64,000 bases of DNA from Epithemia pelagica (GCA_946965045.2 OX337238.1:2666001-2730000), one strand, 5' to 3'; numbered from the stretch's first letter, positions 1 to 64,000 are shown. The notes: generated from the letters alone by a model not told the origin. Made by a program: numbers and translations.

Positions 1-797
1 TCCTCTCGTAAAGGAGCAAAAGGCCCAAGACGCGCCCTGGTGATTAAGGAAAACATGAATCCAGAAATGTGCAGTACTCCTACATTGCATTTATGTCCTG
101 CAATGGAGAAGCTATAGCATAATCATTTTGTTTTCCAACACTTTTCTTGTTTTTTATGACATCGTTAACTATTGAGATATCATGTATTCGTTGTACTACC
201 TACAAAAAAATGAAATGTTACAGCGTCTGGCATGACACTGCCATCCTCCGCAAACAGGAGTGGAGCCTGGCTCTTGGGTGCATGTCCATGGTACCATGCC
301 TCTCTGTACTATTGAATGGGTCGAGTTATCGTGCTGTGGAACATCATGGTTGTGCGCCTAAAACACAACTCCTACATACTCCTACCAAAACTAAAGACAA
401 GGTGTTTTACCACATAGGGTAGACAGCCTAGCATTTAGATCCATCTGCGACCACCTAAAAGATTTTCGGTTCTTCGACTGAGTTCAGCCTTTGAAAGTGC
501 GACCTCAATGTGCGACCTCAATTCTGATAGATCGATCAACTGGCTCAACACTTGGCGACCTGTTATACTTCGGTCTGCTTCTTCCCCGTGATTTCTTACA
601 TTTTTCAGTCCTCGCCTAGACTCCTAGGCCAGGCGCGTCGGTCGACGGCACCCTAGCGGGTCCGCGCGGCAGCGTTAAAATAGACTGTACCTTTTCTATT
701 TCAGCTGCCGCGGTTCATCTCCATGTTGAAAGAAGAGTTAGACTTGATCGTAGAGAACCTTTCTTTATAAGAGAATCGCCTTGGCAGCTATATTGTC

Positions 798-1616
798 ATG
801 GCAGATCGTCATCGCCTTGATGAAGACGCCGAGGGCTTCGAAGAGGATTTCGATGACGCAGACGACGAAGCATTCCCTCATATTCAACAGTACTACGCAT
901 CGTTGACTCCAGATTTGCGAGATGGATCCTTCGATACTCGCCTTGCCAACTTTCACGAAGGCGTGAACCTGCCGGAAGAGCGATATTTTTGCTCTAGACC
1001 CAAGTCACTAGCCTACCTCAACGATGATCCCCGAAAGACTCCAGCAGACCACCCGCTGCGAGCGATCGCTTGGGTCCTTGAATCTGCTCCGCCCCATTCG
1101 GTGGTGCGAGTTTTTTGTTACTCGCTGACCGATCCGATAGCGATCGATTTGATTGTTCATGCCGGATCGTCGCGTGAGGTCAAAGTTATCCTTCATCCAA
1201 ATAACAAAAGTAAAAGAGCACTGGAAGAATTTGTCGATCAACATGGCAAAAGCGCCTTTCTCGAAAACGTGGAAATGCGTCTGGCAAACCTAATCGGTGC
1301 CGATTGTGAATCAAGCCAGGTCCAAATGCACGACAAATCAATTATTACGGAAACCTACTCCGTTTTTGGCAGTTACAACCTGTCAAGCTTTGCTCGTGTG
1401 GGCAATTGGGAGTCGGTGTGTGTGGTTGATACACCTGCCAAATGTCAGGTAACCTTTGACAGCATCTGGGACAACATTTCCCATCGACAAGTCGAAAACT
1501 ACTACACCAATTTGCAGAGCTCAGTAATCGGACCTCGACGACGAGCTCGTGCATCGGCGCGAGAAGCAGAGGATGCGCGGAGACGACAAGCTGCAAGAAG
1601 CCGTGAAGATCTGTAG
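798..1616 (+). CDS. Single-domain PLD-superfamily protein (Nuc/Zucchini/PLD6-like nuclease), 272 aa
   Basis: Motif HDKSIITE-x5-GSYN (HxKx4D/E..GSxN), downstream NWES glutamate motif and upstream VRVFCYSLTD..VKVIL strand pattern typical of Nuc-like PLDs. Intronless and duplicated at 22897. Confidence 0.8.
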   Translation: MADRHRLDEDAEGFEEDFDDADDEAFPHIQQYYASLTPDLRDGSFDTRLANFHEGVNLPEERYFCSRPKSLAYLNDDPRKTPADHPLRAIAWVLESAPPHSVVRVFCYSLTDPIAIDLIVHAGSSREVKVILHPNNKSKRALEEFVDQHGKSAFLENVEMRLANLIGADCESSQVQMHDKSIITETYSVFGSYNLSSFARVGNWESVCVVDTPAKCQVTFDSIWDNISHRQVENYYTNLQSSVIGPRRRARASAREAEDARRRQAARSREDL

Positions 1617-1741
1617 AAAATTGTTGAAATGACTTACAGGATTGCCAAATTTCCTCATGTTACAGCAATTTCTCAAGAGATAATGCGCTTGTGTCCTTTG
1701 ACAGTAGTTGCTATGGGTTTCGCTAAAAAGCCATCGAAATT

Positions 1742-2488
1742 ATGGGATATCAGTTACATGTCGCATCTTCTAAAAGCTATCACTGCACGACGCAAAAGTG
1801 GAATGGTTGTTGTGTCACGAATCCATCTCTCCTCATTCCCATGCTGGTAGAAGAAGAACCTGCGTATCAAGATGCAGCGCAAGTCGAGGCCGAAGTGGAA
1901 GTTGACCCTTCCGGACAAGCTTCGTATGTTCCACCACAATATGAAGATGCCATTCAAGCGCCTGTCATTTATGTTCCAAGTTCCCACGTGACCATGGGTG
2001 GTACCAAAGTAGATGGTGCCGCCGAAGATCCAGACCTTGAAGTAGATGTACAACTTCCATCGGATGTTGAGGCACAGCCACCTTCTCTCAAAATACTACT
2101 CAAGGAAATGTCGGAATCGGTGGCCGATTGGGATATCATTCAACGCAAACTCCAGGATCCCGACTGGGATACCATTTTTGCCACACTCACGCCCAATCAC
2201 TACGCCCTTATTTTACAGCAGGAGGCATTGGATTTCGATCAACCCAAAATCGCTGCCTGTCTCGCACAAACACTACAACAACAAGGTGCTGATTCTTTAG
2301 GCTTTACCGCCCATGTGGTGGCTGCGTTGAACGTGGCTTCGGAATGGAATCGAGCGACAGTGGTGGAAAAAACCATTTCGTATTGTTCCGATTTGGCAAC
2401 CAACCAAGATCAGATTCTTTCTCAGTTGACAGACTGGGAGAAGTTTGTGACCGAGCGTGCCTTTGCCAAAGCATTGGATGTGAACTAG
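1742..2488 (+). pseudogene. 5'-truncated alpha-arrestin (end of arrestin-C domain, PPQY motif, helical C-terminal domain)
   Basis: TNPSLLIPMLVEEEP..YVPPQYEDA..WDIIQRKLQDPDW matches the 3' half of the arrestin copies at 38998-40914 and 54505-55922. The arrestin-N domain is absent upstream. Confidence 0.7.
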
Positions 2489-2655
2489 TTTACTTACTAA
2501 TATATGTGGTAGATCCCACTTTCTGATATTGCTTGGTGCACGTAAATGCCAAACTCATGATAGAAGTCTTTTAGGAATACTGGTAAAAGATTGACAGAAC
2601 AACATGGCCGCACGGACCCGTACTTCATAAACGACTCTTGATGGAAGGAAAAGAT

Positions 2656-5567
2656 TCAATCTGCATATCCAAGAAATTCCTCCCATTTGCACATACGATG
2701 CTCCAATTGTTCAAACTTTGTTTGAATCCGTTCATCGAAACTGCGTTTGGCCTTGAGTTCATCCACCAGTGACGAAACAGACTCTTCCAAGCGTGTCATT
2801 CGTTCAACTAGTGAGGTAGCATGACAGCCTTCCTTCGTTTCTAGTTCCCCCACGAGCGACGCGACAGATTCTTCCAGTCGAGCAATTCGTTGGACTACCG
2901 GTGTGGCTTGACCACCTCTCCAAGTTTCAATTAAACGAGATGAAAAAGAACTCCTACTGGATCCAGAATCTTTCAAAGGACTAGTCTTGACGATTTTCGG
3001 AGCCATGGCCGAGGAATGCTCTCTACCCCGAAGACTCAGGGATTTCATATTCTGTTCATGTTTGACAGATTCTGCCACCGTTTGTGTCATTTTGGTCGTG
3101 ACCACCAACGCCAACAAACTGATTGCCTCGGCATTATCAGGAGCATCTTTCTCATCAATGCATTTTGCATCACGAGTCCATTTCATTACTTCATTGGCAA
3201 AATGGCCAATCACAGTCGCCAATACACTGCTTCCAGCTTTGGTTTGCTCTCTCATCGCCTCATCGTCACGTTTCAAAGACAACTGCTTTATTGATTTTTG
3301 GACGACTGCAATTCCCTGTTGAAAAGCAGTTTGAAACTTCTCGTTACCAGTTTGCTCCACGACCGAACGAATATGGTTCACGTCTCCATAGTCAACAATC
3401 TCGTGAAGCAAAGAACAACCGACGGTTTCAGACGAAACCCTCCCAAATATAGTTTGGCCGAATGACAATGCATTCAAAATCGAGCAAATGGCCGCAGTGG
3501 ACGCTCCGTCATCATCGTGAGCTTCTATTGCATCATGGAGCTCCTTCAGAGATCTCCCCAAAGCTTGCGCCTGTGCAAGAACAACACGGTGAACAATGCT
3601 ATCACTTTGTGAACTATTTGGAGTTGTCTGGGATTGCGTTGGGGTTCGCGGGAGGACCTCTCCGACTCGAAATTCAATCATGGATAGATTGCTTGCCAAC
3701 GAAGACACTGGTTCTGTCATAGTTGCCACAGAATCTGCGTAAAAGCTGGCAATGCCATTGCCATGAATGAGGATACCATCCTGCCGACATTTCTCAACAA
3801 TCTTTCCTTGCATTGCCATTAGTTGTGAGTCACTCTTACAGATGGTCTTCGATAACTCCTGGAGCGCTTTCAATGTGTATCGTTGTCGATCATCTTGCGA
3901 TATGTGTTGGGAACGGTACAGGTGATTCAGAAATGTGTAAAACACTTTCATTTGGTGAATGTTTGAGACCAGAAACGCCAAGTCGTGGACCTTGAAGACA
4001 ATATCGTCAGAGTAAGTATCCACAAGTTTCCTGTAAAAGGTATCCTCCAACACTTCAGAATCACCGTCTCTCGTCGATCCGACAGAGCGACCAGGAGGCT
4101 TCCTCTCATTATCGGTGACCCCATTCAGTTCAAGAAGCGACTTCAAGTGTTGAACTTTTCTACCCATTGGAATTCTGTCTTGAATATCCTTCATGTTTTG
4201 AATCGTAGATGTTAGCTTATCAATCTCCTCTTGAATTTGTTCCACCGACCGGAATTTTTCATCGTCACAGAGTAATTCCAAAAACGGCAGTAAGGATTGT
4301 GCTTTTGCACCCTCTTGCAACACCGTCACATCGTCGTCACTGTAGTCAACAACAGCCCTTGCCCGTTCAATGGCATTGTTGAGTTTTTCCATTTCCGTTT
4401 CTAGTTCCGCTCGACACGAATACAGGTTCTGCAATATACAAACGGTAAGATTCCAGATAGTGCCAAGCTGTCCCGAGTGCAGTAATGCACGCAGACTAAA
4501 CGAACCTTGAGTTGTTCTTTCTTGTCAATCAACAATAGTGTCTCACATGAATCGACATTTTGACCACCAATCACAGCAATGCCAGTTTTGAAGGCCACCA
4601 TGCTAGCATAATTACGTCCCGTGGATAATGCTGGAAGGTTCCATACAATCCCACGTTCCGTATCCAAAACCTCCACCGTAGCAATCGATCCACTGTAATT
4701 TCCTGACACAATGATACAGGATCCAACTGACACAACTGCATGAAAACTACGTGCGACAGGTAGAGCTAGCTCTGTGCAATTTGTCCACACTGACGACGAG
4801 GAAAAGACTGTAGCAGCAGTCTTCTTGGTCGCATAATCAGAAATCTCCTCGAATTGCAAAGACTCAACCGATGTCAACGCATTGCTACCATTGTGTCCGC
4901 CAACGACATAGATACGGTGACCAATGACAGCACTAGCAAAACCATAACGAGGACCTGTCATGGATGGCCCCGCAATCACAGTGTGGTTGCTTTCCACAGC
5001 TGTATCGATTATATCAACCGACGACAAAGAGTGTCCGTTGTGTCCACCCATGACGACGATATAACGATTGTACACGACAACAGCCGAACAACCCTCTCTT
5101 GCCGTAGACAATCGACAATTCAAGGTTGTCCATTGGTTGGTGGTAGAGTTTGCCAATGACCCTGAAGACAAAGTTTCAACATCGATACGTTCAATACTAT
5201 TCAAGGATGAACCATTGAATCCTCCAATCACATAAACTCCTCCATTACAAACCACCGCAGCATGACAGCATCTCCTGTTGTTCAACGGCGGTCCTTCCCG
5301 CCATTGCTTATTTTCTTCTGCCAAATTCATCAGCAGAACTGAGTTGGTGTAGCCTTGACTGTTATTGTATCCTCCCAAAAATACAACCGTCTGTGCCCTG
5401 TCATCCTGTTCAGGATGGTCGAGCACAACCGACGCATGCGAACGACGCCACCCACCCAAAAGGGGAGGCCAGTCGTTGGTATTCCAATGAGGCGCAAGAC
5501 TGTTATTGTCACTGTCCATAAAGCAAAGCCCGGATTGCTCTGCTTGTCGTTGCAGTGTCATCGTCAT
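2656..5567 (-). CDS. Kelch propeller fused to a ~590-aa helical/coiled-coil tail (K1); exons 5567-4506 and 4428-2656, ~944 aa
   Basis: Six Kelch blades (GG..W pattern) starting MTMTLQRQAEQSG. A phase-0 77-bp intron GTTCGT..TTGCAG (4505-4429) joins DKKEQLK to NLYSCRAELETE in frame. The same intron position recurs in copy 2. Confidence 0.85.
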
Positions 5568-5837
5568 GGTACTTGCAGATTTTATAGCAACACCAAGGAG
5601 TCTTCGTCTTTTTCCTCTAAACCTCAGAAAATACGAAAATATGGGAATCAACGAATGGACTGAATATTCTGGACCGTTTGTACCAAAACCGGAACGAAAG
5701 ACGGCAGCACCTCTACGGCGGCGATTTCAATCATGGATCATGGTATCTTTCACCAGTGGATGGCCTTGGACAGATGAACGGGTCCAAAACCATCCACGAA
5801 AAAGCCACTCCAGCAGAGAATCCACGAACGCTGACAA

Positions 5838-6080
5838 TGTTGAGGATATGTGACCAGGCGACGAGTAGCAGCGAGCAAGCCGCGACTAAAGAGAGTGATT
5901 CGGAAGCAAAGGATCCAAACTTGAATGATGAAGATGCCGAAGCATGGACTTTAGTCCGTCGACGTGGCAAAAGCAACATTAGGCAAGATGAACAAGCAAG
6001 TGTTCATTCTAAGGAGATTACGTAGTTCGATAAGCCTATAAAGAGTTGCTTTTACGGCACGGCTTGTTTGAGTTTTAACA
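5838..6080 (+). repeat. Outer element 5' LTR (243 bp)
   Basis: tgttgagg..ttttaaca, with no difference seen from 20252-20494. Confidence 0.97.
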
Positions 6081-6094
6081 TAATCTCCTTAGAA
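6081..6094 (+). promoter_or_regulatory. Outer element PBS position, complementary to its own LTR (6007-6020)
   Basis: taatctccttagaa is the exact reverse complement of ttctaaggagatta in the LTR. There is no TGG start. Confidence 0.7.
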
Positions 6095-6140
6095 ACAAAG
6101 CATTATATCTCATCACAGACTGTGAAGGGAACTACGGTAT

Positions 6141-6833
6141 ATGAGCGATAGACTTGAAGCTCGTTGGCAAGATATATTGGCTCAATTGGCTCAGCTGACT
6201 CTCGAGGAACAAGAAGAAGTACACGCAATTGAAGAGCGCTTTCAACAAGAATACCGAAGAAGAGAAGCTCAACACCGTCAAACGGTGGCGGCTCTTGAGC
6301 GTCAACGAGAAACGGATCGTGACAACGCGTACGACGAGTGTGAGATTCGGAAGCAACTTGTGTTTGAAAAAGCTCAGGCAAAACGTGACAACTTGTTACG
6401 AGAAATTCAATCCCTTGACGACAACACACCTGTCCCAGAACCCCGGTCAGCTACACCGGATCCACCTCAACCATCAAGGCAGTCGACGCCCGAACCAGAG
6501 GTAAAACAGACAACTGGACAGGCAAATCAACAATCAAGATCCCAAAACAGTACGCCTCAACCTCAAGCAAGTGGTACAAGTCATCCAGTGCAAGTCCCAC
6601 AGCCTCCTTCAATCGCATCGCAAAGAAACAGCCCCATAAGGTGGATCCCAATTGGAACCAGAGTGTGGGTACTCAATCCCCTCAAGTTGAAGAATCAAAC
6701 TTCCACTACCTATCTTGAAGGAATCATATCGCGACACGGTAGCTTCTACCACTTCCTTTGTATTTGGAATCCATCTACCGGCAAACACGAAGAACATCGT
6801 CGACACCGAGACAGTCTAGCTGTAATCGAATAA
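6141..6833 (+). CDS. Extra ORF upstream of gag in the outer element (coiled coil, P/Q linker, small beta domain), 230 aa
   Basis: ATG-started ORF between the PBS and gag; it stops 1 nt before the gag ATG. Confidence 0.65.
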   Translation: MSDRLEARWQDILAQLAQLTLEEQEEVHAIEERFQQEYRRREAQHRQTVAALERQRETDRDNAYDECEIRKQLVFEKAQAKRDNLLREIQSLDDNTPVPEPRSATPDPPQPSRQSTPEPEVKQTTGQANQQSRSQNSTPQPQASGTSHPVQVPQPPSIASQRNSPIRWIPIGTRVWVLNPLKLKNQTSTTYLEGIISRHGSFYHFLCIWNPSTGKHEEHRRHRDSLAVIE

Positions 6834-6834
6834 G

Positions 6835-9800
6835 ATGTCGACTGGTGGGAACGGTCCTCGGCCGGATGGACAGGAATCAAACGGCGGACGAGGCAATCAA
6901 ACGGGTGGTCGACCCAACGGAGGCAGAGGTCGAGGAGGTCGTGGCAAAAACCAAGGCCAACAATCAAACACTCGCTTTCAGGGCCAAGAACCATCGCTGA
7001 AAGATTGCGTGTTTGATTATAGTGAAGATCCCCAGTCGAAACGTTACCTACGCAACGTTGAGTTGTTAGTGGGATACGTGGGGACATCATTCAACTACTA
7101 CAACCTAGAGTATCAAAAGGCACTGGAGAAATTGGAACTTAAAGATCCAGACAAAGCAAAGGTTCCAGATGATCCCACGGATCCCATTCAGATGGAAGAA
7201 TGGAAAATGGAATACAAATCGAGAAAGGATCAAGTGAAGGCGTATCGCAACTTTTGCGCTTCCTTATTCAGTGTCATTCTCGGGCAATGCACGCCCCTCA
7301 TGAAGGACAAGTTGCAAGCCAAACCAGAATATGAAGCGATCAACGATGAAAGGGACGGTGTAGCGCTACTCAAGTTGATCAAACAAACAACCTTCACGTT
7401 TGATTCTGGCCGAATCTATAAGCTAGTCGGTCGTGACAAGTTGAAAGAAGAATTTTATGGTTTGAAGCGCAGAAACAATCAAACCCTTCACAGCTACTAT
7501 GAAGTGTTTAGGGCAAAGGTTAAAGTTCTCAATGAGGTGGGTGTGGTGTTGTATGACAAAGATCTCGTGGATATGATAGCCAAGAAAAACGGAAGGGACC
7601 CTCCTTCAGACATCGATCGAGATGAAGCACAAGAGAGATGTGTTGCGATCCGATTCATCCGAACATGTGGCCATCGAGAGTATTAGGCCCATTTGCAAAA
7701 CATGTTTTTGGACGGCCACAAGGATGTGTATCCGGCCACTCTGGCGGATGCAAGGGCAATTCTTGATAACCGCATGACAGGTAAACAGAAGCAACCGAAC
7801 CAAAACCAACAGACCCCGACTGAGAATGCCACTGGCATGGCATACCATACACAAGAGTTGGACAACAGCAATGAAAGCCAAGCGGCGTCCACATTGACTG
7901 GTAACAGCCACATGACAACAAACTCACGACAAACTCAGAGTCGCAATGGGAGTGGCAACAATAGCCGAGGAAGAGAACAAGCGAGCACAGGCAGCGGACA
8001 ATCACGAGGCCATGAATCAAATCAAACACAAACCAACAATAATGGTGAATGGAATGAGACCAATGAATCAACTGGCCTTCAGGATACGCATCGTGACTCA
8101 CTTCAATATTCGTTTTCTGCTTCTTCTTCACAGGCTAGCATATCCCCAGAATGGCTACTCCTCGACAACCAATCGACTGTAGACATTATCCGAGACTCCA
8201 CCCTCCTCAAGAACATTCACACAGCCGAGCGACCAATCATGATCCAAAGTCACGCTGGGCGGCGTCAGATCTCCAAACAAGGCCTACTCCCCGGATATGG
8301 CATCGTCTGGCATGACCCGGAAGGGCCGGCCAACATCATATCACTCAACAACGCACGCACAAGGTTCTCAATCAAGTATGACAGCGAGAACGGTAACACA
8401 TTCAATCTCTTCGACCGATCTTCTGGGCGACTCAAACACCAATTCCTGCCAAGTCAAGACGGTTTGTTCTATATGGATACGTCAAGAATGCAGAGTAGTT
8501 TCATCACTACGGTTAATGATAATGAATCTGCTTATTCTCAAGACGAAGTCTATAGAGCTAAACTGGCCCGATCATTAATGGCCAAGATAGGTCGTCCATC
8601 CACACGTGATTTCGTACACATCATACGAAACAATCTGTTGCCGAACACAACGATCACTGTGGACGACGTCAAGAGGGCCGAGAAAATATACGGGCCAGAC
8701 CTTGGAAGTCTCAAGGGCAAGACGACTCGTCGTAAATCGCCTGTGGTTGACTCGTCACAGACCGTACCACCACGGATCAAAGAAGAACACAAGGATGTGA
8801 CACTCACTGTTGATATTCTCCACGTCAACAACATTCCTTTCCTCGCAACGACGTCAAGGAAGTTGCATTTTGGGACCATGAAAGCAATGGCCAATACCAC
8901 TGACGATGATGTCATGAACTCGTTGCGCAAAGTGGTTGCGATCTACCGCAGAGGTGGTATGCGCCCGCGGATGTTACTCGCTGATGGAGCCTTCTGTTCC
9001 GAAAAGATGAAGACAGAGTTGCAATTGATCGGTGTATTGTTAAATCCTACCGCAAGAGATGAACATGTGGGAGACATTGAAAGGTACATACGTACAGTAA
9101 AAGAAAGAATGAGATGTGTTTATAACACCCTACCATTCAAAGAAATCCCGAAGGTCATGATCATTGAGATGGCCAAATTCGCTACATTCTGGCTAAATAG
9201 TTTCCCTCATCGGTTGGGGATTTCACAATCAGAAAGCCCACGACTGCTCGTCACGGGAGAACAGGTGGACTTCAACAAGCACTGTCGCTTCGAATTTGGA
9301 CAGTACGTCCAATGTCATGAAGAACATGACAACTCGATGGCGACCAGGACCATAGGTGCTCTAGCATTGAGGCCTACTGGGAATCGTCAGGGTAGCTATT
9401 ATTTTTTGAGTCTTGTCAGCGGGCGAGTCATAACACGGAATCACGCCACAGCCCTACCGATGCCCCAAGAAGTGATCCAACGTGTGCACCAATTGGCTAG
9501 AGCCCAAAATATGCAACCAGGGTTAGCTTTCGGTAATAGAGATAGTCGGATTTTGTGGATGGATCAAGACAACGACCTTTACAACGAAGAAGACGATGAA
9601 TCCTACATCAATGAAGAGGATGAGGACATCGAGCTACGCTATGATGATGAGATGATCGAAGATGAGCTGGTGGATGCCGTCAACAACCCCGAGTATGTTG
9701 ATCCTGAAGAAGATGACGGCGAACCTGCAATCAACCCGATGATTGGTCCCGATGATCAACACATGGAAATGCAAGGAGTGGGTGACCCACTAGCCGCAGA

Positions 9801-9960
9801 ACTTGACGACCTAAACGGTCCGGAAATTGAAGGAGTGGAGGCAGATGGAGAACTGCCAATCCATCCTATAGCAGAAGATGATGTTGGTGCAGTCCCGGAG
9901 GAGGCAGTGATGGATGTGGAGGAGGATGTAGAGGAGAATGGGGGGGGGGGGGGGAGCTAG
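6835..9960 (+). pseudogene. gag-pol: Outer gag-protease-integrase region with an in-frame TAG at 7684-7686
   Basis: RGG-rich gag N-terminus, protease LLLDNQST, integrase VDIL..LADGAF..GDIERYIRTVKER. ORFs 6835-7686 and 7693-9960 share one frame. The frame then shifts at a G15 run (9940-9954). Confidence 0.85.
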
Positions 9961-9974
9961 CCGGTGGAGAGGAT

Positions 9975-10635
9975 ATGGAAGAGGGACAAGAGATTGACGC
10001 TAATGAAGGTACCGACGATAACAGCGAGGCTGATCCGGTACTACAACAACAACAACAACAACAACACAGGTACAATCTACGGCCAAATCGTGAAAGGAGC
10101 TATGCGCACCGATACGGGCACTCGTTTGCCTGCATCGATACTCTAAAAGGAGGGCGCTATGATGGAATCCTTCGAGATGGAGTGTTGTTTCTTGTAGCGA
10201 GTGAGGTAAATCAAGCCACACCGCAGATGCCTATGAAGAAGGGCATCAAACTGTTTGGAAACAAGGGAGTGGCCGCCGTGAAGGTGGAAATCCAACAATT
10301 GCATGATCGAGGAGTATTGAGGGCAGTACACAAAACTGACCTCAGCTGGAATGAGGTGCAACAAGCACTAGGCTACCTAATGTTTTTGAAACGAAAACGG
10401 TGTGGCAAGATAAAAGGACAAGGCTGTGCCGACGGACGCAAACAACGCGCGTACATAGACAAGGAAGATTCAGCTTCTCCTACCGTGGCCACCGATTCGG
10501 TATTCATCACTGCCGTCATTGATGCCCTGGAACGACGTGTGGTTGCGGTGGCAGACATCCCAGGTGCGTTTATGCACTCGGACATGGATCCTGGCGTGTA
10601 TATGCGGCTTACTGGACTAATGGCTGAGCTACTCC
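9975..10635 (+). pseudogene. pol: Outer RT, 5' part (interrupted by the inner element)
   Basis: KIKGQGCADGRKQR and DIPGAFMHSD motifs. Removing 10636-19024 restores MAELLLEVDYEAYAPY..KALYG. Confidence 0.9.
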
Positions 10636-11418
10636 TGTTAGAATTCTCACCGTCTATGGTGGTTAGATTCTACATCTCATCGATTCCCCATGTCACATAG
10701 CCTCGTGCTATCGCATCATGCCATCTAGCTTCGAGCTATGTTCCCTAGCTTCGCGCTATATCGACCTATATTTCTTCGCAAATCATGAAAAGTGAGAATA
10801 GATTGACGAACTCACTCTCAAGACTAAACTGGGTCGTGCGGTATTACAACGGATGTAAATTTGGCCGTTGCTCGGACATTATACTAACGCCTTAAGCGTA
10901 CGCGCCCGAAATCATCGAGCGCGCCCAAGCGACATCCGAGCGCTGTCGGCATCTATCCGACCCAACGGTCTAAGTATCCCAAGCACGACACACGATCACG
11001 CGAGACCATATTTCCATTCCCACAATCTCCAAATTGTCAACAAGCTGCGCGCCATGAAAACAACTATGCCAACCCAAAGCAAGAGCTGTTGACCCTGTAT
11101 ATGTTATCCGTCCACATATACATGTCATATACATCACATGAATCGACTCCAACTATTCCAAACCTGTTGCCGCCAAGAACCTATGACACATGACCCTTGA
11201 CAGGACCGAACATTTCACGTAGACCTATCGTAGTAATCAACACACAATCTAACAATATCACCATTTATCACATCTTCTTTTGTGTCCCGACTATCCTTCT
11301 GATAGACTTCGACTTGCTTGCTTCTCTGACCCTGAGAAGCTTGTATCGGTTGGTGACCTACCTGATTGTCTGCTCTACCGAGCATCAATGTCCCTACGAT
11401 TCAGAAAGAATTGTAACA
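10636..11418 (+). repeat. Inner element 5' LTR (783 bp)
   Basis: tgttagaattc..attgtaaca, repeated at 18237-19019. Confidence 0.97.
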
Positions 11419-11429
11419 GATTAACAGTC
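11419..11429 (+). promoter_or_regulatory. Inner element PBS complementary to the tRNA-Asn(GUU) anticodon arm
   Basis: gattaacagtc is the reverse complement of GACUGUUAAUC, the anticodon stem-loop sequence of eukaryotic tRNA-Asn. It abuts the LTR end. Confidence 0.6.
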
Positions 11430-11454
11430 TCAAAGCTTATTTCCTTGTGGTTTC

Positions 11455-12234
11455 ATGGATACTTATGAGCTTATCACTCCTGTACGACAGATCTATCGAG
11501 CCAAACTGCATCCCGGGCAGCCCGATACCCTGGTGCAGCAGGAACTGGTGCCGACGCCGAAGGCAGCCAACACATCGGTCAACATCTCCGTCGACAGTTC
11601 CAACAGCAACCCATTCGAGACTCCAACCCAGCCTCACGCTCCGATCCCTGCGCCGTTGCTTCGGCCCCCGAGTCCGCCTCGTCGGCTCGTCCCTTCTCGA
11701 TCCCGTCGTACCACCCGGTTGATTGCTGATCATATCAAGTACTTCCGTCAACCAACTTGTTCGACCTTCGATCCCGAGATCATCCGTGGGGAGACCCAGA
11801 TCGAACGCCAGTTCCAATCGGTGACCCACATCGTCGACCAAGAAGACATTGACCGTCTGAACGACCAACTTCATCGTTCTCCGAGGCGTCGCCTCATCTT
11901 GGCCGCCCTCTCGGGCAACCCCATCCGTACTGTCCACCTCCGCTTCCTAACCTTCGAGCGCCCAACTGGATACTACAATACCATCTACGTCGTGAACGCG
12001 ACGACTTGCCCTCTGCCTCCTAACGTTGTACGCCTAGATAACTACGTTGCCTACATCCACGAGGTCCATACCATCGAGGACCATCGTGCAACTATCTACC
12101 CTTTGCGTACCGAGGTCGAGAACCACCTGGCTGAAGGTGATACCCCTTCTTCTGTTGCTTGTGCTGCCCCATCTGAGCCTGGAAACGACTCTGATTATTC
12201 GGAAGAGGGTGGGGATTCGGAGACCGAAGCTTAA
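11455..12234 (+). CDS. Extra ORF upstream of gag-pol in the inner element, unknown function, 259 aa
   Basis: ATG-started, sense-strand, C-rich ORF between the PBS and gag-pol; no motif recognised. Confidence 0.6.
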   Translation: MDTYELITPVRQIYRAKLHPGQPDTLVQQELVPTPKAANTSVNISVDSSNSNPFETPTQPHAPIPAPLLRPPSPPRRLVPSRSRRTTRLIADHIKYFRQPTCSTFDPEIIRGETQIERQFQSVTHIVDQEDIDRLNDQLHRSPRRRLILAALSGNPIRTVHLRFLTFERPTGYYNTIYVVNATTCPLPPNVVRLDNYVAYIHEVHTIEDHRATIYPLRTEVENHLAEGDTPSSVACAAPSEPGNDSDYSEEGGDSETEA

Positions 12235-12554
12235 TTACTCATAGTTAACTCCCGTCCTCTCAAAACCTTTCCAAGACTTAAACTCAACGCACATCCGGGT
12301 ACCCTTGGTCGCACAACACGCCACACATTCCCGTCAAATCGCAAAAATTCGGCGAAAATTTGTTGAAACTCGGCGAAAATTTGTCGGAATCAACGGAAAT
12401 TTCCAGGAGTCGCACATCACAACACACATCCGGGTATCACATACGTGGTACATACGTGGCACACGTGGTACATCCGGGTTCACATCACATCACACATTAA
12501 ATAAACCACATCACACCGCACATTAAATAAACATCGAACCAACCAAATAACACC

Positions 12555-15500
12555 ATGGATCCTCAATCACCCAAGACACCTACGACTCCTAAGGGAGAAG
12601 ATAACCAAGACAATGTCTCGAACACAGACCTATTCGACCACATCATATTTACTGTCTGCCAATTCTTTACCAAAGAAAGGGCCGACTACTTAATGAAGTG
12701 GATGAAATACCATGGTTTTGAGAACATTACCCATGTTATCTCGTATATGCAAACTAATACCGAGGAATCCATGAAGGAACTGACACAATACAAGGTCAAC
12801 AAACAGACACATGATCTACAAGGCCCCACAAGACAGCAGATCAAGCTCTTGGCTTATTGGGCCATATACAAGACCAATGAAATTCAAGACGAGCTATCCA
12901 ATAGCGACTGGATGAACCTAACAAGGAAAGAGTTCAACACTTGGAGGATCAACACAGATTTCTCTAAGGGACCACCTAGCCAAGTTCCAGTCTCGCCAAT
13001 GAAGTCACCGTCATCTGTGAAATCTGTCAGCACAGTTACTGCCGCATCCCAATCTCAACAAGACCTTACAGCATTCAGAAAGGGAACTAAGCGCGACGCA
13101 ACTGCATATGAGGTATTCAAGGATGAACGATACTACGATTCATTCTGGCGTGTATTCAAGACTACAGCTAAGGCTCAAGGCCTATCCAACGTTCTGAATT
13201 TCAAATACACACCACCCCATGATGATGAGTATGCCGAAGAACTTTTTCAAGAGCAACAAGTATTTCTTTACTCCGTTCTTGTCCGTATCATTCAGACTGA
13301 CCAAGGTCGAGCCTATGTACGTGAACATGAACATGATGAAGATGCGCGTGCCGTATTGCAGAAGTTACACTCTTTGCATACCGAATCCGACCTAGCAAAG
13401 CGAGAAGTCCTCCGTTTAACCAACTACATTTCCAATCTACGTCTTGACGACACATGGCGCGGAACAACACGTCAATTTCTTCTACACTTTCAAGAGCAGC
13501 TACGTTTGCTAGACAATCTAGTGACATTGTCTGATCGCATCCCTGATCATACCAGGATGACCTTCCTCATGCAAGCTGTAGAAAAGGTACCTGATCTCCG
13601 CCGAGTCAAGATCTTGGATAATGTGGTGAACACCAAATCCGGTGCAAAATCCCTTTGCTATCAATCATACTTCCGTCTCCTTCTAGACGCAGCTTATGAC
13701 CATGATCAAGCAACCCAGTCATCTGTTCATAGTCGCCGTCGACATGTCAAACAACATGAATCACTATATGGCCAAGATACAGATGCTGACATAACCTCAC
13801 AAGATGATATGGAGTATCATGTCCACAACACCACAGCGACATCTGAATCTCCATCCTCTTCGTCCAAGGTTAGTCTACCGCGTGACCTATGGTTCAAACT
13901 TTCTGAAGAAGATTGCAAGTTGATCATTGAGTATAACAAGATGATTCAAGCACCTTCATCAACAACACCGAGGAAAGTGCAAACACATGCCCTCGACATT
14001 GATCCGGAACCTGATCCTGACCCCAACCAAGTTGCATCTGATGACGACTCACCTGGTGTAGTCCCTGAGCATCCAGATGATTCAGATCCGGTTACACAAT
14101 TTATCAACCAAGCCATGACGACTGATATCAATCACCCGGCAACTGACCTGACTAGTGTTCTTTCTAACGCCAAGTCCAAGACGAGCAAGAAGGTTACTTT
14201 CAAAGCCAACATGCATAAACAAGCAGGACATGTTCCACGCTATTTGTTTTCCAGGAAATCTACTTTACCAGGAAATCAATTGATTGACCGTGGTGCTAAT
14301 GGAGGACTTGCTGGTTCTGACATGCGCATCCTTTCTAAGACTGGCCGCCATATCACTATTGTGGGTATTGATAACCATGAACTTACTGGACTTCCTGTTG
14401 TCACATGTGCCGCAAAGTTTGAGACCAATGATGGACCTATTGTCGGCATCTTCAATGAATATGCTTATTATGGAAAGGGCTTATCTATCCATGCTCCTGG
14501 TCAATTTGAGCATTTCGGACTTGCTGTTGATGAACGATCTGTTAAAGTTGATGGTAAACAACGCATCACTACACTTGATGGTCGTGCTATACCCCTTCAC
14601 ATCAAGGATGGGTTAGCCTACATCCACTCCTTGGGTATCCCCAGCGACAATGACATGGATACCTTACCTCAGATTATCTTCACGTCACCCGACACATGGG
14701 ATCCTGGTGTTCTGGACCATTCGTATTCTCCTACACCCTCTGACAATGATGCTGATTGGAAACACGTAAAGACTGATGGTAGTATGTCGAACCATCCATA
14801 TGACAACTATGGGGAGTACACTGATCGTGTTGTTTGTAACCTCAATCTCCTTTTGGATCTCCCATACGATCATGGACCTGACGACGCACCCTTCTTTTCT
14901 ATCTATGCTGACGCAGAAGGTAATGATCCTACACTTCATGCCTCTGTCCACCGTCGTTACCAGGAAGCGTATGACTGGAAGAAGTTCCGTCCATTCTTTG
15001 GTTGGCAATCTGAAGACGTTATTGCCGATACGTTCAAGCACACTACACGTAATGGTAGCATTACTTTTGACCACGACACCCTCAAGAAACATTTCAAGGC
15101 CCGCAATCCGGTCCTGAATATACCTCGACGCCATGAACCCGTTGCTACTGACTCGGTTTTCTCCGACACTCCTGCTGTTGACCATGGCGGTAAAGTCGCA
15201 CAAATCTTTGTTGGTCGAGATACTCTGGTTACTGATATCTATGGGATCAAGTCAACCAAACAGTTTGTCAATACTCTTCAGGACAACATCCGTTTTCGTG
15301 GTGCCATGGAGACTCTTATCAGTGATGGTGGTTCATCTCTCATCTCTCAAAAGGTCAAAGACATTCTTCGCACTTTGCTTATTGGGGAGTATCGATCCGA
15401 ACCTTATCATCAACACCAGAATAAGGCTGAAAACCGTTACCAGACCGTTAAACGTATGACCAACGCTCTCATGAATGCCACTGGTTGCCCTGCCAACACC

Positions 15501-18242
15501 TGGCTTCTTTGCCTTGAGTATGTCTGTGACTTATTGAACCATACGTCATCACCCACCCATTCCGGTCGCACTCCTCTTGAGGCTCTCTCCGGACGCCCAC
15601 CCGACATTACTCATCTCTTGTTCTTTCCTTTCTGGGATGAGGTTTACTACCGTGTCGACCCCGCTGAACCCAATTCTGGTTCATATCCATCTTCTTCTGA
15701 TGAGAAACTTGGCCACTGGGTTGGTTTTGCTCACAACGTTGGTGATTCTTTTACTTGGAAGATTCTCACCCAGGATAACCAGATCATCTACCGTTCTGCC
15801 GTTCGCCGTGTTGAATCCACTACACCTAACCTACGTGTGGATCGACCTTCAGGGGAGGATTCGTCTGAGAAGGATGACAATGATAAGCAAGCTGACACTG
15901 TCTTCATTCGCAGTGATAGTGAAGATCCATCCAAACCAATGCCCACGATCGATTTTGACGACATGATAGGACGCACATTCCTATGCGACACAGAAGAAAA
16001 TGGGGAGCGACACCGTGCACGTGTCATCAAACGAGTCATTGATCTTAATGAAGAAGCAACGAAACAGGAAGAACGTGTCAAGTACATCTACCGAAAGACA
16101 AATTCTGATGTTGATGAGATGATATCCTATAATCAACTCATGGAGTATATCGAACGAGATAACCAAGCTCAAACCTCTGGAGATAATCTTTTCAGGTTCA
16201 GGGACGTCATTGCCCATCAAGGCCCACTGAACACAACTGATCCAGATTACAAGGGGAGCAAATATAATTTGCTTGTTGATTGGGAAACTGGGGAGACTAC
16301 CTATGAACCTTTATCACTCATCGCCAATGATGATCCGATCACTGTAGCAATTTATGGAAAGAAACATGGTTTACTCAACGAACCTGGATGGAAGCATTTG
16401 AAACGTTATGTCAAAACAAGCAAACGTCTCATTCGAGCAGCCAAACAGTCAAGGATTAAACAAGTTCACCATTCCGTCAAGTATAAGTTTGGATTCCAAG
16501 TACCACGCAATTATGAGGAAGCTGTCGCTCTTGATAAACAACATGGCAACACAAAGTGGCAGGATGCAACAGAATTAGAATTGTCACAGATCCAGTCCTA
16601 CAAGACATTCAAGGATTTTGGGAAAGCCATCTTCATTAAAGGGAAAGTATCCAATGCACCTGAAGGATATCATAAGATACGTGTACATCTTGTCTTTGAC
16701 GTAAAACATGATGGACGACATAAAGCAAGACTTGTCGCAGATGGACATCTCACAAAAGAACCTGTTGAGACAATCTATTCAGGTGTTGTTTCCATTCGCA
16801 ACCTCCGCATTGCCTTATTCCTGGGTACTTTGAATGACTTGGAAATATGGGGAGCAGATATTGGAAATGCATATCTGGAAGCCTTGACAGGGGAGAAAAT
16901 TTTCATTGTCGCAGGACCTGAATTCAAGGAATTAGAAGGTCACATCCTGATTATATACAAGGCACTTTATGGATTGAAGTCATCAGGCGCACGCTGGCAT
17001 GATGTCTTATTCGATGTTTTGACAGACATGGGATTTTCACCAAGCAAAGCAGATCCGGATATCTGGATGAGGAAAGCACCTGGAGAAGACTGTTACAAAT
17101 ACATTGCCGTATACGTTGATGACTTAGCCATTATTTCTACTGATCCTGGGAATATCTGCAAGATCCTGAAGGAGAAATACAACTTCAAACTCAAAGGAGA
17201 TGGACCTATTGATTTCCACTTGGGATGTTGTTACACCAAGGATTCTGATGGAACATTAGTAGCAGATCCAAGACGCTACATTGGTAAGATGATGGACACT
17301 TTCGAACGAATCTTCAAGGAGAAACCCAAGAAAGCCAAAACACCTCTTATTGGTGGAGACCATCCTGAATTGGATGATTCTGAGCTCCTTGATGAAGAAG
17401 GTACAAGCCATTTCCAAACTCTGATTGGACAACTCCAATGGGTGATCACTATTGGTCGTTTCGACGTCTTCACCGCTACAATGACGCTATCACGCTTTCG
17501 TGCTGCTCCGAGGAAAGGACATCTTGATAGAGCCAAGCGTATCTATGGATACCTTGCACATCTACCAGAAGGCGCAATCAGATTTAGGATTGGAGAGCCT
17601 GATTATTCAAGTCTTCCTACCCAAGAATTTGATTGGACTCGCACTGTCTATTCGAATGCAAGTGAACGTATTCCTGAAGACTGCCCAACACCTCTTGGCC
17701 GCTATGTTACCACAACTCATTATGTTGATGCCAATCTCATGCATGACATAGTCACTGGTAAATCCGTCACTGCTGTTCTACATTTGTTGAACGGAACACC
17801 TATTGACTGGTACAGCAAGAGACAGAGCACGGTGGAAACTGCTACCTATGGATCCGAGTTTGTGGCTGCAAGGACAGCAATAGATCAGATTACAGAATTA
17901 CGACATTCTCTCCGCTACCTTGGAGTACCTATCCGAGAGCGAAGTTACATGTACGGAGATAACAGATCTGTTGTGCTCAATGCAACCGTTCCTCATTCCA
18001 TACTATCCAAGAGACACCATCTTCTGTCATACCACCGAGTTCGTGAAGCCATCGCAGCAAAGTATGTTGCATTCTACTGGAAAGATGGAAAGACCAACCC
18101 TGCCGATATCCTTAGCAAACATTGGGATATTGTATCTATTTGGCCCATGCTCAAGCCATTGTTGTTTTGGAAAGGAGAAGTTCAAGACCTCAACAAATCC
18201 AATGATGACAAGGCTGAAACGACGAGTTGTGGGGAGTGTTAG
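12555..18242 (+). CDS. gag-pol: Gag-Pol polyprotein (gag, PR, IN, RT, RNase H), 1895 aa
   Basis: Protease LIDRGANGG, integrase TDSVFSD..ISDGG..KAENRYQTVK, RT IAVYVDDL, and RNase H YVDANL..YGSEF..GDN..NPADILSK. Confidence 0.97.
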   Translation: MDPQSPKTPTTPKGEDNQDNVSNTDLFDHIIFTVCQFFTKERADYLMKWMKYHGFENITHVISYMQTNTEESMKELTQYKVNKQTHDLQGPTRQQIKLLAYWAIYKTNEIQDELSNSDWMNLTRKEFNTWRINTDFSKGPPSQVPVSPMKSPSSVKSVSTVTAASQSQQDLTAFRKGTKRDATAYEVFKDERYYDSFWRVFKTTAKAQGLSNVLNFKYTPPHDDEYAEELFQEQQVFLYSVLVRIIQTDQGRAYVREHEHDEDARAVLQKLHSLHTESDLAKREVLRLTNYISNLRLDDTWRGTTRQFLLHFQEQLRLLDNLVTLSDRIPDHTRMTFLMQAVEKVPDLRRVKILDNVVNTKSGAKSLCYQSYFRLLLDAAYDHDQATQSSVHSRRRHVKQHESLYGQDTDADITSQDDMEYHVHNTTATSESPSSSSKVSLPRDLWFKLSEEDCKLIIEYNKMIQAPSSTTPRKVQTHALDIDPEPDPDPNQVASDDDSPGVVPEHPDDSDPVTQFINQAMTTDINHPATDLTSVLSNAKSKTSKKVTFKANMHKQAGHVPRYLFSRKSTLPGNQLIDRGANGGLAGSDMRILSKTGRHITIVGIDNHELTGLPVVTCAAKFETNDGPIVGIFNEYAYYGKGLSIHAPGQFEHFGLAVDERSVKVDGKQRITTLDGRAIPLHIKDGLAYIHSLGIPSDNDMDTLPQIIFTSPDTWDPGVLDHSYSPTPSDNDADWKHVKTDGSMSNHPYDNYGEYTDRVVCNLNLLLDLPYDHGPDDAPFFSIYADAEGNDPTLHASVHRRYQEAYDWKKFRPFFGWQSEDVIADTFKHTTRNGSITFDHDTLKKHFKARNPVLNIPRRHEPVATDSVFSDTPAVDHGGKVAQIFVGRDTLVTDIYGIKSTKQFVNTLQDNIRFRGAMETLISDGGSSLISQKVKDILRTLLIGEYRSEPYHQHQNKAENRYQTVKRMTNALMNATGCPANTWLLCLEYVCDLLNHTSSPTHSGRTPLEALSGRPPDITHLLFFPFWDEVYYRVDPAEPNSGSYPSSSDEKLGHWVGFAHNVGDSFTWKILTQDNQIIYRSAVRRVESTTPNLRVDRPSGEDSSEKDDNDKQADTVFIRSDSEDPSKPMPTIDFDDMIGRTFLCDTEENGERHRARVIKRVIDLNEEATKQEERVKYIYRKTNSDVDEMISYNQLMEYIERDNQAQTSGDNLFRFRDVIAHQGPLNTTDPDYKGSKYNLLVDWETGETTYEPLSLIANDDPITVAIYGKKHGLLNEPGWKHLKRYVKTSKRLIRAAKQSRIKQVHHSVKYKFGFQVPRNYEEAVALDKQHGNTKWQDATELELSQIQSYKTFKDFGKAIFIKGKVSNAPEGYHKIRVHLVFDVKHDGRHKARLVADGHLTKEPVETIYSGVVSIRNLRIALFLGTLNDLEIWGADIGNAYLEALTGEKIFIVAGPEFKELEGHILIIYKALYGLKSSGARWHDVLFDVLTDMGFSPSKADPDIWMRKAPGEDCYKYIAVYVDDLAIISTDPGNICKILKEKYNFKLKGDGPIDFHLGCCYTKDSDGTLVADPRRYIGKMMDTFERIFKEKPKKAKTPLIGGDHPELDDSELLDEEGTSHFQTLIGQLQWVITIGRFDVFTATMTLSRFRAAPRKGHLDRAKRIYGYLAHLPEGAIRFRIGEPDYSSLPTQEFDWTRTVYSNASERIPEDCPTPLGRYVTTTHYVDANLMHDIVTGKSVTAVLHLLNGTPIDWYSKRQSTVETATYGSEFVAARTAIDQITELRHSLRYLGVPIRERSYMYGDNRSVVLNATVPHSILSKRHHLLSYHRVREAIAAKYVAFYWKDGKTNPADILSKHWDIVSIWPMLKPLLFWKGEVQDLNKSNDDKAETTSCGEC

Positions 18243-19019
18243 AATTCTCACCGTCTATGGTGGTTAGATTCTACATCTCATCGATTCCCCATGTCACATA
18301 GCCTCGTGCTATCGCATCATGCCATCTAGCTTCGAGCTATGTTCCCTAGCTTCGCGCTATATCGACCTATATTTCTTCGCAAATCATGAAAAGTGAGAAT
18401 AGATTGACGAACTCACTCTCAAGACTAAACTGGGTCGTGCGGTATTACAACGGATGTAAATTTGGCCGTTGCTCGGACATTATACTAACGCCCTAAGCGT
18501 ACGCGCCCGAAATCATCGAGCGCGCCCAAGCGACATCCGAGCGCTGTCGGCATCTATCCGACCCAACGGTCTAAGTATCCCAAGCACGACACACGATCAC
18601 GCGAGACCATATTTCCATTCCCACAATCTCCAAATTGTCAACAAGCTGCGCGCCATGAAAACAACTATGCCAACCCAAAGCAAGAGCTGTTGACCCTGTA
18701 TATGTTATCCGTCCACATATACATGTCATATACATCACATGAATCGACTCCAACTATTCCAAACCTGTTGCCGCCAAGAACCTATGACACATGACCCTTG
18801 ACAGGACCGAACATTTCACGTAGACCTATCGTAGTAATCAACACACAATCTAACAATATCACCATTTATCACATCTTCTTTTGTGTCCCGACTATCCTTC
18901 TGATAGACTTCGACTTGCTTGCTTCTCTGACCCTGAGAAGCTTGTATCGGTTGGTGACCTACCTGATTGTCTGCTCTACCGAGCATCAATGTCCCTACGA
19001 TTCAGAAAGAATTGTAACA
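18237..19019 (+). repeat. Inner element 3' LTR
   Basis: Copy of 10636-11418, preceded by the PPT. Confidence 0.97.
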
Positions 19020-19024
19020 ACTCC

Positions 19025-20439
19025 TAGAAGTCGATTATGAAGCATATGCCCCTTATCTAACATATGAGAAGGGCGAGCCGGTTATATATGTGGAAATGTT
19101 GAAGGCTCTTTACGGGACGTTGCGTGCAGCTCGTCTCTTCTGGGAAAAATTGACCGTGGTGCTCAAAAGTTGGGGATTTCAAATCAACCCCTATGATTCA
19201 TGCGTTGCCAACAAAACAATCAACAACAAACAATGCACGGTAACTTGGCACATTGACGATCTGAAAATATCGCATGTGGACGGTGCCGTTGTGACCAAAT
19301 TTATTGAGGACCTCAAAGCAGAGTTTGGACAGTTGGGAGAAATCTCCGTGTCGGAAGGGACAAGGCACGACTATTTGGGCATGTTCTTAGACTATGGAGA
19401 AGATGGGGTTGTGCAGGTGGACATGAGATCCTACCTGGACACCATTTTGATCTCGCTACCAAAAGAATGGATCGGTAAAGCACGGTCACCCGCTGCTAAG
19501 CATTTATATCATACGGACCCGAACGCTCGAAAACTCAATGAGGAGGAGGCGGATCGATTCCACAGTGTAACAATGCAGTTAGCGTACATGGCGCAAAGAG
19601 GACGCCCAGATATACGCACTGCTGTGGCTTTTTTGAGCACTCGTGTCATGAATCCAGACGTTGACGATCAGAGAAAACTCGGTCGGGTTCTCAAGTACCT
19701 ACAATCAACCAAGGATCTGATCCTACGACTAGAGGGTGATGGTTCTGGAACACTCTGTTGGTGGGTGGATGCCTCCTTCGCTACTCACTCAGACATGAAA
19801 GGACAGACCGGCGGAGTAATGACTATGGGCAAGGGTGCCGTCATGACGGCCTCATCAAAACAAAAACTTGTGGCGCGAAGTTCAACCGAATGTGAGTTGA
19901 TAGGCGTGCACGACGTGTTACCGTCAATGTTATGGAGCCAGAACTTTCTGAGAGCCCAAGGACATGAAATAAAGAACGTTGTCCTGCACCAGGACAATCA
20001 GAGCAGTATCCTACTGGAAAGAAACGGTCGGTTGTCGAGCTCGAAAAGAACCAAACACATCAATCTACGATATTTTTATATCACAGATTGTATTCGCCGA
20101 AAGGACGTGAGTGTGCGTTTCTGTCCGACGGATGAGATGATCGCTGATTTCTTTACAAAACCGTTGCAGGGTCAAGCTTTTTATCGCCTGCGGGATATCA
20201 TCATGAATGTGGTCCCGAGTAGTAAGTATCACTCCTCGGCCCAAAGGAGTGTGTTGAGGATATGTGACCAGGCGACGAGTAGCAGCGAGCAAGCCGCGAC
20301 TAAAGAGAGTGATTCGGAAGCAAAGGATCCAAACTTGAATGATGAAGATGCCGAAGCATGGACTTTAGTCCGTCGACGTGGCAAAAGCAACATTAGGCAA
20401 GATGAACAAGCAAGTGTTCATTCTAAGGAGATTACGTAG
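19025..20439 (+). pseudogene. pol: Outer RT 3' part plus RNase H; the ORF runs into the 3' LTR
   Basis: KALYGTL, TWHIDDLKISH, WWVDASFATH..STECE..DNQS..MIADFFTKPL. The stop codon lies 188 nt inside the LTR. Confidence 0.9.
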
Positions 20440-20494
20440 TTCGATAAGCCTATAAAGAGTTGCTTTTACGGCACGGCTTGTTTGAGTTTTAACA
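20252..20494 (+). repeat. Outer element 3' LTR
   Basis: Copy of 5838-6080, followed by TSD gacaa. Confidence 0.97.
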
Positions 20495-21320
20495 GACAAT
20501 CCCATTTCGAGGGAAGCTTGGCCTCAGAAGTGGAGGCAATGATGGAGGTTTGAGTAACGTTCTCTTGATTCTGGTTATCATCGTCGTCGTTTTCGACTGG
20601 GAAGGTGACGATGTCTCCAGAATGGCGGCTGCTGGTGAAAGAGTCCTGCTATCCGCCGCCCAACTACGGGCAAGATTTTGATCTTGCGGCGAACAGTGTC
20701 CATGCCGTCATCGGCGTCTTCCATCGACCATGGATCGGTTTTGGAATGCAAGTGAGGAGAACATTGAAGTGGTTGTCATCTTGATTCTCGTAAACAGCTC
20801 CAGAATCCAGAACGGCAACGACAAGGAGCAGCCACCATCCACCATGGCATGTCATGGGTAAGAATGATTCCCCATCGACTTGGAGGGACTCGGACTTCGG
20901 ACTTTTGCGGGTCCACAGGCTCGCGCGGGCTTTTGAACAACACGGGCCCCTGCTACCAGTGCTATGTGGTGAGTATCCTCGAGCAATCGCAACCCCGATC
21001 TATCTACATAGCCTATTACTCCTCTTATGACAAAGCCTTTGGCTCCTGACAGTCCATGAGCAAGTTTCTACCATCCATTGACGCCATCTGAACAAGGACT
21101 CCTTCTTCGGACACTTCTTGAAACCAAGTTTGGTGTGGTTCGTAGCTCGTACTCTAGCTAGCTAGTGAGGGTGAAAAACGAGCCAGGTCACGATACGATT
21201 ATCCGTCAGTCCGTCCGTCAGACACCGAACGCCAAGATCAACAAAACACTGCCCACAAAAGACAAAAGAACGACGAGTGACAGACACACGCCGTTGTCAT
21301 GCGATAAGAGTGAATGCACC

Positions 21321-22235
21321 ATGAGCCTGACACTGAAAGAACAAGCATGGCAGTCAGGCCTTGTCCTTTTCGACGAGACGGCAGCATGGAATGAAAACAA
21401 CTGGCCTCCTCTCCCGGGTGGATGGCGTCGCGATCATACTACAGTCGTACTTGATCATCCTGATACGGACAACGACAAAGACAACAAGAGACAACAAATT
21501 GTCGTCGTGTTGGGCGGATATGGTCAAGGCGAGCTCGATTCCATTTTTGTATTGAATTTATCAGACCCAAACAAACAGTGGCGAGAAGGTCCGCCCATGA
21601 GCAAGAAACGTGACGAACTTGCCGCTGTTGTCTGCAATGGAGGCATTTACGTGGTGGGAGGATACAGTGAAGGTTCATGTTTGAGTTGCATGGAGCGGAT
21701 TGATGCCAATGATTTGCTGCAATCATCTTTAACAAACAGCAACACAAATGAGAGCCATTGGACGACATTGAATTGTCGCTTGTCAACGCGACGACGAGCA
21801 TGTCGAGAAGTTGCGGTTCACAACCAATATATTGTTGTAGTGGGTGGCTACAACGATTGCTATTTGTCGTCGGTGGATATTATTGATACCACCAGGAACC
21901 ACACTGTCACTGCGGGACCGTCCTTGACTGTTCCACGACGATGGTGTTCCAGTGCGGTCGTTGTTCAACGCATCTTTGTCGTTGGAGGCCATGACGAGGA
22001 TGCCTATCTTGCTGTGACAATGATGAGATCAAAAGGGAGACTGATTCCACATTCATTTCTTTCTCGTCCACCTGGATGACTCATTCTGATTTGGTGCTTT
22101 CCAATGCACGAAGTTCTTGTGCAATGGTTGCCGTGGGATCTTGTCTGGTGGTGGCGGGAGGAAGAGGTAATTCAACCGTGGAAGTATTGGATCCGTTTCG
22201 AATGGTCTCAGTTTCGGGAAGGCATGGGTATCGGA
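21321..22235 (+). pseudogene. Divergent plus-strand Kelch pseudogene (K2)
   Basis: Starts MSLTLKEQAWQSGL with four blades in frame. It frameshifts near 22010; blade 5 (ARSSCAMVAVGSCLVVAGG..VEVLD) continues in another frame and then breaks off. Confidence 0.8.
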
Positions 22236-22896
22236 GATGCTGATATTTCACGCTTTTGCACCTCGACATCCTCTCGTAAAGGAGCAAAAGGCCCAAGACG
22301 CGCCCTGGTGATTAAGGAAAACATGAATCCAGAAATGTGCAGTACTCCTACATTGCATTTATGTCCTGCAATGGAGAAGCTATAGCATAATCATTTTGTT
22401 TTCCAACACTTTTCTTGTTTTTATGACATCGTTAACTATTGAGATATCATGTCTTCGTTGTACTACCTACAAAAAATGAAATGTTACAGCGTCTGGCAGG
22501 ACACTGCCATCCTCCGCAAACAGGAGTGGAGCCTGGCTCTTGGGTGCATGTCCATGGTACCATGCCTCTCTGTGCTGTTGAATGGGTCGAGTTATCGTGC
22601 TGTGGAACATCATGGTTGTGCGCCTAAAACACTACTCCTACCTACTCCTACCAAAACTAAAGACAAGGTGTTTTACCACATAGGGTAGACAACCTAGCAT
22701 GTAGATCCATCTGCGACCACCTAAAAGATTTTCGCGGTTCAGCCTTTGAAAGTGCGACCTCAATTCTGATAGATCGATCGTCTATTTCATAGGAGTATTT
22801 CAGCTGCCGCGGTTCATCTCCATGTTGAAAGAAGAGGTAGACTTGATCGTAGAGAACCTTTCTTTATAAGAGAATCGCCTTGTCAGCTAAATTGTC

Positions 22897-23715
22897 ATGG
22901 CAGATCGTCATCGCCTTGATGAAGACGCCGAGGGCTTCGAAGAGGATTTCGATGACGCAGACGACGAAGCATTCCCTCATATTCAACAGTACTACGCATC
23001 GTTGACTCCAGATTTGCGAGATGGATACTTCGATACTCGCCTTGCCAACTTTCACGAAGGCGTGAAGCTGCCGGAAGAGCGATATTTTTGCTCTAGACCC
23101 AAGTCACTAGCCTACCTCAACGATGGTCCCCGAAAGACTCCAGCAGACCACCCGCTGCGAGCGATCGCTTGGGTCCTTGAATCTGCTCCGCCCCATTCGG
23201 TGGTGCGAGTTTTTTGTTACTCGCTGACCGATCCGATAGCGATCGATTTGATTGTTCATGCCGGATCGTCGCGTGAGGTCAAAGTTATCCTTCATCCAAA
23301 TGACAAAAGTAGAAGAGCACTGGAAGAATATGTCGATCAACATGGCAAAAGCGCCTTTCTCGAAAACGTGGAAATGCGTCTGGCAAACCTAACCGGTGCC
23401 GATTGTGAATCAAGCAAGGTCCAAATGCACGACAAATCAATTATTACGGAAACCTACTCCGTTTTTGGCAGTTACAACCTGTCAAGCTTTGCTCGTGTGG
23501 GCAATTGGGAGTCGGTGTGTGTGGTTGATACACCTGCCAAATGTCAGGTAACCTTTGACAGCATCTGGGACAACATTTCCCATCGACAAGTCGAACACTA
23601 CTACACCAATTTGCAGAGCTCAGTAGTAGGACCTCGACGACGAGCTCGTGCATCGGCGCGAGAAGCAGAGGATGCGCGGAGACGACAAGCTGCAAGAAGC
23701 CGTGAAGATCTGTAG
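22897..23715 (+). CDS. Single-domain PLD/Nuc-like nuclease, copy 2
   Basis: Same length and catalytic motif as 798-1616, with about ten amino-acid differences. Confidence 0.8.
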   Translation: MADRHRLDEDAEGFEEDFDDADDEAFPHIQQYYASLTPDLRDGYFDTRLANFHEGVKLPEERYFCSRPKSLAYLNDGPRKTPADHPLRAIAWVLESAPPHSVVRVFCYSLTDPIAIDLIVHAGSSREVKVILHPNDKSRRALEEYVDQHGKSAFLENVEMRLANLTGADCESSKVQMHDKSIITETYSVFGSYNLSSFARVGNWESVCVVDTPAKCQVTFDSIWDNISHRQVEHYYTNLQSSVVGPRRRARASAREAEDARRRQAARSREDL

Positions 23716-23840
23716 AAAATTGTTGAAATGACTGACAGGATTGCCAAATTTCCTCATGTTACAGCAATTTCTCAAGAGATAATGCGCTTGTGTCCTTTGA
23801 CTGTAGTTGCTATGGGTTTCGCTAAAAAGCCATCGAAATT

Positions 23841-24590
23841 ATGGGATATCAGTTACATGTCGCATCTTCTAAAAGCTATCACTGCACGACGCAAAAGTGG
23901 AATGGTTGTTGTGTCACGAATCCATCCCTCCTCATTCCCATGCTGGTAGAAGAAGAACCTGCGTATCAAGAAGCAGTGCAAGTCGAGGCCGAAGTGGAAG
24001 TTGACCCTTCCGGACAAGCTTCGTATGTTCCACCACAATATGAAGATGCCATTCAAGCGCCTGTCATTTATGTTCCAAGTTCCCACGTGACCTTGGGTGG
24101 TACCAAAGTAGATGGTGCCGCCGAAGATCCAGACCTTGAAGTAGATGTACAACTTCCATCGGATGTTGAGGCACAGCCACCTTCTCTCAAAATACTACTC
24201 AAGGAAATGTCGGAATCGGTGGCCGATTGGGATATCATTCAACGCAAACTCCAGGATCCCGACTGGGATACCATTTTTGCCACACTCACGCCCAATCACT
24301 ACGCCCTTATTTTACAGCAGGTGGCATTGGATTTCGATCAACCCAAAATCGCTGCCTGTCTCGCACAAACACTACAACAACAAGGTGCTGATTCTTTAGG
24401 CTTTACCTGTGCCCATGTGGTGGCTGCGTTGAACGTGGCTTCGGAATGGAATCGAGCGACAGTGGTGGAAAAAACCATTTCGTATTGTTCCGATTTGGCA
24501 ACCAACCAAGATCAGATTCTTTCTCGGTTGACAGACTGGGAGAAGTTGGTGACCGAACGTGCCTTTGCCAAAGCATTGGATGTGACCTAG
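23841..24590 (+). pseudogene. 5'-truncated alpha-arrestin, copy 2
   Basis: Paralog of 1742-2488 with the PPQY motif. Confidence 0.7.
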
Positions 24591-24757
24591 TTTACTTACT
24601 AATATATGTGGTAGATCCCACTTTCTGATATTGCTTGGTGCACGTAAATGCCAAACTCATGATAGAAGTCTTTTAGGAATACTGGTAAAAGATTGACAGA
24701 ACAACATGGCCGCACGGACCCGTACTTCATAAACGGCTCTTGATGGAAGGAAAAGAT

Positions 24758-27669
24758 TCAATCTGCATATCCAAGAAATTCCTCCCATTTGCACATACGA
24801 TGCTCCAATTGTTCAAACTTTGTTTGAATCCGTTCATCGAAAGTGCGTTTGGCCTTGAGTTCATCCACCAGTGACGAAACAGACTCTTCCAAGCGTGTCA
24901 TTCGTTCAACTAGTGAGGTAGCATGACAGCCTTCCTTCGTTTCCAGTTCCCCCACGAGCGACGCGACAGATTCTTCCAGTCGAGCAATTCGTTGGACTAC
25001 CGGTGTGGCTTGACCACCTCTCCAAGTTTCAATTAAACGAGATGAAAAAGAACTCCTACTGGATCCAGAATCTTTCAAAGGACTAGTCTTGACGATTTTC
25101 GGAGCCATGGCCGAGGAATGCTCTCTACCCCGAAGACTCAGGGATTTCATATTCTGTTCATGTTTGACAGATTCTGCCACCGTTTGTGTCATTTTGGTCG
25201 TGACCACCAACGCCAACAAACTGATTGCCTCGGCATTATCAGGAGCATCTTTCTCATCAATGCATTTTGCATCACGAGTCCATTTCATTACTTCATTGGC
25301 AAAATGGCCAATCACAGTCGCCAATACACTGCTTCCAGCTTTGGTTTGCTCTCTCATCGCCTCATCGTCACGTTTCAAAGACAACTGCTTTATTGATTTT
25401 TGGACGACTGCAATTCCCTGTTGAAAAGCAGTTTGAAACTTCTCGTTACCAGTTTGCTCCACGACCGAACGAATATGGTTCACGTCTCCATAGTCAACAA
25501 TCTCGTGAAGCAAAGAACAACCGACGGTTTCAGACGAAACCCTCCCAAATATAGTTTGGCCGAATGACAATGCATTCAAAATCGAGCAAATGGCCGCAGT
25601 GGACGCTCCGTCATCATCGTGAGCTTCTATTGCATCATGGAGCTCCTTCAGAGATCTCCCCAAAGCTTGCGCCTGTGCAAGAACAACACGGTGAACAATG
25701 CTATCACTTTGTGAACTATTTGGAGTTGTCTGGGATTGCGTTGGGGTTCGCGGGAGGACCTCTCCGACTCGAAATTCAATCATGGATAGATTGCTTGCCA
25801 ACGAAGACACTGGTTCTGTCATAGTTGCCACAGAATCTGCGTAAAAGCTGGCAATGCCATTGCCATGAATGAGGATACCATCCTGCCGACATTTCTCAAC
25901 AATCTTTCCTTGCATTGCCATTAGTTGTGAGTCACTCTTACAGATGGTCTTCGATAACTCCTGGAGCGCTTTCAATGTGTATCGTTGTCGATCATCTTGC
26001 GATATGCGTTGGGAACGGTACAGGTGATTCAGAAATGTGTAAAACACTTTCATTTGGTGAATGTTTGAGACCAGAAACGCCAAGTCGTGGACCTTGAAGA
26101 CGATGTCGTCAGAATAAGCTTCCACAAGTGTCCTGTAAAAGGTATCCTCAAACACTTCAGAATCACCGTCTCTCGTCGATCCGACAGAGCGACCAGGAGG
26201 CTTCCTCTCATTATCGGTGACCCCATTCAGTTCAAGAAGCGACTTCAAGTGTTGAACTTTTCTACCCATTGGAATTCTGTCTTGAATATCCTCCATGTTT
26301 TGAATTGTAGATGTTAGCTTATCAATCTCCTCTTGAATTTGTTCCACCGACCGGAATTTTTCATCGTCACAGAGTAATTCCAAAAACGGCAGTAAGGATT
26401 GTGCTTTTGCACCCTCTTGCAACACCGTCACATCGTCGTCACTGTAGTCAACAACAGCCCTTGCCCGTTCAATGGCATTGTTGAGTTGCTCTATTTCCGT
26501 TTCTAGTTCCGCTCGACACGAATACAGGTTCTGCAAAGTATACAAACGATAAGATTCCAGATAGTTTCAAGCTTTCCCGAGCGCAGTTATACCTGCAGAA
26601 TACAACGTACCTTGAGTTGTTCTTTCTTGTCAATCAACAATAGTGTCTCACATGAATCCACATTTTGTCCACCAATCACAGCAATGCCAGTTTTGAAGGC
26701 CACCATGCTAGCATAATTACGTCCCGTGGATAATGCTGGAAGGTTCCATACAATCCCACGTTCCGTATCCAAAACCTCCACCGTAGCAATCGAGCCACCG
26801 TTATTTCCTGACACAATGATACAGGATCCAACTGACACAACTGCATGAAAACAACGTGCGACAGATAAAGCTAGGTCTGTGCAATTTGTCCACACTGACG
26901 ACGAGGAAAAGACTGTAGCAGGAGTCGTCTTGGTCGCATAATCAGAAATCTCCTCGAATCGCAATGACTCAACCGATGTCAACGCATTACTACCATTGTG
27001 TCCTCCAATAACAAAAATGCGATCACCAATGACAGCACTTTCACAACCAGACCGAGGAACTATCATGGATGGCCCCGCAATCACAGTGTGGTTGCTTTCC
27101 ACAGCTGTATCGATAATATCAACCGACGACAAAGAGTGTCCGCTGTTGTACCCACCCATGACGACGATATAACGATTGTACACGACAACAGCCGAACATC
27201 CATATCTTGGAGTAGACAATCGACAATTCAAGGTTGTCCATTGGTTGGTGGTAGAGTTTGCCAATGACCCTGAAGACAAAGTTTCAATATCAATACGTTC
27301 AATAGTATCCAAGGGTCTTCCATTGTGTCCTCCAATCACGTAAACTCTTCCGCTACAAACCACCGCAGCATGATAGCCTCTCTTGACGTTCAACGGCGGT
27401 CCTTCCCGCCATTGCTTGTTTTCTTGTGCCAAACTCAACAACAAGACGGAGTTGACATAGCCTTGACTGTAATTGTATCCTCCCAAAAATACAACAGTCT
27501 GTGCCGTGCCATCCTGGTCGTCAACCACGATTGAAGCATGATGCTGACGCCATCCACCCAAAAGGGGAGGCCAGTCATTGACATTCCATTGCGGCACATC
27601 ACTGTGATTGTCACTATGGACAAAGGCAAGCCCGGACTTCTGTGCTTGCTGTTGCAGTGTCGTCATCAT
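24758..27669 (-). CDS. Kelch plus helical-tail fusion gene (K3); exons 27669-26611 and 26530-24758, ~943 aa
   Basis: An 80-bp phase-0 intron GTACGT..TTGCAG (26610-26531) joins KEQLK to NLYSCR. The tail is almost identical to that of K1. Confidence 0.85.
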
Positions 27670-27830
27670 GGTTCCAAACCCAACTTGCAGATTTTATGGC
27701 AAGGAATGGAATGGACCTCAGCCTCAGTTCTCCTCAAAACCCGAGAACAAACGATCCTGTGGCCTGTGGCCTTCAATGATAAATGACGAAGGACGGACGG
27801 ATTGACCGCTCCTTACTATCGAACGGAATT

Positions 27831-28290
27831 AGATCATGACCAAGTGCTGGCCTCCAGAAAGATGTTCGGCCAGTTCAAATTGCGGATCGCAGCCGCTTGG
27901 AACCAGAAGGTCCTCTCAGTGTCTAGTTTGCACCACCACATTTAATATATTACCGAAGGAATGGAGTCCATCCAACAAAAGAAATGACGATTGCAAGAAA
28001 GCCCATCCAAAGTTCGGACCATTGATTGTGCAGCCGTGAAATCCAATAAGGTAGTGCAGTATACCTCTCCTATCGAGCTGAACAAAACGGAATAAGATCA
28101 TGACCAAGTGCTAGTGGTGGCCTCCAGAATGGTATTCGGCAAGTCCGGATTGCGGATCGTAGCCGCTTGGAACCAGAAGGTCCTCTCAGTGTCTAGTTTG
28201 CACCACCACATTTAATATTTTACCGAAGGAATGGGGTCCATCCAACAAACGAGAAGACGATTGCCCCCCCCCCCCCCCAACTTCGGACCA
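27831..28290. repeat. Local imperfect tandem duplication (~265-bp period)
   Basis: agatcatgaccaagtgct..cctccagaa..gcggatcg.agccgcttggaaccagaaggtcctctcagtgtctagtttgcaccaccacatttaatat occurs twice. Confidence 0.85.
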
Positions 28291-29932
28291 TCGATAAAGG
28301 TGCAGCCGTGAAATGCAATGAAGAGTCTTGTTCCCATGACACGTTCGGTTACACCTCAACTCATCTCCACCAGGAACGGCCTTGCACCAATGAACGTTAA
28401 TACATCCACTTCCATCTCCACCAAGAAACAAAAATGGCTAATCGTTGGGGAGGACGTATGTAAAATTGGTGAACGCCGAAATGGGATTGTGTGTGGTCAA
28501 GAATCGTTGGTCAACAAAGGGTATGATTGACATCTCATCCGTGAAGGAATGGAAAGCGAGGTCCAAAGCAAAGTGGCACGCACTGTCTGTATCGTCATTG
28601 GCGTCGTTCTCTTTTGTTCCTGGTCTTCGAATACTTCTTCTTCTTGTAGTTGGCATTGCCTTGTCCTTGAAACGGATTGAACCACTGTGCCCTCCATGTG
28701 GCACTGGAATCAAATACTACGGATGAAATTCAATGGGCATGGTTGATTTCTGGATTCGTTTGTAGGATTGTGTTTGGGTTTTGTCTTGAGAACACCAAAC
28801 TTGCAGTTGTTGTAGTGGCTGTGCTATTTTGCTTGGTGACAGACAGCTGTCGGCAAAGCTTGGGTTGGTATTGTTGGTGGTGATGACACTTCTGTACGGC
28901 TTGTGATCGTGCTTCGTCTCAATATCGTTCTAGTATTCCGAAAGGGTTTCACATAGTGTTGTTGGATGCTCTGTCGTTGTCGCGAAAGGGTCGAACGGCT
29001 CTGTCCACTGCTGTGCGGCCACCACACAACTTGGCTAATCTTGGCTTTCAGGTGCTCGAACACCAAGTTTCTTGTTTCGTACACAGTAGCCAAAACAGAT
29101 TGTTGCAATGACAAAATCCACAGAGGAACGGCATTTTGTCACTCCCATGGTTACTCTGCCAAGCACTTTGCATTTTGTCATTTTGTCCCCAAAAAAATGA
29201 AAGGCGCGAGTCCGCCGGCGCAGCGCCGGGCGGAGTGGCGCGCAAGATGGCCAGCCGTGACAGGTGCTCGTCACAAACCCTGCAATCGCATATCGCATCT
29301 GAGCCAGATCAACTAAACACCATGACAGGATGAACAACGCAGTGGACCAAGAATCACGGCATCCGAGAAAAAAAGAAAAGATGGTGACGGAACTGACCAG
29401 GTCTCGATCGCTGCAAGTGCCATAAAAGTCATGGAACGTAGGGGACGCACTACTGTATCTTTTCCGTGGACTATATACCAAACCGTTGCTTCTGTAGGGT
29501 GTAGAGTCGCTACGTGGCCTTGGGAAGTACCAAAGTAGATGGAACCGCCGAAGATCCATAGGAATGTACAAGACTCGTCGCTCGTTCCATTGGACCATAC
29601 AGCGGGATGCGTGGCCGATACGGATGCCAACAGGTTTTCTTTTGCACTGGTGCTCTACACAGCTCGGGTGGATCGTTCCTTGAGCCACAACATCGAACGG
29701 AGCAACAACGCCAAGTGATTTGCGTGAGGTGAGTTCTAACCATGTTTGCTGTCGTTGCATTTCGTTCTTTGGTGTAAGAGAGGTCAAATGCATTTCTCCC
29801 TGCATGTTTGGAAACACATCGTGTCCTGTGGAAGAACAACAAACAACTTTGAAACCTAGTACTCATTCTAATTTTACTCCAAGTATGTATATTCATGCAT
29901 GCCACTTTTTTTGTTTCAGTTTCGCCATTTGA

Positions 29933-31081
29933 TCACTTCGTAGGGCGCTCATCGCACTCCTTCACGACTGTAGGATGATTTGGAGCAGATCCCAGTGAGT
30001 TTGTTCTTGACCCAAAGAGTGATCTTGGCACCTGCTCCATGAGTCGACAAAAACACTGCGTATTCTTGTCAATCAAGGATAGTGTCGCACAATCACTTCC
30101 ACCAATCACAGCAACTCCCCTCGAGTGAACCACAACACCGTGGACATATTCTGGACTTGTTGATGGGGGAATGGTCCACACAGTGTTTCGGCGAGTATCC
30201 AAGACTTCTTCGTTAGTCAAGTAACCTCCCACAACCATCAGACATGATCCAACAGCTACAGCTGCATGATCACTCCGTGGGACGGAGAGCTCGAGCTCGT
30301 GACTTGTCCAACGGCAAGAGGATGGAAACACTGTATTTGCTGTGTTCATTGTCTCATTGCCCGAAGCATCATGAAACTCCAAATACTCCACCGATGCGAG
30401 CTCATAACCATTGAAGCCTCCAAGAACAAAAATGCGGTGGCCAATGACAGCACTAGCACATCTACACCGGGGAACTGTCATGGATGGCCCTGAAATAACA
30501 ATGTGGTTGCTTGGCACAGATGTATCAACAATATCAACCGACGACAAGTAGTTTCCGTTGGATCCACCCATGATCACAATGTAACGATTGTAGACGGCAA
30601 CAGCCGAACATCCACTTCTTTTCGTAGACAATCGACAACTCAAGGTGGTCCATTGGTTGCAGGTAGAGCTTGTCAATGACTCTGAACACAAATCTGCGAC
30701 AGCAATGCGTTCCACACTATCCAAATTTGAGTTTCCATTGGATCCTCCAATCACGTAAACTCCTCCGCTACAGACCACGGCGGCAGGATACGCTCGGTTG
30801 TTGTTCAACGGCGGTCCTTTCCGCCATTGCTTGTTTTCTTCTGCCAAATTCAATAGCAGCACTGAGTTGGAGTATTGTGTGTATCCTCCCAAAACTACAA
30901 CTGTCTGAACATTGCCATTCTGTTCGGGATGGTCGAGCACGACTGAAGCATGATTCTGTCGCCACCCACCCAAAAGGGGAGGCCAGTCAATGACATTCCA
31001 TTGCGGCACATCACTGTTTTGGTCAAGGTCGACAAAGGCAAGCCCGGACTGCTCTGCTTGCTGTTGCAGTGTCGTTATCAT
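29933..31081 (-). CDS. Stand-alone six-blade Kelch protein (K4), 382 aa
   Basis: Conserved leader MITTLQQQAEQSGL, six GG-containing blades and tail CATLSLIDKN. Confidence 0.9.
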   Translation of the reverse strand: MITTLQQQAEQSGLAFVDLDQNSDVPQWNVIDWPPLLGGWRQNHASVVLDHPEQNGNVQTVVVLGGYTQYSNSVLLLNLAEENKQWRKGPPLNNNRAYPAAVVCSGGVYVIGGSNGNSNLDSVERIAVADLCSESLTSSTCNQWTTLSCRLSTKRSGCSAVAVYNRYIVIMGGSNGNYLSSVDIVDTSVPSNHIVISGPSMTVPRCRCASAVIGHRIFVLGGFNGYELASVEYLEFHDASGNETMNTANTVFPSSCRWTSHELELSVPRSDHAAVAVGSCLMVVGGYLTNEEVLDTRRNTVWTIPPSTSPEYVHGVVVHSRGVAVIGGSDCATLSLIDKNTQCFCRLMEQVPRSLFGSRTNSLGSAPNHPTVVKECDERPTK

Positions 31082-32939
31082 GGTTCCGACAAAGCAAAGC
31101 GACTTGCAGATTTTATGGCGAAAGGAATGGACCTCAGAGCTTGATCCTTCTCCTCAAAACCCGAGAACAAAAGATCTTGTGGCTTGTGGTCTTCAATGAC
31201 GAACGGACGAGAAATCAACATAAGAATATTCTTGACCGGACGAAAGATCCACGGAGGCAACGACAGACGGACCTCCACCGGCAACGGGACCTATCATGGT
31301 ATCATTCGTTGGTCCAAAACCATCCACAAAAGCCACTCCACACGAGACCACAGATTCCACGAGCGCTGATAATCCCATTTCGAGAGAAGCTTGGCCTCAC
31401 TGGAACACTTTGTCACTGTATCGTTAGTATTAGTGCTTGTCCATTACAGTCTTGAGGCCCTTTTCAGATTCCTTCTGGCTGCTGTTTTGCACACTGCATC
31501 AGCATCACAGCCAAATGATTTTTCATCGTCCAGGGAGCATGAGTCAATGTGTCTCCGTCTCACCGTTGAAAGACTGTGGAAGATGGATCTCATAGAAAAT
31601 TAAAAAAAGCCTCTGTTTTGTTGGATTGCAGAGAACTCTTATTTTTGTCAATCGTCGTCGTCCATTGGTTCGTACGTCTTGATTGACGGGTGTTTTGATT
31701 GTATGGTTCTCTTGTTGGACTGCTGTCTGTGTATCCATGCCCACCATCCATTCCACCGTACTCTACTAATGACTTGTTTCAACTGCACCAAGTCTTCGAC
31801 CGATTCGTCATCGTAGTCTTCAGAAAAGCAAAGCAGATCGTCTAGATGGCCATCCAAATCCTCCTCGCCCTCATTAATATTATTCTCAAGGTGCCGGTGA
31901 TTTCATTCCTACAAATGGCTGTTGTGTTTCTGGTTGCTCTCACTGCTTTTGGATGGAAAAGAGAGCATCCGAACGTTTGATACTGAGGCAGGATTCGGTG
32001 AGGAGGTTGCAGCCGTCATTGATTCATGGGCAGGGAGGAAGAAGAGGTCCTTGTTGTTGTTGCAGTAAGTTTCACGTGGAAGTCTCGCACACTCCAACAC
32101 GGCAACACGAATCACTCATTGACGAGAGCTGTCGTTGTATCATTGCGGATCTTTTGGCTTTCCGGTGATTGGAGCGAGTCGAACTTGCGGTTCCAGTTCG
32201 TCTTGTGGACTGGCTTGTGCAACAATTGTCTTGTTTCGTCCACGGTATCCAAAACAGATTGCTGCAATGGCCAAATCCACAGGGGAACGGCATTTTGTCA
32301 CTCCCATGGTCACTCTCGCAATTCGCAAAAGGAATGTGGATCTTTTGTGGTCGCGAATCCGCCGGCGAAGCGCCGGGCGAAGTAGCGTGAGCGACGGCCC
32401 GGCGCGAAGATCCGGCTCACAAAACCTGCACGCACACAGTGAAGTGCGAGACCAAAACCACTAACACAACGGTGGACCAACAATCCTACTGCATGTTTGA
32501 AGAAGGGAGAAAGATCGTGATGGAACCGACCGGAACACAGGGGACCCACTTCATGTTTGTTGTCCGTGGTCTTGAGCAAAGTGTTGCTTCTGCAATGCAG
32601 TAGGTCCATCTGTTTGGCTTGCACTTGTGCTTTAAACAGCCCGCATGGATCGTTCCTTGTTCTACAAGATCGTAGCAACAACACGAAGTGATTGCTTGAG
32701 GTGAGCTCTAACTATGTTTGTTGTCATTCGTTTGTGCAACAGAGGAGAAGCACATTTCCCCCAGCATGTTGGTAAACGCACTTGTTCTCAGGAAAAACAG
32801 CAAGCACTTCGAACCTTATTACTCATTCTCATGTCTGCGTTTTACTCCTACTATTTTTATTTCTCAATCGACACTTTCTACGCCTCAGCTTTGATAGATC
32901 ATAACTTCTTCTTCTTCTTCTTCGCCACGTCGTGATCGT

Positions 32940-34184
32940 TCAAGAGATCACACAGCAAGAGATCACACAGACGGTCAACCTTCTGGTCGAGAAATGGCTT
33001 TTCTTCGGGTGGTCATCCGACTCCTTCAATTTCTGTAGTACGCCCTGCGGAAAAGTTCTTGACCCAAAGAGTGAACTTGGCACCTGTTCAATGAGTCGAC
33101 AAAAACACCGCGTATTCTTGTCAATCAAGGATAGTGTCGCACAATCACTTCCACCAATCACAGCAACTCCCCTCGAGTGAACCACAGCACTGTAGATATA
33201 TCCTGGTCTTCCTGGTCGGGGAACGGTCCAGACAGTGTTTCGGCGAGTATCCAACACTTCGTCATACTCCGCGAGTGTCGAACCTCCTAGAACCATCGAA
33301 GTGCAACCTCCAAGAATCATCAAACAGGATCCAACAGCTACAACTCCATGATTAGTCCGTGGGATGGAAAGATTGAGTTGGTCATGACGTGTCCAACGGC
33401 ATGAAGATGGAAAAACTGCACTTGCTGTGTTCATTGTCTCAGTGCCTGAAGGATCATGAATCTCCAAGAACTCCACTGATTGGAGCACTTCTTCATTGTG
33501 CCTATTGTAGCCTCCAACAACATAAATGCGGTGGCCAATGACAGCACTTCCACAACCACAACGAGGGACTGTCATGGATGGTCCCACAATCACAGTGTGG
33601 TTGCTTGCGATAGCTGTATCGATCATATCAACCGACGACAAAATGTTTTCGTTGGATCCACCAATCACGACAATATAGCGATTGTGCACGGCAACAGCCG
33701 AACATCCACTTCTTCTCGTAGACAATCGACAAGTCACGGTCGTCCATTGGTTGCTGGTATAGCTTTCCATTGATTCTGAACAAAGCTTTGCAACATCAAT
33801 CCGTTCGATTTTATCCAATGGTGAACTTTCATTCCATCCTCCGATCACGTAAACTCCTCTGCCACAAACCACCGCAGCATGAAGTCCTCTCTTGTCGTTC
33901 AATGGCGGTCCTTCCCGCCATCGCCTAGTTTCTTCTGCCAAATTCATCAGCAGAACTGAGTTGGTGAAGCCTTGATTTTGTATGCGTCCTCCCAAAACAA
34001 CAACCGTCTGTGCCCTGTCATCCTGTTCAGGATGGTCGAGCACGACTGAAGCATGATACTGACGCCACCCACCTAAAAGGGGAGGCCAGTCATTGGTATC
34101 CCAATGTGGCTCGTTACTGTTATTTTCACTGTCCAGAAAGCAAAGCCCGGATTGCTCTGCTTGCCGTTGCAGTGTCATCGTCAT
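32940..34184 (-). CDS. Stand-alone six-blade Kelch protein (K5), 414 aa
   Basis: Same architecture as K4; intact ORF. Confidence 0.9.
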   Translation of the reverse strand: MTMTLQRQAEQSGLCFLDSENNSNEPHWDTNDWPPLLGGWRQYHASVVLDHPEQDDRAQTVVVLGGRIQNQGFTNSVLLMNLAEETRRWREGPPLNDKRGLHAAVVCGRGVYVIGGWNESSPLDKIERIDVAKLCSESMESYTSNQWTTVTCRLSTRRSGCSAVAVHNRYIVVIGGSNENILSSVDMIDTAIASNHTVIVGPSMTVPRCGCGSAVIGHRIYVVGGYNRHNEEVLQSVEFLEIHDPSGTETMNTASAVFPSSCRWTRHDQLNLSIPRTNHGVVAVGSCLMILGGCTSMVLGGSTLAEYDEVLDTRRNTVWTVPRPGRPGYIYSAVVHSRGVAVIGGSDCATLSLIDKNTRCFCRLIEQVPSSLFGSRTFPQGVLQKLKESDDHPKKSHFSTRRLTVCVISCCVIS

Positions 34185-36521
34185 GGTACTTGCAGCAACA
34201 CCAAGGAGTCTTCGTCTTTTTCCTCAAAACCTCTCAGAAAATACGGAAATGTGGGACTCAACGAATGGACTGAATATTCTGGACCGTTTGTACCAAAACC
34301 GGAACGAAAGACGGCAGCACCTCCACGGCGGCGATTTCAATCATGGATCATGGTATCCTTCATCGGATGGATGGCCTTGGACAGATGAACGGGTCCAAAA
34401 CCATCCACGAAAAAAGCCACTCCAGCAAAGATTCCACGAACGCTCATTTCGAGAGGAAGCTTGGCCTCAGTGGAGGCAATGATGGAGGTTTGAGTAACGT
34501 TCTCTTGCTTCTGGTTATCATCGTCGTCGTTTTCGATTGGGAAGGTGACGACGTCTCCAGAATGGCGGCTGCTGGTGAAAGAGTCGTGGTATCCGCCGCC
34601 CAACTACGGCAAAATTATGATCTTGCGGCGAACAGTGTCCATGCCGTCATCGGCGTCTTCCATCGACCATGGGTCGGCTTTTGGATACAAGTGAGGAGAA
34701 CATTGAAGTGGCTGTCATCTTGATTCTCGGAAACAGAAGACGACAGAAAGACCTCCACGGCGGCGATTGTCATCCTTCATCTGATGACCTTGGACAGATG
34801 AAAGGGTCCAAAACCATCCACGAAAAAAAGTCACCCTCGCCCAAACCAGGGATTCCACGCTGGCAATCCCACTTCAAGACGGAAGCTCCTAGTCGCTATC
34901 ACAGGAACTCGTGTCTCCGTTGGTAATCCTTGTCCGTTGCAGTCGTGAGGCCCTAGATTCCTCCTCGCTCTTTTGCAAACTCCAACATCGCAGCCAAACG
35001 CTGTTTCATCGTCCATGGTGTATGAGTCAATGTGTCTCCGTCTCAATGTTGAAAGACAATGAGAGAGATGGATCTCGTAGAGAAGAATCCCGAGAGAAGT
35101 GTGGCACTCACAACCGAATGTTCTGTTGGATTCACAATGACCACAATGAGAGTCGGTTCACTCATGTTTCTTTTCCAACGTCGTCGATTGTAGCGTTCGC
35201 TTCGGCTGTTGCTTCTTTTGTGTTCTCAATCCCAACGAAGCCAACCAGTCCTTGTCTAATCCAAAAGGCCCCATCCAATTGCAAAAGAAACGAAGCATGA
35301 CGCATGTCCGTGCATGGATCACATGGGCATCCTACACTGGCAAACGCCCCAGATGCACGAGGAACAGAGCCATGAAGAGAGAGCCCATAGATGAAGTTGC
35401 CATTTCATTTGCCAATACACATGACAAACACATGGTTGCATCGCCATTATTTCCACACTTTCAGAACCGTATACCACTATACGTGACGACATTTGGAACC
35501 ACACAGCACATCCTCCAAGGTCAAGAGGATGGCAAAGAAGAGCAACCATTGTTGCGTAGTGCTGGCAATATAACGGGTGGTTGTGGTTTCATTTGAAACC
35601 TTTTGGCTTTCTTTCGTCTTGTTCTCCAACTGTTGTGTCCTCTAAAGGCTATAGTCTCAGCCAACAGTACTTCTCCAGAGGCAACACTTGGCATTTCGTC
35701 GGCCACAGGTGTTTGAGAAATGACAGGCCCATTCGAATTGTACCAGGCGACGTGAACAACTCCATGACGCTCAAACATGAGATTCTCTCTTGTCGTCTAC
35801 CGAGCTTTCGCTGGTGTCAAGTGCGTGAAGAACAAAGGGCCTCCCTCTCCTGGACAACCGAGACGCGGTCGGCAGATTTACGGAGAGAACGCCACATTTA
35901 TCTCTCGTGTCTCGTTCCATTCGTCATGGTGGGTCATTCCAAGTTCAAGAAGGAAGAAAACCACCGTGGCTGCGTCTCCTCTGGCATGGAATCGTTCCGC
36001 GACCCATTCCCTCTTTATATGCGACCCATCGACGATCGTTGTGGAGGTCCCGCGGATCTCGTGTGGATCTTTTTCATCAATGGCCAACCATGGTCGATGC
36101 ATTCAAACCATTTTGAGACTTTGGTCCTTTGCTGTTATCGTCCTTCTCATCTCACGAAAGTACTGGTCAGTAATAGCAAGACCATATTCGAGTTTTATTT
36201 TGAGTTACGAACTACAATAGGAGGATTGTTCACAGGATTAAACCGCCAGTTCGGGCTCCAGTGGGAAAAAGCTGCCAACGATCGACATAACTGACAATTC
36301 TGACTCTTTGGACAACAGCAAGACCCTCGTGACAAGAGGAATGTACGAAAACATTCACAACATCTCCATAGGTACTAATCTCATTAAGAAAAGATTCAAC
36401 TCTTCGAGAGTATACCAACCAAACCAACAATTCTATTGTATCCCTGTAGTTGAATGTAACACATTTCGATATGTCAACCTTCATGATCATTGTCTGAATC
36501 AGTCGTCCCACGTTCTTGAGC

Positions 36522-37688
36522 TTATGCCAATGTCAAGTCGTTCTTGGAACCCAAGCGATACCATCCGTTTGGCTCCATGTTGCAGAGTCGACGAAAGCAC
36601 CACGTGTTCTTGTCCATCAAGGGCAGTGTCGCACAAGAATCATTCCCTGATCCACCAATCACGGCAATTCCATTCAAGAAAGTCACAGCACTGCAACACC
36701 AATATTCAGCTGGTACTCTCGGGAGCTTCCACACCAAGTTCCTGTAAATATCCAAAACTTCTTCATCCCCGTGTTTATCATGACCCATAGCAAGCAAACA
36801 TGATCCCACAGGCAAAACATGACTTTTCCTGGGTACGGAAAGCTTCATGTTTGGGAGAGTTGTCCAAGCGCAAGATGAGGGGAAAACTCCTGCTGCAGTC
36901 TCTCTGGTATCAATGCCAGACGAGTGCTGGAACTCCAAATACTCCACTGAGTTGAGTTTTTCTAAACAATATCCATCCCAGTAGTACCCTCCAACAGCAA
37001 AAATGCGATGACCAATGACAGCACTTCCACACACTGCCCGAGGAATTGTCATGGACGGTCCCACATGGATGGTGTGGCTGTTTTGGACTTTCGTATCGAT
37101 AATTTCGACTGACGACAAACAATTTCCATTGTCGGTTCCCCCCATGACGACAATGTATCGATTATACACGGCAACAGCCGAACATTCATCTCTTGCCGTT
37201 GACAACCGACAATTCAAAGTTGTCCAAGGGTTCCCAGTAGTAGTAGTGTTCGTCGAGTACGTTTGCAACAAATTTTCAACATCAATGCGTTCGATACTCT
37301 TTCCCAATCTTGTCGAATAATCGCAATCTCCTCCCATCACATAAACACCTCCGTTACAGACCACTGCTGCATGGCAGGCTCGGTGATTGTTCAACGGCGG
37401 TCCTTCCCGCCACTGCTTGTTTTCTTCTGCCAAATTCAATAACAGAACTGAATTGGCATGGTAGCCGTCATATTGGTTGTATCCTCCCAGAACTACAACC
37501 GTCTGTGCATTGCCACTCGTTTCGGAATGATGATCCAGCACCACCGATGCATGCCAACAGCGCCCTCCATCCAAAAGAGGAGGCCAATCACTGGAATTCC
37601 ATCGTGGTGTATCACTGTTGTTGTGTGGGTCGTCGGAAAAGACAAGCCCCGACTCCCATGCTTGTTCTTGCAGTGTCATCCGCGTCAT
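36522..37688 (-). CDS. Stand-alone six-blade Kelch protein (K6), ~388 aa
   Basis: Start inferred at MTRMTLQEQAWESG by alignment to paralogs; tail LPLMDKNTWCFRRL. Confidence 0.88.
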   Translation of the reverse strand: MTRMTLQEQAWESGLVFSDDPHNNSDTPRWNSSDWPPLLDGGRCWHASVVLDHHSETSGNAQTVVVLGGYNQYDGYHANSVLLLNLAEENKQWREGPPLNNHRACHAAVVCNGGVYVMGGDCDYSTRLGKSIERIDVENLLQTYSTNTTTTGNPWTTLNCRLSTARDECSAVAVYNRYIVVMGGTDNGNCLSSVEIIDTKVQNSHTIHVGPSMTIPRAVCGSAVIGHRIFAVGGYYWDGYCLEKLNSVEYLEFQHSSGIDTRETAAGVFPSSCAWTTLPNMKLSVPRKSHVLPVGSCLLAMGHDKHGDEEVLDIYRNLVWKLPRVPAEYWCCSAVTFLNGIAVIGGSGNDSCATLPLMDKNTWCFRRLCNMEPNGWYRLGSKNDLTLA

Positions 37689-38997
37689 GAGGTTGATTCT
37701 GTGGTGTGCAGAGCACGGAGCATAAGATTGATCCTTCTCCTGAAAACCCGAAAAGAGCCAAAAATGTTTAGTGGCTGTGGACGGCTGGTCGGTTGGATGG
37801 ATGGTGGGTAGGTTGGTTGGTTGGCTGGCTGGCTGATTGTTTTGGCTGGTCGGCGCGTTCGCGCGCTTTTTCGATTCAAACGAACGGGACAAGGGAGGTA
37901 TGTGCATCCATGAAGGCCACACAATGGCCACTGAATTCTATGGTGGTGTCACTTGATGTTGTTGGGCCACAGAGTCAGTGTGTCGTTGGTTGGATTCCAA
38001 CCACGCCATGAAGAAGAAGATGATCATGATGATGATGAATCTTTTCCAAGGCGGAACAACAACGTACGACAACGGTACGGTGTTGTTCCTCCACGACCAT
38101 CCATGAGCTGTGAAATGTCCCACAATTTTGCCGGCTGATTTTCCAAAGACCACGACCGACGAACAGAGGAGTATACGTGGCTACTCGTGTACTGAATTTG
38201 TTCCAATGGAATTTTCCACCCTCTCGATCAATGCTCCCATTCCCTTGTGAAGCAGGAGCCACTGTATGGAATGGCTGCTGGCCAAATCTTTTTGTTGGAT
38301 GAGCAACGTCATGTTGCTACTATGGAATGGCTGCTGGCCGAGCAACGCCATGCTGCTACACCACACATCATATGGTAGAAGCCGTCCCCACCGAGATCAC
38401 TTTGAATTGGTGTCTGGAGGGCCTTCATGTTGGGCCTCACTACAAGAGACTAGACAACACCGATGATAGATAGAACTGACGAGACCTTGTCAAAACTCTT
38501 CAACATACCACCATGCTCTTTCGTACAGAAACGAATCACTCGGACCTTGAGACCTGATACTACCGCGAAATCATGGTTCTTGTTGTTGTGCTTTGCCCAT
38601 CGTCCTTTCTTTTCGAATCCAAGTCACCTGCGCCATGGGTACTTCGTCAACCGAAACCGTTCCCGTGAAATCGTCTACGTAGCAACAATAGGTATTTCTT
38701 TTTTTGAGATTTTATGGTTCACTGGTGAAAAGATTCACACAAGGCAACCATTCCAAGTCCACATGACAATCATAGTATTCAAGTTATGAAAACTTGTAAA
38801 GCGTGCAATACACAGTTCAGTGAATTCAATCATCGCTCCTTTTATCATGGCATGAATTAGTCGTTCCTCGTTCTGATGGGACGAACGCCAAACAGGATTT
38901 TCTGGTAACTACACAATCGACGAACGCAGCACACGTGTTTATGTCCATCAATGCAAGCGTGTGGCAACAAGCAACAACCATCCGTTTAAACCACCAA

Positions 38998-40914
38998 TCA
39001 CGGCAGTTCCAACATTTGTTCTTGTGCTTTGGCAAAGGCAGGCTCAGTCACCAACTTTTCCCACACTGTCAACAGAGAAAGAATCTGTTCTTGGTTTGTT
39101 GCCAAATCGGAACAATAGGAAATGGTTTTTTCTACCACTGTCGCTCGATTCCATTCCGAAGCCACTTTCTACGCAGCCACCACATGGGCACAGGTAAAGC
39201 CTGAAGAATCGGAACCATGTTGTAGTGTTTGTGCGAGACAGGCAGCAATTTGGGGTTGATCGAAAAATATTCTAACTTGATGCAAAATGAGGGCGTACTG
39301 ATCAGGCGTTAGTTGGGAAAAGACAACATTATACCAGTCGGGATCCTGGATTTTGCGTTGAATAATTTCCCAATCGGCAGAGGATCCCGACATTTCCTCC
39401 AAAAGAACCTTGCGAGAGGGCTGCTGTGTAGCGACATCCGACGGCACGAGCACCGATTCTTGTACATCTACCTCAATGTGTCGATCCTCAGTGACTCCAA
39501 CCATATTTTTGTACCACCCATGCTCACGTGGGAACGTGGAGCATCTTCGTACTGTGGGGGAATATACGTCGCTGGTCCTGAAGCGGCGACTTCGACTTCT
39601 GGTTCATCATTGTCGTTTTCAGCTTCTTCTTGATTTGAAGGTTCTTCTTCCACCAGCAGGGGAAAGAAAGCGACCGGACGTGGATACTTCCAGTTCCAAA
39701 TGATGTGATATGGTAATGAATCTACCACAATAGGAACACATCATTCCGACATTACGGGGAATGGTAAAGGTTGCGGAATGGCGAGCATTGTTGACTTCGC
39801 GATGTATATCCCGTAACTCCCATGAAATATCCTGAGCTTGTTGTGCGGTCTTGCTTTCAGTGGCCAAACTTCCTTGGAAAAACAAGGAATGGGTAGAGTC
39901 CATGGACAACAGAGATTGTGGACGACTCCCTGCAATGGAACAGCCTATCCAATTGAATCTTTGTCGCAAGGTCGCCTTGACGGAATCAATTTCTTTCACT
40001 GAATGATTGCGACACGAAATATTGATCCGGCATTCTTGACCTTTGTGTACACGAACATTGTCAAACTGTGCTGCCAACGATATACTTCCCACTGGAAAAA
40101 AGCACGACCAAATCTTTCTAGTGACAGGAGGTGCATTGTAGGGGACGGGGTCTGGATTTTCATGAAGCACTTCGAGGTTGCGGCAGTTATTGAGGTTGGA
40201 AAAGATGCCACCATTGCTCTCAACATGAAGTTTTATTAATCCATTAACATGGAGCTTGCGGTAGTCATTGCAGAAAAAGATGCCACCACTGCTCTCAACA
40301 TGAATGTTTTCTTCCTTATGGTAGTTCCACATTCGACCGGAACCTTGGAGCTCCGCCTTGAAGTAATAACGAATCTGACATCCATCAACAGAAGGGTTTC
40401 CATGGACGAAAGTACCGGGTATGGATTTTGGCAACTCAACTGAAAAGGGAATTTGATACTTGCCAGTAGGAATTCGAATTTTGTTCGCTCGTTTGCTCTT
40501 CTTTTCGCTCGTTTCGCTGCCGTAGATGAAAGGCTCGCTCTCTTCTTCCTTTTCATTGTAGGTTTGAAAGACAGAAGAAGCCAGAGAAGGCATGGGTAGT
40601 TTGAGTTCCAAAAAGCCCCACTTCTGACTAATAGGGTCATTTCCTTGGCGACCCCTTGTTTCTTCCTCGCCATGAAAGGTCACATCCAAGGCCGAGGCCA
40701 CAACACCCTTGGGATCGTTGACGATTAGTACCACAAATCCTTGTATCGACTCACCAGCCTTGGCAACAGCAATCAAAGGGGCTGCTGCTGTATTGTCTCG
40801 TTCGTCTTGTCTTTCAGAGCGAGCTTGTACTAGTTTTGGTTTTTCTTGAGGAGATAAGGGTACCTCCATGGTTGGATGATCTGGAAAGAGAATGAGGAAT
40901 TCGACCTTCTTCAT
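38998..40914 (-). pseudogene. Alpha-arrestin (arrestin-N, arrestin-C, PPQY, C-terminal helical domain), frameshifted
   Basis: GESIQGFVVL..DVTFHGEEET, GKYQIPFSVELPKSIPGTF..IRYYFKAEL, RINISCRNHS. The continuation is split across three frames (39619, 39468 and 39169 ORFs), and there is an internal duplication of HVESxGGIF. Confidence 0.8.
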
Positions 40915-41546
40915 GGTTCTTTTGTGCTTGTTGATCTCTGGTAGTACCTAGTGGTAGTTCTTGACGAGCAAACCAAACTGTGTGCATCTTCCGGAGAGTT
41001 TTGTCTCGTGTGTAGAGGACTGTTCATTGCGATTTGAGGCGCTCTTCTTCATGGAGACGTGTGGTGTCATTGATCCTTCTCATCATCACGGTACGTTACC
41101 GGTGAGTATGCGGCGTCCTGAAGACGATCTATTATACCATTGCAGGTGTGGATGTTGTTTGTATTTTGACAATTGACATGCTGAGTTCTCGATTGACATG
41201 CTGTTCTCGAACAAAATCTTTGTCGTCTGCGGGTATCTTACTCGATGTGTTTGTGGTCGCGCGTTTCAGTCTGTCACGTGCCAGTCACGAGTAGGTCCCG
41301 TTTCGATTCACGACTAGCATTTCCGCGACTGAAGCATTCGGATTCGGAATCCGAATTCTCTGGGATTCGCGAGAGAAAGTACTTCTGGGACTCGGGACGC
41401 GGATGCCACAACCGATGATGATGAGATGGAGATGGACCGATCCATAGACGAGAACCTGTATAAGAGGGAGTGTACTACTGTGATGGCGACTGTACAAAGG
41501 CAAGTTCCTTCCACCTTCCAACACGCGCATCCTCATCATTTCTCTG

Positions 41547-44357
41547 TTGGTGTATGTGTTGAATCTAAGCCTTACCATGACATGCTCCTCGCAGGGTTCT
41601 GCCGAGGCAGTGGTGGAGCCCAATCAGGATGAGGATGTCGCCTTTTACAACTTGTGGCAGGCCTGGACCCACAGTGTCGTCATGCTCGAACAACAACAAC
41701 AACAACAAACATTATCACGAAACAACCAATGGCAACCACCGGACGAAGATCAGTGTTGTCGGAGTTGTTGTTGTCGTGGTAGTGGCTACCAATCATCTGC
41801 CATTCGTCCTCGCCCTCGTCGAAGACGTGTCCATTTGATTTGGAGGAGCAGCAATAGTACTCCCAACAACAAACACAAAAGACGACGACGTCGTCGACAA
41901 GCTTTCCTTCCACACGGCTTTTGGGGTGAGAACGCTGGTGGTGTTTTTTGCAATGTGTGTCATGGGCGGTGTTGGTCCTGCTCTTCCAGTCCACAACAAG
42001 AACAAGAACAATCACCACCACAACAAGAGCAGCCAGAGGATCCAGATCCGAACAAGGACGCAACCAGAACACCAACATTATGGGTGGAGCAGTATGATGA
42101 GGAGGATTCTTTTTGTGGCTCTTCTTCCTCTGTTTGTTCTTCGTGGCTCGTAGATACTTCTTGTTCTTCTTCTGGTACGGAATCCACCAACAATCACCAC
42201 AACAAGTCGTTCGTACCACCATGCCTGGATCCTCCAGGATCTTTATCATTGGCCATCGTCCAGGAGGCAGGAGGAGATTCATTGGCCATCGTCCAGGAGG
42301 CAGGAGGAGATGCTCCCATTATCAAAACTCCAACAACCATCACAAAACCAAGAACTCCTACAAGAAGCAAAAATGGGCTCACGACACCAACCACAACCAC
42401 AAAAAGAAGCATTACGGCACGTCAACAACAAATCCAGGTCGATCGGTTGTGTCGATGTACGAAACAAGACCAAACACGAGCCTTGGACTTGATGAGCGGA
42501 GGGCTCGAAACCACTGATTGCAATGCCCCGGCATGTCCTTTCTTCTCCATCAACCAGGACAAATTACTACGAAAGGTGATCGTGTCACCCGCAACAAGAG
42601 TCGACAACAATAACGTATTACCACCACCCGAGGTGATGGATTTGGTTCGAGAGGACAACGACCAACATTCGGACCATGCGCCGAATACAGGTGGCCACGA
42701 TGGGGAATCTAACATACTACAACCAGAACTGCAAGACGACTACCCTCCACACACCGCCACCACCACCACCAACAACAACAGCAACAACAACAACGGCGAC
42801 CACGACAAATACGTGACACCCACGATCGTCCCCAACAGTGCTACCGGTACAACCGTCGTGTCGTCCTTCACCCGAAACCACCAACGATTGGATTCGTATT
42901 CATCATCGTCTTCATCCTCCTCCTCCTCCTCGTCCTTGTTGGCGGCCCCTCAATCCATTCGGTGGACTTGCAGCGATAGTAGCGACACTAGTGGTGACGA
43001 TTGCACGAGACATGCCGCACAAACGTCCGTGCCAGTGTTGTCTCCGACCCGGATCCTCAAGGACGACGATTCGAATACTACCGGTTCGTCCCTGTCACGC
43101 CGGATGCTAGGAGAGTCGAATCCTCCGTTTGGGGACCACCATACTTGTCGTCATCTTGGAAAGCATGCTGCTACTGATGCTCACGATGAGGATGATCCTG
43201 TGGGAACGCCCTTATTGTTGATGACAAATGTCTGGAATTCGCATTCTTCTTTGGCAGCAGCGTCACCTTGTCACCCAAACAGGAACAAACAGAACGCAAA
43301 AGATACTAGTGATGAGGAAGAGTGCATTGTTTTTGATTCGGATGAAGAAGAAGAATGCATTGTCTTCGATTCGGATGAAGAAGAAGAATGCATGGTCTTG
43401 GAGTCTCCTCCGTCTCTCGACTTGTCGTCGTCGGATACCGGGGACAGGACACACTCTTCCTCCTGGGACGTGGATCTGGAACAAGACGTGGCAAAGGTCG
43501 TGGAAGACCAAAGTGCAAATGGGACGTTACTGTCATTCTGGAAGGAACCCCCCGTTCCAACCATGAAGAGCGGTGCTGAATCGACAGTTTCACGAATTCA
43601 ATCCAAGGATGACCTCCATGACGACGTTTCGGAGGCCTATTCTTTGGAATCGCGGTTTCACCAGGAGATTTTGGAACAGACACGTCGTGTCAATCAACTC
43701 TGTCAAAACACCAACGACATGCACTGCGTGTTGAGCCATTGTCTCTCCCAAGACTACATCCGCAATGACGATGAGGACGAAGTACAATGTCATGTTCCAG
43801 AAGGACCCAATGCTATGAAGGATTTGTCATGGTACGACTATTTCCATGTCACGATTCGTCTCTGGATCAAACACCAAGTGTGGCATGTATTTTATGTGAC
43901 TGTTTGCCAGTGCCTGTCGTATGAATTGTGGACCAATTGGAGGATGCTCTACCAAACAATAGGCTGGACGTGGCTGGATTCTTGTCGTCGTCGTCGTCGT
44001 CGTCGTCTTGCTGTGGTCCGTCGGTCCAACAAGGACGCCAGTCTGGAGAGAAATTCTCAATGGAAATCAGCTGTGCTGGTCATGTTACTTTGGCTTGTTG
44101 TTGTTGTTGTTGTTGGGACGGTTTTTGGGACCAACGCTTGGTCCTGGAGAAACTGTCATCGTGACAACAACAGGTTGGCTGGGCAGCACAGGGATCGTTG
44201 GCGGATGGTTGTAGTAGCACCGATGCATTCCTCCATCCCTGTGTTGTGGAACCATAATAAGGCCCATCACCAGGACCATTCGCAACAACACTTGTTGCAC
44301 ATACAGTCGCAAGGAGTTTGGGAATACCATGGCTCGGAACCTTCTCTTCTCCACTAA
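41547..44357 (+). CDS. Large low-complexity hypothetical protein with a C-terminal hydrophobic segment, up to 936 aa
   Basis: 2.8-kb open frame with internal repeats LAIVQEAGGD x2 and SDEEEECxV x3; no family recognised. Confidence 0.55.
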   Translation: MVYVLNLSLTMTCSSQGSAEAVVEPNQDEDVAFYNLWQAWTHSVVMLEQQQQQQTLSRNNQWQPPDEDQCCRSCCCRGSGYQSSAIRPRPRRRRVHLIWRSSNSTPNNKHKRRRRRRQAFLPHGFWGENAGGVFCNVCHGRCWSCSSSPQQEQEQSPPQQEQPEDPDPNKDATRTPTLWVEQYDEEDSFCGSSSSVCSSWLVDTSCSSSGTESTNNHHNKSFVPPCLDPPGSLSLAIVQEAGGDSLAIVQEAGGDAPIIKTPTTITKPRTPTRSKNGLTTPTTTTKRSITARQQQIQVDRLCRCTKQDQTRALDLMSGGLETTDCNAPACPFFSINQDKLLRKVIVSPATRVDNNNVLPPPEVMDLVREDNDQHSDHAPNTGGHDGESNILQPELQDDYPPHTATTTTNNNSNNNNGDHDKYVTPTIVPNSATGTTVVSSFTRNHQRLDSYSSSSSSSSSSSSLLAAPQSIRWTCSDSSDTSGDDCTRHAAQTSVPVLSPTRILKDDDSNTTGSSLSRRMLGESNPPFGDHHTCRHLGKHAATDAHDEDDPVGTPLLLMTNVWNSHSSLAAASPCHPNRNKQNAKDTSDEEECIVFDSDEEEECIVFDSDEEEECMVLESPPSLDLSSSDTGDRTHSSSWDVDLEQDVAKVVEDQSANGTLLSFWKEPPVPTMKSGAESTVSRIQSKDDLHDDVSEAYSLESRFHQEILEQTRRVNQLCQNTNDMHCVLSHCLSQDYIRNDDEDEVQCHVPEGPNAMKDLSWYDYFHVTIRLWIKHQVWHVFYVTVCQCLSYELWTNWRMLYQTIGWTWLDSCRRRRRRRLAVVRRSNKDASLERNSQWKSAVLVMLLWLVVVVVVGTVFGTNAWSWRNCHRDNNRLAGQHRDRWRMVVVAPMHSSIPVLWNHNKAHHQDHSQQHLLHIQSQGVWEYHGSEPSLLH

Positions 44358-44663
44358 GCTAGGAACTATACTCTAGCTAGGAGTCTGTGGCACTGATGTC
44401 TTAAGTAGACGCAACGGACGGAGGGACGGACGGGACTCGCGATCTGGTGGTCGCGGAAGACCGGACGGCTACGCTGGACAGACGAAATCTGCGTGGACCA
44501 GTCAAACAGAGCCCCACTTCCCCACCACAAGTTCCAGTCGTGACTCGCATTCGGAACCACGATTCGCCGACTTTGGCGTCATTCCTGTTTGAATCTGTTC
44601 TCACAAAACAAGAAACCCAAACCTTTCTACAGCATCCAGCTTCAACCAACAAACCCGATAAAC

Positions 44664-45029
44664 ATGCTCTCTACTCGCTCCAACAACAGCGCTACTCTTC
44701 TCCTTGATGAAGACGTCACTCACGGAATCGTCCAAGATATTCAAGAACAGATGGAAGCCTTGGAGAATCAAATAACAGCGTTGCACAAGACGTCCAAGAA
44801 GCTTAAAATGGTTGAAGAGGAAATCAATAACCTTAACTTTCTTCTGAACTCTGGTATTGGATCCAAGCAGGATAAGGATTCGATGCGTAAAACCAAGAAG
44901 CAACTCCGTGAACAACGAATTGTCCTTCGAGACAAGCTTCAGAATCTTCCGGCTCTCCAGGACCAACGTCAAGAACTTGCTCAGGAGTTGGAACGACTAC
45001 AACGTCGTCATGGCTTGTTCCTCCTATGA
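44664..45029 (+). CDS. Small coiled-coil hypothetical protein (~121 aa)
   Basis: Heptad-rich E/Q/K/L sequence; the start is uncertain. Confidence 0.45.
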   Translation: MLSTRSNNSATLLLDEDVTHGIVQDIQEQMEALENQITALHKTSKKLKMVEEEINNLNFLLNSGIGSKQDKDSMRKTKKQLREQRIVLRDKLQNLPALQDQRQELAQELERLQRRHGLFLL

Positions 45030-47299
45030 CTATCAACACGATGCATTCTTCGCTATCCTAAACTTTTAGTCCAAGTTCTTAGTCAAAAAAGGGTTCTTAT
45101 TGTAGAGGCATGTCGTTTTCATGACACTCCGTAGGGATTGAGTCTTTTCCGTAAAATGCTTCTTTCAGAATGTCTTTTAGCTCAGAAATGAGAGGGAATC
45201 TTGGATTCGTGGGTGTACATTGATCGTCAAATGCTTGCAGTGCAATATCATCAAGTTGATCCAAGAACACTTCTTCCGAACATCCAGCTTCCAAAAAGGT
45301 TTTGGGAACACTCATTGCATCGTACATGTCATATAATTTGGCAATGTACGCTTCCATGAGTTCCGTATTGGTATGCGGTCTGCCGTCCTCCTGGAGTAGT
45401 CCCAAGTGGCGAGCAATGGTCGCATACTGTTCCAGGGCTTTTGGATAATCATAACCTGGATAGACTCCCATGCGGGTGGGTGTCAACGAACTGTTGAATC
45501 GAATCACGTGAGGCAACACGATACCACATGCCAATCCATATGGCAGATGAAACACAGCTCCTATTTTGTGTGCCAAGCTGTGCGCAATGCCCAAAAAGCT
45601 GTTACTAAAGGCCAAACCAGCCAAGGTCGCACCGTGATGAACAGCATCGCGAGCGTCGGAGTTGCCCGTAGCAAAGGAATCCACCAAATTATCAGTCAAG
45701 AGCTGAAGTGCGCGAAGTCCATGACCCTGCGTAAAATCATTGGCCGCCACCGACACAAGTGTTTCCGTTGCATGCGTGATGGCATCGCTACCGGCGTAGG
45801 CAATCAGGTTTGGCGGTAACTTTTCGCAAAAACTGGAATCAATAATGGCAATGTCGGGAGTCAAACGGTACGAGAACAGTGGAAGTTTCATTCCATTGTC
45901 GTCAGTGATGACAGAAAAGGGCGTCACTTCCGAAGCTGTTCCACTCGTAGTGGGTATACACACTACCTTTCTGATTTTCTATCCCAGGACCGGGAAAGGA
46001 CATGTGCGCTGTCGCAATTCCAGGAATCGGGCCGCTGCATCTTCTAGTGACAATTCAGGATGTTCGTACAACGCACGAATAAACTTGCCCGCATCCATCG
46101 GAGATCCGCCACCAAGACATAACATCATATCGGGTTTGAATTGCTGGCAAGCTTTCACTCCCATCCGGACGGTATCCATGTCAGGATCCGGGTTCACGTC
46201 GTCAAAGACGGACACAGTAAAGCCGTGCTGGACAAGGCCTCTCTTGACGCGGTCCACATACCCCAGCGAGTCCATTACTTTGTCGGTCACAATCATGCAT
46301 CGACTCATACGATCTCCTGATTTCATAGGTCTCGCGCAATCGGCCAATGCTTCCTCCAAACACCCACGATTATAGTAAATGTCGGGTGGGTTCTTGAACT
46401 GTCAATGAAAAGAAGAAGAACTATGTATGAGTTACGAGGCAGTCAACATATCGGTCAACGCAAGACTCTCAAAATCAAACACTCACCCATTCCATGTGTT
46501 TTTGCCTCGTGGCGACACACTTTATGTTCAACAAATGCATGGGTCCAACATTCTCACTCACGCTAGACCCAGCAGTGGTTCCGACACCAAGGGTAAAGGA
46601 GGGATCCACAAAATGGTTGAATTCGGTACCAATTGCACTCAAGGAGGTGGGCATGTTGGCCAAGATGCGTCCCACGGGCATTTGGCGACCATAGTGTTTC
46701 ACATGTGATGGATTCGTCGAATAAATGCCTGCCGTATGACCCAAGCCACCGTAACGTGCCAATTGTTCGGCAATATCAACCCCATTGTCAAAGTCTTTGG
46801 CCCGATACACAGCCAGAATGGGAGAAAGCTTTTCGTGACTCAACGGAGCATGGTCCCCAATCCTTGATTCCTCCGCCGCCAACACCAAGGTATGAGGTGG
46901 CACCGTAACGCCAATAGCTTTGGTAATAACCATGGCCGATTTACCAACCAAGTTGATGTTGACCTTACCGTCTCGTATCATGTTGTCTTCTAGTTTCTTC
47001 TTGTCTTCACCGTACAGAAAGGTACATCCCCGTTTTTCGAGCAACGATTTGAATTCGTCGTAAACTTCATTTACACAAACGACGCACTGTTCTGCTGCGC
47101 AAATCATACCATTGTCAAAAGACTTTCCCAAAACAATGGACCCCACAGCCTGTTTCAAATCGGCCGTTTCGTCCACCAAAATTGCTGTGCTACCATTGGT
47201 CCTCGGAGGGGATGTAGGATCCCTGCACGTGCCTATTTACTATAACCCAATTTTTACTGTAGCTCATTTTTATAGTTAGTGTATGTAAGTAAGATTGTA

Positions 47300-48160
47300 T
47301 CAAAGCAATGGGCCAAAAACCAAAAAGTGAGCGGAAGAAACGAAACGCCACATCGAATAGAGAGTACGAAGCAGCCCATACCAAACCAACAGCAACCAAA
47401 CCATCCCCAAGAGACAGCGACCAAAGGGAAGCAGCAACCAACCAGAACACAAGAGACAACACAGCAACCAAAGGGAAGCAACAACCACAACCAGCAACCA
47501 CAGAAACAGCAACCAAAATGAAACAACAACCAACCCAAAGCACAGAGACAGATTTTGCAACCGAAGGCCAAAGAGTCACAACAAGCAGAAGCACAGGGAC
47601 AACAAGCAGAAGATGCAATAAACAACCAAAAAGCACAAGAGGCAACACAGCAAACAAAGAGAGACCACAATAGGTGAAACAACAACCACAGGGAAACAAC
47701 AACCAACCAAAAGCCCACGAGGCAACACAGCAACCCATCCAACACAACAATCAATGAGACAGCAATCCAGGCAAAAGGAACCAACCACCAAAGAGAGACA
47801 GCCATCAAAGCAAGACAGGAACCAACCAAAAGAACAACACCAAAGCACCAAAACAAAACAACAACCAACCAAAGCAAGGAAACAGCACCCAACCAATCAC
47901 AACAACCAAATGAAGAGAGAGAGAGAGAGACATGGTGAGACATGCTTGAGAGGAAAGAAACAATCAAACATGAAGGAGAACTCAAAGAATGACACATACC
48001 TTGAAGGAAAGGAAGACAAGGAAGACGGACCAAAAGAGAAGCCACGACTCTCATCCAGGGTGCTAAAACAGATAGAGAACAACAATGTAAGTAAACAGAT
48101 TGAAGAGAAGACAAGAGAAGAAACAAATAGGACTTACTTTGATTGATGGGTTGATGTTTT
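47300..48160. repeat. Degenerate A/C-rich low-complexity tract (caacca/agcaac motifs), almost T-free on the plus strand
   Basis: Direct reading shows strong strand asymmetry. Confidence 0.85.
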
Positions 48161-48590
48161 GTTGCTTCCATGGTCATTCCAACATTCCACACAAAATTTG
48201 ATCGAACGAGGAAAAATGAGACCGAGAGAGGAATGAGAAACCTGCCACAGTACAGTGTGGCCCGTAGGCCACACGTAGAAGCAGTACATAACAAATGCGA
48301 CCAGGGAATGCTCGCGCGCTAGAGGAAGATTTGAATTCAGACGTGCGTGACACATCACCCGGTCACAAGTCACAAGTCACAAGCAATGACTGACGGTCGG
48401 TTGGGGTAGACACGATCAGTCTAAGTAGCAACCATCTTCTTAAATAACTCTGCCTAAGTGATTAGGAAAGTGCCTAAGTATCAGAATCTTACGGCTAAGT
48501 AGGTCTATTTTATCGGATTGTTGTCGGCATGTGGAATGTCTAAGTACTACGATTACTTAGTCCCCTCCTCGGACACAACGGAAGCGCACG

Positions 48591-48796
48591 ACATCTGCTC
48601 CTCGTCGTGATTCTCGTCGGGGGCACTTCTCAGGGGCCTAAGTCCTCGGCGGGCAATAGGTCCTCGTCGTGTACTGCCCCAAATCCGCTTATAGCGGATT
48701 TGTCGGGGCAGTGCACTCCTCGGACCTATTGCCCTTCTCGGAGTTAGGCACCCCTCGTCGTGCCTCCCTCCTCGAATCACTCCTCGGAGCAGATGT
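48591..48796 (-). other. ~206-nt imperfect palindrome / rod-like hairpin
   Basis: Stems include 48591-48601 with 48786-48796, 48651-48663 with 48722-48734, and 48681-48689 with 48693-48701. Confidence 0.85.
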
Positions 48797-51054
48797 AGAA
48801 CTACAACAGCAACATACAAAACCAACCATAGAAACATGAGAACAACACAATCTCGCCATTAAAGAAAGAGAATAGACAAAAAAGTCTAGTCACACGTACG
48901 AGCATTTCCGGCGCCTCCACCAATTGCTGGATGACCAGTGCTGTAAGATGCTGAGCAACAGAGAAGCAACCACGGAAAAAAATGAGAACAGCTGGGGTCA
49001 TTGAACCGAACCTAAACACGTGATTGCCATTCTCGTAGCAAATGTACCAGTCGCGTACCTTTGATCATTCCTTCTCCCCCCGTGGCCAAGATGAGATTTG
49101 TCTTTTCATGTTTCATGACAGCATCTGAAAGTTCAAATTGCGACATGAATGGATGGTCGTTCTTGTTGTTGTTCTCATTGGTGGCACTTGCCGTAACTGT
49201 GGGAGCGCCAACGACACATTGGAGCCAATTGGGTGGTGCACCGGCTTTTACACCGGCATTGTGACATACTTGCACGGCCGCTGCCGTGCTTTGTACAGCT
49301 CGAGGATGGGGCAAAATGACGCCAACGTTGCGTGTTTTGGCTAAAAACAAGGCCTTGGCAATGGCTGTCGACGTTGGATTGGTGGTGGGTAAAATGCATG
49401 CGACAATTCCCACCGGCGTTGCATATTTGGTAATTCCATGCACCTCGTCCTGCCAAATCTTGCCACATGTTTTCAAATCCTTGTATCGATGACGAATCAT
49501 TTCAGTGGCCAGACCATTCTTTAAAACCGTATCTTCCACCAAACCCATGTTGGTTTCGTCTGTTGACGGTGGTCGTTGTTGTCGTCGTCATCGTTGTCAT
49601 TTCATTAACGTACAAACATAAAATTAATTAAACAAATATGAGAGGTGACACATTGCATTGTCGGAAAAACACACACTATTCGTCTCGACAATTTGTCTCG
49701 TATGTACCTACGGCAATTTGTGCCAGTGGCACTCGCTGCTTGTCGGCCGCATGGGCTACGGCCAAAAAGATTCGATCCACATCGGTTTGAGAGAGTTTGG
49801 CAAATTCCTCTCGAGCTACACAAGCCCGTGCCATGAGCTCTTGTACACTGTCCGTCGGTCGTGCTGCTGAAAAGAGGGCGCTGGATTTGTTGTTGTCGAT
49901 CAGTGATTCGGCGCTACTCCATGCGGAGTGGCTGCTTTTTGGATGGTCGACAAGAAGACGGTCGTTCCAGACTCGCACTGGATGGGGTGGTGCAGGAGGC
50001 GAGGCATCTGTCATGGTCGAAAAGATCATTGCATGTCGCTTCTTGACAGTTGGGTTTTGTAACCAGCAAGGAGGAGTCATATGCGATAATAGGACCGTCG
50101 TGGATGGTAGCAGTTGAGCGTGGAGTGCCATTTGGACCAAATTTCGACTACTAGTAGCCACAGGTAGAACACTGCGGAGACCCATGTGGCTGGCTCCTCG
50201 TATCATCATTGACATGATTGCGTTGTGGAGACTTGTTGCGGTTGCGAAGTAGTGAACAGAAGTTGTTGTTGTTGTTATCTGGACTCGTTCTTTGCAGAAA
50301 TTAGAACACGGGGGAAAGAAAAGAGGAAGCGGATGATAATGCCGAATTGGGAAGCAGAACGCCTAGTCCTTTGCGGACAAGTCTACATGGCTTTGCTTGA
50401 CAACCCGATGCGGATGGAGTTCCACGGTGTCGTCTCGTCGAAGCAAAATCCGTTCTGGAAATTCGTGTTTCTCGAATATTGACGACAGGATGAGAAGTGA
50501 ACTTGTGGTTGACACCACAAGAGTCTTCGTTTGGTCTCGATTTTTCAACTCACCATTCACCATGCCGTTTGAAAAGCTTCGGTTTAAGTCCCGCGTGAAC
50601 GACTGATCAGTCGCACGGTTTCTCCATGATCAGTCGCACGGATTGGCATACATTTTTCGAGTTTTTATGGGAATCGTCAGTCGCACTCGGGCTTGAGGAA
50701 GATCGTGATATGGAACCCGGTCGAGGGGACGCACTGCATTTTTTCCGTGAACCTTACCAAACTGTTGCTTCTGCAATGCAGTAGGTCCACCTGGTTTTTC
50801 TTGCGCTTGTGCTTTAAACAGATCCTTCCTTGTGCCACAAGATCGCACCAACAACACGAAGTGATTACTTGAGGTGAGTTCTAATTATGTTCGCTGTCGT
50901 TCGTTTGTGTTTCACAACGTGATGTACATTCTCTCTATCATGTTTGTAAACGCACTTGTTTTCAGGGAGAAGAACAGCAAGCACTTTGAACCCTAGTACT
51001 CATTCTCATGAATGCGTTTTACTACTGGTATTTATATTTCTCAATTGACACTGT

Positions 51055-52266
51055 CTACGTCTCAGATTTGCCAGTTAATAACTTCTTCTTAGGGCGCTCA
51101 CCGGACTCCTTCAATGCTGTAGTATGCCCTGGAGTAAATCGCAGTGAGTCTGTTTTTGTCTCAAAGATTGTACTCGGCACCTGCTCAATGAGTCGACGAA
51201 AACACCACGTATTCTTGTCAACCAAGGAGAGTGTCGCACAAGAAGCATTGTCATCTCCACTAATCACAGCAATTCCCCTCGAGTGAACCACAGCAGTGGA
51301 GAGATAACGCGGCCCTGTTGATCGTGGAAAGGTCCACATAGTGTTTCGGCGAGTATCCAAGACATCAACAGTGTCCGGGGCTGAGAAACCTCCCATAACA
51401 ATCAGACATGATCCAACAGCTACAACTGCATGATTATTCCGTCCGATGGAAAGATTGAGCTTGTCATGACGTTTCCAGCGGCATGAGGATGGAAACACTG
51501 TACTTGATGTGTTCATTGTCTCATTGCCTGAAGGATCATGAATCTCCAAATACTCTACTGAGTCCAGATCTTCTCCATTGTGCCCAATTTCGCCTCCAAC
51601 AACAAAGATGCAGTGGCCACTGACAGCACTAGCACATCCAGACCGCGCAACTGTCATGGATGGTCCCATTATCACAGTGTGGTTGCTTGCGATAGCTGTA
51701 TCGATTATATCAACCAACGACAGATCGTTTCCGTTGTATCCACCCATGACGACAATATAGCGATTGTGCACGGCAACAGCCGAACATCCATTTCTTCTCG
51801 TAGACAATCGACAAGTCAGGGTCGTCCATTGGTTGCTGGTAGAGCTTTCCATTGATTCGGAACACAAATTTGCAACATCAATCCGTTCGATACTATCCAA
51901 GCATGAACTTCCATTCCATCCTCCAATCACGTAAACTCCTCCGCGACAAACCACCGCAGCATGACAGCCTCGGTTGCTGATCAACGGCGGTCCTTCCCGC
52001 CATTGCTTTTTTTCATCTGACAAAGTCAACAACAACACTGAGTTGGTGTAGCCTTGATCTTGTTTTTCTCCTCCCAAAACAACAACCGTCTGTGCATTGT
52101 TATCCTGTTCGGGATGGTTGAGCACAACCGATGCATGCAAACAACGCCATCCACACAAAAGGGGAGGCCAGTCATTGGTATTCCATTGCGGTGCCTCACT
52201 ATTATTGTCAACGTCCAGAAAGCAAAGCCCGGATTGCTTTGCTTGCTGTTGCAGTGTCATCGCCAT
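51055..52266 (-). CDS. Stand-alone six-blade Kelch protein (K7), ~403 aa
   Basis: Start inferred at MAMTLQQQAKQSG; intact ORF. Confidence 0.88.
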   Translation of the reverse strand: MAMTLQQQAKQSGLCFLDVDNNSEAPQWNTNDWPPLLCGWRCLHASVVLNHPEQDNNAQTVVVLGGEKQDQGYTNSVLLLTLSDEKKQWREGPPLISNRGCHAAVVCRGGVYVIGGWNGSSCLDSIERIDVANLCSESMESSTSNQWTTLTCRLSTRRNGCSAVAVHNRYIVVMGGYNGNDLSLVDIIDTAIASNHTVIMGPSMTVARSGCASAVSGHCIFVVGGEIGHNGEDLDSVEYLEIHDPSGNETMNTSSTVFPSSCRWKRHDKLNLSIGRNNHAVVAVGSCLIVMGGFSAPDTVDVLDTRRNTMWTFPRSTGPRYLSTAVVHSRGIAVISGDDNASCATLSLVDKNTWCFRRLIEQVPSTIFETKTDSLRFTPGHTTALKESGERPKKKLLTGKSET

Positions 52267-53263
52267 CGTACTTGCCAACACCCAGGAATGGACCTCAGAG
52301 TTTCGTCTCCTCAAAACCCCAGAAAAAACGAAAATGTGGCCTTCAGCGCCAGGCATCAACGGATGGACCGGAACGAAAGACGGCTGCAACGGCGGACGAA
52401 CCTCTACGGCGTCGATTTCCATCATGGTATCCTTCATCGGATGGATGACCTTGGACAGATGAACGGGTCCAAAACCATCCACGAAAACAACTACTTCGAA
52501 ACAAATCCAGATATTTCACGAACGCTGACAATCCCATTTCGAACGAAGCTTGGCCTCACTGGAACCCATTTGTCACTGAATCGGTAATAGTGCTCGTCCG
52601 TTGCAGTCTTGAGGCCCTTCTCGAAATTCTTCTGGATGTTTTGCACACACTACAACAGCATCGCAGCCAAACGCTCTTTCATCGTCCAGGGGGCATGAGT
52701 CAATGTTGCTCCGTCTCACTGTTGAATTGAATGGGAAATGGATCTCATCAAGGGAATCCCGAGAGTGTTGTGGCACTCACAATCCTGCCGATTTTCAGAG
52801 AAAGAGATGTGAGGTACATCACGTTTTTATAGAAACGATTTGAATTTGTTGTAAACTTCATCGACACATTGTCCTGCTGCGCAAATCATGCCCATGTCAA
52901 ATGAACGTAGATGCGGAAGCGCCAACGACGCATTCGAGCCGATTGGGCGCGGTGCATCGGCTTTAACAAGCACGTTCCTTGTAATAAAACCAAGATCTGT
53001 TCCGGGAAGAAGTTCCAGACGGCATCATGGTCAGAGCTTCCAACGAAGTCTCCATTCGTCGGAACAAAACGACAAAAAGATATGAACAACAGAGAAGAAA
53101 TTTGGCGCGTATGAAGAGCGACTGAAGACTGCTCGAGAAGGATTGAGTGATGTCGAGAAAATAGATCTATTGTTGGGAACAACAAAGACCAAAGACACAT
53201 TAACACTTACCATCATGACATATGTTCATAAAACTTGACAGTCAACTATTGAAGAAATCGAAC

Positions 53264-54106
53264 ATGGCCACGGAAACGCCTAGTCCTACTCCAACCACAC
53301 CACTTCTTTCCTCCTCCGATGGAGCACCAGCTACCATTGTCCAAACGAGTTCCATGTTACCGCGAATGGTAGCAATGGTGATCTTGTTCAATTTTGCTGT
53401 TGTTGCGTATTCTTATCACGTCAAGATCTACAGTTCCAAGCAAGCCCTCCTTCTGGCGGTTACTCCCGTACTTCAAGCTGTTTGGGCCTCTCTGGTAATT
53501 CGTCTTGGTAAACAAGGAATCTTTGCTACCGACTCGTTTCTACATTCCATGCCAATTTTATGGTTCCCCATGATTACAGTGTTCCTTCAAATGAGCATGT
53601 TCAGTTTCGAGATGGATGCCGTGTTTCGTATGTTGGACACGCTTCCGATTCAAGTTTTTGTTACCCTTCAAGCGATTCGATCACTTGCCATAGGAAGTCT
53701 CCTCAAGTGGCGCAAAGGGCTATTCCCCACAGTTTTTGCGTGGGGAACAGCGTTTCCAGACATGTTGTTTGGGCTCAGTGCATTGGCTCTACTGGTACAG
53801 AATCGATGGATTCATGACCAATTGTTCTTGGTCTGGTGGAACTTGATTGGGTTTGTCATTATTGTACCTTCTGGCATCACCATGTTGCAGCTTGGTATGA
53901 AGCCAACTCAATTGTACCAGAGCACTGTTTCCAACAATGTTGTGTTTGCATACCCCATGGTATTGGCACCAGGCATAGTTGTACCAATGCTGGTCAGTTG
54001 GAATGCGATTGTCGCCATGTGGGCATGGACGCGGACCAGCTCGAGAGTTGAAGCTTTCTACCAAAGACGAGCCGTCTCGCTTTCCGCCATCATTTGTGTA
54101 CCGTAG
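53264..54106 (+). CDS. Multi-pass membrane protein of unknown function (~280 aa)
   Basis: About seven hydrophobic segments; motifs LQAIR, FPDMLFG, WNLIG and YPMVLAPGIVVP; intronless. Confidence 0.7.
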   Translation: MATETPSPTPTTPLLSSSDGAPATIVQTSSMLPRMVAMVILFNFAVVAYSYHVKIYSSKQALLLAVTPVLQAVWASLVIRLGKQGIFATDSFLHSMPILWFPMITVFLQMSMFSFEMDAVFRMLDTLPIQVFVTLQAIRSLAIGSLLKWRKGLFPTVFAWGTAFPDMLFGLSALALLVQNRWIHDQLFLVWWNLIGFVIIVPSGITMLQLGMKPTQLYQSTVSNNVVFAYPMVLAPGIVVPMLVSWNAIVAMWAWTRTSSRVEAFYQRRAVSLSAIICVP

Positions 54107-54504
54107 CTTTGGTAAGAATAGCAAAAAGTGAATCTTGTTCCATCATGCTCCCATTGAAAGTCCCGGTTATTGGGCCACTCGCCAAACTCTTCAAAATATA
54201 GGTCTATCTAGACGTGTGAAAGATACATTCAATCCATCCCTTATCACCCATTAGAGTGAGTATCAAATACATGCCAATGGCAATGGTAAGCAAGAGCCAC
54301 CATACCCCGATGCATCGGGGAGGACAGCAATGCCTTATAAGCATCGCTTCCCTCTCGATTGCGATTAAGATTGAAAATATCGGAAATAGCAAAGACTCTC
54401 CACCTTATTCTCGTAGATGTGTAGTTTGTGTACCCGACCTCCCGTCATCCAGTAGCTTTTGTACTGAGCATACTTAGCCCAACATGGATCGGCTTGACCA
54501 ACCC

Positions 54505-55922
54505 TTACCATTCACGAAGCAAATTTTGTTCCTGTGCTTCGGCAAAGGCACGCTTAGTCACCAACTTTTCCCAGTCTGTCAATTGAGAAAGAATCTGGTC
54601 TTGGTTGGTGGCCAAATCGGAACAGAAGCAAATGGTTTTTTCTACCAGTGTCGATCGATGCATTTTCGAAGCAACTTTCAAAGCAGCCACCACATGGGCA
54701 CAAGTAAAGGTTGAAGAATCGGAACCTTGCGGCTGTAGTGCTTATGCAAGACAGGCAGCAATTTGGGGTTGATCAAAAAACAATGTAACTTGTTGCAAAA
54801 TGAGGGCGTACTCATCAGGCGTCAGTTCGGAAAAGACAACATTAGACCAGTCGGGATCCTGGATTTGCGTTCAATAATGTCCCAATCGGCGGATCTCGAC
54901 ATTTCCTCCAAAAGAACTTTGAGAGAGGGTTGTTTTGCAGCAACATCCGATGGCACGAGCACCGATTCTTGTACATCTACTTCAATGTCTTGATCCTCGG
55001 CGGTATTATCCACTTTTGTACCGCCCATACTCACGTGGGAACGTGGAACATAAATCACAGGCGCTTGAATGGCATCTTCGCACTGTGGGGGAACATACGT
55101 CGCTGGTCCTGAACCGACGACTTCCACTTCTGCCTCATCATCGTCGTTTTCAGCTTCTTCTTGATTTGAAGGTTCTTCTTCGACCAGCAGGCAAATTTGA
55201 AGCGATGGATTGGTGAAAAAGCGACCGGACGTGGATACTTCCAGTTCCAAAAGATGTGATATGGTAATGATTCCACCGAAGTAGGAACACAGCCGGAGTT
55301 AGTACCGGAAACAGTACGGGGAATGGTAAAGGTTGCGGAATGGCGAGCATAGATGAGTTCGCGAAATATTTCTTGCAACTCCCATGAAATGTCCTGAGCT
55401 TGTTGTACGGTCTTGCTTTGCGTGGCCAAACTGCCTTGGCACAGCAAAGGTAGGGTAAAGTCCATGGACAACAGAGATTGTGCCCTACTCCGTGCATTGG
55501 AACAGGCTTTCCAACTGAATCTTTGTAGCAAGGTGGCCTTGACGGAATCAATTTCTTTCGCCGAATGATTGCGACACGAAATATTGATCCGGCAGTCTTG
55601 ACCTTTGTGCACACGAATATTGTCAAAGTTTGCTGCCCTCGATGTAAACACTTGTTTCTTCCTTGCCATGAAAGGTGATATCCAAGGCCGAGGCCAACAC
55701 ACCCTTGGGATCGTTGACGATTTGTACCACAAATCCTTGTATCGACTCACCGGCCTTGGCAACGGCAATCAAAGGGGCTACTGCTGTATTTTCTCCTTCT
55801 TCGCCGTCTTGTCGTTTGCAGCGAGCTTGTCGTCTTCGTTCTATTTCTTTTTCTACAGGCGACAAGGGTGCCTCCATGGATGGATGATCTGGAAAGAGAA
55901 TGAGTAATTCAACCTTCTTCAT
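54505..55922 (-). pseudogene. Alpha-arrestin with an internal deletion and frameshifts
   Basis: Same MKKVExLILFPDHP start as 40914. It jumps from FHGKEET to AANFDN (about 0.6 kb missing), PPQY has become PPQC, and there is a further frameshift at ERK/IQDP. Confidence 0.8.
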
Positions 55923-56435
55923 GGTTCTTTTGTGCTTGTTGATCTCTAGTAGTACCTGGGGGTAGTTTTTGACGAGCAAACCAATTTGTGTGCATCGTCC
56001 TGAGAGTTTTGTCTCGTGGAGGACTGTTCACTCGCGATTTTGGGCGCTCTTCATGGAGACGTGTGGTGTCATCGATCGTTCTCATCATCATGGTACGTTA
56101 CCGGTGCGTGTGAGTCGTTCTGATGACTATCTACACCATTGTTGTGTTTTTATCTTTTCTGTTTGGTATCTTCCTTGCGAATTGCGAAGCGAGAATTTCG
56201 ATGTCCATGTGGTCGCGCTTAGAAGTCGCGCATACACTTTTCCTGTCACGAGTAAGTCCCGTTTCGATTCACGACTAGACAATTTCCGCGACTGAAGCAT
56301 TCTGGATTTTCTCTTCCGAGTTACCTACCTACCTACCGGTAGTTCTTGCATTCTTTGTTCGCAAGAAACCCGAGAACAACAACACCAAACAGGCACAAAG
56401 CCAAGAACAAACCCGGTGATTCAATGTAGTACATT

Positions 56436-57641
56436 TCAATTCTCGTTGGTGATATCATTGCATGAATTTGTCTTTGCACGTCCAGGAGCTAATGCCACGG
56501 TGTCGGGTAGTTCTTGGAACCCGCGGGGATACCATCCGTTTGGCTCCTGATGGCAGAGCCGACGAAAGCACCACGTGTTCTTGTCCATCAAGGGTAGTGT
56601 GGCACAAGTCTTGCACCAGAATGCAGTCATCACGGCGATTCCATTCCAGAAAGTCACAGTACTGCTGTCAACATTAAATAGGGCTGGCATTTTCGGGAGC
56701 GTCCACACAATATTCCGGTTGATATCCAAAACCTCTGCATCCCCGGTTCCAGCACATCCACCCACAGCAACCAAGCATGATCCCAGAGATACAACACGAG
56801 TTTGCCTTGGTGCGGAAAGCTTCATGTCCGCGAGAGTTGTCCAAGCGCAAGATGGGGGGAAGACTTCTGCTGCCGTCTCCGTTGTTTCAATCGCAGATGA
56901 CTGCTGGAACTCCAAGTACTCCACTGATGTCAGATATTGATCATCATTCCTGTTGCAACCTCCAACAACATAGATGCGATGACCAATGACAGCACTTCCA
57001 AACTCTTCCCGAGGTATTGTCATGGACGGTCCCACAATGACAGCGTGGTTGCTTTGGACTTTTGTATCGATAATATCAACTGACGACAAACAATTTCCAT
57101 CGCCGGTTCCTCCGATGACGACAATGTATCGATTATACACGGCAACAGCCGAACATGCAGTTTTGGGGGTAGATAATCGACAATTCAAAGTTGTCCAATG
57201 GTTCCCAGTAGTGCTCGTTGAGTACGTTTGCAACAGTTCTTCAATATCAATCCGCTCAATAGTGTCCAAGCGTGAATTTCCAATGGAACCTCCAATCACG
57301 TAAACTCCTCCGTTACAAACCACCGCAGCATGTAAGCCTCTCTTGTCGCTCAATGGCGGTCCTTCCCGCCACTGTTTGTTTTCATCTGACAAACTCAACA
57401 ACAACACTGAGTCGGTGAACAGAATACGATGGTTGGCTCCTCCCAAAACTACAACCGTCTGTGCACTGTCATCCTGTTCTTGATGGTCTAGCACCACCGA
57501 TGCATGACTGTAACGCCACCCACCCAAAATGGGAGGCCAGACGTTGAAGTTCCATTGTGGTACATCACTGTTATTGTCCATGTCATCGGAAAAGACAAGC
57601 CCCGACTGCCATGCTTGTTCTTGCAGTGTCATGAGTGTCAT
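56436..57641 (-). CDS. Stand-alone six-blade Kelch protein (K8), 401 aa
   Basis: Starts MTLMTLQEQAWQSG. It is the same subtype as K6 and shares its upstream block. Confidence 0.9.
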   Translation of the reverse strand: MTLMTLQEQAWQSGLVFSDDMDNNSDVPQWNFNVWPPILGGWRYSHASVVLDHQEQDDSAQTVVVLGGANHRILFTDSVLLLSLSDENKQWREGPPLSDKRGLHAAVVCNGGVYVIGGSIGNSRLDTIERIDIEELLQTYSTSTTGNHWTTLNCRLSTPKTACSAVAVYNRYIVVIGGTGDGNCLSSVDIIDTKVQSNHAVIVGPSMTIPREEFGSAVIGHRIYVVGGCNRNDDQYLTSVEYLEFQQSSAIETTETAAEVFPPSCAWTTLADMKLSAPRQTRVVSLGSCLVAVGGCAGTGDAEVLDINRNIVWTLPKMPALFNVDSSTVTFWNGIAVMTAFWCKTCATLPLMDKNTWCFRRLCHQEPNGWYPRGFQELPDTVALAPGRAKTNSCNDITNEN

Positions 57642-58079
57642 GGGGTTGATTTTATGGCGTGGAGAACAGAGGGCGATAGGATTGATTCTTCTCCTGAAAA
57701 CCCGAAAAGACAGCCGAAAATTTTAGTGGCTGTGGATGGCTAGTCGGTTGGATGGATGGTGGGAAGGTGGGTCTGTAGGCTGGCTGATTGTTTGGATGGG
57801 ACACACAGGCCGGTCGGCGCGTTCGCGCGCTTTTTCAGGAACGAACGGAGGACAATGGAGATTGAGGTGCAAGACGAGACAATGGCCACTGAATTCTATG
57901 ATGGTGGCGTCACTTGATGTTGGTTAGTGCTGGTGTTGTCCCTGTTCCATTCTCATACCTCTCAGTCTCGTCGTTGGTGTCAGTGCGTCCTTTTGGTTAT
58001 TGGATTCCAACCACGCCATGAACAAGAAGAATCTTTTCCATGGCACAACGTGGTGTTCTCCTCGACCGTCCATATGCCA

Positions 58080-58300
58080 GACGTGCCATGTCGTGGACCT
58101 TGAAGACAATATTGTCGGAAGTAGCTTCCACAAAAGTCTCCTGTAAAGAATCCTCCAACATACAAGAATCGATGTGTCACGAACCCACGACGATCCTACC
58201 GAGCTAAGCGGAGGCTTCCTGTCAGGATCAGTGACCCCATTCAGATCAAGAAGCGACTTTACGTGTTGAACTTTTCGGCCCATTGAATGAACTCTGGTGT
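58080..58300 (-). pseudogene. Relic of the helical tail of the Kelch-fusion genes
   Basis: MGRKVQHVKSLLDLNGVTD.DRKPP, then frameshifted SDNIVFKVHDMA, match MGRKVQHLKSLLELNGVTDNERKPP..SDDIVFKVHDLA of K1/K3. Confidence 0.8.
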
Positions 58301-58816
58301 TTTGAATTCTAGGTAGTTGCAAGACTGGTCAATCGTGGCGTTGGTGGCGTCCTGTCCAAGACGATTTACCAGGACGACTCAAATTGTCGGAACATTCTCC
58401 ACAGTCGCTGGCATGTTCCTGCCGTGTGTGGTCGGGTTCGTTTGCTTTCTCGTCCCCCGCCATGGCCGAAGGAAGGTTGCAGTGAGTGGACCAGGGAATG
58501 GCGTCTTTGTCCATGAATTGCCGGGTTCTCTACCCGAAGGTTGTGGCTCTGTCGAACCCAGGAGGAAGAAGAGGTTGCTGTGTCAAGACTTGGTGTAGTT
58601 CTGTTATACCAACCATGTGCAGACCAGTCTTTTCGCCCACTGGCTTGTTGCTTGCAGTTGCAACAACAACAACATTGGAATTACACGCATGCCTAGTACT
58701 ACAATGAGTTGAGAAGCGTGTGGAAAGGATTTTATCTGAAAATGAACTGGTCACGCCGAAAGCACTAAGATTGATGAATTGACCGGCCGTACAACTGTGG
58801 AAAGGATGACCATTTC

Positions 58817-61492
58817 TTATCGATTGGTGTGGTGATTTTTGCGATGCGATGAGGGGGACGAGTTCAAAAAGGGAAACCGTTGCAAGAAAAAGCCAAGCGC
58901 AGCTTCCGGCCATCCACCACCACCACTCGTTTCGCCTCCACGAGGAGAGGACGGTGCAGCATGTGTGTAGAGACTTGGTTGGTTTGGGACAACGCTGTCC
59001 TCCTCCATGACTCGATCACGATGCCAGTGCGTACGCCAATGCTTGTTGTGTTTGCTCAGTTGCAAAAACTTGCAAATGCAATTGCATTCGTGCGTATTGT
59101 TGAAGAGCTGCATGCCCTCCTTTCCCTTGTCAGTACGACCGTACACCATTTCGCGACCCCGACTCGAGGCATAGTGAATCGCTGGATCGCTCAGTTCAAA
59201 GGTGGGCGGGACGGTATCTGTATTATACACACCCTGCAAATCGCAGACCATGACCTTCTTGCTCGTATACATGTACGTGAAGTGCGTAAAGGCTTGGAGA
59301 TAGTCCGAGGGAGAAAGTGATGCCAGAGTACTTTTGTGGTTGGTGGGGCCGCTTCCCAAGGAGGATGCTGGGCGGTGCACTGACGCGGGTGGATCTCTTG
59401 AATGCGACAATGACCCATAGTTGTGATGCTGGTGATCCGTATCGTCGTCTGACGCGGGTGGATCTCTTGAATGCGACAGTGACCCATAGTTGCGATGCTG
59501 GTGATCCCCATCTTCGTCGTCCTCCTCGTCATCTTCTTCATCCTCGGAATCGCCTTCTTCTTCGATAATGGCGCCCATGCTTCCTTGGTTGGCGGTAAAT
59601 CCATTGCCTTGATTCAAGGACAGCGCTCCAAGAGAAACCTGAGGACGGTTGTGGTAATTTGATTGACCCGACATCATCACTGGGAGATGTTGGGGATTCG
59701 TCCTCATGCTGTGTTGCTGCTGTTGCCTTGTAGTACGTAGTTTCGCCCATTCCAGGTCCACATCAATCGGTGCGACACTCCCATTTACTCCGCCCGCATT
59801 GTCGTTCCACTTGCACCACGGGAATTTGTCCGTTTCCAATTTCTTTTCTACCAACAATCCACGTTCTCCCTTGGGCCATTCAGGATCGTGCACCACCAAC
59901 ACGGAACATGGCAAAAAAGAAATCTTGGGTGTCTTATCCTTGTCATATCCTGGGAGTCCTTGAAGTCGCTTGTTGAACTCATTGGCCAAGTATTGAGCTA
60001 GATCCTGAGTCTCACAAAATGCCTTGTGGAAGGCCACGTTTTCTTCCACCCTCTCTACCAACTTGGTTTCCTTGGCGACCATGGCATCAAAGGCAAAGTA
60101 TTGTGTCACATCCTGTGGTGGTGAAGAAGGTACGAGAGGTGATCGGTCGGCCGATGGATCTTGTTCGGACAAATGACAACGAAAGGCAACCCGCTCTGCT
60201 CCCACACCGCAATGACCCGTCCTCATGGCCAAGAATCTGGGTGGATTTCGCTCTCGTCGCTTGGCCTCGGGACGATTGTGACTTCGTAGTGCGCCATGGG
60301 GTATTCCTCGACAGGTGACAAAGTGGCGTCGACGAGGGTCCAGTACATAGTGCTCTCGGATGCGATAAAAGGTCCATTCTTGGGAAGAGAGTCCCGGTCG
60401 TCCTTTGGCTGTCTCGAGTTCGGAAGTCAGGTTTCGAACCGTCTTGCGGGCTCGATGATGATGATCTTCCATCAAGGACGTTCGGGTGAGGGTAGAACTA
60501 GCAATCAAACTGGATGCTGCGGTCCTCATTTGATTGGCCATTTTGTCGCAAAACAAAAACTCGGCCTTGGCTTCACCGGGTGCCGCATTGATGGCTTGGG
60601 CCATGTCACGCAAGGTGGTAAAGTCCGAAACGCCACTGCCAAAGCCTACGAGCTGGACATTGAGTTGTTTGCCAAATTCCGTGGCAATCTCATGGACACG
60701 AGACAAGAGCTTGCGCCTTAGGGCATGGGGAGTAATGCCGAGCTTTCGGGCATCGGTTGGGGCTCCGTCGGACAAAAAGTACATGTTGAGAGCGCATGTC
60801 TCGTGGTTGCCTTCTGCCAAGAGCTGTTTGGCCTTTTCCAGGGCTGGAGGGTAGTTGCTGTTGCTGTACAACATATCGTTGGTTTGGTCCGCCTGGCGTT
60901 TCTCAAATGTTCGCGTATCACGACGCGTGAGAATCTTGTTGTAGAGTACCCAGCTCAGAGGTTCTCGACGAAACACCACTCGCGATGTCTTGCTGAATTC
61001 AACCAGGGAGAACAAGTCCCGGTTGTTGGCGGTCCCATTAAAGATTTGCTCCGCTACAAACTCCAAGGCAGTCATGGTGTATGCGGCTGTCTGTCGACAG
61101 CGATAGAGGTCAATATCATGGGTCGTCATAGATCCACTGTTGTCCACCACCAGGACGGTGTGCGTGCTGCATAGCTCAGGCTTGTGATCAACCACTTGTT
61201 TGGTCTTGTTGTGCTGATCTTGCTGTTCCGTGGTAATGGGCGCTTCAGCGAGCGGCGACGGGTAAGAGGTGATTTCCTTGCGCATGGACTCGTCCGTGAC
61301 AAAGATAATCCCATCGTACTCAACCGTCCAACGCTCTTTCCATCGAGAACGTCGCCGTGTACCATATTTGACGGCCTTTTGCAGGTCGCGCATGGTAATG
61401 TCACGTTGTTCACGGCGCATTCGGCCATGTTCCGAGGAAAGAATTGTTATCAAGCTTGTTTGCTTGTTACCTGCGGGGAACACCATTGTCAC
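58817..61492 (-). CDS. vWA-domain alpha-kinase (eEF2K/MHCK-like) with a small N-terminal domain, 891 aa
   Basis: vWA MIDAS VVDNSGSM. Alpha-kinase motifs: GAERVAF, VAKET, LLVEKKL, KWNDNAG, QAFTHFTY..VCDLQG..SDPAIH, G.TDKG..G and HECNCIC. A 69-bp tandem repeat lies in an acidic insert (59382-59515). Confidence 0.9.
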   Translation of the reverse strand: MTMVFPAGNKQTSLITILSSEHGRMRREQRDITMRDLQKAVKYGTRRRSRWKERWTVEYDGIIFVTDESMRKEITSYPSPLAEAPITTEQQDQHNKTKQVVDHKPELCSTHTVLVVDNSGSMTTHDIDLYRCRQTAAYTMTALEFVAEQIFNGTANNRDLFSLVEFSKTSRVVFRREPLSWVLYNKILTRRDTRTFEKRQADQTNDMLYSNSNYPPALEKAKQLLAEGNHETCALNMYFLSDGAPTDARKLGITPHALRRKLLSRVHEIATEFGKQLNVQLVGFGSGVSDFTTLRDMAQAINAAPGEAKAEFLFCDKMANQMRTAASSLIASSTLTRTSLMEDHHHRARKTVRNLTSELETAKGRPGLSSQEWTFYRIREHYVLDPRRRHFVTCRGIPHGALRSHNRPEAKRRERNPPRFLAMRTGHCGVGAERVAFRCHLSEQDPSADRSPLVPSSPPQDVTQYFAFDAMVAKETKLVERVEENVAFHKAFCETQDLAQYLANEFNKRLQGLPGYDKDKTPKISFLPCSVLVVHDPEWPKGERGLLVEKKLETDKFPWCKWNDNAGGVNGSVAPIDVDLEWAKLRTTRQQQQHSMRTNPQHLPVMMSGQSNYHNRPQVSLGALSLNQGNGFTANQGSMGAIIEEEGDSEDEEDDEEDDEDGDHQHRNYGSLSHSRDPPASDDDTDHQHHNYGSLSHSRDPPASVHRPASSLGSGPTNHKSTLASLSPSDYLQAFTHFTYMYTSKKVMVCDLQGVYNTDTVPPTFELSDPAIHYASSRGREMVYGRTDKGKEGMQLFNNTHECNCICKFLQLSKHNKHWRTHWHRDRVMEEDSVVPNQPSLYTHAAPSSPRGGETSGGGGWPEAALGFFLQRFPFLNSSPSSHRKNHHTNR

Positions 61493-63495
61493 AGATCAAG
61501 AATGTGTGGTCAAGGTCGATGGGTGGATTGAAGTATATCTATCCAGGTTCTTTTTTGCCAAATCATGGATGGACAAGGTTTGCCGTTATTCTGAACAAGG
61601 GCACCAATCAGATTTCCCCTCAAAATTTCAAGTCGTACGACTCGAGAGTCAAACTAAGTCTTGGTAGAGTCAACGCCGGACTTGACACTTGATATGGAGC
61701 TAGCTAGGCTCCATTGATTGAAATAGAAGACTTCAAAGAGGGGTTTGTCACGAAATAGCCACCCATAAACTCATCGATTCGTGTCGGAGTATGAGTTGTA
61801 GAGAATCATCTCACAAAAATAACAAAGGCCACTTGCTGCTCTAGACTATGTCTATTTGCTATCTGTGTTACTCTCATCTCTTAACCCTAGCTCCATTCCG
61901 TTCCTCTGCCTTATGTTCTCGTCTCGCTCTCGGGAGTGTGTCGGGTCGCTTGAAGATTCCCGCCATGGGCATGCGACCCCCCAAGATTCACCAAAGACAG
62001 CGAACAGCATTGCCGCAAAACGGAAACGGTTTTCACGCGTGCGTACCAAAAACAGCTTGGAAGACAGAAAAGCATCTGGATCCATGTCACTGTCGCAGGA
62101 GTGGCAGACTCGGAAACAGGACATACGCCAATCCCTGGCGTCTGCAGCTTCTCGAAACAAGGCGGGCGAGACACACACCCAAACTCTCCACGCCCAACAT
62201 GATTGCAAAAACTGCACAAATGTCCATCGACCTTCCATCGACGACAACGACAAACGACACACGCAACTCAAAAGAAAGAAAACAGAAGCGCCACTAGCCA
62301 CGAACCAAACAAGACAAAGGCATTCAAGACAGAGGTCTTTATGCTTTTGATCACTACGGCGTTGCCTACCTAGTTGACAGGGGCTGCAGATGCGAAGGAG
62401 GATCGACGAAACCTTTCGGACTTGCCGCCATCGCGATGGTTGGTGGTGTGGCCCATCGACTTGCCATCAATCATCCATGGTCTTGTTTCTGTAAGGTGCT
62501 TGCTGATTGTCATTCCTTTTCTTCCACGATTCGATGATTGTCGTTGCTGCAAATAGAAACGTTTGTCTGGGACTCGTTTGGCTTGGAGCGACGATAGGCA
62601 CCTTTTCTTTATTGATGGATGGATTGGAACTTGATATGACCGTAGAATTCGTGTCGTAAGACTTGTCTAGTGCTTTGTATTCTGTTGCTGCACTTGTTGT
62701 AGTTGTGTCTATGGTGGAGAGCGTTGGTGGCATGTGGATCAACGGGGCAATGGGTTTGTCCGGCCCGAATCCTGGAACCTGGAACAGCCATGATGATGGT
62801 CGGATTGTCACATACTATCTATTCTCATTGTCATCGACGACACGTTTGGTGCAAACAGACATCCATGTGTACGTGTTGGTTTGCTCATCTACAGATAGTG
62901 GTTTCACCTTCTTGTTGATGACATCCGACAATTTCTACCAATGGAAAGAATCAATCGCGGTGACTCTGCTTCCCTCATCTGCTCTATCGTTTTTGAGATG
63001 TCTGCTCGGAGGAAACAACCTCAAGCATATCTAAACATGCGTTATACAGCGCTCTTTGTTTGACTGCAAAGTTACTGCAGCAACGAGGAGAACCTCGTTC
63101 GTTTGTGTGTGTGATCTACAACTTTTTCATGTCGCAGTCGTGCTTCAACGCTGACCCAAAAATGGGCGAGGATTCGTATTTCGTGCTCTAGTAGTCATCC
63201 TTTTTATGGTTTTGTTAGTGATGTTTGTCGTCTGGAACAAACGCTCTATAGGGTTCCTCGTTGTTGTAGTTGTTCTTCTTGTTGTCGGGCTTGTGGTGGT
63301 TCGGCACAAGAATCTATATCTATCGCACAATACAATATAGACTCTGGAATAGTAGTAGCACATGGAATCTCTCTGGTTCTTCTTCTTCTTCTTCTTCGTT
63401 GGGTGCAAGTTCGAACAAAGAGTAGGAACAACCAGAGACTATACAGTTGACACTGGCTGTCAACAAACGCTCTCGTAGAGCTGTAGTTGTTCTTC

Positions 63496-64000
63496 TTAGC
63501 GTGGTTCCCCCGAGACTTTTTCGTCTCCTCCTCCTCCTTCTTCTTCCTTGGGCGGTGGGGCACACGATTCAAAAAAGAGTCGATTGTCCACCTCCACGAC
63601 ATTTCGTATGCGGCCACCCGTGGACCAATAACCCTTGCCTCCCCCCAACATGTAGGTCTTCTTTTCCTTGAGTCGCGCCAATCGGGCCTTGACATCCATG
63701 GGAATTCGTTGACAGGACACCATGAAATGATTCTTGGCCATGTTGACGGCGGCTTGGTAGAGTCCCGAAAGCTTGGAGGGATAATAGACGGCACCGGGGG
63801 GTCTCCGGTTGGGTGGAGTAATACTGGCACAATGGCGACACCGGAGTCCCACTTGATTGCGGACAATGGGTCGATTGCGGCCTTGCATGTTGGATTGAAA
63901 GTCGGCTTCCCCGGCGGCAAACAAATCAATTTGTGCTCGTACCAGGCAGTGGTATTCGGACAAGTGTTCTTCGTCCGAGGGAATGGCCAACGGGATCCCT
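63496..64000 (-). CDS. 3' end of a gene encoding the diatom-typical LSxYxCxxRxQI..GRN..VGxRCxHC..YQAAxNM..H..C..GGGKxYW domain (5'-partial)
   Basis: The motif is recognised from diatom hypothetical proteins; the frame runs off the window edge. Confidence 0.7.
   Translation of the reverse strand, partial: GIPLAIPSDEEHLSEYHCLVRAQIDLFAAGEADFQSNMQGRNRPIVRNQVGLRCRHCASITPPNRRPPGAVYYPSKLSGLYQAAVNMAKNHFMVSCQRIPMDVKARLARLKEKKTYMLGGGKGYWSTGGRIRNVVEVDNRLFFESCAPPPKEEEGGGGDEKVSGEPR

Follow-up and report, generated by a model that had tools for sequence, protein, structure and literature searches.

Eight Kelch paralogs lie within a 64-kb stretch of Epithemia pelagica DNA, and the question raised by this locus is whether they form a rapidly diversifying recognition repertoire built on a fixed propeller scaffold, as the original prediction proposed. 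The window analysed here is the whole stretch of 64,000 nt (GCA_946965045.2 OX337238.1:2666001-2730000). All eight predicted open reading frames were confirmed at their positions, and seven of the eight were intact by ORF calls. Stand-alone Kelch propellers were found on the minus strand at 29933..31081 (K4, 382 aa), 32940..34184 (K5, 414 aa), 36522..37688 (K6, 388 aa counted from the conserved Met), 51055..52266 (K7, 403 aa counted from the conserved Met) and 56436..57641 (K8, 401 aa), supported by ORF and Pfam evidence for K4, K6, K7 and K8 and by AF2 and Foldseek for K5. K2 (about 21321..22243, plus strand) was a pseudogene-like remnant, as three-frame translation revealed a frameshift or deletion near 22025 with loss of blade 6 and of the C-terminal CxTLxLxDK tail. 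Its counterpart on the other haplotype contig was also short, with a gene call of 249 aa. The CxTLxLxDK terminus that all copies had been thought to share was therefore present in seven of eight, being lost from K2 through this truncation.

The description of the copies as plain propellers also failed for K1 and K3, whose propellers are each joined by splicing to a helical domain of 590 aa. On the minus strand, K1 exon 1 (4506..5567; ORF and Pfam) encodes a six-blade Kelch propeller of 354 codons and is followed by a 77-nt GT..AG intron (4429..4505) and by exon 2 (2656..4428), an ORF for the 590-aa helical or coiled-coil domain without a Pfam match. K3 has the same layout on the same strand, with exon 1 (26611..27669, 353 codons; ORF and Pfam, covered by RNA-like run X4), an 80-nt intron (26531..26610) and exon 2 (24758..26530; ORF and X4 contig) for a 590-aa helical domain. 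The K3 intron was seen in a spliced X4 contig that joins 26530 to 26611; its ends read CT..AC on the plus strand, that is GT..AG on the minus strand, and the joint was missing in three DNA-like runs. The K1 intron was placed by alignment to this K3 intron, with donor (CTCAAG/GT at the end of exon 1) and acceptor conserved and the reading frame kept, so that in both genes the propeller runs in frame into the helical domain.

K1 and K3 belong to two copies of one segmental duplication, each carrying a PLD-like gene, a further ORF and a Kelch-helical gene. Copy A (697..5570) contains ORF248 and K1, and copy B (22199..27994, PLDc_2 match E 2.7e-8) contains ORF249 and K3. A stretch on L003 (13189-18059) was 96.2% identical to window positions 697-5570 and 99.1% identical to copy B. 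Searching with the helical domain returned 17 matches including the query's own cluster, all from this genome, and 3/17 were uninterrupted ORFs joining Kelch and helical domain. The AF2 model of one such natural fusion, P0146, showed long helices, a helical domain and C-terminal helices. The helical domain matched no Pfam family and gave no lead in the Atlas search, and a wide VIA search with the fusion model returned Kelch matches only, with none for the helical part.

Pfam Kelch_1 was matched by all eight copies (E 1e-18 to 3e-34), and the GG and Arg of the Kelch motif were invariant or near-invariant alignment columns. The AF2 model of K5 had six blades (pLDDT 82.9, pTM 0.83). Foldseek with this model retrieved KLHL12, KLHL3 and KEAP1 at E 1e-18. 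VIA gave Z 31-32 and rmsd 1.8 against KLHL/KEAP1 Kelch domains and Z 27-29 against KLHDC2/3/10. Across copies the scaffold was constant: the six blades, which are under purifying selection, are preceded by a helix and a strand and followed by a C-terminal strand and helix. No signal peptide was found on the Kelch proteins, and they are presumably cytosolic.

We then located the variation on this scaffold. The blade 1 strings after the conserved Arg (RRSH/RRDH/RQHH/RQNH/RQYH/RCWH/RCLH/RYSH) and those of blade 4 (RYGF/RRWC/RSGC/RCRC/RCGC/RAVC/RSGC/REEF) that had drawn attention to the locus were all present in the alignment, as were post-GG loops of differing length. Over the whole protein in 108 family members, the columns of highest variability were the two positions that follow each conserved Arg and the first residues behind each GG. 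The D-A and B-C loops form the substrate pocket face of KEAP1 and KLHL proteins (PMC12314335). With loop faces assigned by strand topology and order rather than from 3D coordinates, the variation was concentrated on the D-A/B-C side, bearing out the predicted focus on the usual ligand-binding face, and was maximal at positions equivalent to KEAP1 substrate contacts. In a separate clade 26 of the 30 top-entropy sites fell on the same face. The pocket differs between copies, and Tyr, Trp and Arg are abundant in it.

Selection was measured by maximum likelihood on 33 full-length coding sequences using our own codon likelihood, which reproduces the IQ-TREE lnL of -14696.21. Omega was 0.30 for the strands, 0.53 for the leader, 0.61 for the opposite-face loops, which are similar in length to the top-face loops, and 0.68 for the rest of the top face. 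It rose to 1.41 (p 0.0065) for the Keap1-equivalent contact set, a set chosen after the entropy map had been viewed, and to 1.96 (p 0.008) for the R+1/R+2 positions. A comparison of the M1a/M2a type, a tree-based site test that pervasive recombination can inflate, gave an LRT of 198 and placed 10.5% of sites in a class with omega 2.9. Selected sites lay in B-C or D-A loops in 26 of 29 cases (odds ratio 20, p 2e-10) and at none of 75 opposite-face loop codons. When six segments were each given their own tree the LRT was significant in all of them (17.8 to 43.4), and sites chosen from paralogs outside the window had an omega of 3.5 in the window-only set (p 6e-6). Pooled pairwise counts, which are conservative and robust to recombination, gave an omega of 1.12 at the contact-set positions and of 1.02 at hypervariable sites that had been chosen independently; neither value differed from 1. 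Site-wise FEL with site-specific synonymous rates was of low power and did not single out one face, returning 13 top-face versus 9 opposite-face sites at p below 0.1. The expectation of raised dN/dS in the loops was therefore upheld as regards the core and the opposite-face loops, which the loops far exceed, and as regards values above 1 in tree-based tests, but the pairwise counts reached only 1.0-1.1. Omega above 1 at the pocket sites is likely rather than proven because the conservative counts remain at about 1.0-1.1.

These pairwise values are also what neutral birth and death would give, in which tandem duplication and conversion proceed with top-face residues unconstrained at an omega of about 1 and no adaptive repertoire results. 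The frequency of pseudogenes and fragments (K2 in the window; Kelch ORFs that are split or short in L005, L006, L008 and L010) fits this explanation, as does the fact that M2a-type tests can be inflated by recombination. However, the composition of the selected sites was strongly non-neutral, with Tyr at 3.5x and Trp at 2.3x the codon expectation and Val, Ile, Leu, Met and Lys depleted. The likelihood estimates for the contact set and for R+1/R+2, the signal kept in segment-specific trees, the omega at cross-validated sites and the constraint on opposite-face loops of similar length all argue against neutrality as well, and we consider it unlikely.

Recombination among the copies was pervasive (PHI test z -9.1, p below 0.001). 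Haplotype alleles were mosaics of paralog tracts; in K7 nearly all allelic differences fell in CDS nt 480-960, where tracts were identical to distant paralogs, and K1 was a chimera with a K5-like 5' part and upstream region and a K3-like 3' part. The haplotype allele of K4 had a protein identity of 95%. K8 is affected by a deletion, as window positions 56322-57200 had no counterpart at the syntenic position of the other haplotype contig, and the haplotype contigs differed further by one extra Kelch copy and one TE insertion. Both copy number and alleles thus differ between the two haplotype contigs, as the original prediction anticipated. These comparisons show that new variants are generated by duplication, tandem as well as segmental, by the loss of genes and by ectopic conversion of short tracts between paralogs. 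Evidence for transcription was obtained for part of the cluster. In run X4 coverage was seen over K3 with its helical exon and over K4, with none between genes, and the run contained 0.74 of the sampled words of K5, so sequence of K3, K4 and K5 was present in it, with the GT-AG joint for K3, in a run called RNA-like in which most contigs were only 95-99% alike and may derive from paralogs or alleles.

The nearest structures (KLHL12, KLHL3, KEAP1 and KLHDC3/10/2) raise a different explanation, that the copies are ordinary cullin-RING substrate receptors with a docking motif in their terminal helices, serving endogenous turnover instead of non-self recognition. The conserved N-terminal and C-terminal helices could dock an adaptor, and adaptive evolution is known in large ligase-adaptor families of plants and nematodes. 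As originally claimed, however, BTB, BACK and F-box domains had no match in any of the eight copies in the Pfam search (E up to 0.01), and only about 44 residues precede blade 1. The BC-box pattern [STP]Lxxx[CSA]xxx[AILV] occurred zero times among the leaders and tails of 33 copies, the 590-aa domain of K1 and K3 resembled no ligase module found, and several hundred copies with haplotype differences in copy number would be unusual for housekeeping adaptors. We regard this explanation as quite unlikely.

The eight genes in the window represent a very large Kelch family of several hundred copies, found mainly in this one genome. The family search matched 575 clusters, the best 120 of which (E below 1e-93) all came from one ENA assembly; about 120 clusters were counted at 50% identity with E below 1e-30. 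Nineteen of 20 sampled clusters were confined to large ENA contigs, where sample accessions had been checked for other members rather than for these. A scan of JGI metagenomes for relatives gave two matches only, at 26-27% identity, and one relative at 39% identity was found as transcript-like contigs in three SRA runs (SRR26379917/19/20). No publication on such a Kelch family was found in a literature search.

Kelch arrays were present on several contigs. The proposal that the receptors act jointly with the adjacent PLD-like nuclease, arrestins and alpha-kinase was rejected as unsupported, as these genes showed no recurrent association with other Kelch arrays, which have JmjC, hAT, DUF659 and Copia neighbours instead. 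That the Kelch units are selfish cargo riding mobile elements, with their variability a by-product, is highly improbable: Copia and hAT elements are interleaved with the arrays and the copies have a conserved upstream module in common, but homology between copies reaches no further than about 300 nt upstream of the start codon on one side and the stop on the other, with unrelated spacers between, no terminal repeats were noticed flanking the units (in what was not a dedicated repeat search), and purifying selection on strands and leader is clear (0.30 and 0.53).

Together these data are best explained by a Kelch family diversified by gene conversion, with diversifying selection on the pocket and a repertoire of binding specificities as its product, a reading to which we give a probability of about 60%. 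A rapidly varying pocket on a fixed scaffold suggests a variable recognition repertoire; the face-focused variation and the haplotype differences stand behind this part of the original prediction, while recognition itself we infer. In the proposed mechanism, the variants that arise by duplication, loss and conversion would persist through diversifying selection on pocket residues, likely though not proven, so that the family would offer many different binding specificities. Binding may be coupled to a shared downstream partner through the constant elements at the two termini or, in the K1/K3 class, through the 590-aa domain. Candidate ligands would be pathogen, mating or endogenous substrates. 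A more specific form, offered tentatively and on balance doubtful, is that of a protist innate-immune or allorecognition repertoire, in which several hundred germline receptors with Tyr/Trp-rich pockets reshuffled by ectopic conversion would signal through the N/C handle or the 590-aa domain.

If true, the immune or allorecognition form would correspond in function to the NLR, VLR and fungal WD40 repertoires while using a scaffold that is not known to serve this purpose. Repeat proteins diversified on one face are a recurring answer to variable targets (LRRs in plants and lampreys, WD40 in fungi), and a Kelch counterpart of several hundred members in a microbial eukaryote would bring in a scaffold and a lineage that are both new to this list, and would provide a concrete starting point for asking how recognition of viruses, bacteria or mates works in such protists. 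The locus is also a clean natural case of mosaic alleles driven by gene conversion, and the combination of fixed scaffold and variable pocket may be of interest for binder engineering.

The closest known systems share some of these features and lack others. The copies resemble KEAP1/KLHL proteins in the six-blade Kelch fold and in the placement of variable sites at the D-A/B-C positions that form the KEAP1 pocket, and differ from them in lacking BTB/BACK, in having a leader of only 44 aa, in their several hundred arrayed paralogs and in the hypervariable pocket. Like the CUL2 receptors KLHDC2/3/10 they have no N-terminal adaptor domain, and a short C-terminal helix follows the propeller, but those proteins are few and conserved, and here the BC-box/Cul2-box pattern was found in 0/33 copies. 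The F-box-Kelch (KFB) receptors of SCF differ by the F-box, which had no match here. Plant F-box-Kelch, nematode and plant F-box and MATH-BTB genes form large lineage-specific, tandem-clustered families in which positive selection on the substrate-binding domain has been reported; the present family is likewise large, lineage-specific and clustered, but has no F-box or BTB, belongs to a protist and shows prominent mosaic gene conversion. In the fungal NLR-like HET-E/D/R proteins ('nwd' WD40), one face of a beta-propeller is hypervariable through recombination or conversion and positive selection, with a proposed role in non-self recognition; these propellers are fused to NACHT and HET domains and shuffling takes place between repeats within a gene. 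The Kelch copies resemble them in that hypervariable positions lie on one face of a beta-propeller, and differ in being Kelch rather than WD40, in having no NACHT or HET domain and in shuffling between paralogous genes.

An ORF listing together with a Pfam scan identified eight Kelch propeller paralogs in the window, K2 (21165-22079) on the plus strand and K1 (4401-5651), K3 (26587-27669), K4 (29933-31081), K5 (32940-34184), K6 (36522-37931), K7 (51055-52482) and K8 (56436-57641) on the minus strand. Kelch_1 matched all eight (E 1e-18 to 3e-34) and BTB, BACK and F-box matched 0/8 in the Pfam scan, bearing out the original prediction of eight Kelch paralogs free of these domains, and each of the variable strings it had quoted was recovered in the alignment of the copies. 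The C-terminal CxTLxLxDK motif, said to be common to the eight, was found in all except K2, which is broken by a frameshift or deletion near 22025, stops shortly past blade 5 and lacks both blade 6 and the motif. In the AF2 model (pLDDT 82.9, pTM 0.83) K5 forms a propeller of six blades, with a helix (5-11) and a strand (14-16) at the N-terminus and a helix (356-367) at the C-terminus, and the closest structures were KLHL12, KLHL3, KLHL17, KEAP1, LZTR1 and KLHDC3/10/2.

Propeller faces were assigned from strand order, with the B-C and D-A loops on one face (top) and the A-B and C-D loops on the other (opposite). The KEAP1 substrate pocket is made up of D-A and B-C loops, and its listed contact residues repeat about every 47 residues (PMC12314335). 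Among 108 family members entropy peaked in the pair of residues that follows each conserved Arg and in those immediately behind each GG, with moderate variability in the C-D loops, and in a separate clade of 64 sequences 26/30 of the most variable sites lay in B-C or D-A loops, confirming that variation is focused on the canonical ligand-binding face. In the KEAP1 sequence the contact period presumably corresponds to positions R+1/R+2 and GG+1/+3/+6, counted from the conserved Arg and the GG doublet of each blade.

Selection was assessed on 33 unique full-length CDS (7 from the window, 4 second-haplotype alleles and 22 from other arrays). The copies in the window differed by 0.19-0.97 at synonymous sites, a divergence that is not saturated, and whole-gene omega was 0.36-0.68. 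Our own codon likelihood reproduced the IQ-TREE M0 lnL (kappa 1.64, omega 0.58), and omega was estimated for each codon class with a class-specific synonymous rate and tested against omega = 1. Omega was 0.30 in strands (115 codons, p 5.5e-50), 0.53 in the leader (33 codons, p 5.2e-05), 0.61 in opposite-face loops (75 codons, p 1.7e-07) and 0.68 in the rest of the top face (96 codons, p 1.2e-05). The contact set (R+1, R+2 and GG+1 to GG+4; 36 codons), defined after the entropy map had been seen, gave an omega of 1.41 (LRT 7.4, p 0.0065) and R+1/R+2 alone (12 codons) gave 1.96 (p 0.008). Contact-set omega was 1.53 (p 0.053) with window sequences only and 1.84, 1.48 and 1.20 on three segment-specific trees. 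Comparison of M1a and M2a, in which the M0 branch lengths could change only by a common scale factor, gave an LRT of 198 and an omega of 2.9 at 10.5% of sites. Twenty-nine sites had a posterior above 0.8, 26 in B-C or D-A loops, two in the leader and one at a strand edge, and 0/75 opposite-face loop codons were among them (odds ratio 20 for B-C/D-A loops, p 2e-10; against opposite-face loops, p 3.6e-6). Six segment-specific trees each gave an LRT of 17.8-43.4, with 27/30 sites on the B-C/D-A face, and sites picked in 21 non-window paralogs had an omega of 3.5 in the window-only set (p 6e-6).

Recombination was pervasive (PHI test z -9.1, p below 0.001), and omega tests that did not depend on a tree were weaker than the tree-based ones. 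In 13 independent sister pairs contact-set omega was 1.12, which did not differ from 1 and was well above the values for opposite-face loops (0.62; odds ratio 1.98, p 4e-4) and strands (0.32). Thirty independently chosen hypervariable sites had a pooled pairwise omega of 1.02 compared to 0.51 elsewhere, and the site-wise FEL signal was not face-specific. Pocket omega was at least about 1 and exceeded that of each other class by a factor of two to four, so that the expected excess over core codons was firmly observed; an omega above 1 is likely, though unproven, with pairwise values of 1.02-1.12. Selected sites carried up to 18 different residues across paralogs. Tyr made up 11% of residues there compared to 0.8% in opposite-face loops (3.5x codon expectation) and Trp 3.6% compared to 0% (2.3x), while Val, Ile, Leu, Met and Lys were depleted. 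Such a Tyr/Trp-rich, aliphatic-poor composition is typical of protein-binding hot spots. Residue variety and composition are evidence that the pocket is probably functional, more than the outcome of free drift.

The same assembly contains a further contig, ctg1253l, that is syntenic with the window at 92-99% identity and is most simply the other haplotype. On it K8 is truncated by an 879-bp deletion (window 56322-57200; gap at 5667/5668 of L004, a stretch of this contig) that removes the C-terminal two thirds, and a 319-aa K8-like protein is encoded elsewhere on the contig, not placed. The contig also carries an extra K7-like copy and a retrotransposon (1163-5908 of L003, another stretch) that adjoins the K5 counterpart and is absent from the matching place in the window; its gag-bearing ORFs are 995 and 580 aa long. 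K7 and its allele had 71 differences, nearly all in CDS nt 480-960 (index of dispersion 5.9), where the two alleles matched separate distant paralogs (97-100% over stretches of 60-100 nt). K1 is a mosaic, K5-like in its 5' part and K3-like in its 3' part, and its upstream 350 nt are 83% identical to those of K5. The copies are homologous only from about 300 nt before the start codon as far as the stop, and fragments and pseudogenes are common in the Kelch arrays. Together the haplotype differences, mosaics, homology limits and fragments amount to birth-and-death evolution with short-tract ectopic gene conversion.

Expression was evaluated in the sequencing run X4, which had no depth in unique intergenic DNA, where three DNA-like runs had 60-130. 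Depth was present over K3, its helical exon and K4, and X4 held 0.74 of the sampled words of K5 as compared to 0.30 for a 4.3-kb stretch that includes K4, K5 and the intervening DNA. An X4 contig joined 26530 to 26611, skipping 80 nt with GT..AG ends on the minus strand, a joint seen in 0/3 DNA-like runs. Because of the missing intergenic depth, the gene depth and the GT-AG joint we read X4 as an RNA run, and hence at least three copies (K3, K4 and K5), or alleles nearly identical to them, as transcribed. The K3 splice places a 353-codon propeller in frame with a downstream 590-aa ORF, and K1 keeps the same donor and acceptor around a 77-nt intron (4429-4505). The 590-aa domain had 17 matches, the query's own cluster included, all in this genome, and three of them were uninterrupted ORFs of Kelch plus domain (991, 965 and 675 aa), independent support for the fusion; K1 and K3 are thus not stand-alone propellers. 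One of these fusions, modelled with AF2 (pLDDT 70), had four parts, the propeller, long helices, a helical domain (512-833) and C-terminal coiled-coil-like helices. Searches of Pfam and the Atlas and a wide VIA search yielded no lead for the domain.

A K5 query returned 575 clusters (90% identity), with ENA assembly ERZ21939226 the source of every one of the best 120 (E below 1e-93), and an exhaustive search of 50%-identity representatives gave about 120 clusters at E below 1e-30. Nineteen of 20 sampled clusters were confined to large ENA contigs, often as two-contig pairs, and more Kelch arrays were present on the window's own contig (ctg1337l, 1.09 Mb) and on others. Outside this genome the searches found nothing beyond two JGI matches (26-27% identity) and a relative in three SRA runs (SRR26379917, SRR26379919, SRR26379920), on transcript-like contigs each about 1.5 kb long. 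This relative is a Kelch protein of 468 aa with 39% identity to K5 and several of the core family motifs (SGL in the leader, WTTL..RLS, RYIVVIGG and GPSM..PR).

The PLD-like, arrestin and alpha-kinase neighbors were present as described. They comprise two PLD-like (PLDc_2) genes, an arrestin that has both its N and C domains, a second, partial arrestin, a vWA-alpha-kinase and an intron-containing adhE. A unit made up of a PLD gene, ORF248/249 and a Kelch gene has undergone segmental duplication, with copies at 697-5570 and 22199-27994. The PLD-like protein (798-1616 and 22897-23715, plus) has a single HxK(x)4E...GSxN motif, and its cluster at 90% identity counts 17 members, among them short Logan and JGI contigs, so that public data sets beyond this one also contain the gene, in contrast to the Kelch genes. 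The second arrestin (55055-55768, minus), a diverged partial duplicate, corresponds to the C-terminal half of its intact neighbor (39619-40914, minus) and had no Pfam match at E up to 0.01. Within the intron-split adhE (aldehyde-alcohol dehydrogenase; 45097-48300, minus) a same-strand 346-aa Cys/Leu/Trp-rich ORF (47254-48294) is probably spurious. A 936-aa low-complexity ORF (41547-44357, plus) with a hydrophobic segment near its C-terminus is separated from K6 by the arrestin gene; its counterpart on the other haplotype contig (L004 16150-18864) is head-to-head with a Kelch gene. Nested Copia elements occupy about 6.1-20.4 kb, a Ty1/Copia-type element (gag-pol ORFs 6141-10700 and 19090-20439) being split by a second of the same type (12555-18242; 1895-aa polyprotein ORF). 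The proposed link of the Kelch genes to these neighbors was unsupported because other Kelch arrays carry different ones.

The variable Kelch locus is a real observation, with diversification focused on the canonical binding face and positive selection on the pocket likely. A recognition function is inferred, and the original reading of a recognition repertoire is supported in part, less the neighbor link. Literature searches found no published description of such a family. BTB-Kelch, F-box-Kelch and KLHDC proteins are each defined by an adaptor module, and on this count the Kelch proteins described here fall outside all three classes. The nearest known kinds are the expansions of ligase substrate receptors and the fungal WD40 non-self repertoires.
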